Counted from the first letter of the whole stretch, positions 1-62,353 are shown. The stretch: DNA of 62,353 nt, filler included, from Caldilineae bacterium (GCA_037446815.1; 7 parts of 7 records of this genome joined end to end with filler, not necessarily neighbours in it); one strand, 5' to 3'. The notes: generated from the letters alone by a model not told the origin. Numbers and translations: made by a program.

Positions 1-7332: not shown

Positions 7333-8684
7333 GCTGCGCTCCCCACGGCCCACGGGATGACGAACCCCCACACAAGCGCCACGCCCACGCCGATGGCCTG
7401 CGCGTACAACTGGCCTTCCCAGCCTGCCGACATGCCCCCAGGCGCGAATAGCCCCACAACCCCCGCGCCCGCGATGCCGTTCCACCCCGCGCCGTATGCG
7501 CCATCGCCCAGGATGGCGGGGACAAACGCGCCAAGGAGGCCCGGCAGGCCCAGGGTGGCGACCAGCGCCGCTTCATCGGCCAGGCGCATACGCTTGTCCA
7601 CCAGATAGATGGCGAACGGGACCAGAAGCCCGGCAAGCGCCCCGACAACCCACCCCGCCCACGCGGGAACGAACGGCGCGCCCGCCAGCATAGCCACGGC
7701 TCCGGCCACCGCTCCGCGCCCCACCATGAAGGGGTCGGCGCGGCGTGCCACAAACCACGTGTACAGCCCGGCCGTGAGCATCCCGGCCAGGCTGCCGAAA
7801 ACGACGCCCGCAACCGCGCGCGGCATCGCGTCGGGCGCGCCCTGGGCTTGCGGAGTCGCGCCGAGCCACCCGGCCAGCCCCGCCAGCAACAGGAACACGC
7901 CGACAATGGCGACGGCGGGCTGAGCGAGTGCCGGCATCTGCGGGGCGGCGTGAGATGGCGTCTCTCGCGCCGCTTTGCGCCGAAACACGAGAGCGGCCAT
8001 GCCCAGCGCTGCCGCGAGCAGGAAGAGGCCGCTGGAGCCGCCGAAGTCCACGAATCCATGTCCAAGCAGGCGGGTGCGCCCCAGGTTCGCCAGCCATCCC
8101 CCGCCCCACACCCAATTCCCGAACAGCGGGTACAGCAGGCCCCCCGTCGCGATGGCCAGCACATACGCCAGGCCGGGCCGCTTGTGCGACGCGAGGGCGA
8201 GGGAGGGCAACATGCAGGCGGCCAGCACCCACGGCAGATGCCCCAGGAACAGCGCCAGACCCTCCGGCGTGGACGCGCCCGCCGAGAGGAAGAACCCCCG
8301 CAGGCCGGCCATGCCCCACCCCGGCCCCCATTGGACGTCCAGGAGCGACCATTCCACGGCCAGGTCGCGGAACGCGGCGCCGCCCAGGGCCAGGCCGATG
8401 CCGCCGAATTGCAGCGCGAACCCCGCCGCCCAGTAGGCCAGAACTCCCAGCCCGCCCGCCAGCATGGCCAGCGCGCCCGCCCGCGGCACGCGCTCCGAGG
8501 GCAGCCCGGCCACGGCGACAAACAACAGGCCCACGGGCACCAGGAACGCCAATAGCCCGGGGAGCAGACTCAACTGCCACGCGCCGACCTCGGCGCCCGT
8601 TGGCCCGGCTGCCGCGACGGGAGTTGCAGCAGCCCACCCCGCGCCCACGATGAGGAGTGCCATCAGCCTAAGTTGTCTCCGCAT
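7263..8684 (-). CDS. degenerate ammonium transporter (Amt/Mep fold) protein
   Basis: many hydrophobic segments; LYPLFGNWVWGGGWL and VDFGG Amt motifs are present, but both twin-His positions are substituted; start uncertain. Confidence 0.8.
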   Translation of the reverse strand: MRRQLRLMALLIVGAGWAAATPVAAAGPTGAEVGAWQLSLLPGLLAFLVPVGLLFVAVAGLPSERVPRAGALAMLAGGLGVLAYWAAGFALQFGGIGLALGGAAFRDLAVEWSLLDVQWGPGWGMAGLRGFFLSAGASTPEGLALFLGHLPWVLAACMLPSLALASHKRPGLAYVLAIATGGLLYPLFGNWVWGGGWLANLGRTRLLGHGFVDFGGSSGLFLLAAALGMAALVFRRKAARETPSHAAPQMPALAQPAVAIVGVFLLLAGLAGWLGATPQAQGAPDAMPRAVAGVVFGSLAGMLTAGLYTWFVARRADPFMVGRGAVAGAVAMLAGAPFVPAWAGWVVGALAGLLVPFAIYLVDKRMRLADEAALVATLGLPGLLGAFVPAILGDGAYGAGWNGIAGAGVVGLFAPGGMSAGWEGQLYAQAIGVGVALVWGFVIPWAVGSAAYALSRALFPSPRAADERGKAGS

Positions 8685-8738
8685 CTGCCTGCCCTCGCAC
8701 AACGGATTGCACCCGCGCTGGTGCTGTGAGGTTGCATC

Positions 8739-8916
8739 CACGAATCACGCGAATCCACACGAATGCGGCCACGGCCCCCAACCGTCATTCTGAGCGGCGA
8801 AGCCGCGAAGAATCTCGCAAGGCGAGACCCTTCGCTTCGCTCAGGGTGACAGGACCGGGCTGGCCTTTGCGCATGGCCCTCGCCCTCACCCTAGCCCTCT
8901 CCCAGCGGGCGAGAGG
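8739..8916. repeat. intergenic REP-like mosaic
   Basis: CACGAAT tandem units, GTCATTCTGAGCGGCGAAGCCGCGAAGAATCTC..CTCAGGGTGAC, CCCTCACCC..GGGCGAG unit. Confidence 0.85.
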
Positions 8917-8959
8917 AGCGAGCGCCAACTTGCACCGCGTTCGGCGCTATGCTAGAATT

Positions 8960-9059
8960 NNNNNNNNNNNNNNNNNNNNNNNNNNNNNNNNNNNNNNNNN
9001 NNNTTAATTAATTAANNNNNNNNNNNNNNNNNNNNNNNNNNNNNNNNNNNNNNNNNNNN
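8960..9059. other. artificial contig linker
   Basis: N44-TTAATTAATTAA-N44 (stops in all six frames). Confidence 0.98.
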
Positions 9060-9258
9060 CCTCTCCCGAAGGGCGAGGGCTTTTCGCCTTCGGCTCAGCA
9101 TGACACAATGAGGCTGTCATTCCGAGCGGCGAAGCCGCGAAGAATCTCGCCCCTCACCCCAGCCCTCTCCCGAAGGGCGAGGGCTTTTCGCCTTCGGCTC
9201 AGCATGACAGAGTGGGCAGGCGGCGCGCGGGCTGACCAACACAAGATGAAACTGATTC
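9060..9258. repeat. REP-like mosaic ending in a relic MITE terminus
   Basis: duplicated CCTCTCCCGAAGGGCGAGGGCTTTTCGCCTTCGGCTCAGCATGACA; CCAACACAAGATGAAACTGATTC at 9236-9258 matches the MITE end. Confidence 0.8.
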
Positions 9259-9276
9259 CTCCCCGCCCCACGGATT

Positions 9277-9305
9277 TTGACATCCGCCTCTATCTATGCT
9301 AGAAT
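9277..9305 (+). promoter_or_regulatory. sigma70-type promoter of ileS
   Basis: TTGACA-17 bp-TAGAAT with an extended -10 TG. Confidence 0.8.
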
Positions 9306-9331
9306 CTGCGCAAGTGAATATTCCAAGCAAC

Positions 9332-9590
9332 GGCTGGGATGGAAACGAGTAGTCGGGCGGAGCCGCCCAGCGAGTCCGGGCCTGGTGCGAGCCGGATGCG
9401 CGAACCCCGGCGAAAATCCTTCCGGAGCCGCCAACCGAACGGAGGCAACTCCCAGTAGACTTGGCCGGGGCGCGCCCGTTACAGCGGCGGGGGTATGAAC
9501 ACGTACCCACAGAGCGGACAGGCTTGCCTGTCAACCAGGGTGGTACCGCGGGAGTCAACTCTCGTCCCTATGGGGCGGGAGTTTTTTGTT
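9332..9590 (+). promoter_or_regulatory. T-box riboswitch (Ile specifier) with terminator
   Basis: stem I AGCGAG..GGTGCGAG motifs; specifier GAAAATC (AUC=Ile, 9416-9418); T-box AACCAGGGTGGTACCGCG at 9533-9550; hairpin plus T-tract at 9557-9590; lies upstream of ileS. Confidence 0.93.
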
Positions 9591-9594
9591 TATG

Positions 9595-9741
9595 CAGCAA
9601 TCAGCGCTCAGCCGTCAGCGGTCAGGAAGACCACACCGCAGAACGCGCAGAGAACGCACTGGAAGAGCATATGTTCTTCTCTGCGATCTCAGCGGCCTGT
9701 GCAGTGAATCAGCAGACTGAACGCTGACTGCTGAACGCTGA
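9595..9741. repeat. heptamer tandem repeats bracketing a CACCGCAG-type palindrome in the ileS leader
   Basis: (CAGCNNT)n at 9595-9625 and its complement (CTGANNG)n at 9717-9741. Confidence 0.65.
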
Positions 9742-9762
9742 AGGCTATGTCGGAGGTATCCC

Positions 9763-12700
9763 ATGTTCCGTGAAGTGTCAACACAGGTCAACTTCCCGAA
9801 GACGGAAGAGGGCATCCTGGAGTTCTGGCGCGCACACAACATCTTCGCCAAGACGCTGGAACTGCGCAAGGATGCGCCGCGCTGGGTCTTCTACGAGGGG
9901 CCGCCCACGGCCAACGGCCGCCCCCACGCCGGGCATGTCCTGCCCCGCGTGCTGAAGGACCTGTTCCCCCGCTATCGCACCATGAAGGGCTACTACGTCC
10001 TGCGCAAGGGCGGCTGGGACACCCAGGGCCTTCCCGTTGAACTGGAAGTGGAGAAGGAGCTCAAGATCAACAGCAAGGCCGAGATTGAGGCCTACGGCGT
10101 TGAGGCGTTCAACGAGAGGTGCCGAGAAAGCGTGTGGAAATACGTCAAGGAGTGGGAGAGTCTCACCGAACGCATCGCCTTCTGGGTTGACCTGGAGAAC
10201 GCCTACATCACCTACAAGACCGAGTACGTGGAATCCCTGTGGTGGATTCTCAAGCAACTGTGGGACAAGGGCCTCATCTACCAGGGCTACAAGGTGGTGC
10301 CCTATTGCGCCCGCTGCGGCACCTCCCTCTCCAGCCACGAGGTCTCGCAGGGCTACCGCGACGTGCAGGACCCGTCGGTGTTCGTGAAGTTCCCCCTGCG
10401 CGATGAGCCGGGCACCTACTTCCTTGTCTGGACCACGACGCCGTGGACCCTCCCCGGCAACGTGGCGCTGGCGGTGCATCCGCACGTGGAGTACGTCCTG
10501 GTGCAGCAGGGCGACGACAAACTCATCCTCGCCAAGGCCCTGCTGGAATACGCCCTGCGTGGCGAGTACCAGGTGCTGCGGTCGGTCAAGGCCAAGGAAC
10601 TCATCGGCAAGCACTACCGCCCGCTGTACACCTTCCTCCCTGTGGACAAGGACTACGCCTACGTGGTGGGCGCGGACTTCGTGAACACCGAGGAGGGCAC
10701 GGGCATCGTCCACATCGCCCCAGCCTTTGGCGCCGACGACCTGGACGTGGGCAAGGAGTACAATCTCCCCGTGCTGATGACGGTGGACCTGCGCGGGCGG
10801 TTCGTGAACGAGGTAACGCCCTGGCGCGGCATGTTCGTCAAGGATGCCGACCCGCTCATCACCAACGACCTGAAGACGCGGGGCCTGCTGTACCGCGCGG
10901 GCAAGTACGAGCACTCGTACCCCTTCTGCTGGCGCTGCCACCAGCCCCTGCTCTACTACGCCAAGACCACCTGGTACATTGAGACCACCAAGGTCCGCGA
11001 CCAGATGCTGGCAACCAACGAGCAAATCAACTGGTATCCCGAGCACATCAAGCATGGCCGCTTCGGCAACTGGCTGGAAACCAACGTGGACTGGGCGCTG
11101 GGCCGCGAGCGGTACTGGGGCACGCCCCTGCCCATCTGGGAGTGCCAGGACTGCGGCCACCGCGACTGCGTCGGCAGCCTGGCCGAACTGAGCGAAAAGG
11201 CAGGCCGCGATCTCTCGGACCTGGACCCCCACCGGCCGTTCGTGGACGCCGTCGTCCTCAAGTGCCCCAAGTGCGGCGGGCAGATGCGCCGCATTCCCGA
11301 AGTGGCCGACGCCTGGTTTGACTCCGGCTCCATGCCGGTGGCCCAGTGGCACTATCCCTTTGAGAATCAGGACATCTTCAAAGAGCAGTTCCCTGCCGAC
11401 TTCATCTGCGAGGCCATTGACCAGACCCGCGGCTGGTTCTACACCCTTCACGCCGTCGCCACCATGCTGTTCAACAGTCCGGCGTTCAAGAACTGCCTGG
11501 TAACCGAGTTCGGCACCGACGAGAAGGGCGCCAAGATGAGCAAGCACGTGGGCAACGTCGTTGACCCGTGGCCCATCCTCAACGAGCAGGGAGCCGACGC
11601 CTTGCGGTGGTACACCTATTCCGTCGCCGCGCCCTGGTACCCGCGCCGCTTCGGGAACGAACTGGTGCGCGAGACCCTGCGCCGCTTCCTGCTGACCGTG
11701 TGGAACACTTACGCGTTCTTCGTAACCTACGCGCGCATTGACAACTTCAATCCCATGGCCCACCGACTGCCGCTCTCCCAGCGGTCGGAACTGGATCGTT
11801 GGGTGCTGTCGGAACTGAACCTGTTGGTGGAGCGCGTGGACACCTCGCTGGACAAATACGACGTTACGGGCGCGACCCGCGCCATTGAGACCTTCGTGGA
11901 CGGGCTCAGCAACTGGTACGTGCGCCGAAGCCGCCGCCGATTCTGGAAGAGCGGCGAGGACGCGGACAAGGTCGCGGCGTACCTAACCCTCTACGAGTGC
12001 CTGGTAACGCTGGCCAAGTTGATGGCGCCGTTCACCCCGTTCCTGTCCGAGGAGATGTACCAGAACCTGGTGCGCAGCGTGGACGCCAACGCGCCGCTCA
12101 GCGTGCACCTGTGCGACTTCCCCGTCGCCGACCGCGCCGCAATTGACAACGCCCTGGTGTCGGATGTACAATTGGTGCGACAGGTGGTGAGCCTGGGCCA
12201 CGCGGCCCGCAACGCCGCCAACCTGAAGGTGCGCCAGCCGCTGGCGAAGGTCGTCGTCAAGCCCAGGGACGAGGCCGGTCGCGCCGTCGTGGAACGGATG
12301 GCGGCCGTCATCACCGACGAGTTGAACGTGAAAGCGCTGGAAGTTGCGGCGCAGGCGGATGACCTCGTCCGGTACGAGATCGGCCTGCTGCCCAATGTGC
12401 TCGGCAAGAAGCACGGCGCGCTGTTCCCGAAACTTCGGGCGGCTGTGGCGGCCCTCCCCGCGGCCCACTTGGCCCGCGAATTGCAGGCAGGACGAAGCGT
12501 GCGCGTCCCCGTGGACGGCCAGGAAGTGGAACTCCTGCCCGAGGAAGCCGAGGTGCGCGTCCACAGCAAGGAGGGGTTCTCGGTATCCGAGGAGAACGGC
12601 CTCGTCGTGGCCGTGAGCACAACGCTCACCGAGGCCCTGGTGCGCGAGGGGCTGGCGAGGGAAGTCGTCCGTCGCATCCAGACGCAGCGCAAGGACGCCG

Positions 12701-12906
12701 GCTTCCGCATAGAAGACCACATCCGCGTCTTCTACCGCTGCGGCGCGACGCTGCAAGCAGTGTTCACGGAGTTCGGCGACTACATCCGCCAGGAAACGCT
12801 GGCAGACGAATTGACGGAAGCGGACGCTCCGCAGGGCGCATACGTCCAGGAGCACGCACTGGATGGCGAACCCCTGGTCTTGGGGTTGCTGAAGATAGAG
12901 GGGTAG
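9763..12906 (+). CDS. ileS: isoleucine--tRNA ligase (type 2)
   Basis: FYEGPPTANG, HAGH, WTTTPWTLP, GTGIVH, DQTRGWF, KMSKH; long C-terminal region with EGLAREVVRRIQ typical of IleRS2. Confidence 0.98.
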   Translation: MFREVSTQVNFPKTEEGILEFWRAHNIFAKTLELRKDAPRWVFYEGPPTANGRPHAGHVLPRVLKDLFPRYRTMKGYYVLRKGGWDTQGLPVELEVEKELKINSKAEIEAYGVEAFNERCRESVWKYVKEWESLTERIAFWVDLENAYITYKTEYVESLWWILKQLWDKGLIYQGYKVVPYCARCGTSLSSHEVSQGYRDVQDPSVFVKFPLRDEPGTYFLVWTTTPWTLPGNVALAVHPHVEYVLVQQGDDKLILAKALLEYALRGEYQVLRSVKAKELIGKHYRPLYTFLPVDKDYAYVVGADFVNTEEGTGIVHIAPAFGADDLDVGKEYNLPVLMTVDLRGRFVNEVTPWRGMFVKDADPLITNDLKTRGLLYRAGKYEHSYPFCWRCHQPLLYYAKTTWYIETTKVRDQMLATNEQINWYPEHIKHGRFGNWLETNVDWALGRERYWGTPLPIWECQDCGHRDCVGSLAELSEKAGRDLSDLDPHRPFVDAVVLKCPKCGGQMRRIPEVADAWFDSGSMPVAQWHYPFENQDIFKEQFPADFICEAIDQTRGWFYTLHAVATMLFNSPAFKNCLVTEFGTDEKGAKMSKHVGNVVDPWPILNEQGADALRWYTYSVAAPWYPRRFGNELVRETLRRFLLTVWNTYAFFVTYARIDNFNPMAHRLPLSQRSELDRWVLSELNLLVERVDTSLDKYDVTGATRAIETFVDGLSNWYVRRSRRRFWKSGEDADKVAAYLTLYECLVTLAKLMAPFTPFLSEEMYQNLVRSVDANAPLSVHLCDFPVADRAAIDNALVSDVQLVRQVVSLGHAARNAANLKVRQPLAKVVVKPRDEAGRAVVERMAAVITDELNVKALEVAAQADDLVRYEIGLLPNVLGKKHGALFPKLRAAVAALPAAHLARELQAGRSVRVPVDGQEVELLPEEAEVRVHSKEGFSVSEENGLVVAVSTTLTEALVREGLAREVVRRIQTQRKDAGFRIEDHIRVFYRCGATLQAVFTEFGDYIRQETLADELTEADAPQGAYVQEHALDGEPLVLGLLKIEG

Positions 12907-13196
12907 TAGGCGAACACGACAACCGACAGAGGGAAGGGCAGTCATCACAGAGGAGGGACAGCGCGCACAATTCATTCGGTGGCAACAACGCAACAACCCT
13001 TGTCCCAGGCTTGCAGCAGCGCGAAGCCTAATTGTAGCGCGTCCGTCGGGGCTTGGCGCCAGCGAAGTCTGGGCACGTCGGGGCCGCCGGCTGTAGCGGG
13101 CCAGCAGGCGTGCCAGTCGGGAGGCACCGACCTCTGGAAGGCCCTGGGCCTGCCAGCAAGGCAGGATGCCTGCCCTGAGCATCAGGGGAGACGACA

Positions 13197-13541
13197 ATGG
13201 TAGTCCGAAGTTACGAGCAACTGCGCACAATGCTGTTGAAAGAGCAGCAGCGGCTCAAAGCGGCGATTGCGCAGCATCCGGTCATGGAGCGGACGCCCGC
13301 CGGATATGGCAATCACGCAGCCGATGACGCGACGGACGTTTTTGACCAGGCGGCGAACGTTTCCTTGTTGCAGAGTCTATGGCGCAACCTAGAAGAAGTG
13401 GAGGCGGCGCTGAACCGCTTTGAGCAGGGCACGTACGGCCTCTGCCTGCGGTGCGGAGAGAAGATTGAGTGGGCGCGCCTGGAAGCGCACCCGCAGGCGG
13501 CCTTGTGCATGCACTGTCAACGACGACAGGAATCGCGGTAG
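13197..13541 (+). CDS. TraR/DksA C4-type zinc finger protein
   Basis: NHAADDATD coiled-coil tip; GTYGLCLRCGEKIEWARLEAHPQAALCMHCQ. Confidence 0.9.
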   Translation: MVVRSYEQLRTMLLKEQQRLKAAIAQHPVMERTPAGYGNHAADDATDVFDQAANVSLLQSLWRNLEEVEAALNRFEQGTYGLCLRCGEKIEWARLEAHPQAALCMHCQRRQESR

Positions 13542-13558
13542 GCTGCACGAGGGCTGAA

Positions 13559-14023
13559 TTGGCACGTTTGACCAAACGTAGATGGGTGCTGCCCCTGTGT
13601 TCCTTCTTGGCGCTTGCCGCCGACCAGGGGAGCAAACTGGTGCTGCGCGGCACGTTGCCCGACGGCGTTCTGTGGGCGCCGTTCGGCAGCGCGGAAGGGT
13701 GGCTGTACCTGCGCGTGGGCACGAACACGGGAGCCGCCTTTGGCCTCTTTCCGGGGGCCGGGGCGGTTTTTGTTTGGGTTGCAGCAGCGGTGCTCGTCGG
13801 CATCCTGGGGTTGTACCTGCGCGGAACGCCCTTGGCCGTGCCTGTGGCGGCGGGGCTGGGCCTCATCGCCGGCGGCGCGGCGGGCAACCTGCTGGACCGC
13901 CTGTGCCTGGGCGGCGCGGTGGATTTCATCCACGTCGGCCGCCTGCCCGCCTTCAACCTGGCGGATGTATGCCTCCTGGCCGGCGCCGCGCTCCTAGCGG
14001 CCTGGCGTCTCCCGCGGCGCTAG
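13559..14023 (+). CDS. lspA: lipoprotein signal peptidase II
   Basis: DQGSK, NTGAAFG, GNLLDR, VDFI, FNLAD; TTG start uncertain. Confidence 0.9.
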   Translation: MARLTKRRWVLPLCSFLALAADQGSKLVLRGTLPDGVLWAPFGSAEGWLYLRVGTNTGAAFGLFPGAGAVFVWVAAAVLVGILGLYLRGTPLAVPVAAGLGLIAGGAAGNLLDRLCLGGAVDFIHVGRLPAFNLADVCLLAGAALLAAWRLPRR

Positions 14024-14068
14024 CCGACTCCCCACGACTCAGCCCCAGAGCGCCTTGTCAGCGAGAAC

Positions 14069-14248
14069 ACACCGCGGAGGCGGAAAGGGCGCAGAGGTTG
14101 GACCATCCTCTGCGTTCTCTGGGTCTCTGCGGTGCGCCAAGCGGCCGCAAGGTGCACGTGCGACGCACCTCGGAGGTGCGTCGCACGTTCATTCGCGTAG
14201 ATTCGCGTTATTCGCGGTTACCGCACCGCGAGATGCTTCGCCTTCGGC
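14069..14248. repeat. intergenic REP-like mosaic
   Basis: CACCGCGGAG..CTCTGCGGTG, ACGTGCGACGCACCTCGGAGGTGCGTCGCACGT palindrome, ATTCGCG tandem units, GAGATGCTTCGCCTTCGG. Confidence 0.8.
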
Positions 14249-14263
14249 CAGGCGGGGCCCCAT

Positions 14264-14292
14264 TTGCCTCCAAGTGGCAAGGCCCGTACAAT
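14264..14292 (+). promoter_or_regulatory. sigma70-type promoter
   Basis: TTGCCT-17 bp-TACAAT upstream of the GTG at 14323. Confidence 0.6.
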
Positions 14293-14322
14293 GCCCCCAA
14301 CGTCAAACCCCGGAGGCGCATC

Positions 14323-15162
14323 GTGATCCTGCTCTCTACCGGCACACTCAACACCCTGGGCCTGTCCCGCATCTTCGCCCTGGCCGCCGAGGCTGGCTTT
14401 GACGGCATGGAGATCATGATAGACGGCCGCCTGGACACCCGCGACGCGGGCTACCTGCGACGCCTGTCCTCGGACTACGGCTTGCCCATCGCCGCCATCC
14501 ACAGCCCCTTCCTCGCGGACGTGGAAGGGTGGCCTGCCGACCAACTGGGCCGCCTGGAATGCACCCTGGCCCTTGCCGCCGAGGTAGGCGCGCCCCTCGT
14601 GGTTACCCACCTGCCCTACCGCCTGCACCTGCTGTGGGTTACGGTAAGCGGCCTCCGGCCCAGGCGATTCTCCGCGCCCCTGCCGTGGCTACGGCGCGAG
14701 CCGTACTACACCCTGCTGCGCGACGGCGGCCTGGCGGCGCTGGAGGATGAGACCGGCATCACCATCGCCGTGGAGAACATGCCCGCGCGGAGATTCCTGG
14801 GGCGGTATTGGGGCCTGTACTGGTTCAACACGATGGAACAGATGCGCCGCTTCCCGCACATCGTCCTGGACACAACGCATCTGGGCACGTGGGGACTGGA
14901 TCCCGTCGCGGCGTATGCCCAGGTGCAGGACCGCGTGGTTCACGTGCACCTGTCCAACTTCGCGGGAGGCAAGGAGCACCGTCCCCCGACCGACGGAGAC
15001 CTGGACCTGGAGCGGTTTCTCCGCGCCCTCGCCCGCAGCGGCTACGGCGGGACGCTGAGCGTGGAGGGCGAGCCGAGGGCCTTCCGCGCCGAGGACGAGG
15101 CGGCGTGCCTGGCGGAACTGCGCAGCGCCGTTGCCTTCTGCCGCGAGCACCTCGCGCAATAG
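14323..15162 (+). CDS. sugar phosphate isomerase/epimerase (AP endonuclease 2 TIM barrel)
   Basis: GFDGME, AIHSP, AVENMP, LDTTH, HVHLSN, EHRPP..GD, LSVE metal-ligand pattern; GGAGG SD. Confidence 0.85.
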   Translation: MILLSTGTLNTLGLSRIFALAAEAGFDGMEIMIDGRLDTRDAGYLRRLSSDYGLPIAAIHSPFLADVEGWPADQLGRLECTLALAAEVGAPLVVTHLPYRLHLLWVTVSGLRPRRFSAPLPWLRREPYYTLLRDGGLAALEDETGITIAVENMPARRFLGRYWGLYWFNTMEQMRRFPHIVLDTTHLGTWGLDPVAAYAQVQDRVVHVHLSNFAGGKEHRPPTDGDLDLERFLRALARSGYGGTLSVEGEPRAFRAEDEAACLAELRSAVAFCREHLAQ

Positions 15163-15178
15163 CGGCACGCCGGTTGTC

Positions 15179-16060
15179 CTACGCCGGCGCGCGCCCGTTG
15201 TACACCCAAATCTCCTGCTCGCCGGTGAAGTCCTTGGCCAGGCGGCGCGTGATGGTCGCCTTCAGCGCCCACGTTACCACGCTGCGCCCCGTGCGTCGCG
15301 ACGGACATCCCTGCTTCGGAATGGCAACGCTGAACGGAAACTCCACCGTCGCGCCTGCGGCGAAGTCCTGTCCCCCGGACAATTGCACCTTGGCCTCGGC
15401 AACCGAGTGGGCATTCCCGTCGCCGCGGGGCACGTACTCGGCGCGCACCAACTCCAACCGCACGCCGCTTGACCCGAACTTCTTGCGCGGGTACACGCGG
15501 AGCGTGCCCTCTACGCGCTCCCCCTCCACCCAGTCCAGGCGCGGAAGCGCGAACTTGATATCCACATCGTCCGGGTGGCTGGACAGCCCGTACTCGCCCT
15601 TGCCGGATGGCTCCGCCGGCGGCGGCACGATGATGGGAATCTCCACCTCAGCCGAGATGTCCTTCTTCATGGGGCGATCCATCACCGCTTTGATAAGCCA
15701 GCGGTTTTGCGTTATCTTGCCGGTATAGGGCGGTGCGATGTCCAGCGGGATGCGGAAATCCACCGGAAAGGACCGGCGAGTCCCCGCGGGAATCGTCCCT
15801 TCGCCCACCAGCGTCTCGCTGAGGAGGGCATCCTCGGCCGTCGTCCAGACGCTGGACATATCCCCCTCATTGTCACGCTCGCGATACTGGTACTTCTCCC
15901 ACGAGACCAGCGCCACGGATACCGAACGCACCTTCACGTCGGTCTCGGTCTCCAGCAGAACCGTGGCATGGATCGTCTCGCCCGCATGGTAGGGCAACCC
16001 GGCCCTGTCCACCGTAACGCTGACCGTTGCCTTCTCGCTCTTCAGGAACCCGAGTACCAT
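15179..16060 (-). CDS. Spo0M / arrestin-like protein (two tandem beta-sandwich domains)
   Basis: YHAGETIHATV, FPVDFRIP..PPY..RWLIKA..D, with the same pattern repeated in the second half. Confidence 0.65.
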   Translation of the reverse strand: MVLGFLKSEKATVSVTVDRAGLPYHAGETIHATVLLETETDVKVRSVSVALVSWEKYQYRERDNEGDMSSVWTTAEDALLSETLVGEGTIPAGTRRSFPVDFRIPLDIAPPYTGKITQNRWLIKAVMDRPMKKDISAEVEIPIIVPPPAEPSGKGEYGLSSHPDDVDIKFALPRLDWVEGERVEGTLRVYPRKKFGSSGVRLELVRAEYVPRGDGNAHSVAEAKVQLSGGQDFAAGATVEFPFSVAIPKQGCPSRRTGRSVVTWALKATITRRLAKDFTGEQEIWVYNGRAPA

Positions 16061-16108
16061 CTTTTCCTCCCTTGCGTTGAAATGCCGTCCTGCGATGGAA
16101 TGCGACGA

Positions 16109-17794
16109 TTACGGGAGCGTAATCTCCCACACCCCCTTGCGCTGCCAAGCGGCGTAGTGCCCGTCGTCATCCAACGCGCTGGCGTAGATGTACCGCCAGC
16201 CGGCGAAGGCGGGCTTGAACCGCAGCGCCCAGTCGGACACCAGCGTATCGGCCGTGCCCACCGCCGTGCACGCGGCCATATCCACAACCACGCGGCTGTT
16301 CTCTATCGTATTCGGCGAACCGGGCGCATAGCCGCCCAGCCACGCCGTGTTGGCGTCATTGCGCAGGAAAATCTTGTTGAGATCGCGGTTGTACGCCAGG
16401 TAGACCACATCGCCGCCGACGCTGGGCGTCTGCCCCACCAGCAGGTACACGATCCGCAAGTTGTCCAGGCCGTCGGGATCGCCGAACTGGGTGGTGAGGT
16501 GCGCCGTCGCTCCCGCCGCGCTCGTACCTGACGGCGGATTCACCGCGCCCACGCATGGCGGGTGTCCCGCCGTCCCCACGCCCCACGCGCCGATGTTCTG
16601 CCAGCCGGAATGCAGCCCGCTGTAGTCCACGCCGACGACGTACAGGCCGTACACGCCCCCCGCGAACGGCGCCTTGAACGTAATCTTCCAGCGCACCACC
16701 AGTCGGCCATCCACATCGGCGGCGGACGATTCGCCGACGTGCAATGTGGCGCGGGTGGTGTTCAGGTCGCCACCCACGCCCGGCGCCCCGCCCACAATCC
16801 ACGCCGTGCCCGCATCGTTGCGGATGCTCATCTTGTTCACCTGGCGGTTGTAGGCAACGCCCACGCCATTGGTGTACGACGGCGCGGCGTTGATGATGAA
16901 GTACACCAGTTTCAGATCCGCGATGCCGTCGGGATCCTCCACGACGGTGATGAGTTCCACCTTCTCGCCGGGGTCGCTTCGGCCGCACCACACGTCAAAC
17001 CCGGGCACCTGGGGCGCGCGGTTGGGGATGCGCGTAGCGGTCGGCGCGGGCGTGCGGGTGCGAGTCGGCGTGCGCGTCGGCGTCTGGGTGGGCGTCGGCG
17101 ACAGCGTGGGGCTGGGCGTGGCTGTCATCGCTGGCCCGCGAATGTCGGTACAGGTCCAGTCGTCGTCCACGGGCGTGTCGGGATCGTCCGTCGGCTCGTC
17201 GCCCACGCACGGCCCCGACGCGCACCGCACGGATACCAGGCCCACGTTGCAGATGCGCTCCGGGCCCACCTGCACCAAGACGCGGAACCGCACGGTAACC
17301 GCGCCGCCAGGGGCGATGCTGCCGGTAACGATGATGGGAATCTCGCTCACCACGGCGCCCGCGGGCGAAACGCTCACGCTGCCTGCCACAAGGGTCGTCC
17401 CTGCGGGCGCCTGATCGGTGAACGTGAAAACGGCGGACGCGGAAAGGTTGGACTGAATCAGGACGACGTATTCCACCGTGTCGCCCGGGGAGACCTGCCC
17501 ATCGCGGGCCAGGTCATCCACGAGCACGTCCACCTTCCACACGCAGAGCGGCTCGGCGCAGGCCGGCGGCCACGGGGTCGCGGTCGGCGTGGGCGTTTCC
17601 GTCGGGCCGGGCGTCAGCGTCGGCGTCGGGGTATCCCCGGGCGCGGCGGTCTCGGTGGGCGTCTCGGTAATCCCCGCGAGGGATGGCGGCGCGGCATCGG
17701 TCTGGGGCGGCGACGAGAAGGCCAGAATCCCCACAGCGAGCAGTACCAGGGCCATCACCAACAGGGGCATCGCGCTGCCACGTTCGCGCTGCAT
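16109..17794 (-). CDS. secreted or surface protein: PT-rich linkers, DUF11-like domain and two repeated C-terminal beta domains
   Basis: AGGAGG SD; signal peptide; (PT)n linkers; VSPGDTVEYVV..FTDQAPAGTTLVAGS; two repeats of about 130 aa. Confidence 0.8.
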   Translation of the reverse strand: MQRERGSAMPLLVMALVLLAVGILAFSSPPQTDAAPPSLAGITETPTETAAPGDTPTPTLTPGPTETPTPTATPWPPACAEPLCVWKVDVLVDDLARDGQVSPGDTVEYVVLIQSNLSASAVFTFTDQAPAGTTLVAGSVSVSPAGAVVSEIPIIVTGSIAPGGAVTVRFRVLVQVGPERICNVGLVSVRCASGPCVGDEPTDDPDTPVDDDWTCTDIRGPAMTATPSPTLSPTPTQTPTRTPTRTRTPAPTATRIPNRAPQVPGFDVWCGRSDPGEKVELITVVEDPDGIADLKLVYFIINAAPSYTNGVGVAYNRQVNKMSIRNDAGTAWIVGGAPGVGGDLNTTRATLHVGESSAADVDGRLVVRWKITFKAPFAGGVYGLYVVGVDYSGLHSGWQNIGAWGVGTAGHPPCVGAVNPPSGTSAAGATAHLTTQFGDPDGLDNLRIVYLLVGQTPSVGGDVVYLAYNRDLNKIFLRNDANTAWLGGYAPGSPNTIENSRVVVDMAACTAVGTADTLVSDWALRFKPAFAGWRYIYASALDDDGHYAAWQRKGVWEITLP

Positions 17795-17934
17795 GGCATT
17801 CCTCCTTGCTTGTGTAACGCAGAACCCGACGGGCGGGTTCGCACCGAGCACGGGGACAAGGATAGCACCTCTTTGGGCAGGCGTCAATGGCGACTTGGGC
17901 GAGTACATTCGGTTTGGGGAATGCCTGGATAAGA

Positions 17935-17961
17935 GTAGGGCAAGTTGCCAACTTGCCCTAC
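17935..17961. repeat. GTAG-type REP palindrome
   Basis: GTAGGGCAAGTTGCCAACTTGCCCTAC; relatives at about 4566, 35945, 39768 and 39844. Confidence 0.8.
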
Positions 17962-18061
17962 NNNNNNNNNNNNNNNNNNNNNNNNNNNNNNNNNNNNNNN
18001 NNNNNTTAATTAATTAANNNNNNNNNNNNNNNNNNNNNNNNNNNNNNNNNNNNNNNNNNNN
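17962..18061. other. artificial contig linker
   Basis: N44-TTAATTAATTAA-N44. Confidence 0.98.
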
Positions 18062-18068
18062 GCGGCGC

Positions 18069-19064
18069 ATGTGGAACGTCATCGGGCACGAGTGGGCCAT
18101 CCGCCTCCTGTCCGGCAGCCTTGCGGACGGGCGGCTGTCCCATGCGTACCTGTTCACCGGGCCGCCGGGCGTTGGCAAAACGACGCTCGCGCTGAACTTC
18201 GCGCAGGCCATTGTGTGCGAGGGCAGCCAGCCGCCCTGCCAGACGTGCGGCCCTTGCCAGAAGGTAGCCCGGCTCACCCACCCCGACGTGCGGCTGGTGG
18301 AGGCCGACGGCGCCACGTTCAAGATCGGCCAGGTGCGCGAACTGGAGCGGGAAGCCGCCCTCGCGCCCCATTCGGCCCGGCGCCGCGTGTACATCCTGGC
18401 CGAGACCGAGCGCATGTCCAGGGAGGCCGCCAACGCGCTCCTCAAGACGCTGGAAGAGCCGCCGGAGCCGGTGGTGCTGATTCTGCTGGCCAGCGACGCC
18501 GCCCTCCTCCCGCCGACGATCGTATCGCGCTGCCAGTGCCTGGACCTGCGACCGGTGCCGCTGCGCGAACTGGCGCAGGCCCTGGTACAACGCGAGGGCG
18601 CCGACCCCGCGCAGGCCGAACTCCTGGCGCGGGTCAGCGGTGGCCGGCCCGGCTGGGCCATCGCGGCCCTGCGAGACCCTGCGCTCATGGCGTCGCGCAA
18701 CCGGCACCTGGCCGAACTCCAGCGCCTGCTCACGTGCGACCTGGTGGAGCGGTGGGAGTGGGTCGCCAAAGCCCCCGGCGACAGACACGCGCTGCGCGAG
18801 GTCCTGGACACCTGGATCGCCTGGTGGCGGGACGTGCTGCTGGTGGCCGCGGGGCAGTCGGACAAGATCGCCAACCTGGACCGGCGCGATGCGCTGGAGG
18901 CGGTGGCGTCCTGGTGTTCGGCCGACGCTGCCCGAGCGTTCCTCGCACAGGCGCTGCGCACGGTGCAGAGCCTGGCGCAGAATGTCAACACCAGGCTTGC
19001 GCTGGAGGTGCTGACCATGGACATGCCCACAGCGCCTTCGCGCGAGCAATACGAGAGGGTGTGA
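18069..19064 (+). CDS. holB: DNA polymerase III subunit delta'
   Basis: HAYLFTGPPGVGKT, Zn-binding cysteines, HPDV, AANALLKTLEEPP, TIVSRC. Confidence 0.95.
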   Translation: MWNVIGHEWAIRLLSGSLADGRLSHAYLFTGPPGVGKTTLALNFAQAIVCEGSQPPCQTCGPCQKVARLTHPDVRLVEADGATFKIGQVRELEREAALAPHSARRRVYILAETERMSREAANALLKTLEEPPEPVVLILLASDAALLPPTIVSRCQCLDLRPVPLRELAQALVQREGADPAQAELLARVSGGRPGWAIAALRDPALMASRNRHLAELQRLLTCDLVERWEWVAKAPGDRHALREVLDTWIAWWRDVLLVAAGQSDKIANLDRRDALEAVASWCSADAARAFLAQALRTVQSLAQNVNTRLALEVLTMDMPTAPSREQYERV

Positions 19065-19090
19065 ACCGAATCTGTTCACGATAGGAGCCT

Positions 19091-19969
19091 ATGCCGAAAG
19101 TTGTAGGAATTCGCTTCAAACCGGCGACGAAAATCTATTACTTTGACCCGCAAGACCACGACCTGAAGGCCGGCGACTTCGTCATCGTGGAGACCAGTCG
19201 CGGCAAGGAGATTGGCCGCGTCGTCATCCCGCCGACGGAGGTGCCCGAGAGCGAGGTGGTGGGCCAACTCAAGCCCATTGAGCGCGTGGCGACCGCGTGG
19301 GACACCATGCAAATGCACCAGCGGCAGTCCGAGGAGCCGAAACTCCTCGCCCAGTGCCGCGCGAAGGTCGCCGAGTCTCGCCTGCCCATGAAAGTCATCC
19401 GCGCCGAGCAGAGTTTTGACGGCTCCCGCATCACGTTCTACTTCACCGCGGAGCAGCGGGTGGACTTCCGCCAACTGGTCAAGGACCTGGCGAAGATGTT
19501 CAAGGCGCGGATAGAACTGCGACAGGTGGGCGTTCGCGACGACGCCAAACTCCTCGGCGGCATCGGCATGTGTGGCCGAACCCTGTGCTGCGCCACGTTC
19601 CTCTCGGAGTTCCACCAAGTCGCCATCAAGATGGCCAAGCAGCAGGACCTCCCCCTCAGCCCCAATGAGATTTCGGGCGTCTGCGGGCGGCTCCTGTGCT
19701 GCCTCGCCTACGAATACGAGACCTATGTGGAACTGCGCAAGAACCTGCCCAAGAGGAACGAAATCGTGCAGACGCCCTACGGCCAGGGCAAGGTCATAGA
19801 GGTGCACCCGCTGCAGGAGCGGGTCGTCGTGCTCTTTGAGGACGGCGACACGAAGAGCGTAACCGCGGCGGAGTTGGGCCTGCGGCGCGGCGGGCCCCAG
19901 TCATCCCAGCCGGACGACTTGGACGAGGAGCCGGAGGACGAGGGCGAAGAAGACTGGCCCGCCGATTAG
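19091..19969 (+). CDS. ricT: PSP1-domain protein (RicT/YaaT family)
   Basis: RVDFRQLVKDL, RIELRQVGVRD, GMCGRTLCC, KMAKQQ, SGVCGRLLCCLAYE. Confidence 0.9.
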   Translation: MPKVVGIRFKPATKIYYFDPQDHDLKAGDFVIVETSRGKEIGRVVIPPTEVPESEVVGQLKPIERVATAWDTMQMHQRQSEEPKLLAQCRAKVAESRLPMKVIRAEQSFDGSRITFYFTAEQRVDFRQLVKDLAKMFKARIELRQVGVRDDAKLLGGIGMCGRTLCCATFLSEFHQVAIKMAKQQDLPLSPNEISGVCGRLLCCLAYEYETYVELRKNLPKRNEIVQTPYGQGKVIEVHPLQERVVVLFEDGDTKSVTAAELGLRRGGPQSSQPDDLDEEPEDEGEEDWPAD

Positions 19970-20811
19970 CCGGCCGATCGCGTGTCGTGCAAGGCCCTGC
20001 GGCGTTCGTCCAGGGCCAAGATGACCTCCTCGGGCACATCCACAGAGCCGATGTCTATCCCCGGGGACACGCGCGGGCCGTGGTAGTCGGACCCGCCCGT
20101 AACGATTAGCCCATGCCGCGCGGCGATGGCGGCGATCTGCGCCGACACTTCTGGCGTATAGCCCGTGTAGTACGCCTCCAGTCCGTCCAGGCCCTCCTCC
20201 GCCAGCCAACTGACGACATCCAGAATATCCAGCGGATGGGCGAGGACGGCCACGCCGCCCGCTTGGTGGATGAGGGCAATGGCCTCCGCGGGCGCGAGTT
20301 TGAACCGCGGGACATAGGCCGGGCCGCCGCGAAACAGGTACCGCTCAAAGGCCTCGGCCACGCTCTCCACGTACCCGCGGGCAACCAGTGCCCGGGCCAC
20401 GTGAGGCCGTCCCACACTCTCGCCCGCGGCGAAGGCCTCTACCTCCTCCCACGTGATGGGCATGCCCAGTCGCCGCAGCCTCTCCACCATGACGCGAGCA
20501 CGTTCGGCGCGCGATGCCCGGAACCGCGCCAGCATCTTCGCCAGGGGCGCTTCTGGACTCCAATCCACGAAATAGCCGAGGAGGTGAACTTCCCCCTCGG
20601 CCAACTCGCAAGAGATTTCCAGCGCCGGAATTACGCGCAGGGATACCAGCCGCGCGCGCTCAAGCGCCTCGGGAATCCCGGCCACCGTGTCATGATCGGC
20701 GATGGCGATGGTGTGCAGCCCCTTGGCCGCGGCCTGGCGCACGACCTCCCCGGGCGGGAACTCGCCGTCCGAGCAGAGCGTGTGCAGGTGGAGGTCAACG
20801 ACGGACGGCAT
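19966..20811 (-). CDS. PHP-domain phosphoesterase (TrpH/YciV-like)
   Basis: DLHLHTLCSDG, IADHDT, HLLGY, GRPH, VLAHP, TGGSDYHG. Confidence 0.93.
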   Translation of the reverse strand: MPSVVDLHLHTLCSDGEFPPGEVVRQAAAKGLHTIAIADHDTVAGIPEALERARLVSLRVIPALEISCELAEGEVHLLGYFVDWSPEAPLAKMLARFRASRAERARVMVERLRRLGMPITWEEVEAFAAGESVGRPHVARALVARGYVESVAEAFERYLFRGGPAYVPRFKLAPAEAIALIHQAGGVAVLAHPLDILDVVSWLAEEGLDGLEAYYTGYTPEVSAQIAAIAARHGLIVTGGSDYHGPRVSPGIDIGSVDVPEEVILALDERRRALHDTRSAG

Positions 20812-20821
20812 GGCTCACCCG

Positions 20822-21082
20822 CTAGCGAGGCTCCACCACCATCTTCAGCGCTGTTCGCTCCTGTCCCTCAATGTCCACCTCGGTGAACGCCGGGATACAG
20901 ATGATGTCCATTCCTTCCAGTGCCAGGTATCCTCTGGCGATAGCCACCGCTTTGATGGCCTGGTTTACGGCTCCAGCGCCAATGGCCTGCACCTCCGCGC
21001 GGCCAACTTCCCGGATCACCCCCGCAATGGCTCCCGCTACCGCAGTGGATCTGGACTTCGCCGAGACCTTGATGACTTCCAT
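20822..21082 (-). CDS. spoVS: stage V sporulation protein S family (Alba-like)
   Basis: MEVIKVSAKS..AVAGAIAG..QAIGAGAVNQAIKAVAIARG. Confidence 0.96.
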   Translation of the reverse strand: MEVIKVSAKSRSTAVAGAIAGVIREVGRAEVQAIGAGAVNQAIKAVAIARGYLALEGMDIICIPAFTEVDIEGQERTALKMVVEPR

Positions 21083-21202
21083 GAGTGTCGCCTCCTTCGC
21101 TACATCCCCGATGCTGAAGTGCCGGGCACTTCATCGTGCGGAGCCACCGAATTGTAAGACAGACCACGGAAACGTCCCAGCGCCCAGACATTCCCTACAC
21201 AT

Positions 21203-21231
21203 ATTGTACACGATAATTCGCACAAAATCAA
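21203..21231 (-). promoter_or_regulatory. sigma70-type promoter of spoVS
   Basis: minus strand TTGATT-17 bp-TACAAT. Confidence 0.55.
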
Positions 21232-21520
21232 TAGGCACTTTCCATAAAATTGCTCCGCACGGGGCGGGTACAACGTTGTAAACCCGCTTCACAGCGTGCC
21301 CGTGGCGCGGCGGCTTTGGCCCCGCGCGGGCGGGTAACATGCGACGCACGTTGCGCCCCCACGGATGACACGGATTGGGCCGATGGAATCGGAGGCGCGG
21401 GCACGGCCGCCCGAGGGGTGGGTCTCCGTAGGGGCTGGTCTCAGACCTGCCCCCACAGCGCTCCGCGGCCTCGCAACGACGTTTGCCAACACACCCTGAG
21501 CAATCCTGCAGCCGCGATGC

Positions 21521-21549
21521 TTGCCAAACCGAAAAAGTGCCGCTATAAT
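21521..21549 (+). promoter_or_regulatory. sigma70-type promoter
   Basis: TTGCCA-17 bp-TATAAT. Confidence 0.7.
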
Positions 21550-21654
21550 GCTGCACGCAAGGTTCCAGGGTTATCAGGCCGTGCTGTGGGGTGCCCCCGC
21601 GCGAAGGGCGCCGCTCCGCAACACAGCAAGGACGCGCTATCGGGATATTGAGCC

Positions 21655-23208
21655 ATGACCAGAGGACAAATCGCTCTGCTGGTTGCACTGGGCGCGACCG
21701 TGCTGGCCGTGTACGTTCTGCTCGGCTTGCTGGTAACGGGCCGTATCCCCATCGGCCTGCCGCCGGCCCCCACCGACATGCCCGCGCCCACCCCAACCCC
21801 CACCCCGGCGCCCGGCATGAGCCGTCAGAACCCCATGCCGTTTGGCGAGACCATCGCCACCGACAGTATGGAGATTCACATCCTGGAGGTGCATCGCCAC
21901 GCCAATGCCCTCATCTCGCCGCTCAACTCGCCGATTCCCGAGGGCCACGAGGTCGTCGTCGTCAACGTAGAGGTGCACAACCGAGGAACGCAAACCCTGA
22001 CGCTCAGCCCCGGCACGTTTCGCATGACGGGGGACAGGGCCATCCTCTACCAACGGCCCGCGCTGCTGCTGGATAACGAACTGCGCGGGGAACTGGCGCC
22101 TGGCGAAAGCCGCGCGGGCTACCTGGCCTTCGTCGTCGCCGATGGGGAAGACAACCTGGCGCTGGCGTTTCTCCCCTCGGGCAGCGTAGCCGACGAAGCG
22201 GCGCGGTGGCTTTGGGCCGACCCCGACCCGGACGCGCGGGCCTTTGCCATCCAGACGGTGGCCCCAACGGCCTCGCCCCGAACGGGGGGCAGCCGCCTCA
22301 ACCCGGCCCTCATGCGCCAGCCCGCCGTGGCCGATGACCAACTGGAGATCAGCGTCCTCGCCGTCCAGCGCGACGCCTGGCCCCTCATACGGGAGATGAG
22401 CCCGCTGAACCAGCCGCCGGAGCCGGACAAGGAATACGTCCTGGTGAGGCTTCGGGTGCGCTTCCTGGGGCAGATGGACCAACTCCTGTCGGTAAACTGG
22501 TGGGGCTTCCGCATGACCGGCGCCGACAACATCCTATACCCCAACCCGTCGCTCATCCTGCGCGATGAACTCAAGGGCGACCTGTTCCCGACGGGGACGC
22601 TGGAAGGGAACCTGGCGTTCCAGGTGCGGCGGGGTGAAGAGAACCTGATTCTCGTGTACGACCCATCGGGCGTGGGCGTGAAAATCGGGCGGGGCGTTCG
22701 CTGGTTCTGGGCCACGGAAACGCCCAACTTGGACCTGCACAAGATGCCGGTGCGAGCGTCGGCGGCACTGCCGGCCTCGGGCCGCTCGTCGGAGCAACCC
22801 GCGCCCATCGGCGTGCCGGTGCTGACCGACGGCCAGATAGAGATCACGGTGGAGGATGCTGTGCTGCTGCCGGATGACGCCAGCACGTGGGATCGGTGGA
22901 CCCTTGCCGTGCCCGAACCGGGACGGCACTACGTGGTCGTTACCGTAGCCGTGCGAAACCTTGCGCCGGAGGAACGCCCGCAGGCGATTCCGTGGCAAGG
23001 GTTCCTCCTGCACGAGCCGGCCGGGGCCTCGGTGTACAAGCCCACCGTGCTGGGGGGCACGGAACTTGAAGGGGAAGCCTTCACCGGCGCAACGCTGCGG
23101 GCCTATCTGGTGTTCCAGGTCGCGAGCGGCCAGCGGTTCCTCCTGTCCTACGACCCGGCGGGGCTGGGCAACGCGTCGCTGTACCGCTGGTTCCTGATAA
23201 CGCCGTAG
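21655..23208 (+). CDS. membrane-anchored protein with three DUF4352-like Ig domains
   Basis: N-terminal TM helix and PT linker; three repeats of (Y/V)V.V.V.V.N..F....L.G(E/D)...G....G.L.F.V. Confidence 0.75.
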   Translation: MTRGQIALLVALGATVLAVYVLLGLLVTGRIPIGLPPAPTDMPAPTPTPTPAPGMSRQNPMPFGETIATDSMEIHILEVHRHANALISPLNSPIPEGHEVVVVNVEVHNRGTQTLTLSPGTFRMTGDRAILYQRPALLLDNELRGELAPGESRAGYLAFVVADGEDNLALAFLPSGSVADEAARWLWADPDPDARAFAIQTVAPTASPRTGGSRLNPALMRQPAVADDQLEISVLAVQRDAWPLIREMSPLNQPPEPDKEYVLVRLRVRFLGQMDQLLSVNWWGFRMTGADNILYPNPSLILRDELKGDLFPTGTLEGNLAFQVRRGEENLILVYDPSGVGVKIGRGVRWFWATETPNLDLHKMPVRASAALPASGRSSEQPAPIGVPVLTDGQIEITVEDAVLLPDDASTWDRWTLAVPEPGRHYVVVTVAVRNLAPEERPQAIPWQGFLLHEPAGASVYKPTVLGGTELEGEAFTGATLRAYLVFQVASGQRFLLSYDPAGLGNASLYRWFLITP

Positions 23209-23229
23209 ATGGGCCGCGGCGGCCACGCC

Positions 23230-23265
23230 AAAAACAACGAGGCCCCTCCACGTGCGAGGGGCCTC
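23230..23265 (-). terminator. rho-independent terminator of groESL (possibly bidirectional)
   Basis: GAGGCCCCTC-7 nt-GAGGGGCCTC followed by a minus-strand GTTGTTTTT. Confidence 0.8.
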
Positions 23266-23284
23266 TGATTTGCCGACGGTCGGT

Positions 23285-24910
23285 TTAGTACTCAGGCATC
23301 GGCGGGGTGCCGGCCTTCTCCTTCTCCGGCAGGTCCGTGATGAGGGCCTCCGTCGTCAGGATCATGGCCGCGATGCTGGCGGCGTTCTCCACGGCCGAGC
23401 GGGTAACCTTGGCTGGGTCAATGATGCCCTTGGCCACCATGTCGCCGTAGTCATTGGCCAGCACATCGTAGCCGATGTTGGGGTTGCCCTGCTCCTTCTG
23501 GAGGCGGCGGACGGTATCCAGGACGACGGCGCCGTCCATGCCGGCATTCTCAACGATGCGGCGCAGCGGCTCTTCCAGCGCGCGGCGTACAATGTTGACG
23601 CCGGTCAGCACATCGCCGGTCGCCTCCACCTTGTCCAGCGCCGGGATGGCGTTGATGAGCGCCACACCACCGCCCGGGACGATGCCCTCTTCCACCGCAG
23701 CGCGGGTCGCGGACAGGGCGTCCTCCACGCGGTGCTTCTTCTCCTTCAGTTCAACCTCGGTGGCCGCGCCAACGCGAATGATAGCGACGCCACCCGCCAA
23801 CTTGGCAAGCCGCTCCTGCAATTTCTCCTTGTCGTAGTCCGACGTGGAGATTTCAATCTCGGCCTTGATCTGGTCAATGCGGCCCTTGATCTTCGCCGGG
23901 TCGCCCTTGCCGCCGATGATGGTGGTGTCCTCCTTGGTGGCAACGACGCGGTCCGCGCGGCCCAGGTCGGCGATGGTAACGGACTCCAACTTGCGGCCCA
24001 CTTCCTCGCTGATGACCGTGCCGTTGGTCAGGATGGCGATGTCCTGGAGCATGGCCTTGCGGCGATCACCGAAGCCAGGGGCCTTGATGGCGATGCAGTT
24101 GATCATGCCCCGCAGTTTGTTAAGCACGAGCGTGGCCAGCGCTTCGCCGTCCACATCCTCGGCGATGACGAGCACCTCGCGCTTGCCCACCTGGACCAGT
24201 TTCTCCAGCACGGGCACGATGTCGGTCGCCGCCGAAATCTTCTTGTCCGTAATCAGGATGTAGGGGTCTTCCAGGACGGCCTCCATCCGCTCGGGGTTGG
24301 TGATGAAGTAGGGCGAGATGTAGCCGCGGTCCAACTGCATGCCCTCTACGTACTCTTTCTCAAACTCCAGCCCCTTGGATTCCTCTACGGTGATGACGCC
24401 GTCCTTGCCGACCTTGTCCATGACCTCGGCGATGAGTTCGCCGATGACCTTGTCGGCGGCGGAGATGGCAGCCACGTTGGCGATGTCTTCCTTGTTCTTG
24501 ACTTCCTTGGCCTCGGCCTTGATGGCCTCCACGACGGCGGAGGTGGCCAACTCAATGCCGCGCTTGATGAGCATCGGGTTGGCGCCGGCGGCCACGTTCT
24601 TGAGGCCCTCGGTAACGATGGTGTGGGCCAGCACGGTAGCGGTGGTGGTGCCGTCGCCGGCCACATCGTTGGTCTTGGTGGCGGCTTCCTTCAGCAGTTG
24701 CACGCCCATGTTCTGGAAGTGGTCTTCCAGTTCAATCTCTTTGGCAACGGTTACGCCGTCGTGGGTGATGGTGGGGGCGCCGAACTTCTTGTCCAGGGCC
24801 ACGTTGCGGCCCTTGGGGCCCAGGGTCGTGATGACGGCGTTCGCCAGGATGTCCATCCCGAGTTTCAGGTTGCGTCGCGCTTCCTCTGCGAAAACAAGTT
24901 GTTTAGCCAT
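23285..24910 (-). CDS. groL: chaperonin GroEL
   Basis: [42 protein letters not shown]. Confidence 0.99.
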
Positions 24911-24952
24911 TCCTTACTGCCTCCTTCATGGGGTTATGGTCTGTTTGGATGG

Positions 24953-25249
24953 TTATTCCTCAAAAACGGCCAGGATGTCGCTTTCCTTGAGAATCAGCAG
25001 TTTCTTGTCGTTGACTTTGACCTCGGTGCCGGCGTACTTGGCGTACAGGACCTTGTCGCCCACCTTCACGTCCATGGGGATGCGCTCGTCCTCTTCGCCA
25101 TAGCGGCCCGGGCCAACGGCGATGACGACGCCCTTCTGGGGCTTTTCCTTGGCGGTCTCGGGAAGGATGATGCCGCCCGCCGACTTCTCTTCTTGCTCAA
25201 TGGGTTCCACGACAACACGATCTGCAAGGGGTTTGAGTTTGACTGTCAT
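24953..25249 (-). CDS. groS: co-chaperonin GroES
   Basis: [29 protein letters not shown]. Confidence 0.99.
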
Positions 25250-25329
25250 TGCTGTTCCTCCTCACTGAGATTATGGATTTGCGAGCATTGGTGGCGCGAA
25301 CGTGGCGGGTTCTGGACACCAGAACCGCG

Positions 25330-25356
25330 TTAGCACTCTTGCGCCGAGAGTGCTAA
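25330..25356. promoter_or_regulatory. CIRCE element (HrcA operator)
   Basis: perfect TTAGCACTC-N9-GAGTGCTAA upstream of groES. Confidence 0.97.
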
Positions 25357-25365
25357 CGCGGCCCT

Positions 25366-25394
25366 ATCATACACAAGATGCCCGAAAACTGCAA
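25366..25394 (-). promoter_or_regulatory. groESL promoter
   Basis: minus strand TTGCAG-17 bp-TATGAT immediately upstream of CIRCE. Confidence 0.75.
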
Positions 25395-25472
25395 ATTCGC
25401 GTCTACGGCCGTAGAATCGGCGATTTCGCCGATTTCAGCAAAATTCGCATCTGTTCTCGCGAATGCGCATGC

Positions 25473-26585
25473 TTACTTCTCCGGACACATCCGCAGGCCT
25501 TCCAGCGCGGGTTGGGAGGACGGGTTGACCTCCAGCGCCTTTTGCAGCCACGGGCGCGCCTCGTCGCACCGATCCAGGTAGGCGTAGGAAAGGCCAATCT
25601 CGTACAGAATCTCCTCCGTCTCCCACCCCAATTCCACCGCCTTCTGCAGGCTCTCTATCGCGCTCTCGTAGTTGCGTAGCACGTAGTAGGTGATGCCCAG
25701 ATGGGCGTGGGCGCTGCCGAACTCCGGGTCCGCCTGGATTGCGGACAGGAATTCCGGGACCGCGCGGTCGTAGTCCTGCAGGTAAAAGTAAGTCCAGCCG
25801 ATTTGGTCGTAGGCCTCGGCGTTGTCGGGGTCCATGGACACGGCCTTCTCCAGCGTCGCGATGGCCCCATCGTAGTCGGCCAGGGCGCGCATGTTGCGTG
25901 CCGCGTCCACGTACAGGTAACTCAGCCGCGGGTGCAGGTCAATAGCGCGGTTGTAACTCTCCAAGGCCCCGCGGTAATCACCCTGGGCCTCCAGCACGTA
26001 GGCGTAGTTGCGCCAAGCGTCCACGTTGGCATCGCTCAGGTCCAGCGCCTGATTGGCCTCGTCCTCGGCCTGCCGCCAGAACCCCTTGTCAGCGTAGACT
26101 TCGGCCAGGTAGGCGTGGGTTTCGGGGATGTTGGGCCCCAGACGCACGGCCTTGAGCGCGGCGTCCAGCGCCTGATCGTACTGCCCCATCCAGTCGTACA
26201 CGCGGGCCAGGGTGGCCTGGGCCAGCGGGTCATCGGGCTTGAGGGTGGCCGCCCGCTGCGCGAACTGCAACGCCTGGGCGAGTTTGTGGCGCATCATGAG
26301 CAGGCGCGCCGCGCGGACGAGCGGCTCCACGTTCTGGGGATCGCCCTCGGAGGCCTGGGTGTACGCAGCGATGGCCGCGGTGAGTTCGCCGTTCTGGTAG
26401 TGCTCCTCGGCCTCCGCGAGCCATTCGGCCGCGGGCTTCTGCGGCGTGGGCGTCGCGCTGGGCTGGGGGAGGATGGGCAACTCCGGGCGCTTGACGATGA
26501 GGTACGAGAAGAAGGCGATGAGAACCAGGTAGATTAGGATGCGCACCGGGGAAGAGCGCCGCCTCCGCCGAGGGCCCAGATACAT
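25473..26585 (-). CDS. membrane-anchored TPR-repeat protein
   Basis: N-terminal basic stretch and TM helix, then many TPR-like repeats. Confidence 0.88.
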   Translation of the reverse strand: MYLGPRRRRRSSPVRILIYLVLIAFFSYLIVKRPELPILPQPSATPTPQKPAAEWLAEAEEHYQNGELTAAIAAYTQASEGDPQNVEPLVRAARLLMMRHKLAQALQFAQRAATLKPDDPLAQATLARVYDWMGQYDQALDAALKAVRLGPNIPETHAYLAEVYADKGFWRQAEDEANQALDLSDANVDAWRNYAYVLEAQGDYRGALESYNRAIDLHPRLSYLYVDAARNMRALADYDGAIATLEKAVSMDPDNAEAYDQIGWTYFYLQDYDRAVPEFLSAIQADPEFGSAHAHLGITYYVLRNYESAIESLQKAVELGWETEEILYEIGLSYAYLDRCDEARPWLQKALEVNPSSQPALEGLRMCPEK

Positions 26586-26662
26586 GATTTCGCCTCCGCT
26601 TCCGAAGTGCCGCCACGAATTATAGCACGGACTCACCGCCATCCCAAATGCGCGCGAGACCC

Positions 26663-26812
26663 GACTCGGTTCCAAAGTCTGTTGGTATTTGTCATTGCGA
26701 GGGCGCGGAGCGCCCGAAGCAATCTCCAGGGCGCGGGATTGCTTCGCTTCGCTCGCAATGACACACGATGAGAGGCTGCATGCGGCTCACCAACACAAGT
26801 TGGAACCGAGTC
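26663..26812 (+). mobile_element. 150-bp MITE, copy 1
   Basis: 13-bp TIR GACTCGGTTCCAA/TTGGAACCGAGTC; flanking 8-bp DR CGAGACCC/TGAGACCC; internal GTCATTGCGAG..CTCGCAATGAC hairpin. Confidence 0.85.
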
Positions 26813-26919
26813 TGAGACCCGATTCGGTTGCAGACTGTGTTGGTGCAGTTCACGCGAATTCGCGTCGCGCGCAATGCCGCATGACACGAAGCAACCTCGG
26901 AGGAGTGCAACCGCCAATA

Positions 26920-27019
26920 NNNNNNNNNNNNNNNNNNNNNNNNNNNNNNNNNNNNNNNNNNNNTTAATTAATTAANNNNNNNNNNNNNNNNNNNNNNNNN
27001 NNNNNNNNNNNNNNNNNNN
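26920..27019. other. artificial contig linker
   Basis: N44-TTAATTAATTAA-N44. Confidence 0.98.
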
Positions 27020-27036
27020 AAGGAGTCCCCGGACAC

Positions 27037-27252
27037 TGTCATTCTGAGCCGCGGAGCAGTGAGGAATCTCGCCCTCACCCCCGCCCTCTCCCGGCGGGCG
27101 AGGGAGCGCCGCCCTCACCCCCGCCCTCTCCCGGCGGGCGAGGGAGCGAAGAATCTCCGCACCTCCGAGGCGGGTCGCACGTGCCTCGTTCGCGCGGATT
27201 CGTGTTGTTCGCGGTTACTGCCCGACGCGATTACTTCAGATGAAACCGATTC
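27037..27252. repeat. REP-like mosaic with a tandem 40-bp duplication
   Basis: two copies of GCCCTCACCCCCGCCCTCTCCCGGCGGGCGAGGGAGCG; GTCATTCTGAGC unit; short MITE-end-like AGATGAAACCGATTC. Confidence 0.8.
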
Positions 27253-27273
27253 CGGGCAGCCGCCCCGTTCGCG

Positions 27274-27302
27274 TTGACGGTTTGCGTCGGCGGTGTTACA
27301 AT
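27274..27302 (+). promoter_or_regulatory. sigma70-type promoter
   Basis: TTGACG-17 bp-TACAAT with an extended -10 TG. Confidence 0.7.
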
Positions 27303-27359
27303 GGGCAGGCTTCATACGGTTGACGAACCTTGCCACAGAATGCGAAGGGAGCGGTCGCG

Positions 27360-29033
27360 ATGGATATTCCCAACCTGCGATGGTGGGGGTGGGGGACGCT
27401 GGAGCAAACCTACTCCCTGGACAATCGGCCCCGACTGTGGCCCACGCTGCGCCAATGGCTCGCGCTTCCCGACGAAATCATTCACGTTCCGCCTGTGCTC
27501 CTGGATGACATTGACCTGCGCCCGCCTCGTCTGACCGACGCGGACCTGCCTGCGCTGCGCAAGATTGCGGGCGAGGATGCCGTGCTGGTGGATCGTCGTT
27601 CGCGCGTGGAGCACGCCTTCGGCAAGTCCTACCGCGACTTGGTGCGGGCGCGGGCGGGTGTGGTCTCCAATCCCCCCGACGCCGTGGTGTATCCCGCGGA
27701 TGAGGGGCAGGTGGCGGCGGTGCTGGCGTGGGCGGCCGACCGCGACGTGGCCGTGGTGCCTTTCGGCGGCGGGAGCAGCGTGCTGGGGGGCGTGGAGCCG
27801 GAACCCGGCCCGCGTTCGGTGATCTCGCTGGACATGGCGCGGATGGATCGGCTCGTGGCGCTGGATCAAGTCTCCCGGACGGCGCGTATCCAGGCGGGAG
27901 CGACCGGCCCGGAGGTGGAGGCGCAATTGAACGCCCAGGGGTTCACCTTGGGCCACTTTCCGCAGTCCTTTGAGTTCTCCACGCTGGGCGGCTGGGTTGC
28001 AACCCGCGCGGCGGGCCAGGCGTCCACGGGGTACGGCAAGATTGAGGACATGACGCAGGCCGTGAGGGTGGTCAGCCCCGCCGGCGTTTTGGATACACGG
28101 GACGCGCCTGCGACGGCCACAGGCCCGAGCCTGCTGCAACTCCTCGTCGGCTCCGAAGGGGTCTTCGGTGTCATCACCGAGGCCACGGTGCGAATTCATC
28201 CGATGCCCCAGGTGCAGGACTACCGCGGGTTCCTGTTCCGCTCGCTAGAGGACGGCCTGGCGGCCCTGCGCGATCTGCTGCAGAACGGCCCGAAGCCCAC
28301 CGTGGCCCGCCTGTCCGACGCCAGCGAGACGGCCGGCTTCGCCATGGTGGCGCATGTGCACAGGGGGCTGAAGCGCCTGGCCGACGTGGCCGCCGAGGCT
28401 TACCTCAGGGCACGCGGCCATAGCCTCACGGGAGGCTCGTGCGTCCTTATCCTCGGCTACGATGGGGATGCGCGGACCGTGCACCGCAAGTGGGGACTGG
28501 CCGCGCCCATCTGTGGAGCCCACGGCGGCCTGGCTGTCGGGCGGTCGGCCGGGGAGTCGTGGAAGCGGGAACGGTTCGCGCAGCCGTACCTGCGGGATAT
28601 TCTCCTGGGTGCGGGGGTCTTGGTGGACACCTTGGAGACGGCCACCTCGTGGGCGAATCTGCTGCGGCTGTACGAGGCCATGACCGAGGCGCTGCGCACG
28701 GCCATCCGCGACACGGACGGGGGGCCTGGGTACGTGATGACGCACGTTTCCCACGTGTACGAGTGGGGCGCGTCGCTGTATTCCACGTTTCTGGGCCGAC
28801 AGGTGCGCGGCCAAGAGGAGCAGCAGTGGTGGGCCATCAAGCGCGCGACGACGGAGGCCATCCTGAATGCGGGCGGCACGTTGAGCCACCACCACGGCAT
28901 TGGGCGCGACCATGCCTCGTGGCATGAGCGGGAAGTCGGGCGGCTGGGCGTGGAAGCGTTCAGGGCGGTCAAGCGCACTCTAGACCCGGCGGGAATCCTC
29001 AATCCGGGCATTCTGCTGTCCACCGGGGGGTAA
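27360..29033 (+). CDS. FAD-binding oxidoreductase, alkyl-DHAP synthase (AgpS/ADPS)-like
   Basis: WWGWG, HAFGKSYRD, PFGGGSSV, GHFPQSFEFSTLGGWVATR, HVSHVY, LSHHHGIG. Confidence 0.88.
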   Translation: MDIPNLRWWGWGTLEQTYSLDNRPRLWPTLRQWLALPDEIIHVPPVLLDDIDLRPPRLTDADLPALRKIAGEDAVLVDRRSRVEHAFGKSYRDLVRARAGVVSNPPDAVVYPADEGQVAAVLAWAADRDVAVVPFGGGSSVLGGVEPEPGPRSVISLDMARMDRLVALDQVSRTARIQAGATGPEVEAQLNAQGFTLGHFPQSFEFSTLGGWVATRAAGQASTGYGKIEDMTQAVRVVSPAGVLDTRDAPATATGPSLLQLLVGSEGVFGVITEATVRIHPMPQVQDYRGFLFRSLEDGLAALRDLLQNGPKPTVARLSDASETAGFAMVAHVHRGLKRLADVAAEAYLRARGHSLTGGSCVLILGYDGDARTVHRKWGLAAPICGAHGGLAVGRSAGESWKRERFAQPYLRDILLGAGVLVDTLETATSWANLLRLYEAMTEALRTAIRDTDGGPGYVMTHVSHVYEWGASLYSTFLGRQVRGQEEQQWWAIKRATTEAILNAGGTLSHHHGIGRDHASWHEREVGRLGVEAFRAVKRTLDPAGILNPGILLSTGG

Positions 29034-29037
29034 GACG

Positions 29038-30690
29038 ATGACCGAATTGCCGTTCAGCCTCACCTGCTCGCGCCCCTTCTCGGCGGCAACCCGACAGGAG
29101 AATCTGGACGCGCTGGCGTCGGAGACGTTTGATATTCTGGTCATTGGCGGCGGCATCACCGGCGTGGCGGTGGCCCGCGATGCGGCGCTGCGGGGGTACC
29201 GCACGGCCCTGGTGGAGAAGCGCGACTTCGGGTTTGGCACCAGCAGCCGCTCGTCGCGGATGATCCACGGCGGGCTTCGCTATCTGGAAAATTACGAGTT
29301 CGGGCTGGTGCTGGAGTGCTGCAACGAGCGGCGGCGGCTGCGCAAGATCGCGCCGAGGCTGGTGCGACCGCTCCCGTTCCTGTATCCGGTGTACAGCGAC
29401 CAGAAGACGGGCCCCATCAAGTTGCGCATGGGGCTGACGCTGTACGATGCGCTGGGGCTGTTCCAGAACGTGCAGCGCCACCGATGGCTGGGCGCGGATG
29501 AGGCGCGGGCGCGAGAGCCGATCCTGGCCAGGGCGGGGCTTCTTGGCGCGGCGCGGTTCTACGATGCGCGCACGGACGATGCCCGCCTGACCATGCTCAT
29601 CGCCAGGGCTGCCCATGCCGCGGGGGCCATCGTTGCCAACTACGCCGAGGTTGTCGGTCTGCGCTTGGCGGGCAACAAGGTGCAAGGCGCATGGGTGCGC
29701 GACGGCATCACGGGGCGCGAGATAGAGGTGCGGGCCCGTGCTGTCGTGAACGCGACGGGGGTGTGGGTGGATTCCATCCGGCGGCAGGACGCATCCTACA
29801 AAGGCATCACCATACGCCCTACCAAGGGCATACACCTGGTCTTCTGGCGGGAGCGGTTGCCGAGCCATCACGCCATCGCCTTTGACTCGCCGCGGGATGG
29901 GCGGCATGCGTTTCTGGTGCCGTGGGGCCAGCACACCATCGCCGGCACAACCGACACTGACTACGCGGGCGACTTGGATAACCCGGCTGCCGACCGCGAG
30001 GACGTGGCCTACATGCTGGAGGCGCTGAATCACAACTTCCCGAACGCGCACATCGGCGAGGGGGATATTGTGAGCACCTTCGCCGGCCTGCGCCCGCTGA
30101 TCTACGCCGAGGGGGGCACCTACAGCATTTCGCGCGAGCATCAGATTTACCGCAGCCCGTCGGGGCTCATCACCGTTGCGGGCGGCAAACTGACAACCCA
30201 TCGCCTCATGGCCGAGCAGATTGTGGACATGGCGGCGCAGGTTCTGGCGCGGGAGCACGGGGTAGAGGCGACATGCGGTTGCAGCACGCGACGGGCGTTG
30301 CCCGGGGCGGAAATCGTGGGCGATGTGGCGGCGTGGATGGCCGACCGCGACGCGCAGGCGCACCTGGTGGAGACCTACGGGTCCGATGCGGCGCTGATCG
30401 CCGCGTATGCGGAGGAGAACCCCGAGTTGGGCGAGCGCATCGTGCCCGAGTTGCCCTACCTGATGGCTGAGGCGCTCTACGCGGTGCAGCATGAGATGGC
30501 CATGCGCCTGACGGACGCGCTCATCCGCCGCACGCACGTGATTTACGAGGTGCAGGACGGCGGGGTGGAGCGCGCAAGGGCTGTGGCCGAGGTGTTGGCC
30601 CCGCGGTTGGGGTGGACGGCGGCGGACGTGGAGCGCGAGTTGGCCGAGTACGAGCGGCAGGTGGCGCTGACGCAAGCGTGGCGCGGCTAG
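29038..30690 (+). CDS. glpD: FAD-dependent glycerol-3-phosphate dehydrogenase/oxidase
   Basis: IGGGITG, GTSSRSSRMIHGGLRYL, DDARL, GTTD, AGLRPL, GGKLTTHR. Confidence 0.92.
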   Translation: MTELPFSLTCSRPFSAATRQENLDALASETFDILVIGGGITGVAVARDAALRGYRTALVEKRDFGFGTSSRSSRMIHGGLRYLENYEFGLVLECCNERRRLRKIAPRLVRPLPFLYPVYSDQKTGPIKLRMGLTLYDALGLFQNVQRHRWLGADEARAREPILARAGLLGAARFYDARTDDARLTMLIARAAHAAGAIVANYAEVVGLRLAGNKVQGAWVRDGITGREIEVRARAVVNATGVWVDSIRRQDASYKGITIRPTKGIHLVFWRERLPSHHAIAFDSPRDGRHAFLVPWGQHTIAGTTDTDYAGDLDNPAADREDVAYMLEALNHNFPNAHIGEGDIVSTFAGLRPLIYAEGGTYSISREHQIYRSPSGLITVAGGKLTTHRLMAEQIVDMAAQVLAREHGVEATCGCSTRRALPGAEIVGDVAAWMADRDAQAHLVETYGSDAALIAAYAEENPELGERIVPELPYLMAEALYAVQHEMAMRLTDALIRRTHVIYEVQDGGVERARAVAEVLAPRLGWTAADVERELAEYERQVALTQAWRG

Positions 30691-33600
30691 CGCGACCTTT
30701 CCTCCGCGAGCAGGCGTTGGTACAGGCTCACGGTCTCGGGCATGGGAGGCGCGCTCAGTTCGGCGCGGAGGGTAGCCTCGCACTGCTCAAACGTGCGGAT
30801 GACCATGGCGCGGTTGCCCTGCGCGCTGTAGCAGCGCATGAGGACGCGGTACGCCTCTTCCCAGCAGTTGTCTATGGCGAGGGCCCGCTGGCACCAGGCG
30901 GCGGCTTCGTCGCAGTCGCCGATATCGGCCAGGCGCCCGGCCAGGTGCGTGATGCCGTGCAGGTACGCCTGTCGCAGGCGCTCGCGCTCCCGAAGTGTCC
31001 AGTCCTCGTATAGGAAATCGCTCAAATAGTCGCCGCGGTACAGCGCGAGGGCCTCTCGCAACAGACGAATGCTCTCCTCGGGCACGGCGGTTTGCTCGGC
31101 CTTGCTCATCAGATGCTCAAACTCGTCAACATCCACCCGCAAAGCGGCCGCAGGATTCAGCCCGTAGGCGGATTCGCGCCGCAGGATGAAAAACCCCGCG
31201 GAGCGCGACGGGCGTTGCGGCTCCAGGGCGTGGTTCAGGGCATTGAGCGCCACCTTGAAGCGCGCTTCGGCGGATGATGGGTCGGAATGCGGCCACAGGT
31301 ACTCCAAGATTTGATCGCGCTGGAGGAACTTGCCCCTGTGCGCGAGCAGGAGGGCGAACAACTGCCGCGCCTTCTCGCGCTGCCACTCGCGGGGGCCGAT
31401 TTCCTCGCGCCCTCGCCAGATGCGCAAAGGTCCCAGCACCTGTATCGTGAGCGAGTAGCCCGGGTGGGACTCAAATTCGGCCACGCCCAGGTCGTCCAGG
31501 AGTCGGGACACGTAGGCCATGTGAATGCGGCGGCGTCGGGCCTCCATGAAGAGCGGGATGCACCGCTGGGGGTCAGGTGGGGCCAGCAGGCTGGGCCGAG
31601 TGAGGAGGGCTGCCCCCTCGTTGTCCTGCACCAGGCGCAGGAGGGCCTCGGCGTGGAGCGCGAAGGCCGCGGGGTCGCCGCTGTCCAGGTAGGCGAGGCT
31701 CAACCACAAGCGACAGGCGGCGCGCGCGAACGCATCGGAGCAACGGAGGAAGGCGGTCTCGGCCCGCGCCAGTTCGTCAATCGCCTGCGGAATGCGGTTG
31801 GTGTGGACGTACACGGCGCCCAGCGTCAGGCGAACCAGGGCGGCGATCCACTCGTCGCCAGCAGCCAGGGCGATGTCTATGCCTTCCTGCGCACAGGCTT
31901 CGGCGCGGCCCGCATCGCCGAAGAACCCGTAGAGCCGCGTAAGCCCCCAGAGGGGTTCCACCGTGGCGCGAGAGACCTGCAGCGACTTGGCCATGGCAAT
32001 GGCCTTCTGGTAGCAGGCCTCCGCCTCCTCGGGCCTGGGCTTGCCGATCTGGTGGGCATGCCCGAGGCGCATATACCCGACGGCTTCCACAAAAGGCGAG
32101 CCGAGCGCACGCCCGACCTGGATTCCATCCAGAGCGCACTGCATCGCCGCTTCTGGGTCTCCGCGGAAGGCGTGGATGAGCGATAGGAGGAGCAGGGTTT
32201 CGCGGTGGGCGCGGGCGGGGCGATGGGGCGGCGCGGCCCGTTCTTCGGCGGCGCGCTGCTCCAGGATGGCCTGGGCCTGGGCGATGCGCCCGGTGCGCAG
32301 GAGGACGCGCACGTCCAGGTCGGCGGCGCTGGGGCCGTCGGAGGTCAGGAGGGCGCGGGCTTGCTCGCGGAGCGCCCTTGCTTCGTCCAGTCGGCCCAGG
32401 TTGGTGCGATTCTCCGCGAGCGCCTCCAGCAGGGCCGCGCGTTCGCGTCTGTCCTTCTCGTCGTTGAGGCGCAGCGCCTCCTCCAGGAGGGCCTCGGCGC
32501 GGAGCGGGCGCACCGTGTCCAGGTACACCGTACCCTGCGCCCGAAGGGCGCGGCTCAAACCGGCGTTATCCCCCGTGGCGCGGAAGCGGCTCTCGGCGCG
32601 GCTGTACCATTCCAGCGCCTCCTCAAACTGGCTGGCCAGCCGATAGGTGTCGCCCAGCCAGACCATCAGCAGCGGGTATTCCTCCAGCACAGGGTGGGGG
32701 AGCGCGACGATCCAGTTTCGCAGGGTGTCCAGGCGGCCCGTGCGGATCATCCCCTCGGCCAGCGCGCCGATGGCCTCCGCGGCCGGTATGAAGTCGCCGG
32801 CCGCAAGGAAGTGGATGACGGCTTCCTCCGCCGCGCCCTCGCCCGTGTAGAAACGCGCCGCCTGGCGATGGAGCGCGCTCTTGGACAGGCCGTGCGCGGC
32901 GAGTTGCTCCTGCAAGAAGTCTCGGAACAGGTGTTGATACCGATACTCCTGCGGGCCGGTCTGATGGACGAAGAGGCCATCATCGCACAGGCCCCGCAGG
33001 ATGGTCTCCGAGCCGCGCCAGCCCAGCATCGCGTCGCACACGTCCGGGGTCATGGAGTGCAGGACGCTGGTTACCAGCAGGAAATGCTGGCGTTCCGGCG
33101 ACGTGCGGTTGAGGACTTCCTTGGCGAGATAGTCAAAGAGCGGGTCCAGCGCCTCGGGCAAGGCGGTCCAAACGTCCTGCAGCGAGGCTACGGAGCCTGA
33201 CTCCAGGGCCTTCCATATCATCTGCAAGGCGATAACCCAGCCTTCGGTCTCGCGCGCGAGGCGCTCTACATCGGCGGGCGCCAACTGCACCTTGTACAAG
33301 GCGCGGAACAGGGTCTCTATTTCGTCCGCGGTGAAGGCCAGGTCTTCCACGCCGATTTCCAGCAGGCGCCCCTTGACCTTCCACCGACTGAGGGGCAGGA
33401 GCGCCGGGCGTTGACGCGCGCTGAGGATGACATGGATGTTGGGGGGTAGGTAGTCAACCAAGCGGGCGACGATGTGGGCGATTTCGGGAACGTCGGCCAC
33501 CAGGTGGAAATCGTCTATGACGAGCGCGCTGTCGGTTCGCAGGTCATCGGCCAGTTCGTTGATGAGCATGTCGGTGGCGCGCCGCCAAGACGCCGGCCCA

Positions 33601-33926
33601 CCGGCAGGCCCCTGACGCAAGAACGCGAGGGTGCTGTCGGCGATCTCCGGCAGTTGAAGCCGCAGGGCGTGCACCACATGCAGGAGGAAGGCCATCGGGT
33701 CGGCATCTGTTTCGGCCGCGCTGTACCAGAACAGGGGGACCTTCCCGTCGGCCAACGCCTGGACCAACGCCGTGGATTTGCCGTATCCCGTCGCGGCCTG
33801 CACCAGGGTAACGTTGTGGTGTAGACAGCGCAGGATGCGTTCCGACAGGCGCGGCCTGTACAGGTTCGGCTGCAAGGGTTTGGGCGGAATCAGTTTCGTT
33901 TGCAGGATAAGGGTATCCGCGACCAT
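30687..33926 (-). CDS. MalT-like STAND ATPase / TPR / BTAD transcriptional regulator
   Basis: TKLIPP, ATGYGKST, IDDFH, TEGWVIAL, YRYQHLFRDFL, TPRs; C-terminal wHTH-BTAD (ALYRGDYL, EEAYRVLM). Confidence 0.92.
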   Translation of the reverse strand: MVADTLILQTKLIPPKPLQPNLYRPRLSERILRCLHHNVTLVQAATGYGKSTALVQALADGKVPLFWYSAAETDADPMAFLLHVVHALRLQLPEIADSTLAFLRQGPAGGPASWRRATDMLINELADDLRTDSALVIDDFHLVADVPEIAHIVARLVDYLPPNIHVILSARQRPALLPLSRWKVKGRLLEIGVEDLAFTADEIETLFRALYKVQLAPADVERLARETEGWVIALQMIWKALESGSVASLQDVWTALPEALDPLFDYLAKEVLNRTSPERQHFLLVTSVLHSMTPDVCDAMLGWRGSETILRGLCDDGLFVHQTGPQEYRYQHLFRDFLQEQLAAHGLSKSALHRQAARFYTGEGAAEEAVIHFLAAGDFIPAAEAIGALAEGMIRTGRLDTLRNWIVALPHPVLEEYPLLMVWLGDTYRLASQFEEALEWYSRAESRFRATGDNAGLSRALRAQGTVYLDTVRPLRAEALLEEALRLNDEKDRRERAALLEALAENRTNLGRLDEARALREQARALLTSDGPSAADLDVRVLLRTGRIAQAQAILEQRAAEERAAPPHRPARAHRETLLLLSLIHAFRGDPEAAMQCALDGIQVGRALGSPFVEAVGYMRLGHAHQIGKPRPEEAEACYQKAIAMAKSLQVSRATVEPLWGLTRLYGFFGDAGRAEACAQEGIDIALAAGDEWIAALVRLTLGAVYVHTNRIPQAIDELARAETAFLRCSDAFARAACRLWLSLAYLDSGDPAAFALHAEALLRLVQDNEGAALLTRPSLLAPPDPQRCIPLFMEARRRRIHMAYVSRLLDDLGVAEFESHPGYSLTIQVLGPLRIWRGREEIGPREWQREKARQLFALLLAHRGKFLQRDQILEYLWPHSDPSSAEARFKVALNALNHALEPQRPSRSAGFFILRRESAYGLNPAAALRVDVDEFEHLMSKAEQTAVPEESIRLLREALALYRGDYLSDFLYEDWTLRERERLRQAYLHGITHLAGRLADIGDCDEAAAWCQRALAIDNCWEEAYRVLMRCYSAQGNRAMVIRTFEQCEATLRAELSAPPMPETVSLYQRLLAEERSR

Positions 33927-33975
33927 GGCTGTATTATACCGCTTGGGGCGGCGGGCGCAAGGTGGGTAGGCGGAG

Positions 33976-34124
33976 GACTCGTTCCATCTTGTGTTGGTGA
34001 AACGCATGGACACTCTCCTCGTGTGTCGTTGCGAGCGAAGCGAAGCAACCTCACGCCCCAGAGATTGCTTCGGGCGCTCCGCGCCCTCGCAATGACAAAT
34101 ACCAACAGACTTTGGAACCGAATC
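33976..34124 (-). mobile_element. 150-bp MITE, copy 2 (149 bp)
   Basis: GACTC-GTTCCA...TGGAACCGAATC; 8-bp DR AGGCGGAG/AGGCGGGG. Confidence 0.85.
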
Positions 34125-34244
34125 AGGCGGGGGGCAGATGCGCGCGGCGCCCCCCTTTGCCGCGCTGGGGCGAGTGTGCTACACTTGGCATGACTCTCTG
34201 CCGTTCGGTGCTGCACCGAACGCATCGCAGCCTGGGAGGGAACG

Positions 34245-35633
34245 ATGAGAGACCACACGAGACTGCTCGCGGAACTTGCGGAACAATACAGGCGACACGC
34301 CCCCAAGTCGGCGGCACTCCACGAGCGCGCCCGAACGTGCATCGTGGACGGCATGAGCCACGCCCGCCGCGCCGTAACGCCGTTTCCGCCTCGTATCGTC
34401 CGGGCGCGCGGCGCATGGGTGGAGGATGAGGACGGCCATCGGATTCTGGACTTCTGGCAGGGGCACTATGCCAACATCCTGGGGCACAACGCCGAGATCA
34501 TCGTGCAGGCGGTGGCCCAGGCGCTGGAGGACGGGCGCGGACTCCAGACCGGATTTGAGGATCGCACCCATGTGGAGGCCGCGGAAATCCTGTGTCGGCA
34601 GACGGGCGCGGAACGGGTGCGCTTCACCACGAGCGGGGCCCTGGCGACGATGTACAGCATCCTGCTGGCGCGGGCGTTCACGGGGCGGGACCTGGTGCTC
34701 AAGGTCGGCGGGGGATGGCACGGCGCGCAGCCCTGGGGATTGAAGGGCGTGAGTTTCCACAACGGGAGCCGCTACGACCACATGGAGACGGAAGGGTTCC
34801 CCGGAATCATTGACCGGGACACGATCGTCTCTCGGTTCAACGATGCGCAATCCCTGCGCGACGCCTTTGAGCGGTACGGGGATCGCATCGCGTGTTTCAT
34901 CGTGGAGCCGTTTATCGGGGCCGGCGGGTTTATCCCGGCGACGCGGGAGTATCTCCGCGAGGCGCGGGCGCTGACAGAGAAGTACGGCAGCGTGCTCATC
35001 TTTGACGAGGTGATTTCGGGGTTCCGGTTCCGCGCCGGGGATTTGGGGGCGCTGTACGGCGTCCGCCCTGACCTGGCGGCGTTCGGCAAGATCGTGGGCG
35101 GGGGGATGCCCGTGGCGGCAGTGGCGGGCCGCGCGGACATCCTGGCGTTGGCCGGCACGGAAGGCGGGAACCGCGTCCGCTTCACCGGCGGCACATATTC
35201 GGCGCATCCGGCGTCTATGGTGGCCGCGAAAACCGTGATGGAGTATCTGGCGGCGAATGAAGCGTCCATCTACCCGAGGCTGGCCGACCTGGGCGACAAG
35301 ACGCGCCGCGCCATGGAGCAGGCGTTCGCCGAGGAGGGTGTCCTGGCGCGGTGCACGGGCGACCCGCGCGGGGCATTCGGCGGGAGTTCGCTCGGCATGC
35401 TCCATTTCCCCTACGACGCAGCGCTGGAGTTCACGTGCCCCGAAGATGTGTACGACCCGCGCAAATGCGATGTTGCCCTGCGGGATAAGGTGGTGCAGAC
35501 GGCGCTCCTGCTGGAGGATGTGCATGTCGTGCACGGTCTGGGGGCGGTGAGCACGGCGCATACCGAGGCCGAGGTGGAGTTTCTGCGCGAGGCCTGCCGG
35601 CGCGTGGCGCGGCGTATCAAGCCCTACCTGTAG
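34245..35633 (+). CDS. class III PLP aminotransferase (glutamate-1-semialdehyde aminomutase-like)
   Basis: ILGH, VRFTTSG, GGWHG, LIFDEVISGFR, FGKIVGGGMP, GGTYSAHP. Confidence 0.9.
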   Translation: MRDHTRLLAELAEQYRRHAPKSAALHERARTCIVDGMSHARRAVTPFPPRIVRARGAWVEDEDGHRILDFWQGHYANILGHNAEIIVQAVAQALEDGRGLQTGFEDRTHVEAAEILCRQTGAERVRFTTSGALATMYSILLARAFTGRDLVLKVGGGWHGAQPWGLKGVSFHNGSRYDHMETEGFPGIIDRDTIVSRFNDAQSLRDAFERYGDRIACFIVEPFIGAGGFIPATREYLREARALTEKYGSVLIFDEVISGFRFRAGDLGALYGVRPDLAAFGKIVGGGMPVAAVAGRADILALAGTEGGNRVRFTGGTYSAHPASMVAAKTVMEYLAANEASIYPRLADLGDKTRRAMEQAFAEEGVLARCTGDPRGAFGGSSLGMLHFPYDAALEFTCPEDVYDPRKCDVALRDKVVQTALLLEDVHVVHGLGAVSTAHTEAEVEFLREACRRVARRIKPYL

Positions 35634-35659
35634 GAGCGCGACGCCGCGAAGGACGGCAA

Positions 35660-35844
35660 CCGCGAATCGCGCAAATGAGGCACCTGCGACGCACCTCCGA
35701 GGTGCGTCGCAGGTTGTCTCACCATCTGTTGCGCTGAGCCGAAGGCTATTCGCCCTCGCCCTTTGGGAGAGGGCTGGGGTGAGGGGCGTGAGATTCTTCG
35801 CCGCTGCGCGGCTCAGAATGACGGGGGTCCCGGCGCCCTCGCCC
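35660..35844. repeat. REP-like mosaic
   Basis: CCTGCGACGCACCTCCGAGGTGCGTCGCAGG; reverse CCCTCACCCC unit; GAGATTCTTCG..CTCAGAATGAC. Confidence 0.8.
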
Positions 35845-35944
35845 NNNNNNNNNNNNNNNNNNNNNNNNNNNNNNNNNNNNNNNNNNNNTTAATTAATTAA
35901 NNNNNNNNNNNNNNNNNNNNNNNNNNNNNNNNNNNNNNNNNNNN
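35845..35944. other. artificial contig linker
   Basis: N44-TTAATTAATTAA-N44. Confidence 0.98.
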
Positions 35945-35977
35945 GCCAACTTGCCCTACACCCTTAGCGCGGCGGCT

Positions 35978-37036
35978 TTAGCCCCGCGCGGCCATGCGCC
36001 CGCCCCCGCCCCGGGGCAGCGCGAATGACAGCGCAACCAGGACCGCGCCGGCCAGCGCCCCCGCGCCGCCCAGGAACAGCACCCGGCTCCATACCGACGA
36101 AATCACGCCATCAAAGGCAGCCCGGGCCATGACGGCAATGTCGGCGGGCAACGCGCCATTGGGCGACGTGGCCACCCACGTCCAAAGCGCCATCCGCGCC
36201 TCGTGCACCATCCCGAAAACCGCCAGGGCCAATCCGCCGCCCAGCAGGAGCGCCCAGCCCCACCATTGGAACAGCGCCCGGGCGGGCTTCCAGCGCAGGA
36301 TGCCGATGAGCAGGAATGCTCCGAGCAGCGTCGCGCCGAGCAGGGTCAGGGTGCGCTGGGCCTCCTGCCGCGCCTCCCGCACCTGCTGCAGCCCGCGGAG
36401 CAATGACGCGCCGCCCTCGTCATCCTGGGCCAGCGCCAGGATGTCCACGGTGTCGGGTACCGATTCCATCTGGCGCGCCAGATTGCCGCGCAGGTTGAGG
36501 GTGTCGGAGCGCACGAACCCGTCAACGTCAAAGTTCGGCGGCAGGCAGAGGGGAATCTCGCTACCGCTCAGGAGGGCCACCAGCGCCTGGGCCACGCGCT
36601 CCAGCGTGCACGGGGGCAGTCGTCGCAGTTTCTCGGCCAGGAGCGTCTCGGCGACGGCGGGCGCTTCCTGCTTCAGTTCCACCAACGAGAGAACGAGCGT
36701 GGGCTGCGGCGCGTCGCTCTTCATCCAGTCAAACAGCGCGCCGAGCCACCGCTCCATCTGCGCCGTGAGCCACGGGCCGGTAACAAGTTGCTCCGCGACC
36801 CAGTCGGCATCCTCGGCAGTGAACAGGGGCCCCAGCGCGCTGCCCTCCGCCAGCACCTGCGCCGCCACCTGCCCCCGCACCAGGCCCGCCGCGGTACTCA
36901 CGAACTCGGGCTTGGCGAGGATGGCGGTGTACGTGGCGGGCGAAAAGAGGGCGTCCAGCGCGGCCCACCCCATGACCGCCAACGCAAACCCCAGGATGAA
37001 AACCAAAGCCAGAAAGCCCGCAAGAAACTTCCTCAT
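35978..37036 (-). CDS. hypothetical membrane protein
   Basis: N-terminal TM, periplasmic-type region with LPPCT..PLC, three C-terminal TMs; start coupled to the miaA stop. Confidence 0.75.
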   Translation of the reverse strand: MRKFLAGFLALVFILGFALAVMGWAALDALFSPATYTAILAKPEFVSTAAGLVRGQVAAQVLAEGSALGPLFTAEDADWVAEQLVTGPWLTAQMERWLGALFDWMKSDAPQPTLVLSLVELKQEAPAVAETLLAEKLRRLPPCTLERVAQALVALLSGSEIPLCLPPNFDVDGFVRSDTLNLRGNLARQMESVPDTVDILALAQDDEGGASLLRGLQQVREARQEAQRTLTLLGATLLGAFLLIGILRWKPARALFQWWGWALLLGGGLALAVFGMVHEARMALWTWVATSPNGALPADIAVMARAAFDGVISSVWSRVLFLGGAGALAGAVLVALSFALPRGGGGRMAARG

Positions 37037-37974
37037 GCATCCTCCTCGCTCTCCAGGAACGCCTGGATCAACGCGGCGGCCTTCGCCTCCGCAGCCTCGT
37101 CGCTCCGCAGCCAGTGGATGCGCGGATCGTCAGGGCGGAACCAGTTGGCCTGTTGGCGCACGAAGCGGCGCGTCGCCCGCTTGATTTCCCGCACGGCGTC
37201 GTCCAGCGAGCACTCGCCCCGAAGATACGCGCCGATTTGGCGATAGCCCACGCCCGTCATGGCCGGCGCGTCCCACGCATACCCCTGCTCGGCAAGTCGC
37301 CGCACCTCCTCCACCAGGCCCGATTCTAGCATGTGCTCCACCCGTGCGTCAATCCGCCGGTACAGTTCCTCGCGGGGCAGCGTAAGGCCAATCCAGAGCA
37401 TCCGATACTCGGGCGCGCGCGTGGTCTGCAGTTGGGATATGGGCTTGCCCGTGGTCAGGCACACCTCCAGCGCCCGAATGACGCGCCGCACGTTCCTGGG
37501 GTCAATGCGTCGGGCGGCCTCGGCATCCAGCGCCGCCAGCCGCCTGTGCAGGGCCTGGGGGGTCTCCGCCGCGATGGATTCCAACTCGGCGCGCAGTTCG
37601 GGGTTCGGGGGAACGCGGGGGATTTCCAGCCCCTCGGCCACCGCGCGCACGTACAGGCCGCTCCCGCCCACGAGGAACGGCAGCCGCCCCCGCCTGTGAA
37701 TCTCGGCGATGGCCTCCGTCGCCGCCTGCTGGAACTCGGCGACGGTGTACCACCGGTCGGGCGCGACGATGTCCAGGAGATGGTGCGGCACGCGGGCGCG
37801 CTCCTCGGGCGTGGCCTTGGCCGTGCCGATGTCCATGCCGCGGTAGATTTGGCGCGAGTCGGCGGAGACGATTTCGCCGCCGAACCGCTCGGCCAGGCGG
37901 ATGGCGAGGGCCGTCTTGCCCACCGCCGTCGGCCCCACGATGAGAACCAGCGGCCTGCTACTCGCCCACGGCAT
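37033..37974 (-). CDS. miaA: tRNA dimethylallyltransferase
   Basis: GPTAVGKT, SADSRQIYRGMDIGTAK, PHHLLD, VGGSGLY, RVIRALEV. Confidence 0.98.
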   Translation of the reverse strand: MPWASSRPLVLIVGPTAVGKTALAIRLAERFGGEIVSADSRQIYRGMDIGTAKATPEERARVPHHLLDIVAPDRWYTVAEFQQAATEAIAEIHRRGRLPFLVGGSGLYVRAVAEGLEIPRVPPNPELRAELESIAAETPQALHRRLAALDAEAARRIDPRNVRRVIRALEVCLTTGKPISQLQTTRAPEYRMLWIGLTLPREELYRRIDARVEHMLESGLVEEVRRLAEQGYAWDAPAMTGVGYRQIGAYLRGECSLDDAVREIKRATRRFVRQQANWFRPDDPRIHWLRSDEAAEAKAAALIQAFLESEEDA

Positions 37975-38323
37975 TGGGGATCACCTCGCACCGTTCCACG
38001 CGGCCCCGCTCGTCCAGGGCCACGGCCACCACATCAAGCCGCCACGCGCCGGCGTATCCGCGCTCGGCCACGTAGGTCTGGGCGACCTCTATCATCTTGC
38101 GTTGCTTGCGCGGGCCGATGGATTCCTCGGGCGTGCCCATGCGGTTGCCGCGCCGCGTGCGCACCTCCACGAGCGCCAGCACGTCCCCGTCCATGGCCAC
38201 GATGTCTATCTCGCCGACGGCGCAGCGGTAGTTGCGCTCCAGCACGCGATAGCCCAACTCCTGCAGGCGGCGAACGGCCACATCCTCGCCGAATGCGCCC
38301 AGCCGCTGTCGCCGCGTGCTCAT
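37958..38323 (-). CDS. YraN family protein (UPF0102)
   Basis: GAFGEDVA, ERNYRC..GEIDIVA, VEVRTR, RLDVVA. Confidence 0.93.
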   Translation of the reverse strand: MSTRRQRLGAFGEDVAVRRLQELGYRVLERNYRCAVGEIDIVAMDGDVLALVEVRTRRGNRMGTPEESIGPRKQRKMIEVAQTYVAERGYAGAWRLDVVAVALDERGRVERCEVIPNAVGE

Positions 38324-38325
38324 GG

Positions 38326-38988
38326 CTACCTGCTCCGCGCCGCCGAGAGCGACTCCAGGCATGCCCGCACCGGCGCGAAGGTGCGGCGGTGGATGGGGCA
38401 CGGCCCCAGCGCCCGCAACGCGGCCAGGTGCTGCGCCGTCCCGTACCCCTTGTGGCGCGCGAACCCGTAGCCGGGATACAGGCCATCCAACTCGGCCATG
38501 AGCCTGTCGCGGCGCACCTTCGCGACAATGGACGCCGCCGCCACTGAAAAACAAAGAGCATCGCCTCGGACGATGCTCTTCTGGTGTATCGGTTCGTGCG
38601 GCAGACTCACCGCGTCAATCAGCAGGAAGTCGGCCGCGATGCCCAAATCCGCGATGGCCCGCCGCATGGCCAGCCGCGTCGCGGGAAGAATGCCGATGGC
38701 GTCAATCTCGGACGCCGACGCAAGCCCGAATCCAACCGCGAGGGCGGTCTCCATGATGCGGCGCTCCAAGTCCTCGCGTGTGCGCGGGGGGAGCGCCTTG
38801 GAATCGCAGACGCCGTCCAGCGCAGCCAGTCTGTCGGCCGACTGCACCGGCAGCACGACCGCCGCGGCGGCCACCGGCCCGGCCCATGTGCCCCGCCCCG
38901 CCTCGTCCACGCCCGCGATGATGCGGTACCCCGCCTCCAGCAAGGCCCGCTCCTCCGACAGCGTAGGGACCGGTCGGCGCGGCGTCAT
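38326..38988 (-). CDS. rnhB: ribonuclease HII
   Basis: GVDEAGRG..AGPV, DSK, VAAASIVAKVRRD, HKGYGT. Confidence 0.97.
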   Translation of the reverse strand: MTPRRPVPTLSEERALLEAGYRIIAGVDEAGRGTWAGPVAAAAVVLPVQSADRLAALDGVCDSKALPPRTREDLERRIMETALAVGFGLASASEIDAIGILPATRLAMRRAIADLGIAADFLLIDAVSLPHEPIHQKSIVRGDALCFSVAAASIVAKVRRDRLMAELDGLYPGYGFARHKGYGTAQHLAALRALGPCPIHRRTFAPVRACLESLSAARSR

Positions 38989-39015
38989 AGGCAAAGGGCC
39001 GGCGCAGGTGTGCCG

Positions 39016-39384
39016 CTACTCGGCGGCAGGCGTCTCAACCCGACGTTCGCGCAACCGCGCGGACTTGCCTCCGCGGCCGCGAAGGAAGTACAGTTTGGCG
39101 CGGTGCACCTTGCCGTGTCGCAGGACTTCCACCTTCTCCACGCGAGGCGAGTGGAAGGGGAACGTGCGCTCCACGCCCACGCCATGGGCCCCGATGCGGC
39201 GCACGGTGAAACTGGCCGCCGGCCCGCCCTTCTTGATGCGAATCACGACGCCCTGCACCAACTGAATACGCTCGCGGTCTCCCTCTACGATGCGGCTGTG
39301 AACGCGCACCGTGTCGCCGGGAGCCAGCGGGGGTATATTCGGATTCGGCTCAAGCCGCTCTACGGATTTCAAGAGTTCGCTCAT
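39016..39384 (-). CDS. rplS: 50S ribosomal protein L19
   Basis: PGDTVRVH..EGDRERIQ, FTVRR, GVERTFP, VHRAKLYFLR. Confidence 0.98.
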   Translation of the reverse strand: MSELLKSVERLEPNPNIPPLAPGDTVRVHSRIVEGDRERIQLVQGVVIRIKKGGPAASFTVRRIGAHGVGVERTFPFHSPRVEKVEVLRHGKVHRAKLYFLRGRGGKSARLRERRVETPAAE

Positions 39385-39418
39385 GCTGTGCAACCTCCGA
39401 TCATAATAGCAAAGACAC

Positions 39419-39447
39419 ATTATAGTCTCTTACGCCGAAATCCGCAA
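39419..39447 (-). promoter_or_regulatory. rplS promoter
   Basis: minus strand TTGCGG-17 bp-TATAAT. Confidence 0.7.
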
Positions 39448-39462
39448 ATCGCGCCTGCGCGT

Positions 39463-39612
39463 GATTCGGTTTCATCTTGTGTTGGTGAATTGCAGGCGCA
39501 CCCTCCTCGTGTGTCATTGCGAGCGAAGCGAAGCAATCCCACGCCCCGGAGATTGCTTCGGGCACTGCGTGCCCTCGCAATGACGGCTAACAACAGACTC
39601 TGGAACCGAATC
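39463..39612 (-). mobile_element. 150-bp MITE, copy 3
   Basis: GATTCGGTTTCA...TGGAACCGAATC; 8-bp DR CTGCGCGT/CTGTGCGT. Confidence 0.87.
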
Positions 39613-39639
39613 CTGTGCGTGATTCGGTTGGCGCCTGCT

Positions 39640-39923
39640 GTCATCCGGAGACGCGAAGCCGCGAAGAATCCCGCAACTCGAGACCCTTCGCTTCGCTCAG
39701 GGGGACAGGCTGGCCATTAGCCGATGGCCGTTAGCCGTTAGCCGCCAGCCCCGCGCAGCCACGCCCCTGTGGAGCAAGTTGCCAACTTGCCCTACACCCT
39801 CAGCGCGGCGGCTTTAGCCCCGCGCGGCCATGCGCCCGCCCCCGTGGAGCAAATTGGCAATTTGCTCCACCTCAGCATGACAGGGGGCATAACGTGCGAC
39901 GCACCTCGGAGGTGCGTCGCACG
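39640..39923. repeat. REP-like mosaic
   Basis: 39640-39756 is an inverted near-copy of 44555-44672 (including TAGCCGN heptamers); GTGGAGCAA palindromes; GTGCGACGCACCTCGGAGGTGCGTCGCAC. Confidence 0.85.
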
Positions 39924-40100
39924 CGCCCCCGCCGCTTGACGCCCCAGACAATTCCGGCTACTATCTACCCAACGCAACAGGCACAGACAGCAACACCTCA
40001 CCGCAGCCGCGTCCAGGCCGCAGAGGCCCGGCCGAACACCGGGGGCCTCTCCGCGCTCCCGCGACCACTGCGGTGAAATCCATCCCGAAGGAGCGCGCCC

Positions 40101-41219
40101 ATGCACGTCCGCAAATTGGACACCAACAACCGCCGCGACGTCCGCCAATTCATCCAACTCCCTTTTGACATCTACAAGGACAACGCCCAGTGGGTTCCGC
40201 CCATCCTGCCCGAAATCCAGTCGGTCTTCAACCGCAAGAAGCACCCATTCTACATGCACTCCGACGCCGACTTCTTCGTGGTGGAGGAGGGCAAGCAGAC
40301 GCTGGCCCGCGTAGCCGTCATGGAAAACCGCAACTACAATCGGCATCATGGCGTCAAGGACGCGTTCTTCTACTACTTTGACGCCTACGACAACCCCGAT
40401 GCCGTGCGCCTGCTGTTTGACGCCGCCTTTGACTGGGCGCGGGCGCGCGGCCTCACCCGCATGATCGGCCCCAAGGGGTTCCTCCAGGGCGACGGCATGG
40501 GCGTCCTGGTGGAGGGATTTGAGCACCGGCCCGCCGTCGGCATCCCCTACAACCACCCGTACTACGATGCCCTGCTCACCGCCTGCGGATTTGAGAAGGA
40601 AACCGACTTCTCGTCGGGGTATCTGCCCGGCAACCACGACCTAGACCCGCGCTTCTACGAGATTGCCGAGAAGGTGAAAGAGCGGCGCGGCTTCCACATC
40701 AAATCCTTCGCCAGCGAGAAGGAACTCCGCGCGTGGATTCCCCGCATCGGCAAGGTGTACAACGACTCGTTCGTGAACAACTGGGAGTATTGCCCCATCA
40801 CGCCCGAGGAGATGAAAGTCATCGGCGAGCGGCTCATCGCCATCGCCCACCCGCGCCTCATCAAACTGGTCATGAAGGGCGACCAGCCCATCGGGTTCGT
40901 GTTCGGATTCATGGACATCTCGGCGGCCATCCAGAAGACCAAGGGGCGCGTCTGGCCCTTCGGGTGGATCACCCTCATGCGCGAGTTCAAGCGCACCAAG
41001 TGGGTCAACTTCAACGGCACAGGCCTGCTGCCCGAGTATCAGGGGCTGGGCGGCAACGCGATTCTGTACACGGAACTGGCCAAGAGCGCCCGCGACTTCG
41101 GCTTCCTTCACGCCGACGTGGTGCAGGTGGAGGAGCAGAACATGAAGAGCCTGGGGGACATGGCGGCCATCGGCGTGCGCTGGTACAAGCGGCATCGGCT
41201 GTACCGCAAGGCGTTGTAA
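40101..41219 (+). CDS. GNAT-like N-acetyltransferase (YghO-like)
   Basis: FIQLPFDIY..WVPP, GVLVEGF, YNHPYY, WPFGW, GLLPEYQGLG. Confidence 0.75.
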   Translation: MHVRKLDTNNRRDVRQFIQLPFDIYKDNAQWVPPILPEIQSVFNRKKHPFYMHSDADFFVVEEGKQTLARVAVMENRNYNRHHGVKDAFFYYFDAYDNPDAVRLLFDAAFDWARARGLTRMIGPKGFLQGDGMGVLVEGFEHRPAVGIPYNHPYYDALLTACGFEKETDFSSGYLPGNHDLDPRFYEIAEKVKERRGFHIKSFASEKELRAWIPRIGKVYNDSFVNNWEYCPITPEEMKVIGERLIAIAHPRLIKLVMKGDQPIGFVFGFMDISAAIQKTKGRVWPFGWITLMREFKRTKWVNFNGTGLLPEYQGLGGNAILYTELAKSARDFGFLHADVVQVEEQNMKSLGDMAAIGVRWYKRHRLYRKAL

Positions 41220-41249
41220 AGCGGCCAGGGTGAGGCGCCTCCGCACCCC

Positions 41250-41987
41250 TCACGGCAACTCCAGCCCGTGCGCCTCCAGCAGCGCCCGGTCGCGCAGCAG
41301 GTCGGCGCTGGGGCCGTCGGCCACCACGCGGCCCCGGTCTAGAATCACCATGCGCGGGAACAAATCCCGCACCATCAGCAGATCGTGGGTGCTCACGATC
41401 ATCGTCTGCGACATGGAGTCCAGCAGGCGAATCAACATGCGGCGGCCCCGCGGATCCAGCCCCGCCGTCGGCTCGTCCAGCACCAGCACCGACGGCTCCA
41501 TGGCCAGGACGGTCGCCAGCGCGATGCGTTTCTTCTCGCCGGCGCTCAGGCGGTGCGGCACGCGGTCGCCGTACCCCTCCATCCCCACGGCGGCCAGCGC
41601 CCGCTCCACCCGTCGCCGCACCTCGTCCTCCGGCAACCCCATGTAAAGCGGCCCGTAGGCCACGTCCTCAAACACCGTCGGCGAGAACAACTGATCGTCA
41701 GGCTCCTGGAAGACCAAGCCCACCAGCGCCCGCACCCTTTTCACATGCTCACCCGCCACCGGCAAGCCCGCCACGCGCACATGTCCGTCTTGGCTCCCCA
41801 GGATGCCGTTCAGGTGCAGGATGAGGGTGGACTTGCCCGCGCCGTTGGGCCCGACCAGCGCCACACGCTCGCCCTCGCGCACAATCAGGTTCACGTCCAC
41901 CAGCGCCTGCTGGCCGTCCGGATACCGAAACGACAGATTGCTGACCTCAATCAGCGGTGCGCGCTCCAACCTACCCTCCCTAGCCAA
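41250..41987 (-). CDS. cbiO: ECF Co/Ni transporter ATPase
   Basis: GPNGAGKST, FQEPDDQLFSPTVFEDVAYGP, LSAGEKKR, LDEPTAGLD. Confidence 0.92.
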   Translation of the reverse strand: MAREGRLERAPLIEVSNLSFRYPDGQQALVDVNLIVREGERVALVGPNGAGKSTLILHLNGILGSQDGHVRVAGLPVAGEHVKRVRALVGLVFQEPDDQLFSPTVFEDVAYGPLYMGLPEDEVRRRVERALAAVGMEGYGDRVPHRLSAGEKKRIALATVLAMEPSVLVLDEPTAGLDPRGRRMLIRLLDSMSQTMIVSTHDLLMVRDLFPRMVILDRGRVVADGPSADLLRDRALLEAHGLELP

Positions 41988-42771
41988 AAAGAATCCCTAT
42001 CACGGCCAGCAGCGCCAAGATTGCCATGCCGCCCGCAAGAACGGCGTACTCAGACGGGGCCAGCGGCCGCAGGGCAAACGTCCGAATGTCGCCATCGTAC
42101 CCCCGCGCCAGCATCGCCTGATACACCCGCTCGCTGCGCTCGTAGCCGCGGATGAACAGATTGCCCACCATCCCGCCCGTAACCCGCGCGCGCCACGCAA
42201 CCGAGCCGCCGCTTTTGGCGCCCATGTCGGCGCTGCGCGCGTCGCGGGCGATGCGCAGCGTGTTGGCCTCGTGGGCGAACAAGAACAGATAGCGCCACAT
42301 CAGCCCGAAGATGACCACCAACAGGCGCGGCACCCGCAGGGCGCGCATGGCCGCCAGCATATCGGAGAAGCGCGTCGTCGCCGTCAGCAACACGGCAAAC
42401 TGCAACGACACGTAGGACTTGACCAGCACGGACAGGAAACGTTCCACTCCCGCCAGGGTCGCGTCCAGCGCCAGCGGGCCAATCCGCAGCGAGAGGACGG
42501 GTGCGCCCGGCGTGGAGAACGCCAGCGGCAGGGCCGCCAGCGCGAAGGGCAGCGCGATGAGGCCGCGCCTGAGGGTAAACCCCACGCCCAACTGCGCCGC
42601 GACCGCCAGGGCCACCACCGCCGCCAGGAGCAGCACATACGACGGCCAGGCGCCCAGAGGCAGCGCCGCCGTGACGAGGATGCTCATCACGGCGACGGCC
42701 ACCTTCACGCGCGGGTCAGCCCGATGCACCAGGCTGGCCCGAGGACGATACGGATCCAGAACGTCTGCCAT
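41980..42771 (-). CDS. cbiQ: ECF Co/Ni transporter T component
   Basis: HRADPRVK, ATTRFSD, WRYL, ERSERVYQAMLARGY. Confidence 0.92.
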   Translation of the reverse strand: MADVLDPYRPRASLVHRADPRVKVAVAVMSILVTAALPLGAWPSYVLLLAAVVALAVAAQLGVGFTLRRGLIALPFALAALPLAFSTPGAPVLSLRIGPLALDATLAGVERFLSVLVKSYVSLQFAVLLTATTRFSDMLAAMRALRVPRLLVVIFGLMWRYLFLFAHEANTLRIARDARSADMGAKSGGSVAWRARVTGGMVGNLFIRGYERSERVYQAMLARGYDGDIRTFALRPLAPSEYAVLAGGMAILALLAVIGILFG

Positions 42772-42818
42772 CTCCTCTCCCGAATCGGCGCCCTAACCCT
42801 GCAACCGCAGGCATGTTC

Positions 42819-42910
42819 TGTCATTCTGAGCGGAGCGAAGAATCTCCCGGCACTGCGCAGCCTAGGCCCCAAACGCGAGATTCTTCGTCGCTCCGCTCCT
42901 CAGAATGACA
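42819..42910. repeat. paired REP-like inverted repeat inside the cbi operon
   Basis: TGTCATTCTGAG..GAAGAATCTC / GAGATTCTTC..CTCAGAATGACA. Confidence 0.85.
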
Positions 42911-42925
42911 AGTTAGGTTACAGCA

Positions 42926-43942
42926 TTAATGCTGTGCCGCCCTACGCCGCACGCCCTGGGACACCAGGTACGCCGCGGCTGCGACGATGAGCGTGCCCAC
43001 GATGCCCGCAACGATGGTCGCCACGGCCTCGTTGGAGATGCCCGGGAAGACGTAGTCGGGGATAATGTTGTACAACGGGTCGCGGGCCGCCTCCAGGAAT
43101 CCCTGCTGCTCGGCCACCCACTCCAGCCCGTCGGGGTGGGCCGACGCCAGCGGCGACAGCACGGCAAGCACTAACGCCAGGGCAACGCCGCCGACCCATA
43201 GCGCCTTCTGCCCGGCAGTGGCCCTGGCGGTCGGCGCCACCAGGTCAGGCCGCGCCGACAAGACGAACACCAGCGCCCCCGCCGTAATCAGCCCTTCACC
43301 GATGCCGATGAGGGCATGGATGCCGCCCATGGCCGGAACCGCCACGTTCGCCGGCGAAGTCCCCGAAAGCGCCAATTGCAACGCGCACGACAGCGCCGCA
43401 ACAAGAATGGACCCCCACGCGGCCACAAACCCGCTCACCGGCACCGCCCAGCGCCGATTGCCCAGCGCGCGGCTGAGCAACTGATACACGCCGTAGCCCA
43501 CCAACACGCCCACAATCGCCATGTTGAACAGGTTCGCCCCCAGCACCAGAATCCCGCCATCCTGGAACACCAGCGCCTGGATGCTCACGACCGCCGTCAT
43601 GACCACCATGGCCGCCCACGGGCCCAGGAGCACCGCCGCAAGGGTGGCCCCCAGCAGATGGCCCGACGTGCCGCCGGTTACCGTGAAATTGAGCATCTGG
43701 CCCGCGAAGATCACGGCGGCCAGCACCGCCAACAGCGGAACCCGACGCTCGTCCAACTCCTGGCTCACCCGCCGCAGCGCGTAGCCGATGACGACCACGG
43801 CCGCAACCCAGAACACGACGGACACCGGAACCGAAAGGAAGCCATCGGGGATGTGCATGGGCTGCGAGCCCCCTGTCGGCGCAAGGCCCCCCGCGATACG
43901 CCCCAGCGCCGCTACCGAAGCACCCATTGCAGTGATAGACAT
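42926..43942 (-). CDS. cbiM: ECF Co/Ni substrate-binding component CbiM/NikM fused to a PDGLE (NikN-like) domain
   Basis: MHIPDGFL (from 43858), GGTSGHLLG, DGGILVLGAN, HALIGIGEG, PDGLEWVA. Confidence 0.92.
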   Translation of the reverse strand: MSITAMGASVAALGRIAGGLAPTGGSQPMHIPDGFLSVPVSVVFWVAAVVVIGYALRRVSQELDERRVPLLAVLAAVIFAGQMLNFTVTGGTSGHLLGATLAAVLLGPWAAMVVMTAVVSIQALVFQDGGILVLGANLFNMAIVGVLVGYGVYQLLSRALGNRRWAVPVSGFVAAWGSILVAALSCALQLALSGTSPANVAVPAMGGIHALIGIGEGLITAGALVFVLSARPDLVAPTARATAGQKALWVGGVALALVLAVLSPLASAHPDGLEWVAEQQGFLEAARDPLYNIIPDYVFPGISNEAVATIVAGIVGTLIVAAAAYLVSQGVRRRAAQH

Positions 43943-43984
43943 GGTATCCTCTCCCTGAACAAGAGTTTGGCCGAAACGCCACCG

Positions 43985-44455
43985 CTACGGCGCGTCGGCA
44001 TGATGCTCGTCGTGGGAATGCTCAGCATGCGCGTGCTCCTGGCACGCGGGGCAGATGCCGAAGAAGGCGAAATGCTCGGCGCGCGGCAGGTATCCGTATG
44101 TCTCGCGCAGGTACTCCCGCACGGGGTCCAGAAGCGAGTCGGGGAGCGTGTGCCGCTCGCCGCACTCCAGGCAGACCAGGTGATGGTGTGGCTCCTCGCC
44201 GATGTACTCGTACTCGTGGCACTCGCCGCCCAGGTCCGTCTCGGCGACCAGGCCCGCCGCCTTCAGCCACTGGAGGTTGCGGTACACCGTGGGCACGGAG
44301 AGGGTCGGGTACGAGTCGGCCAGTTTGTCCAAGATGTCTTGGATGGACATGTGGCAGCCCGCACCCTTGATGACCTCCAGGATGGCGAGGCGCTGGGGGG
44401 TGAGGCGGTAGCCCTGCTCCTGCAATTGGCGCGCAACCTTCATATGGTGAGACAT
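43985..44455 (-). CDS. Fur-family metalloregulator with a His-rich tail
   Basis: GYRLTPQRLAIL, TVYRNL, HHHLVCLECG, GICPAC, HAHAEHSHDEHH. Confidence 0.95.
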   Translation of the reverse strand: MSHHMKVARQLQEQGYRLTPQRLAILEVIKGAGCHMSIQDILDKLADSYPTLSVPTVYRNLQWLKAAGLVAETDLGGECHEYEYIGEEPHHHLVCLECGERHTLPDSLLDPVREYLRETYGYLPRAEHFAFFGICPACQEHAHAEHSHDEHHADAP

Positions 44456-44470
44456 GGCTTGCTCCTGTAA

Positions 44471-44516
44471 GCAGTTGCAACTGCACAATTATACTATGTG
44501 TCGTGGGCGTTGTCAA
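44471..44516 (-). promoter_or_regulatory. consensus promoter with an overlapping palindromic operator
   Basis: minus strand TTGACA(44511-44516)-17 bp-TATAAT(44488-44493); perfect palindrome GCAGTTGCAACTGC at 44471-44484, over the predicted start site. Confidence 0.8.
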
Positions 44517-44554
44517 AAAGCGGGGAACCAAGTGAGGTTCGTGGGGGGCGGGGC

Positions 44555-44710
44555 GCGCGGGGCTGGCGGCTAGCGGCTAACGGCTATCGGCTAATGGCCA
44601 GTCCTGTCACCCTGAGCGAAGCGAAGGGTCTCGGTTTGCGAGATTCCTCGCGGCTTCGCCGCTCGGAATGACAGATTGCCGCGGGCGTGGGCCCGTGGCC
44701 GCGCGGGGCC
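44555..44710. repeat. REP-like mosaic
   Basis: GGCTANC heptamers, GTCACCCTGAGCGAAGCGAAGGGTCTC..CTCGGAATGAC. Confidence 0.8.
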
Positions 44711-44810
44711 NNNNNNNNNNNNNNNNNNNNNNNNNNNNNNNNNNNNNNNNNNNNTTAATTAATTAANNNNNNNNNNNNNNNNNNNNNNNNNNNNNNNNNN
44801 NNNNNNNNNN
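44711..44810. other. artificial contig linker
   Basis: N44-TTAATTAATTAA-N44. Confidence 0.98.
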
Positions 44811-44940
44811 GAAGCCGCGAAGAATCTCGCCGACCGAGATGCTTCGCCTTCGGCTCAGCATGACACCACAGGGCTGTCCTTCTGAGCGGCGAAGCCGCGA
44901 AGAATCTCACGCCCATCCGTGCGATCCGTGGTATCCGTGG
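44811..44940. repeat. REP-like mosaic
   Basis: two GAAGCCGCGAAGAATCTC units, GAGATGCTTCGCCTTCGGCTCAGCATGACA, ATCCGTG tandem units. Confidence 0.8.
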
Positions 44941-45005
44941 ACACCGCTTCTCCGTTCGCGTGAGCCCGATTCGCCCCAAGCGCGCCGGTCGTGTATAATC
45001 AAAGC

Positions 45006-47150
45006 ATGCAGAAACAACTCCCTTTTGAACCCAGCGACGCGAAAAGCGACCGCCCCATCGTTCCGCTGGAAACCGCCGACTCGCTCAAAGAGCGGCAGAT
45101 TCTCCAGCGTGAGTACCTGCTGCACATCTCGCGGGAAATCACCGCCGCGCTAGACCTGCCCACCCTCCTGCGGCGGGTCCTGCGGTATGCGGTGGAAATC
45201 CTGGCGGGGCAGGCGGGCATCATCGCCCTGCGCCGCGCCGACGGCACGTTTTTCGTCCACACCAGCGTCGGCCTGCCCTCCGACGCGGTCAGCGCGCTGG
45301 AGCCCTTCTTGAAGCGCCTGCCGCAGACCGTGGAGCAGGGCGAAGCAACCCAATGGCAGTTCACCGACGTGCGCGATTCGCTCGCCGGCGTGAGCCAGGT
45401 TACCGGCATGAGCCTGTCCCATGCCGTCGGCCTGCCGCTCCTGCTGGGCGAACAGTTCCTCGGCATGGTGTTCGTATTCCGCACCACGGGAGCCGCCCTC
45501 TTCTCCAGCATTGACAAGGTATTGCTGCAAGCCTTCGCCGACCAGGCCGCCATCGCCATTGACAACGCGCGCCTCTACAGCCAGATGACCGCCCGCGCCA
45601 ATGCCCTGTCCAAACTGTACCAGGCGGGACTCGCCCTAGCCGAGCAGGGCACCGACCTGGACGCCACGCTGCGCCAGGTGGTGCGACTGGCCCGCGACGC
45701 CGTGGAAGCCGACGGCGCGGCCATCCTGATGCGCGAGAACGGCCGTTTCACCGTGTCCGTCGCCGATGGCATCTTGGACAACGACGAGATTCGCAGAAGC
45801 CTTGCCGATCCCAGCCTCACCGAGCCGCTGGCCAAGTGCGAGCCCTGGGTCATCCAGGACGTGGCCGACCAGCCTGCGCTCGCCCCCCTGGCCGCTCATG
45901 ACATCAAGACGGGCCTCTGTGTGCCCATCGCCGTGGGCAGCGAGCACCCCGGCTCCATGCTCGTCGTAACCAAGAACAAGTACGCCTTCCATGCCCAGGA
46001 CATTGCGCTGCTCAACGCGTTCGCCAATCAGTCGGCGCTGGCCATCCGCAACGCGCGGCTCTATCATGACCTATCCGTGCAGCACGAGCGCCTGTCGGCC
46101 ATCCTCGCCAACAGCGCCGACGGCATCCTCATCCTGGACGAGGGCCAGCGCGTGCAGGATTTCAACGACGCCATCGCCCGCATGACCGGCTGGAACCGCC
46201 AGGAAGCCGCCGGACAGCCCGGCGATGCCATCATACGCCTCACCAGCCCTCAAGGGGCGACGGTGCCCATGCCCCGCCTCAACGGCGAGCGCGCGACGGC
46301 CGAAGGGTACCTGGCCCGGCGCGATGGCACGCGCGGCCCCTACGTCAGCATCTCGCTCAGCCCCCTGCGCGACGCCCAGGGCCAGCCTGTGGGCGCCGTG
46401 GTCAACGTCCACGACCTGAGCGCATTCCGCGAGGCCGAGGAACTCAAGTCCACGTTCCTGTCCGTCATCTCGCACGAACTGAAGACGCCCGTCGCGCTCA
46501 TCAAGGGCTTCGCCGAGACGCTGTCGCGCGAGGACGCAACCCCTGACGCCGACACCGTGCGCGAATTCGGACACATCATCGCCGACGAAAGCGACCGCCT
46601 GACGCGCCTGATTGACAACCTGCTCACGGCGGCCCGCGTGGAAGCCGGCGGCATCTCCCTGTCCCTCGTGCCCGAAGTGCCGCTGGACAAACTGGCCGAG
46701 CAGGCCGCCGCGGCTTTCCGCGAGCAGACCAGTCGCCACCAGATTGACGTGGAATTCCCCCGCGACTTCCCGCTCATCACCGCCGATCCGCACTGGTTGC
46801 GCCAGGTGCTGGACAACCTGCTATCCAACGCCATCAAATACTCCCCCAAAGGCGGCCGCATTCTCGTCAGGGGTTGGTACGACGACGCAAACGTCCACGT
46901 GTCGGTGTCGGACGAGGGGCTGGGCCTGAGCGACGAGGAGCAGAAGCGCATCTTCACCCGCTTCTACCGCGCACCGGACAAGAAGCGCATCAGCAAGGGC
47001 GCGGGCCTGGGCCTGTACCTGTGCAAGGTCGTCGTGGAAGCCCACGGCGGGCAAATCAGCGTTTGGAGCGAGGAGGGCAAGGGCACAACCTTCGCCTTCA
47101 CACTCCCACGGCAATCACGCGCCGCAGAGCAGGAGACCGCCCATGAGTAA
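45006..47150 (+). CDS. cytoplasmic GAF-GAF-PAS sensor histidine kinase
   Basis: two [20 protein letters not shown] GAF ends, [31 protein letters not shown]. Confidence 0.95.
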
Positions 47151-47856
47151 CCCATACGCAGGCAGACTCATCCTGGTCGTGGACGATGAGAACCGCATGG
47201 TGCGCTTCATCCAGACGAATTTGGAGATGGACGGCTTCCGCGTCATCAGCGCGTCCAACGGGCTGGAGGCGCTGGAAAAAGTCCGCACCGAACTCCCCGA
47301 CCTGGTCATCCTGGACGTTATGATGCCGGAGATGGACGGGTTTGAAACCCTGGAGATGATCCGAGAGCAGAGCGACGTTCCTGTGATTATGTTAACCGTG
47401 AAGGGCGAGGAGCGAGACAAGCACCAGGCATTCACGGCCGGCGCCGACGACTATCTCACCAAGCCCTTTAGCCCGCGCGAACTCAGCGACCGCGTCAAGG
47501 CCGTGCTGCGTCGCGCCGGCGGGATGTCCGCGTCTCGCGAGGAACCCGTCGTGGTGGACGACCGACTCCAGATAGACTTTGCGCGGCGCGAGGTCATCGT
47601 AGAGGGCAAGCGCATCAAACTCCGCCCCACCGAGACGCGGCTCCTCTATCACCTGGTGGAGAATGCAGGCTGGATTATGCCCAACGAGACGCTGTTGCAG
47701 AAGGTCTGGGGGCCGGAGTACGTGGACGACGTCCAACTCCTGCGCATCTACATCGCCTATCTACGGCAGAAGATAGAGAAAGACACCGCGAACCCGCAGT
47801 ACATCATCACCGAGCGGGGCTACGGGTACCGGTTCGTGAAGTTTGGGGAGAAGTAG
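47143..47856 (+). CDS. OmpR-family response regulator
   Basis: [26 protein letters not shown]; w[19 protein letters not shown]. Confidence 0.97.
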
Positions 47857-47859
47857 CCC

Positions 47860-48243
47860 CTAACCCAGCCCCAGCGCCTCCACCACCGCCCGCGCCACAT
47901 CCCCCACGCGAAACGGCCGCACCAACGTCCGGAACGCGAGGGCGCCCACCTCGCCATACTCCGCCGCCCCGTAGGCACCCATGAGCAGGATCAACCGCCG
48001 TCCGTCCAGTGCGCGCGCAACCTGCCGCGCCTGCTCCGCGGAGAGGCCCGAGCCCGGCCCCACATCCAGCACCACAACCCGCGCCTCCACGCCGCCGGTG
48101 AGCAATGCCCGTAGCGCCGTCGCCTCATCCGATTCCGCGCAGACAGCAAGGCCCCGCTCCTCCAACTCCGCGACGATGAGCGAGCGGGGCCCCCTATCCG
48201 CCATCACAATGGCCACATCATACGCCTGCGCACCCTGATCCAT
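47860..48243 (-). CDS. atypical stand-alone receiver-like domain protein
   Basis: beta/alpha pattern VAIVMAD, VVVLD, LILLMG, LVRPF. Confidence 0.6.
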   Translation of the reverse strand: MDQGAQAYDVAIVMADRGPRSLIVAELEERGLAVCAESDEATALRALLTGGVEARVVVLDVGPGSGLSAEQARQVARALDGRRLILLMGAYGAAEYGEVGALAFRTLVRPFRVGDVARAVVEALGLG

Positions 48244-48289
48244 CTCCGCTCGCGTCCCCACGCAGGTGCCCGGGGCGTGTGCTGTCCTG

Positions 48290-50746
48290 CTAGACGGCCT
48301 CAGGCACAGCCTCGGCTTCCGCTTCCGGCTGCTCCTTCGGCGGCCGCAACGCCGCTTGCAGAACCTCGTCCACACGGTCCACCAGGACGAACTCCATCTC
48401 CTTGCGCACATCCTCGGGAATCTCGTCCAGGTCCATCTCGTTGCGCTTCGGCAGGATGACGACCTTCAGCCCCGCGCGGTGGGCAGCCAGCACCTTCTGC
48501 TTCACGCCGCCGATGGGCAGCACTTGCCCGCGCAGCGTGATCTCGCCAGTCATGCCCACGTCGGCGCGCACAGGCCGATTGGTCAGCAGGCTGGCGATGG
48601 CCGTGATCATGGTAACGCCGGCGCTTGGCCCGTCCTTCGGCACCGCTCCGGCCGGGACGTGAATGTGCAGGTTGCTCTTCTCAAACAGCGAAGCGTCAAT
48701 GCCGAATTCATGCGCTCGCGCCTGCACATAACTGTAGGCGATCTGGGCCGACTCCTTCATCACATCGCCCAACTGGCCGGTCAGCGTCAGGCCGCCCTTG
48801 CCGGGCATCTTCGTCGCCTCCACGAACAGCACATCGCCGCCCACGGGCGTCCAGGCCAGGCCCGTCGCCACGCCCGGAATCTCGGTCCGCTCGGCCGCGT
48901 CCGAGAAGAACTTGGGCTTGCCCAGGTACTCTCGCACGCGCTCCGGCGTGATCTCCACGCCTTCGCTCGCCTTGCCGCCGGCCACCTCCACAGCCACCTT
49001 CCGGCAGACGCTACCGATTTCGCGCTCCAGGTTCCGCACGCCGGCCTCCCGCGTGTAGTCGCGGATGATGGTCTTGATGGCCTCCTCGGTGAATCGCACC
49101 TCCCCCTCGCGCAGGCCGTTGACCTTCTGCTGGCGCGGGATTAGGAACTGCTCGGCGATGCGCACCTTCTCATATTCCGTGTACCCATCCAGGCGGATGA
49201 TCTCCATGCGGTCGCGCAGCGGCTCCGGAATCGGATCCAGCAAGTTGGCCGTCGTGATGAAGATGACATCGCTCAGGTCAAAATCCACGTCAAGGTAGTG
49301 ATCGCGGAACGCATGGTTCTGCTGCGGGTCTAGCACCTCCAGCAGCGCGCTGGACGGGTCGCCCCGCCAATCCATGCCGATCTTGTCCACTTCGTCCAGC
49401 ATGAAGACCGGATTGCGCGTGCCGGCGCGCTTGATGGCCTGGATGATGCGGCCGGGCATGGCCCCGATGTACGTGCGCCGGTGCCCGCGAATCTCGGCCT
49501 CATCGCGCATCCCGCCCAGGCTCATGCGCGTGAACTGCCGGCCCAGCGCCCGCGCGATGGAGCGGCCCAGGCTCGTCTTCCCGACGCCGGGCGGCCCCAC
49601 AAAGCACAGGATGGCGCCCATGGCCTCGGACGCATTGCCCTTCTCCGTCTCGTCGGGTACGATACCGCGCTCCGCCACCAGTTTCCGCACCGCCAGGTAT
49701 TCCAGAATGCGATCCTTCACCTCCTGGAGATCGTAGTGATCCTCGTCCAGGACTCGGCGAGCGTTCTCTATGTCCAGATTGTCCTCGCTCAACTTTGACC
49801 ACGGCAGTTCCACCAGCCAGTCCAGGTACGTCTTGATGACGGAGTACTCCGCGGCCTGAGGCGGCATCTTCTCCAGGCGCTTCAGTTCGCGCATGGCCTC
49901 CTTGTACGCCTCTTCGGGCAGGCCTGCCGCCTCAATCTTCTTCCGGTACTCCTCGGCCTCGGCCATGGCCTCATCGGTCTCGCCCAGTTCGCGGCGAATC
50001 GCCTCCAACTGCTGGCGCAGGAAGTACTCGCGCTGCTGCTTGGTCATCTCCTCCTGGGCGTCCTCGGTGATCTTCTGGCCCAGCGACAGGAGTTCCCGCT
50101 CGCGGGTAAGATGCGAAATCAGCATCCGCATCTTCTCGTTCAAGCGGTCCAGTTCCAGCATCCGCTGCATGTCCTTCATGTCCATGCGCGTGTTGGCCGC
50201 GATCATGTAGGTCAGGTGGCGCGGGTTTTCCAGTTGCTCCAGGAACAGCGCCACCTCCTTGGGCAGGTTGGGCATCAGGTTGATGACCTCCCGCGCCACT
50301 TGCAGCAGCGTCCGCCGCAGCGCCTCGGTCTCCACCGACTCCCACTCCACCACATCCGGCGCCAGCGACACCCGCGCCTTCAGGTACGGGCTGGTCGCCG
50401 TCCACACGTCTATCTTGATGCGCTCCAGGCCCTGGACGATGACCTGAAGGTCGCCGTCCTCGCTGCGGATAACCCGGTGGATGTACGCCACCGTGCCCAC
50501 TTCGTAAATCTGGCCCGGCAGCGGCTCCTCAATCTCCGGCTCCTTCATCGCCATCAGGCCGATGAGATGGTTCCCTGCCAGCGCGTCTTCCACAAGCCGC
50601 ACCGAGCGCGGTATCCCCACCGCCAACGGTATCATCGCAAACGGAAGCGCCACCGTATTCCGCAGCGGCAGAATCGGCAGTTCCTCCGGCATCCTCGCCA
50701 AAAGCCCCTGGGCCTGATCTTCCAATCCTTTCAGAGTCGTCAACAT
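48290..50746 (-). CDS. lon: ATP-dependent protease La
   Basis: LPLRN, GPPGVGKTS, RGHRRTYIGAMPG, PKDGPSAG, PIGGVKQK. Confidence 0.99.
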   Translation of the reverse strand: MLTTLKGLEDQAQGLLARMPEELPILPLRNTVALPFAMIPLAVGIPRSVRLVEDALAGNHLIGLMAMKEPEIEEPLPGQIYEVGTVAYIHRVIRSEDGDLQVIVQGLERIKIDVWTATSPYLKARVSLAPDVVEWESVETEALRRTLLQVAREVINLMPNLPKEVALFLEQLENPRHLTYMIAANTRMDMKDMQRMLELDRLNEKMRMLISHLTRERELLSLGQKITEDAQEEMTKQQREYFLRQQLEAIRRELGETDEAMAEAEEYRKKIEAAGLPEEAYKEAMRELKRLEKMPPQAAEYSVIKTYLDWLVELPWSKLSEDNLDIENARRVLDEDHYDLQEVKDRILEYLAVRKLVAERGIVPDETEKGNASEAMGAILCFVGPPGVGKTSLGRSIARALGRQFTRMSLGGMRDEAEIRGHRRTYIGAMPGRIIQAIKRAGTRNPVFMLDEVDKIGMDWRGDPSSALLEVLDPQQNHAFRDHYLDVDFDLSDVIFITTANLLDPIPEPLRDRMEIIRLDGYTEYEKVRIAEQFLIPRQQKVNGLREGEVRFTEEAIKTIIRDYTREAGVRNLEREIGSVCRKVAVEVAGGKASEGVEITPERVREYLGKPKFFSDAAERTEIPGVATGLAWTPVGGDVLFVEATKMPGKGGLTLTGQLGDVMKESAQIAYSYVQARAHEFGIDASLFEKSNLHIHVPAGAVPKDGPSAGVTMITAIASLLTNRPVRADVGMTGEITLRGQVLPIGGVKQKVLAAHRAGLKVVILPKRNEMDLDEIPEDVRKEMEFVLVDRVDEVLQAALRPPKEQPEAEAEAVPEAV

Positions 50747-50762
50747 ATCCTTCCCCTCTCGC

Positions 50763-53378
<2,616 letters not shown>

Positions 53379-53555
53379 CGTTGCACCTCCATAATTCCGA
53401 ACGATTGCATACGGGCGCACGCGCATGCATGCGCCTCTGCTGGTACTATAGGCACACAACATAAGAAAACGGTTAGAACAGCGTAAGCGAAGGGTAAGAG
53501 ACGCCCGTGGACACAACAGGCTGTCATTCTGAGGCGCGAAGCGCCGAAGAATCTC

Positions 53556-53655
53556 NNNNNNNNNNNNNNNNNNNNNNNNNNNNNNNNNNNNNNNNNNNNT
53601 TAATTAATTAANNNNNNNNNNNNNNNNNNNNNNNNNNNNNNNNNNNNNNNNNNNN
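53556..53655. other. artificial contig linker
   Basis: N44-TTAATTAATTAA-N44. Confidence 0.98.
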
Positions 53656-53672
53656 ATCCCTCACGGCTCCGC

Positions 53673-53708
53673 AGCACCCACGTCGGCCGGCGTGGGTGCT
53701 TTACTTTT
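53673..53708 (+). terminator. rho-independent terminator-like hairpin
   Basis: AGCACCCACG-8 nt-CGTGGGTGCT followed by TTACTTTT. Confidence 0.65.
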
Positions 53709-53710
53709 CG

Positions 53711-53860
53711 GAGTCGGTTTCATCTTGTGTTGGTGAACCGTAGGCGCACTCTCCTCGTGTGTCATTGCGAGCGAAGCGAAGCAATCCCACGCCCCGGAGA
53801 TTGCTTCGGGCACTGCGTGCCCTCGCAATGACAGCCACCAACAAACTTTGGAACCGACTC
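53711..53860 (-). mobile_element. 150-bp MITE, copy 4
   Basis: GAGTCGGTTTCA...TGGAACCGACTC; perfect 8-bp DR ACTTTTCG at 53703-53710 and 53861-53868. Confidence 0.9.
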
Positions 53861-53878
53861 ACTTTTCGCGCGGCCCGC

Positions 53879-54847
53879 TCAGCGCGCCAGCATCTGCGCG
53901 ATGTCGTAGTTGCTGAGGTCCAGGCTCGGCGTGCTCTGCACCACCTGCTCCAGCGGCACCAGTTCTATGCGGTTGCCCCGCAGGGCCGTCATGGTGCCGT
54001 ATTCCCCCGCGAGGATGGCCTGCACCGCCCGCATGCCCATGCGGGTGGCCAGCAAACGGTCAAAGGCGGTGGGCGAACCGCCGCGCTGCACGTGCCCCAG
54101 GACGGTAACCCGCACCTCAAACCCCGGCGACACCTTGCACAGATAGTCGGCGATTTCCTGCGCGCCGAACTTTGCCCCTTCGGCCACAACGATGATGGCG
54201 TGGGTCTTGCCCCGGACGTAGGCCTCGTCCACCGCGCTGGCGATCGCCTCCAGGGGAATCTCTTTCTCGGGGATGACGGTAACCTCGGCCCCTGCGATGA
54301 TGCCGCCGATGAGCGCCAGGTAGCCATGATGGCGGCCCATCACCTGCACCAGGAAGCACCGCTGGTGCGACGACGCCGTGTCCTTGATCATGTCAATGAT
54401 GTGCACCATGGTATTCAGCGCGGTGTCCACGCCGATGGACATGTCGGTGAACGGCACATCGTTGTCAATGCTTCCGGGGACGCCCACCACCGGCACGCCC
54501 ATCTTGTGCAGTTCGTAGGCCCCGGCCAGCGAGCCATTGCCGCCGATGATGACAAGGGCGTCTATGCGGCGGTCGTTGAGGCGGCGGACGGCCTGCTTGC
54601 GGCCCTCCACGGTCATGAACTCGGCGCTGCGGGCGGTCTGGAGGAATGTGCCGCCGCGCTGGATGATGCCGCCAACGTCACGGGCGGTTAGCGGCTCCAT
54701 GTCGCCGTCTATGAGGCCCGAATAGCCCCGGCGAATGCCATAGACCTCCAGGCCGGCGCTAAGGGTTGTGCGCACGACGGCCCGCACGCACGCGTTCATG
54801 CCGGGGGCATCCCCGCCGCTCGTCAAGACGCCAATGCGCTTCATCAT
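53879..54847 (-). CDS. pfkA: ATP-dependent 6-phosphofructokinase
   Basis: LTSGGDAPGMNA, GGTFLQTAR, PGSIDND, VMGR, LGHVQRGG. Confidence 0.98.
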   Translation of the reverse strand: MMKRIGVLTSGGDAPGMNACVRAVVRTTLSAGLEVYGIRRGYSGLIDGDMEPLTARDVGGIIQRGGTFLQTARSAEFMTVEGRKQAVRRLNDRRIDALVIIGGNGSLAGAYELHKMGVPVVGVPGSIDNDVPFTDMSIGVDTALNTMVHIIDMIKDTASSHQRCFLVQVMGRHHGYLALIGGIIAGAEVTVIPEKEIPLEAIASAVDEAYVRGKTHAIIVVAEGAKFGAQEIADYLCKVSPGFEVRVTVLGHVQRGGSPTAFDRLLATRMGMRAVQAILAGEYGTMTALRGNRIELVPLEQVVQSTPSLDLSNYDIAQMLAR

Positions 54848-54928
54848 CCTATTCCTCGCTTTCGCGGGCGACTCTCTCGCTTTGCCGCGCCGCCTATCCA
54901 AACTCCGAATTTGTTGCGATGCGCCGCG

Positions 54929-57900
54929 CTACTCCACGCGCAGCCCGTCGGGTGGCACCAAGCCACGCAGTTCCTCCAACAGCGCATCGCAGCACGACGT
55001 TGTCGTGTTGGGGAAATCCAACTCCCACCCGCCACCGCCTCGCCACACATGCACGCAGAACCGGTCCTGCCCGGGATACTTCAGGAACAGGCGGTAGATT
55101 TCGTTGAGGCGCTGCTTCTCGGTCTCCGTATCGCCGCCCAGCCGCAGGGTAACCAGGATGCGGCGCGCAGGCTCGGCGCGCGGCGGTTCCGGCGGAGGGG
55201 CGGGTGGCTCGTAGGCTTCGGGGGGCGGCTCGTCCCACGGGTCGTCCGCGGCGTCGGCGCCAAAGCCGTTGGCCTCCGCGTACCCGGTCGCGTTGCCGTT
55301 CGCCACCCGCGGGATGGTCAGTTCCTCGGTGGCCCAGTCGCAGATGAGTNNNNNNNNNNNNNNNNNNNNNNNNNNNNNNNNNNNNNNNNNNNNNNNNNNN
55401 NNNNNNNNNNNNNNNNNNNNNNNNNNNNNNNNNNNNNNNNNNNNNNNNNGCCGTTCGCCACCCGCGGGATGGTCAGTTCCTCGGTGGCCCAGTCGCAGAT
55501 GAGTTTCGGCTTCTGGTCTCGCATGTCCACCTTGCCGCGCACCAGCAGGATACGGTCCGTGGTCCACAGGTCCTTCGTGGTGCGGTACACCTTGGGGAAC
55601 ACCACCAACTCTATGCTGCCGTGCAGGTCATCCATCTGGACGAAGGCCATCTCCTCGCCCTTGCGCGTGCTGATGGTGCGCATGAGGGCGACCGTCCCCA
55701 GAATTGTAACATGCTGGCCAGCCAGGTCTTCAGTGATGGCGGTTGTGGGCGTAACCTCCAGGCCCTCTATCTGGTTCATCACGGTTTGCAGGGGGTGCTC
55801 GGTAAAGAACGTGCCCGTGAGTTCGCGCTCCCAGGCGATGCGCTCCTTCTGGGTTGCGGGGCGGGGCTTCTTCACGGTGTCCAGGATGGACACGCCCGCC
55901 ATGGATGTGCTGCCCATCAGGTCAAACATGGACAACTGGCCCACCTCGCGCGCGGCCCATTCCTTCTGGCTCACGGCCATCATGGTCTCAATGGCCTCAA
56001 GCAGGTGTTTCCGTTCGCCGAAGCAGTCCAGCGCGCCGGCCTTGATGAGACACTCCAGGCCCTTGCGGTTCACCTGGCGCAAATCCACACGCTTGACGAA
56101 ATCGCCCAGGTCCGCGAAGGGGCCGCCTTCCTCCCGCGCCGACACGATGGCGTTGATCGGCCCGTCGCCGATGCCCTTGATGGCGCCCAGCCCGAATCGG
56201 ATTTTCCCGCCCTCAATCACGAAGTCGCAGACGCTGTGATTCACGTCGGGCGGCAGGAGTTCAATCCCCAGCCTGCGGGTCTCGGCGGCGATGAGGGAAA
56301 TCTTCTCGGTATTGCCCCGCTCCACGCAGAGGAGGGCCGTCATGTACTCCAGCGGGTACTTGGCCTTTAGGTAGGCCGTTTGGCATGTGATATAGGCATA
56401 GTCGGCGGCATGGGCCTGGTTGAACCCGTAACTGGCGAACTTCTCTATCTGGTCAAAGATTTGGTTGGCGACGTCCTCGCCGATGCCCCCGTGCTCCTTG
56501 GCGCCGCGCACGAATTTCTCGCGCTCGGCCAGAAGCACCTCTTTCTTCTTCTTGCCCACGGCGCGCCGCACGTTGTCGGCTTCGGAGGCCGTGTACCCCG
56601 CGATGTCGGTCAGGATGCGGATAATCTGCTCCTGGTACACGATGACGCCGTAGGTCTTTCTGAGAATCGGCTCCAGTTTGGGGTGGACGTACTCAATGGC
56701 GACGCGCCCATGCCGGCGCTCGGTGAAATCCCCGATGAACTCCATCGGCCCCGGACGATACAGCGCCACGACCGCCATCACGTCCTCGTAGCGCTGGGGC
56801 TGGAGGCCGCGCAGCACCTTGCGCATGCCTTCGCTTTCCACCTGGAACAGGCCCGTTACGTGCCCGCTGGACAGGAGTTTGTAGATGTCGGGGTCGTCCA
56901 GGGGGATGTTGCGCAGGTTCAGGTCCACGCCGTGGTTCTGGCGGATGAGATCGCACGCCCGCCGCATGACGGTGAGGGTCGCCAGTCCGAGGAAGTCCAC
57001 CTTGAGCAAGCCGATCTTCTCCAGGGCTTCCATCTCGTACTGGGTTACCACGCCGCCCTCGCCCTTGGTGGGGCGGTGCAGGGCCACGTACTCCACCAGC
57101 GGCTTGTCGGCGATGACGACGCCCGCGGCGTGGGTGGAGGCGTGGGCGGCCACGCCCTCCAGAGTGCGCGCGGTATCTATCAGCGTCTTGAAATAGGGCG
57201 CGTTCTCGTCCTCGTACAGCGCCTTGAGTTCGGGTATCGCCTCCAGACTGCCATCAATGGTTACCTTGGGGCCGGCGGGAATCAGTTTCGCCACCCGATC
57301 CACTTCGGTCAGGGGCAAGTCCAGCACGCGCCCCGCGCCGCGGATGGACGCCTTGGCGCCCAGCGTGCCGAAGGTGATGATCTGCGCCACCTGGTCGGCC
57401 CCGTACTTGTCAATGGCGTACTGAATCATCTCATCCCGACGGTCGTCGGGGAAGTCCAGGTCCACATCGGGCATGGTAACGCGCCCGGGGTTCAGGAAGC
57501 GCTCAAAGATGAGTTCCTGCGCCAGGGGGTCTACATACGTCAGGCCCAGACCGTAGGCGACAATGCTCCCGGCGGCGGACCCCCGGACGTTCCACCAGAT
57601 GTCCCGACTGCGCGCGTACCGCACCAGGTCCCACACGATGAGGAAGTAGGTGTCAAACCCCATGTCGTGGATGACGCGCAGTTCGTACTCCATCCGCTCG
57701 CGCACGTGCTGGGGCATCCCCGGGTAGCGTTCGGCCAGCCCCTCTGCCACCAGTTTCGCCAGATAGGTCTGCGGCGTGAAGCCATCGGGCACCTGGAAGG
57801 GGGGCAGGTGGTAGTTCCCGAACTCAAGGGTAACGTCGCAGGCTTCGGCGATGCGCAGGGTGTTGTCCAGCGCCTCGGGCCACTCGGGGAACAGGGCGGC

Positions 57901-58656
57901 CATCTCATCGCCGTCCTTCAGATAGAAACTGTTGTCCCCCATGTTCATGTGGTCGGGGTCTGCCATGACCGTGTTGGTCTGGAGGCACAGGAGGACTTCC
58001 TGCGCGTAGGCGTCGCGGGCGTGGACGTAGTGCACGTCGTTGGTGGCGACCAGCGGAATCTGCAAGTCGCGGGCGATGTCCACCAGAGCGCGGTTGATGT
58101 CGGCGAATTCGGGGAGGCCCTCGTGATACTGCAATTCCAGGTAGAAGCCATCGGGGCCGAATACGTTGCGATACCAGGCGGCGGCTTCCCTGGCGCTGTC
58201 CAACAGGCCATCTTGAATAAGCCGCGGGATTTCGCCGGAGCCGCACGCGCTGAGCGCGATAAGCCCCTCGGCGTGGGCCGCGAGGTACTCCTTGTCAACG
58301 CGGGGCTTGTAGTAGAACCCTTCCAGTTGGGCGGCGGTGGCGATTTTCAGCAGGTTCTGGTAGCCCTGATTATTGCGGGCCAGGAGCACCAGATGGTAGG
58401 CCCCCTGGTCTTCGCGCCCCGCGCGGGAATGCATGGAGTTGGGCGCGAGGTAAATCTCGCAGCCGAGGATGGGCTTCACGCCGGCGGCGTGGCATTTTTC
58501 GTAGAACTCAATGACGCCGAACAGTGTGCCGTGGTCGGTGAGCGCCACGGCGGGCATGCCCAGTTCCGCCGCGCGCTTGGCGAGCGCATCCACTTTGGCA
58601 AGCCCGTCAAGGAGGGAGTATTCGCTGTGCACGTGAAGATGAACGAAGGGACGCAT
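54929..58656 (-). CDS. dnaE: DNA polymerase III alpha subunit (interrupted only by a scaffold gap)
   Basis: HLHVHSEYSLLDG, RGSAAGS, MPDVDLDF, YGFNQAHA; the C-terminus continues past the N-gap at 55350-55449. Confidence 0.97.
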
Positions 58657-58686
58657 CGCCTGACCGCCTTACAAACCCTTTGGCCC

Positions 58687-58715
58687 ATTATACAACGGCG
58701 TGTCAAGGCGGGCAA
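58687..58715 (-). promoter_or_regulatory. dnaE promoter
   Basis: minus strand TTGCCC-17 bp-TATAAT. Confidence 0.7.
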
Positions 58716-58730
58716 TCCGCGCAATCTGCG

Positions 58731-58880
58731 GATTCGGTTCCAAAGTCTGTTGGTATTTGTCATTGCGAGGGCGCGGAGCGCCCGAAGCAATCCCTGGGGC
58801 GTGGGGTTGCTTCGCTTCGCTCGCAACGACACACGAGGAGAGTGCGCCTACGGTTCACCAACACAAGATGAAACCGAATC
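58731..58880 (+). mobile_element. 150-bp MITE, copy 5
   Basis: GATTCGGTTCCA...TGAAACCGAATC; 8-bp DR AATCTGCG/AATCCGCG. Confidence 0.87.
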
Positions 58881-59017
58881 AATCCGCGCTATCCGTGGAT
58901 GCAACCCGCAGATGCTTCGCCTTCGGCTCATGATGACAGGAAAGGGATAACGTGCGGCGCACCTGCGGGGTGCGTCGCACGTGCCCCTCACCCCAGCCCT
59001 CTCCCGGCGGGCGAGGG
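58881..59017. repeat. REP-like mosaic
   Basis: AATCCGCG units, GATGCTTCGCCTTCGGCTCA, ACGTGCGGCGCACC..GTGCGTCGCACGT, CCCTCACCCC unit. Confidence 0.8.
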
Positions 59018-59205
59018 AGCGGCGCCGCACACGAAGGCTTGTCAATCGGTTTTGGTATGCGGGCGCAAAGTCTGGTATAATATAGATGAAACCAGCAACG
59101 GCATCGGCGAGACCCGACCCAAAGGCTTGGACACCATGCGTTGGGCCTCGGACAACGGATGTGTACGCGCCTCCCTGAGGCGCCTAAGAATATGGAGGAT
59201 AGAGG

Positions 59206-61044
59206 GTGAATCCCGGTCGGTTCAAGAATGGGTTCGTATATCTGCTCATCCTGGTGGCGGCGGTGGCCCTGTTGTACAGCCTGTTCACGCCCAGCCAGAA
59301 GCCGCAAGAGATTGACATCAGCGAGGTTGCCAAGCAGGCGCAGGATGGCCTGATTCGCGAGATTCGCGTCAAGGATGACGTCATCAAGATCGTGTACAAG
59401 AACCCCGACGTGCCCGAGGCCACCTCGCGCAAGGAGCCCGGCATCAGCGCCATCCAGACGCTGAAGGACCTGGGGGTGAGCCAGGAGCAACTGGCCAAAA
59501 TCACGTTCAAGATGGAGCCGCCCAGCGAGGTGGGCAACTGGATCGCCATCCTGGGCAGTTTCGTGCCCATGCTGATGGTGTTCGCGCTGTTCTATTTCCT
59601 GATGCGCCAGGCGCAGGGCACCAACAACCAGGCCCTCTCGTTTGGCAAGAGCCGCGCCCGCCTGTTCACCGGCGACAAGCCCACCGTTACGTTTGACGAC
59701 GTGGCCGGCGCGGACGAGGCGAAACAGGAACTGCGCGAGGTGGTGGAATTCCTGAAGGAGCCGCAGAAGTTCATCGCCCTGGGCGCGCGGATTCCCAAGG
59801 GCGTGCTCCTGGTGGGCGCGCCGGGCACCGGCAAGACGCTCATGGCCAAGGCCGTGTCGGGCGAGGCCGGCGTGCCGTTCTTCAGCATCAGCGGCTCCGA
59901 GTTCGTGGAGATGTTCGTGGGCGTGGGCGCGTCGCGCGTCCGCGACCTGTTTGACCAGGCCAAGAAGCACGCGCCCTGCATCGTCTTCGTGGACGAGATT
60001 GACGCCGTCGGCCGGCATCGCGGCGCGGGCCTGGGTGGCAGCCACGACGAGCGCGAGCAGACCCTCAACCAGATTCTCGTGGAGATGGACGGGTTTGACA
60101 CCGATACCAACGTCATCATCATGGCGGCGACCAACCGCCCCGACATCCTGGACCCGGCGCTGTTGCGGCCGGGACGGTTTGACCGCCGCGTGGTGATGGA
60201 CCCGCCCGACGTGAAGGGGCGCCGGGGCATCCTGGAAGTGCACGTGCGCGGCAAGCCCCTGGCGTCGGATGTGGACCTGGACGCCCTGGCCAAAGACACG
60301 CCCGGCTTCGTGGGTGCCGACATTGAGAACATGGTCAACGAGGCGGCCATTCTGGCAGCCCGCCGAAACAAGAAGCGCATCAGCATGGCGGAGTTTGAGG
60401 AGGCCATTGAGAAGGTCCTGATGGGGCCTGAGCGCAAGAGCCGACTGCTCAGTCCCGAGGACAAGCGCATCACGGCCTACCACGAGGCAGGCCATGCCGT
60501 CGTCGGCCGTAGCCTGCCCAATTGCGACCCGGTGCGGAAACTCACCATCATCCCGCGCGGTCTGGCGCTGGGGCTCACGGCGACGCGACCCGAAGGCGAT
60601 CGGTACATCCGCACGCGGTCCAAGTTCCTGGACGACATGGCTTTTATGCTGGGCGGGCGCGCCGCCGAGGAACTCATCTTCAACGAGATTACCACCGGCG
60701 CGCAGAACGACATGGAGCAGGCCACCCAACTCGCCCGCCAGATGGTAACCCGCTACGGCATGAGCGAGCGGCTCGGCCCGATGGTCTGGGGCCAGAAGGA
60801 GGAACTGGTCTTCCTCGGGCGCGAGATCGGCGAGCAGCGCGACTACAGCGAGAAGGTGGCGCAGGAGATTGACGAAGAGGTGCGCCGCATCATCAACAGC
60901 GCCTACGAGCGGGCGAAAGAAGTCCTGCTGGCGAACAAGGAGCGCCTTGTGGCCATTGCCGAGGCGCTGATTGAGAAAGAAACGCTGGACGAGAAGGAGT
61001 TTGAGGCCTTCTTCCAGCAGGAATCGGCCCCCGCCGCAGGGTAG
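59206..61044 (+). CDS. ftsH: ATP-dependent zinc metalloprotease FtsH
   Basis: two TMs, [43 protein letters not shown] extended -10 at 59073-59081. Confidence 0.99.
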
Positions 61045-61124
61045 TCAACGCGAGCATGTGGGAGCCAGGAGCCCCAAGCCTGGCTCCTTTTCGTCTCTAC
61101 ATCGCACGCACAGGAGAGGATTCG

Positions 61125-61529
61125 GTGGAACAACTTGCGCCCGGCCTGACCGGAACGGTAACGTTGGTGGTGGAGCCTGAGCACACGGCGAAGCACCTGG
61201 GCAGCGGGAACGTCCACGTCTTCGCGACGCCGCAGATGGTCCGGCTGATGGAGATTGCCTCGGTCCAGGCGGTGGATCATCTGCTGCCCGAGGGGCATCG
61301 CACGGTGGGCATCGGCCTGGACGTGCGCCACCTGGCGGCCACCCCCGTCGGCATGACGGTTACGGCCAAGTCCGAACTGATTCAGGTGGACGGCCGCAGA
61401 CTGGTGTTCCACGTGGAGGCATGGGACGAGCAGGAGAAGATCGGCGAGGGCACCCATACCCGCGCCATCATAGACGTGCAACGCTTCGGCCAGAAGGTGC
61501 GCGAAAAGGCCGAACGCGCCGGCAAGTAG
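61125..61529 (+). CDS. hot-dog fold thioesterase (FlK-like)
   Basis: GSG..VFATPQMVRLME, TVG..VRHLAATPVG, GEGTHTR; GTG start after GGAGAGG. Confidence 0.9.
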   Translation: MEQLAPGLTGTVTLVVEPEHTAKHLGSGNVHVFATPQMVRLMEIASVQAVDHLLPEGHRTVGIGLDVRHLAATPVGMTVTAKSELIQVDGRRLVFHVEAWDEQEKIGEGTHTRAIIDVQRFGQKVREKAERAGK

Positions 61530-61538
61530 CGGCCCGCA

Positions 61539-62033
61539 CTATTTGTCCAGGCCTCTCAAGTAGGCCAGCAGCATCTGCAGGGCGGCTTCCGCCGAAGCGG
61601 CCTTGTTCCCCTCGCGGTCAAAGGGCCAGACGTGGCGGACGCACTGCGAGAAACCCCGCGCCGAGAGCGCAATGTACACCAGCCCGACAGGCTTGCCCGG
61701 AAGGCCCCCCGTCGGCCCGGCGATGCCCGTGGCCGAGAGGCCGATGTCGGTCCCGAAGGCGCGTCGTACCCTGTCGGCCATCTCGCGCGCCGTCTCCTCG
61801 CTCACCGCGCCGTGCTCGTACAGCGTGTCGTGATTCACGCCCAGCAGCCGCTCCTTGGCCGCGTAGGAGTAGGCCACGACGCCGCCCTCCAGATAGCGCG
61901 AACTCCCGGGGACGTTGGTGATGCGGTGGCAGATGAGCCCGCCGGTGCACGATTCGGCCACGGCGAGGGTCAGCGCGTGCCGAACAAGCAGGTCGGCGAT
62001 GGCGACTTCGGGCTTCGTACGGTCCTCGTCCAT
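61539..62033 (-). CDS. CinA C-terminal domain / NMN deamidase (PncC-like)
   Basis: AVAESCTGG, PGSS, YS..AK, GAVSEE, TGIAGPTGG..KPVGLV. Confidence 0.92.
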   Translation of the reverse strand: MDEDRTKPEVAIADLLVRHALTLAVAESCTGGLICHRITNVPGSSRYLEGGVVAYSYAAKERLLGVNHDTLYEHGAVSEETAREMADRVRRAFGTDIGLSATGIAGPTGGLPGKPVGLVYIALSARGFSQCVRHVWPFDREGNKAASAEAALQMLLAYLRGLDK

Positions 62034-62115
62034 TGCGCAGCGTCTTCCTTTCCGAGAAGGTGGTCGCATTATACCACAGTTCGCGCGCATGGCATCATGC
62101 GCCCCGGCCGGGGGA

Positions 62116-62353
62116 CGGCATCCATGGATAGCACGGATTGCGCCGATGTGGAATGGCCCCGATGTAGGGGCGACCGGCCGGTTGCCCCTGCCCCGATCCG
62201 CGAATCGCACGAATCTACGCGAATTGGGCAGCGGCTTTGGCCCCGCGCGGCCACGCTCCCTCGCCCGCCGGGGCGGGAGAGGGCTGGGGTGAGGGGCCAC
62301 GCTCCCTCGCCCGTCGGGAGAGGGCCGGGGGTGAGGGGCAACGCTCCCTCGCC
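62116..62353. repeat. REP-like mosaic at the contig end
   Basis: GTAGGGGCGACCGGCCGGTTGCCCCT, GCGGCTTTGGCCCCGCGCGGCCA, tandem reverse CCCTCACCCC units. Confidence 0.8.

Follow-up and report, generated by a model that had tools for sequence, protein, structure and literature searches.

According to Guerillot et al. (PMC3942029), prokaryotic Mutator-like elements generate 8-9-bp target duplications, TnGBS and related insertion sequences (ISs) leave 15-17 bp between themselves and the -35 box downstream, and TnGBS/ISLre2 elements together with thirteen ISs of the ISKra4 group keep a fixed distance from the sigma-A promoter that they precede. The promoter-targeting ISs occur in both orientations where their inverted repeats are near-symmetric. 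The same source connects promoter targeting with a motif that the transposases have between domains N1 and N2, and describes promoter enrichment as absent among IS256 elements. The first-pass annotation of the DNA considered here had cited TnGBS/ISLre2 insertion upstream of promoters and 8-9-bp duplications as established, which is correct by this source.

The window (the whole stretch of DNA analysed, 62,353 nucleotides with filler, from the Caldilineae bacterium genome GCA_037446815.1) consists of seven pieces, with spacers of the form N44-TTAATTAATTAA-N44 between them. It contains a 150-bp repeat that is probably a MITE of a ~1.5-kb Chloroflexota IS family, and one that probably measures its site from a sigma-70-type promoter.

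Copies, ends and target duplications of the 150-bp element

Five copies of 149-150 bp each, with pairwise identities of 84.7-93.3%, are carried by four contig pieces:

26663..26812, minus strand: MITE copy 1, 150 bp, AAAG-type end toward the promoter; target duplication CGAGACCC/TGAGACCC (26655-26662 / 26813-26820, 7/8)
33976..34124, plus strand: MITE copy 2, 149 bp, left TIR one base short; target duplication AGGCGGAG/AGGCGGGG (33968-33975 / 34125-34132, 7/8)
39463..39612, plus strand: MITE copy 3, 150 bp; target duplication CTGCGCGT/CTGTGCGT (39455-39462 / 39613-39620, 7/8)
53711..53860, plus strand: MITE copy 4, 150 bp, no promoter at the site; target duplication ACTTTTCG/ACTTTTCG (53703-53710 / 53861-53868, perfect)
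58731..58880, minus strand: MITE copy 5, 150 bp; target duplication AATCTGCG/AATCCGCG (58723-58730 / 58881-58888, 7/8)

The TIR, GA(C/T/G)TCGGTT(C/T)CA, shows 11-12 matches over its 12 positions in every copy but copy 2, which has 7/12, and an imperfect extension brings it to ~25 nt (18-21/25 in four copies). No plausible ORF is present in the element, which folds into a single long hairpin, and the 8-bp target duplications have no consensus. Short, non-coding, bounded by TIRs and 8-bp duplications and present in several diverged copies, the element is a true MITE. The insertions are old, to judge by the 7-15% divergence of the copies and by the mismatch in four of the duplications. Copies 1 and 5 have their AAAG-type end on the promoter side, and copies 2 and 3 have the ATCT-type end there. 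Copy 4 is located between a 12-pair terminator hairpin (53673-53700), the T-tail of which forms the duplicated target, and the 3' end of pfk (53882-54901, minus strand), a position contrary to promoter targeting.

The first-pass annotation had listed five copies at these coordinates on four contigs, with 12-13-bp TIRs, one perfect and four single-mismatch 8-bp duplications, unrelated target sequences, both orientations and one copy behind a terminator, and all of these features were recovered. Its REP-like hairpin was retained as a hairpin (GTCATTGCGAG...CTCGCAATGAC in the core; -37.8 kcal/mol, z -4.8), while a REP/RAYT link was not found. Many other short palindromic repeat families occur in the window.

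Promoters adjoining the copies

Copies 1, 2, 3 and 5 have a predicted minus-strand promoter at their left, with the -35 box at flank positions 16-21, leaving 15 bp between box and element, and a perfect TATAAT beginning at flank position 38-39:

26619..26647, minus strand: predicted TPR gene promoter, -35 TTGGGA (26642-26647), 17-bp spacer, -10 TATAAT (26619-26624); gene start on the minus strand with GGAGG 26593-26597 and ATG 26585
33933..33960, minus strand: predicted BTAD/TPR regulator promoter, -35 TTGCGC (33955-33960), 16-bp spacer, -10 TATAAT (33933-33938)
39419..39447, minus strand: predicted rplS promoter, -35 TTGCGG (39442-39447), 17-bp spacer, -10 TATAAT (39419-39424); gene start on the minus strand with GGAGG 39394-39398 and ATG 39384
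58687..58715, minus strand: predicted dnaE promoter, -35 TTGCCC (58710-58715), 17-bp spacer, -10 TATAAT (58687-58692); ATG 58656

The TPR and rplS genes have a Shine-Dalgarno motif and an ATG 30-34 nt past the -10 box, the ATG of dnaE follows at 30 nt with no clear Shine-Dalgarno motif, and the in-frame ATG of the BTAD/TPR regulator (33926), 6 nt past the -10, represents a leaderless layout. The predicted promoters suit genuine genes in this respect, as does a sixth site, which leads into a T-box. Only ten perfect TATAAT hexamers occur on both strands of the window, four of them in these promoters, and the chance of such placement at random is therefore as low as 2.5e-4 per element and ~2e-14 for at least four of five elements. 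Between element and -35 box the copies show no sequence likeness, the promoter hexamers being the only feature common to the targets, and the four -35 boxes have just TTG in common. The boxes are sequence predictions, weak for the -35 of copies 2 and 3, and a stricter promoter scan accepts copies 1 and 5 only, because the -35 boxes of the other two match TTGACA at three of six positions. The earlier claim of a TTGnnn hexamer 15 bp from the element and 16-17 bp from a perfect TATAAT in four copies holds at the chance level given above, and the gene names proposed with it (TPR, BTAD, rplS and dnaE) are upheld by Pfam.

Another element end was found immediately after the distal duplication in two of the four promoter-linked copies:

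26821..26919, plus strand: second, related MITE beginning GATTCGGTTGCAGACTGTGTTGGTG, abutting the distal duplication of copy 1 and running into the contig end
39621..39631, plus strand: 11-nt TIR remnant GATTCGGTTGG, abutting the distal duplication of copy 3

Ends that abut duplicated targets suggest that one site has been struck repeatedly; the ends at 26821 and 39621 are what one would expect if the same promoter-measured target had received a second insertion. A third copy of the target, predicted behind the remnant at 39621, was looked for and not found.

Autonomous insertion sequences with the same ends

The first-pass proposal to search for a Mutator-family transposase inside the same TIRs proved fruitful. 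A genome scan yielded, in Chloroflexota MAGs, ISs of 1452-1526 bp that are bounded by both MITE end types:

L034, 1832-3357: autonomous IS, 1526 bp
L009, 2998-4519: autonomous IS, 1522 bp, with the perfect duplication CGCACTTG
L002: autonomous IS, 1520 bp
L018: autonomous IS, 1452 bp

The transposases of these four ISs are homologous (57-100% identity), the IS inverted repeats match at 21-24 of 25 positions, and the 1.5-kb family is common in Chloroflexota. For the Caldilineae genome itself an autonomous copy or an empty site was sought and not found. None of the 44 window proteins is encoded by a transposase gene (Pfam), so that mobilisation in trans in this genome is a step that we infer.

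The IS product is a 427-aa transposase (P0001) with a zinc ribbon and a DDE domain, which matches the Pfam Mutator family (PF00872, Transposase_mut) at 30.4 bits against a cut-off of 21. Residues C28, C31, C62, C65, D170, D233 and E353 are invariant in 17/17 sequences, and R360 is located seven residues past E353. The AlphaFold model has a pLDDT of 85.1, and the top five matches of a PDB fold search are all to the ISCth4 transposase (E 2.7e-9; TM 0.51-0.52; 421-435 columns). The transposase scores under the cut-off of every named NCBIfam family. The IS256 model (NF033543) gives 34.7 bits with P0001, below the cut-off of 150 bits, which sets the protein outside the IS256 family proper, and at most 63 bits in ten distant full-length relatives. 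The ISLre2 HMM has no match to P0001 at E <= 1, by which a TnGBS/ISLre2 partner is ruled out, and one of the ten distant relatives reaches 22.4 bits with NF033529 (ISLre2) against a cut-off of 200. An ISKra4 partner is set apart by its ends and duplication length. By HMM and modelled fold, the putative autonomous partner is thus nearest to IS256/ISH6. The first-pass comparison with Mutator-like (IS256-related) DDE elements is supported by the PF00872 match and the ISCth4 fold, but the TnGBS/ISLre2 group that it named is not the one to which the partner belongs.

Promoter proximity across the wider family

Fifty-seven flanks were scored for outward promoters with a weight matrix of E. coli frequencies. 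Measured against 20,000 random sites, 26 scored at or above the 95th percentile and 17 at or above the 99th, as against four and one, respectively, when the same flanks were scored inward. Over 200 nt, 54 flanks contained 25 strong outward sites, 19 of which begin in the first 20 nt, and among the 12 complete elements whose duplication agrees at 7/8 or better, nine had a promoter-like flank. The 1.5-kb Mutator-type IS of Chloroflexota also adjoins predicted promoters. A test for outward ORF starts downstream of these predictions was without discriminating power (17/27 vs 18/31). Flanks do not match in the complete elements L001, L034 and L018, where chimeric joins are possible since the sequences are MAG assemblies.

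The spacing in the family is bimodal, with the -35 start at 3-7 or 15-19 nt. Among 27 promoter-like flanks it lies at 3-7 nt in twelve, 9-11 nt in three, 15-19 nt in ten and 21-22 nt in two, and a single IS end is seen at offset 5 as well as at offset 16 within one MAG (L018, L051). Where the -35 starts at 3-7 nt, it is a strong TTGACA whose TTG falls partly within the target duplication, for example CGCACTTG in L009 and GTCTTTGA in L015. The link between element and promoter that had been claimed is far beyond chance in the window and seen again in the wider family. However, the spacing of 'exactly 15 bp', and the expected flank pattern of TTG at 16 and TATAAT at 38-39, apply to four of the five window copies, whereas the relatives show two spacing modes and, family-wide, several offsets.

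Comparison with known systems

The element resembles TnGBS/ISLre2 (p-MULT 3) in its distance from the -35 box (15-17 bp there, 15 bp here), in Mutator-like DDE chemistry with 8-9-bp duplications, and in the use of a 'safe' site at which the core promoter is left undamaged (PMC3942029). TnGBS/ISLre2 elements differ, by the same source, in being nearly confined to Firmicutes, in being autonomous ISs or ICEs of up to 52 kb, and in inserting in a single orientation with the right inverted repeat by the promoter, while two copies face each way here; furthermore, the present family falls only partly within their 15-17-bp range. The ISKra4 group (p-MULT 4) of Guerillot et al. (2014; PMC3942029) includes, among others, ISKra2/4/5/6 of Ktedonobacter racemifer as well as ISCasp2/3. 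Its members, partly from Chloroflexi, are likewise Mutator-like DDE elements that occur promoter-adjacent in both orientations, with near-symmetric inverted repeats and terminal bases 5' G and 3' C. However, their ends read GGGTG... (ISKra2/5/6 and ISCasp rows of Table S1) against GA(C/T)TCGGTT here, they duplicate 9 bp where the present family duplicates 8 bp, and the TIR strings of the 150-bp element's family are absent from Table S1 (PMC3942029). The transposase described here matches IS256/ISH6 models and none for ISKra4, the separation from which stands on ends and duplication, and the window element differs from the ISKra4-group ISs in being non-autonomous.

With the IS256 family, the transposase shares its best whole-protein fold match (ISCth4, PDB 6xgx/6xg8), Transposase_mut (Pfam) and DDE spacing, and IS256 duplications are also of 8-9 bp. 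Unlike ISCth4, to which identity is 13%, and unlike the IS256 family, it has an additional N-terminal four-cysteine zinc ribbon. The 150-bp element adds a further variant to the known promoter-targeting Mutator-like elements, by analogy with which RNA polymerase may guide it.

Classical bacterial MITEs such as Correia, RUP and ERIC are short, non-coding, intergenic and hairpin-forming, with inverted ends and a target duplication; their targets are short sequences, for instance TA, and promoters or terminators are often part of the element. We know of none described with a site measured from the host promoter, and a literature search for such a MITE found none.

Proposed mechanism and alternatives

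The 427-aa transposase, supplied in trans, would bind to the inverted ends of ~25 bp, move the element by excising it or copying it out, and integrate it through 8-bp staggered cuts. The target would be measured from a sigma-70-type promoter; in this genome the cuts would lie 7 and 15 bp ahead of the -35 box, at about -50 to -43 relative to the start of transcription. Cuts upstream of the -35 would leave the core promoter and the neighbouring gene intact, and either end may face the promoter because the two ends are nearly symmetric. The MITE is presumed to move in trans, and a copy-out/paste-in pathway may be envisaged by analogy with IS256/ISCth4. Recognition may well proceed through contact with the promoter-bound RNA polymerase holoenzyme, as proposed for TnGBS, although we advance this step tentatively.

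The transposase could instead read promoter DNA itself, either the TTG/TATAAT hexamers or upstream bendability or melting, without contacting RNA polymerase. Such direct reading accords with the hexamers being the sole feature common to the targets, with the overlap of duplications and TTGACA in the 3-7-nt class (L009, L015), and with copy 4 in an A/T-rich terminator tail, which hints at a DNA-property component. It is nevertheless rather unlikely, as the window -35 boxes have only TTG in common, the 8-bp targets are without consensus, and two modes ~10 bp apart more easily fit a protein landmark on one helix face. Random insertion with survival only where harmless, just upstream of promoters, would agree with the general restriction of MITEs to intergenic DNA, and partly also with the outward/inward asymmetry, given that a promoter by an intergenic element should point away from it. 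Harmlessness does not foresee single-base precision (4/4 at 15 bp), the start of 19/25 strong sites within 20 nt of 200 nt, or second insertions in the very same 8-bp target, and this retention bias is very doubtful.

The long, stable core hairpin and the wealth of other palindromic families are what a REP/BIME-type palindrome, spread by a RAYT (Y1) transposase or recombination and not mobilised by a DDE enzyme, would bring with it. REPs, however, have neither the 8-bp target duplications seen here nor 25-nt inverted ends, the ends are common to DDE-transposase ISs, and a RAYT-like gene is absent among the 44 window proteins, making this origin extremely improbable. That the promoter is an outward-facing part of a longer mobile unit would explain the constant repeat-to-TATAAT distance in four copies, but is almost out of the question: the 8-bp duplications bracket the 150-bp core with the promoter outside, the 44 nt from core to -10 are unrelated save for the hexamers, promoters occur beside either element end, conserved housekeeping genes are served at normal distances, and copy 4 has no promoter.

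Within the preferred reading of promoter-measured insertion, it is conceivable, though less than probable, that the family forms a third promoter-measuring clade, unnamed, IS256-like and abundant in uncultured Chloroflexota, with many MITE offspring of 101-150 bp and two registers about one helical turn apart. The same transposase would have two preferred registers, in which the -35 starts some 5-6 nt or some 16 nt away from the end of the element, a pattern that points to its docking on promoter-bound RNA polymerase from one DNA face. If true, promoter-measured insertion would extend beyond TnGBS/ISLre2 and ISKra4, and the copies would represent built-in promoter markers for genomes beyond culture.

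One further element end, not included in the first-pass annotation, occurs in the window:

9234..9258, plus strand: degraded solitary element end GACCAACACAAGATGAAACTGATTC

This end is followed after 18 bp by a TTGACA (9277-9282)-17-TAGAAT (9300-9305) promoter, predicted to drive a T-box leader (9327-9572) and ileS (9763-12906).

Structure of the MITE in the window

Five MITE copies of 149-150 bp, with a mutual identity of 84.7-93.3 %, occur in the window at exactly the positions reported in the first-pass annotation:

26663-26812: copy 1
33976-34124: copy 2
39463-39612: copy 3
53711-53860: copy 4
58731-58880: copy 5

As had been described, each copy starts with GA(C/T/G)TCGGTT(C/T)CA and closes with its reverse complement, and is surrounded by an 8-bp direct repeat, which is perfect in copy 4 and matches at 7/8 positions in the other four. 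The inverted repeat extends imperfectly to 25 nt (18-21/25 matching positions in four copies), and the interiors of the two ends differ (...CATCTTGTGTTGGTG versus ...CAAAGTCTGTTGGTA). Folded as a single strand, the element gives one extended hairpin (-37.8 kcal/mol, z -4.8), and 0/200 shuffled sequences were equally stable. No Rfam family was found for the 150-bp element, the sole match in the window being a T-box. The third base of the terminal inverted repeat varies among the copies (C, T, G) but is identical at both ends within a copy in 4/5 cases; the ends in other genomes almost always read GAC. The agreement within copies could be due to chance (about 0.05) or reflect subfamily structure.

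The window comprises 62,353 bases in seven contig pieces of ~8.9 kb, with a G+C content of 65.8 %, the pieces being joined via artificial N44-TTAATTAATTAA-N44 spacers. The reading frame of dnaE is broken by an N100 scaffold gap (55350-55449); every other N run is an artificial join between contig pieces.

Promoters adjoining the window copies

Outward from copies 1, 2, 3 and 5, fifteen unrelated bases are followed by a -35 hexamer, 16-17 further bases and a perfect TATAAT, the arrangement that had been proposed from the sequence alone.

Promoters and genes adjoining four MITE copies in the window
Copy 1: TTGGGA, 17-base spacer, TATAAT; TPR gene, ATG at 26585, 33 nt after the -10, GGAGG 7 nt before the ATG
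Copy 2: TTGCGC, 16-base spacer, TATAAT; 33926-33938, minus strand, BTAD/TPR regulator (1079 aa), in-frame ATG at 33926, six bases after the perfect TATAAT
Copy 3: TTGCGG, 17-base spacer, TATAAT; rplS, ATG at 39384, 34 nt after the -10, GGAGG 9 nt before the ATG
Copy 5: TTGCCC, 17-base spacer, TATAAT; dnaE, ATG at 58656, 30 nt after the -10

These four promoters make biological sense, and the position of the regulator ATG suggests a leaderless mRNA. Only ten perfect TATAAT hexamers are found in the whole window, both strands counted. Under random placement, the chance of such an arrangement is 2.5e-4 per element and ~2e-14 for at least four of the five copies; where placement is limited to a 200-bp intergenic region, four exact hits are estimated, rather than computed, to occur less than once in 10^5. 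A consensus promoter scan (≥4/6 matches in each hexamer) detected only 2/4 promoters, those of copies 1 and 5, because in copies 2 and 3 just the TTG of the -35 box agrees with the consensus. The promoter case for the window thus rests on the perfect -10 boxes and the gene context. Both orientations occur, as previously noted, with the AAAG-type end facing the promoter in copies 1 and 5 and the ATCT-type end in copies 2 and 3. Copy 4 departs from the promoter pattern and is linked to a terminator, as had also been recognised: the target duplicated there (ACTTTTCG) forms the T-tail of a terminator with a 12-pair hairpin, opposite the 3' end of pfk.

Three further element ends, all absent from the first-pass annotation, and a leader element were found:

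9234-9258: degraded solitary MITE-family end, 18 bp upstream of TTGACA-17-TAGAAT (9277-9305)
9327-9572, plus strand: T-box leader (Rfam RF00230, 98.4 bits), upstream of ileS (9763-12906)
from 26821: second related element (GATTCGGTTGCAGACTGTGTTGGTG...), directly behind the distal duplication of copy 1 and cut by the contig end
39621: 11-nt end remnant (GATTCGGTTGG), directly behind the distal duplication of copy 3

With the T-box and ileS behind it, the solitary end constitutes a fifth site at an independently supported promoter. The elements behind copies 1 and 3 point to re-use of one target, since a second insertion at the same promoter-measured position would be expected to leave, 7 nt from the promoter, a target copy, then the new element, then the target again and the older element beyond it. 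Random insertion followed by selection would hardly give this layout. The predicted third target copy was not found within 680 nt behind the remnant at 39621, and at copy 1 the contig stops before the region where it could show.

Related elements in other genomes

A degenerate end pattern scanned across genome contigs matched at least 52 stretches (at least 51 loci). Among the matches listed, most true hits fall in Chloroflexota MAGs (Caldilineales, Anaerolineales, Anaerolineae and Chloroflexia labels), and the remainder, which look like chance matches, were set aside. Among the listed matches are related MITEs, 101-141 bp long and flanked by perfect 8-bp duplications (L015, L024, L025, L029, L032 and L041). 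A Mutator-family transposase bounded by the same terminal inverted repeats, for which a search had been suggested, is encoded in other Chloroflexota genomes (at least four loci) but not in the window, where a Pfam scan of the 44 ORFs found housekeeping genes and no transposase. The elements of this ~1.5-kb IS type have inverted repeats matching at 21-24/25 positions.

IS elements in other Chloroflexota genomes
L034, 1832-3357: full-length IS with both MITE end types, 1526 bp
L009, 2998-4519: full-length IS with both MITE end types, 1522 bp, perfect duplication CGCACTTG
L002: full-length IS with both MITE end types, 1520 bp
L018: full-length IS with both MITE end types, 1452 bp
L006: deleted form, 1349 bp

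Comparison of the window with all the listed loci by blastn yielded three HSPs, all inside the clpB-type gene of the window, and therefore neither a close relative nor an empty target site, as sought in the first-pass annotation, was found among them. The ISs and some MITEs carry, at one end, a second GTGTTGGTG copy ~15 nt inside the terminal one (L034, about 3300-3357; L018, about 1420-1472; L011, L028 and L048). This inner copy, which is absent from the window MITE, may serve as a second binding site for the transposase and so render the two ends unequal. In two complete elements (L034 1832-3357 and L001 344-459) the 8-bp flanks mismatch, and both flanks carry an outward promoter-like site at equal offset (18/18 and 6/6, respectively). 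Such flanks would stem either from recombination between two promoter-linked copies or from a chimeric MAG assembly joined across the repeat.

The transposase

The 427-aa transposase of L034 (P0001) matches Pfam Transposase_mut (30.4 bits; cut-off 21). Its NCBIfam matches are weak, comprising IS256 (34.7 bits; cut-off 150), ISH6 (33 bits; cut-off 240) and N-terminal zinc-binding domains, with no ISLre2 or ISKra4 match at E ≤1. Ten distant full-length relatives scored at most 63 bits against IS256 and 49.7 bits against ISH6, and a single one matched ISLre2 (22.4 bits; cut-off 200); the ISLre2 model is therefore present in the HMM library yet does not fit. At least 1,644 homologues (E ≤0.001) were found among 8,000 scored candidates in a word-index search, many on ~1.5-kb contigs, and an exhaustive profile search gave 562 family representatives at 50 % clustering. 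In a protein atlas, P0001 falls among unnamed Transposase_mut clusters, which are mostly of Chloroflexota, and no homologue was found in 72,556 plasmids (tblastn).

Residues C28, C31, C62 and C65 (zinc ribbon), D170, D233 and E353 are invariant in 17 aligned members, with R360 seven residues past E353. A structure model from a shallow alignment (pLDDT 47.5) was discarded without being searched, and a diverse alignment gave a model with pLDDT 85.1 and pTM 0.81. The five best PDB fold matches of the latter are all to the ISCth4 transposase of the IS256 family (E 2.7e-9 to 2.7e-5; TM 0.43-0.52; 12-14 % identity). ISCth4 was found only through this fold search, as profile searching of the PDB at the sequence level returned nothing at E ≤0.01.

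Promoter association and spacing across the family

Sixty-two distinct element ends were gathered from the listed loci and the window, and their outward flanks were scored with a -35/-10 weight matrix built on E. coli base frequencies. Ends without the starting G were left out, both in non-Chloroflexota loci (L003, L004, L008, L014, L026, L030, L037, L043, L047 and L050) and in Chloroflexota-type records (L010, L031, L039 and L042), as were presumed chance matches (L019 and L046), flanks below 60 nt (L002 minus and L018 plus) and duplicates (L021 of L012; L035 of L034). Copy 2 was missed by the end pattern and added by hand for the duplication, outward-ORF and 200-nt position counts.

Measured against 20,000 random sites in the same sequences, 26 of the 57 usable flanks reached the 95th percentile and 17 the 99th, where ~3 and ~0.6, respectively, would be expected; read inward, the same flanks gave four and one. 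Position provides the sharper test, because promoters beside intergenic elements would mostly point outward anyway. Strong outward sites crowd at the element ends: in 54 flanks of 200 nt, the counts per 10-nt bin were 10, 9, 0, 1, 1, 0, 0, 0, 0 and 0 for bins 1-10, and 2, 0, 0, 0, 0, 0, 0, 2, 0 and 0 for bins 11-20. A promoter-like flank occurs in 9/12 complete elements with a duplication of ≥7/8, and also on all five autonomous copies (L002, L006, L009, L018 and L034). The presence of an outward ORF start did not set the predicted promoters apart in high-GC DNA (17/27 versus 18/31).

The fixed 15-bp spacing that had been claimed holds for four of the five window copies, but spacing is not uniform in the wider family. 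Counted from the element end, the -35 of the 27 promoter-like flanks (copy 2 included) starts at 3-7 (n = 12), 9-11 (n = 3), 15-19 (n = 10) or 21-22 (n = 2). In the class at 3-7, the target duplication and the -35 TTG overlap (L009, CGCACTTG; L015, GTCTTTGA). Elements from one MAG tend to have the same offset: the window has four at 16, and the MAG of L006, L013 and L033 has three at 6. Strictly lineage-fixed spacing was nevertheless rejected, as the same IS end occurs at offsets 5 (L018) and 16 (L051) in one MAG.

Classification and proposed insertion mechanism

To our knowledge, transposon targeting of bacterial promoters is rare and has been recognised in two Mutator-like lineages. The observation made on the window is real, and the first-pass annotation was right in substance. 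The element belongs neither to TnGBS/ISLre2, the group cited there as precedent, nor to ISKra4; it is best filed as a non-autonomous form of an unnamed IS256-like Chloroflexota clade, among the known promoter-targeting Mutator-like elements. A REP/RAYT reading of the repeat was rejected, being at odds with the 8-bp duplications and the ends common to DDE-transposase ISs. A mobile-promoter reading was rejected, as the 8-bp duplications enclose the 150-bp core and leave the promoter outside.

Guerillot et al. (2014; PMC3942029) place the insertions of TnGBS and its related ISs 15-17 bp upstream of the -35 in sigma-A promoters, the distance from the right inverted repeat peaking at 16 bp. The same holds for thirteen ISs of the ISKra4 group, four of them from the chloroflexus Ktedonobacter, which can insert either way round owing to inverted repeats that are 83-100 % complementary. 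In prokaryotic Mutator-like elements the inverted repeats measure 18-39 bp and bear a terminal C, and the duplications are 8 or 9 bp long; promoter enrichment is absent for IS256 elements, and the ISH6 target is AANATNTT (PMC3942029). The Chloroflexota family resembles the elements of Guerillot et al. in superfamily, terminal G...C, duplication length and promoter habit. Unlike TnGBS/ISLre2, its transposase is not ISLre2 by HMM, and it differs from ISKra4 in both ends (GGGTG... in ISKra4) and duplication (9 bp in ISKra4), its end strings being absent from Table S1 (PMC3942029). The window element is a MITE, a word with no occurrences in that paper. Neither a promoter-targeting MITE nor the present IS is described in the mainly open-access full texts searched, passages of PMC9208149 among them.

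The present case contributes a non-autonomous, high-copy form of a promoter-targeting element and a natural data set holding two spacing registers. It also contributes a clade of transposases that is confidently modelled and has a relative of solved structure, ISCth4, through which promoter finding by the transposase is open to experiment. The copies mark likely promoters, including leaderless ones, in Chloroflexota MAGs without transcript data, and account for contig breaks in intergenic regions of such bins.

IS256/ISCth4-type enzymes bind the inverted repeats, transpose by copy-out/paste-in via a circular junction and make staggered 8-bp target cuts. By analogy, an enzyme of this type would bind the inverted repeats of the present elements, copy them out and paste them in through a circular junction, and insert them at staggered 8-bp cuts, and the MITE would be mobilised in trans. 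With Ty3 as a parallel, Guerillot et al. (2014) proposed that the RNA polymerase initiation complex is contacted (PMC3942029). The evidence here leans towards a protein landmark, the promoter-bound holoenzyme, because there are two registers ~10 bp apart, no 8-bp target consensus and weak -35 boxes. Direct read-out of the promoter DNA may alternatively provide the landmark, and the insertion of copy 4 into a terminator tail hints at a component based on a DNA property.

Other repeats and genes in the window

Short palindromic repeats crowd the intergenic regions and contig ends of the window. They include at least four families other than the MITE (e.g. GTCATTCTGAGCGGCGAAGCCGCGAAGAATCTC, CCCTCACCCCAGCCCTCTCCCGGCGGGCGAGGG and ACGTGCGACGCACCTCGGAGGTGCGTCGCACG), and their distance to promoters looked irregular.

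Other palindromic repeats, stacked in shared intergenic regions and at contig ends
4474-4712
8781-8913
9083-9188
27035-27185
35661-35717
39637-39927
44598-44945
58905-59022

A TTGCAC-17-TAGAAT promoter-like site (8930-8958, plus strand) points off a contig end, and 16 nt upstream of its -35 lies the end of a CCCTCACCC...GGGCGAG hairpin repeat, a spacing that other copies of this repeat do not show. A radical SAM/SPASM protein with a PqqD-like domain (2150-3586, plus strand) is encoded beside a methyltransferase (3712-4458), a neighbourhood with the look of a peptide-maturation locus.
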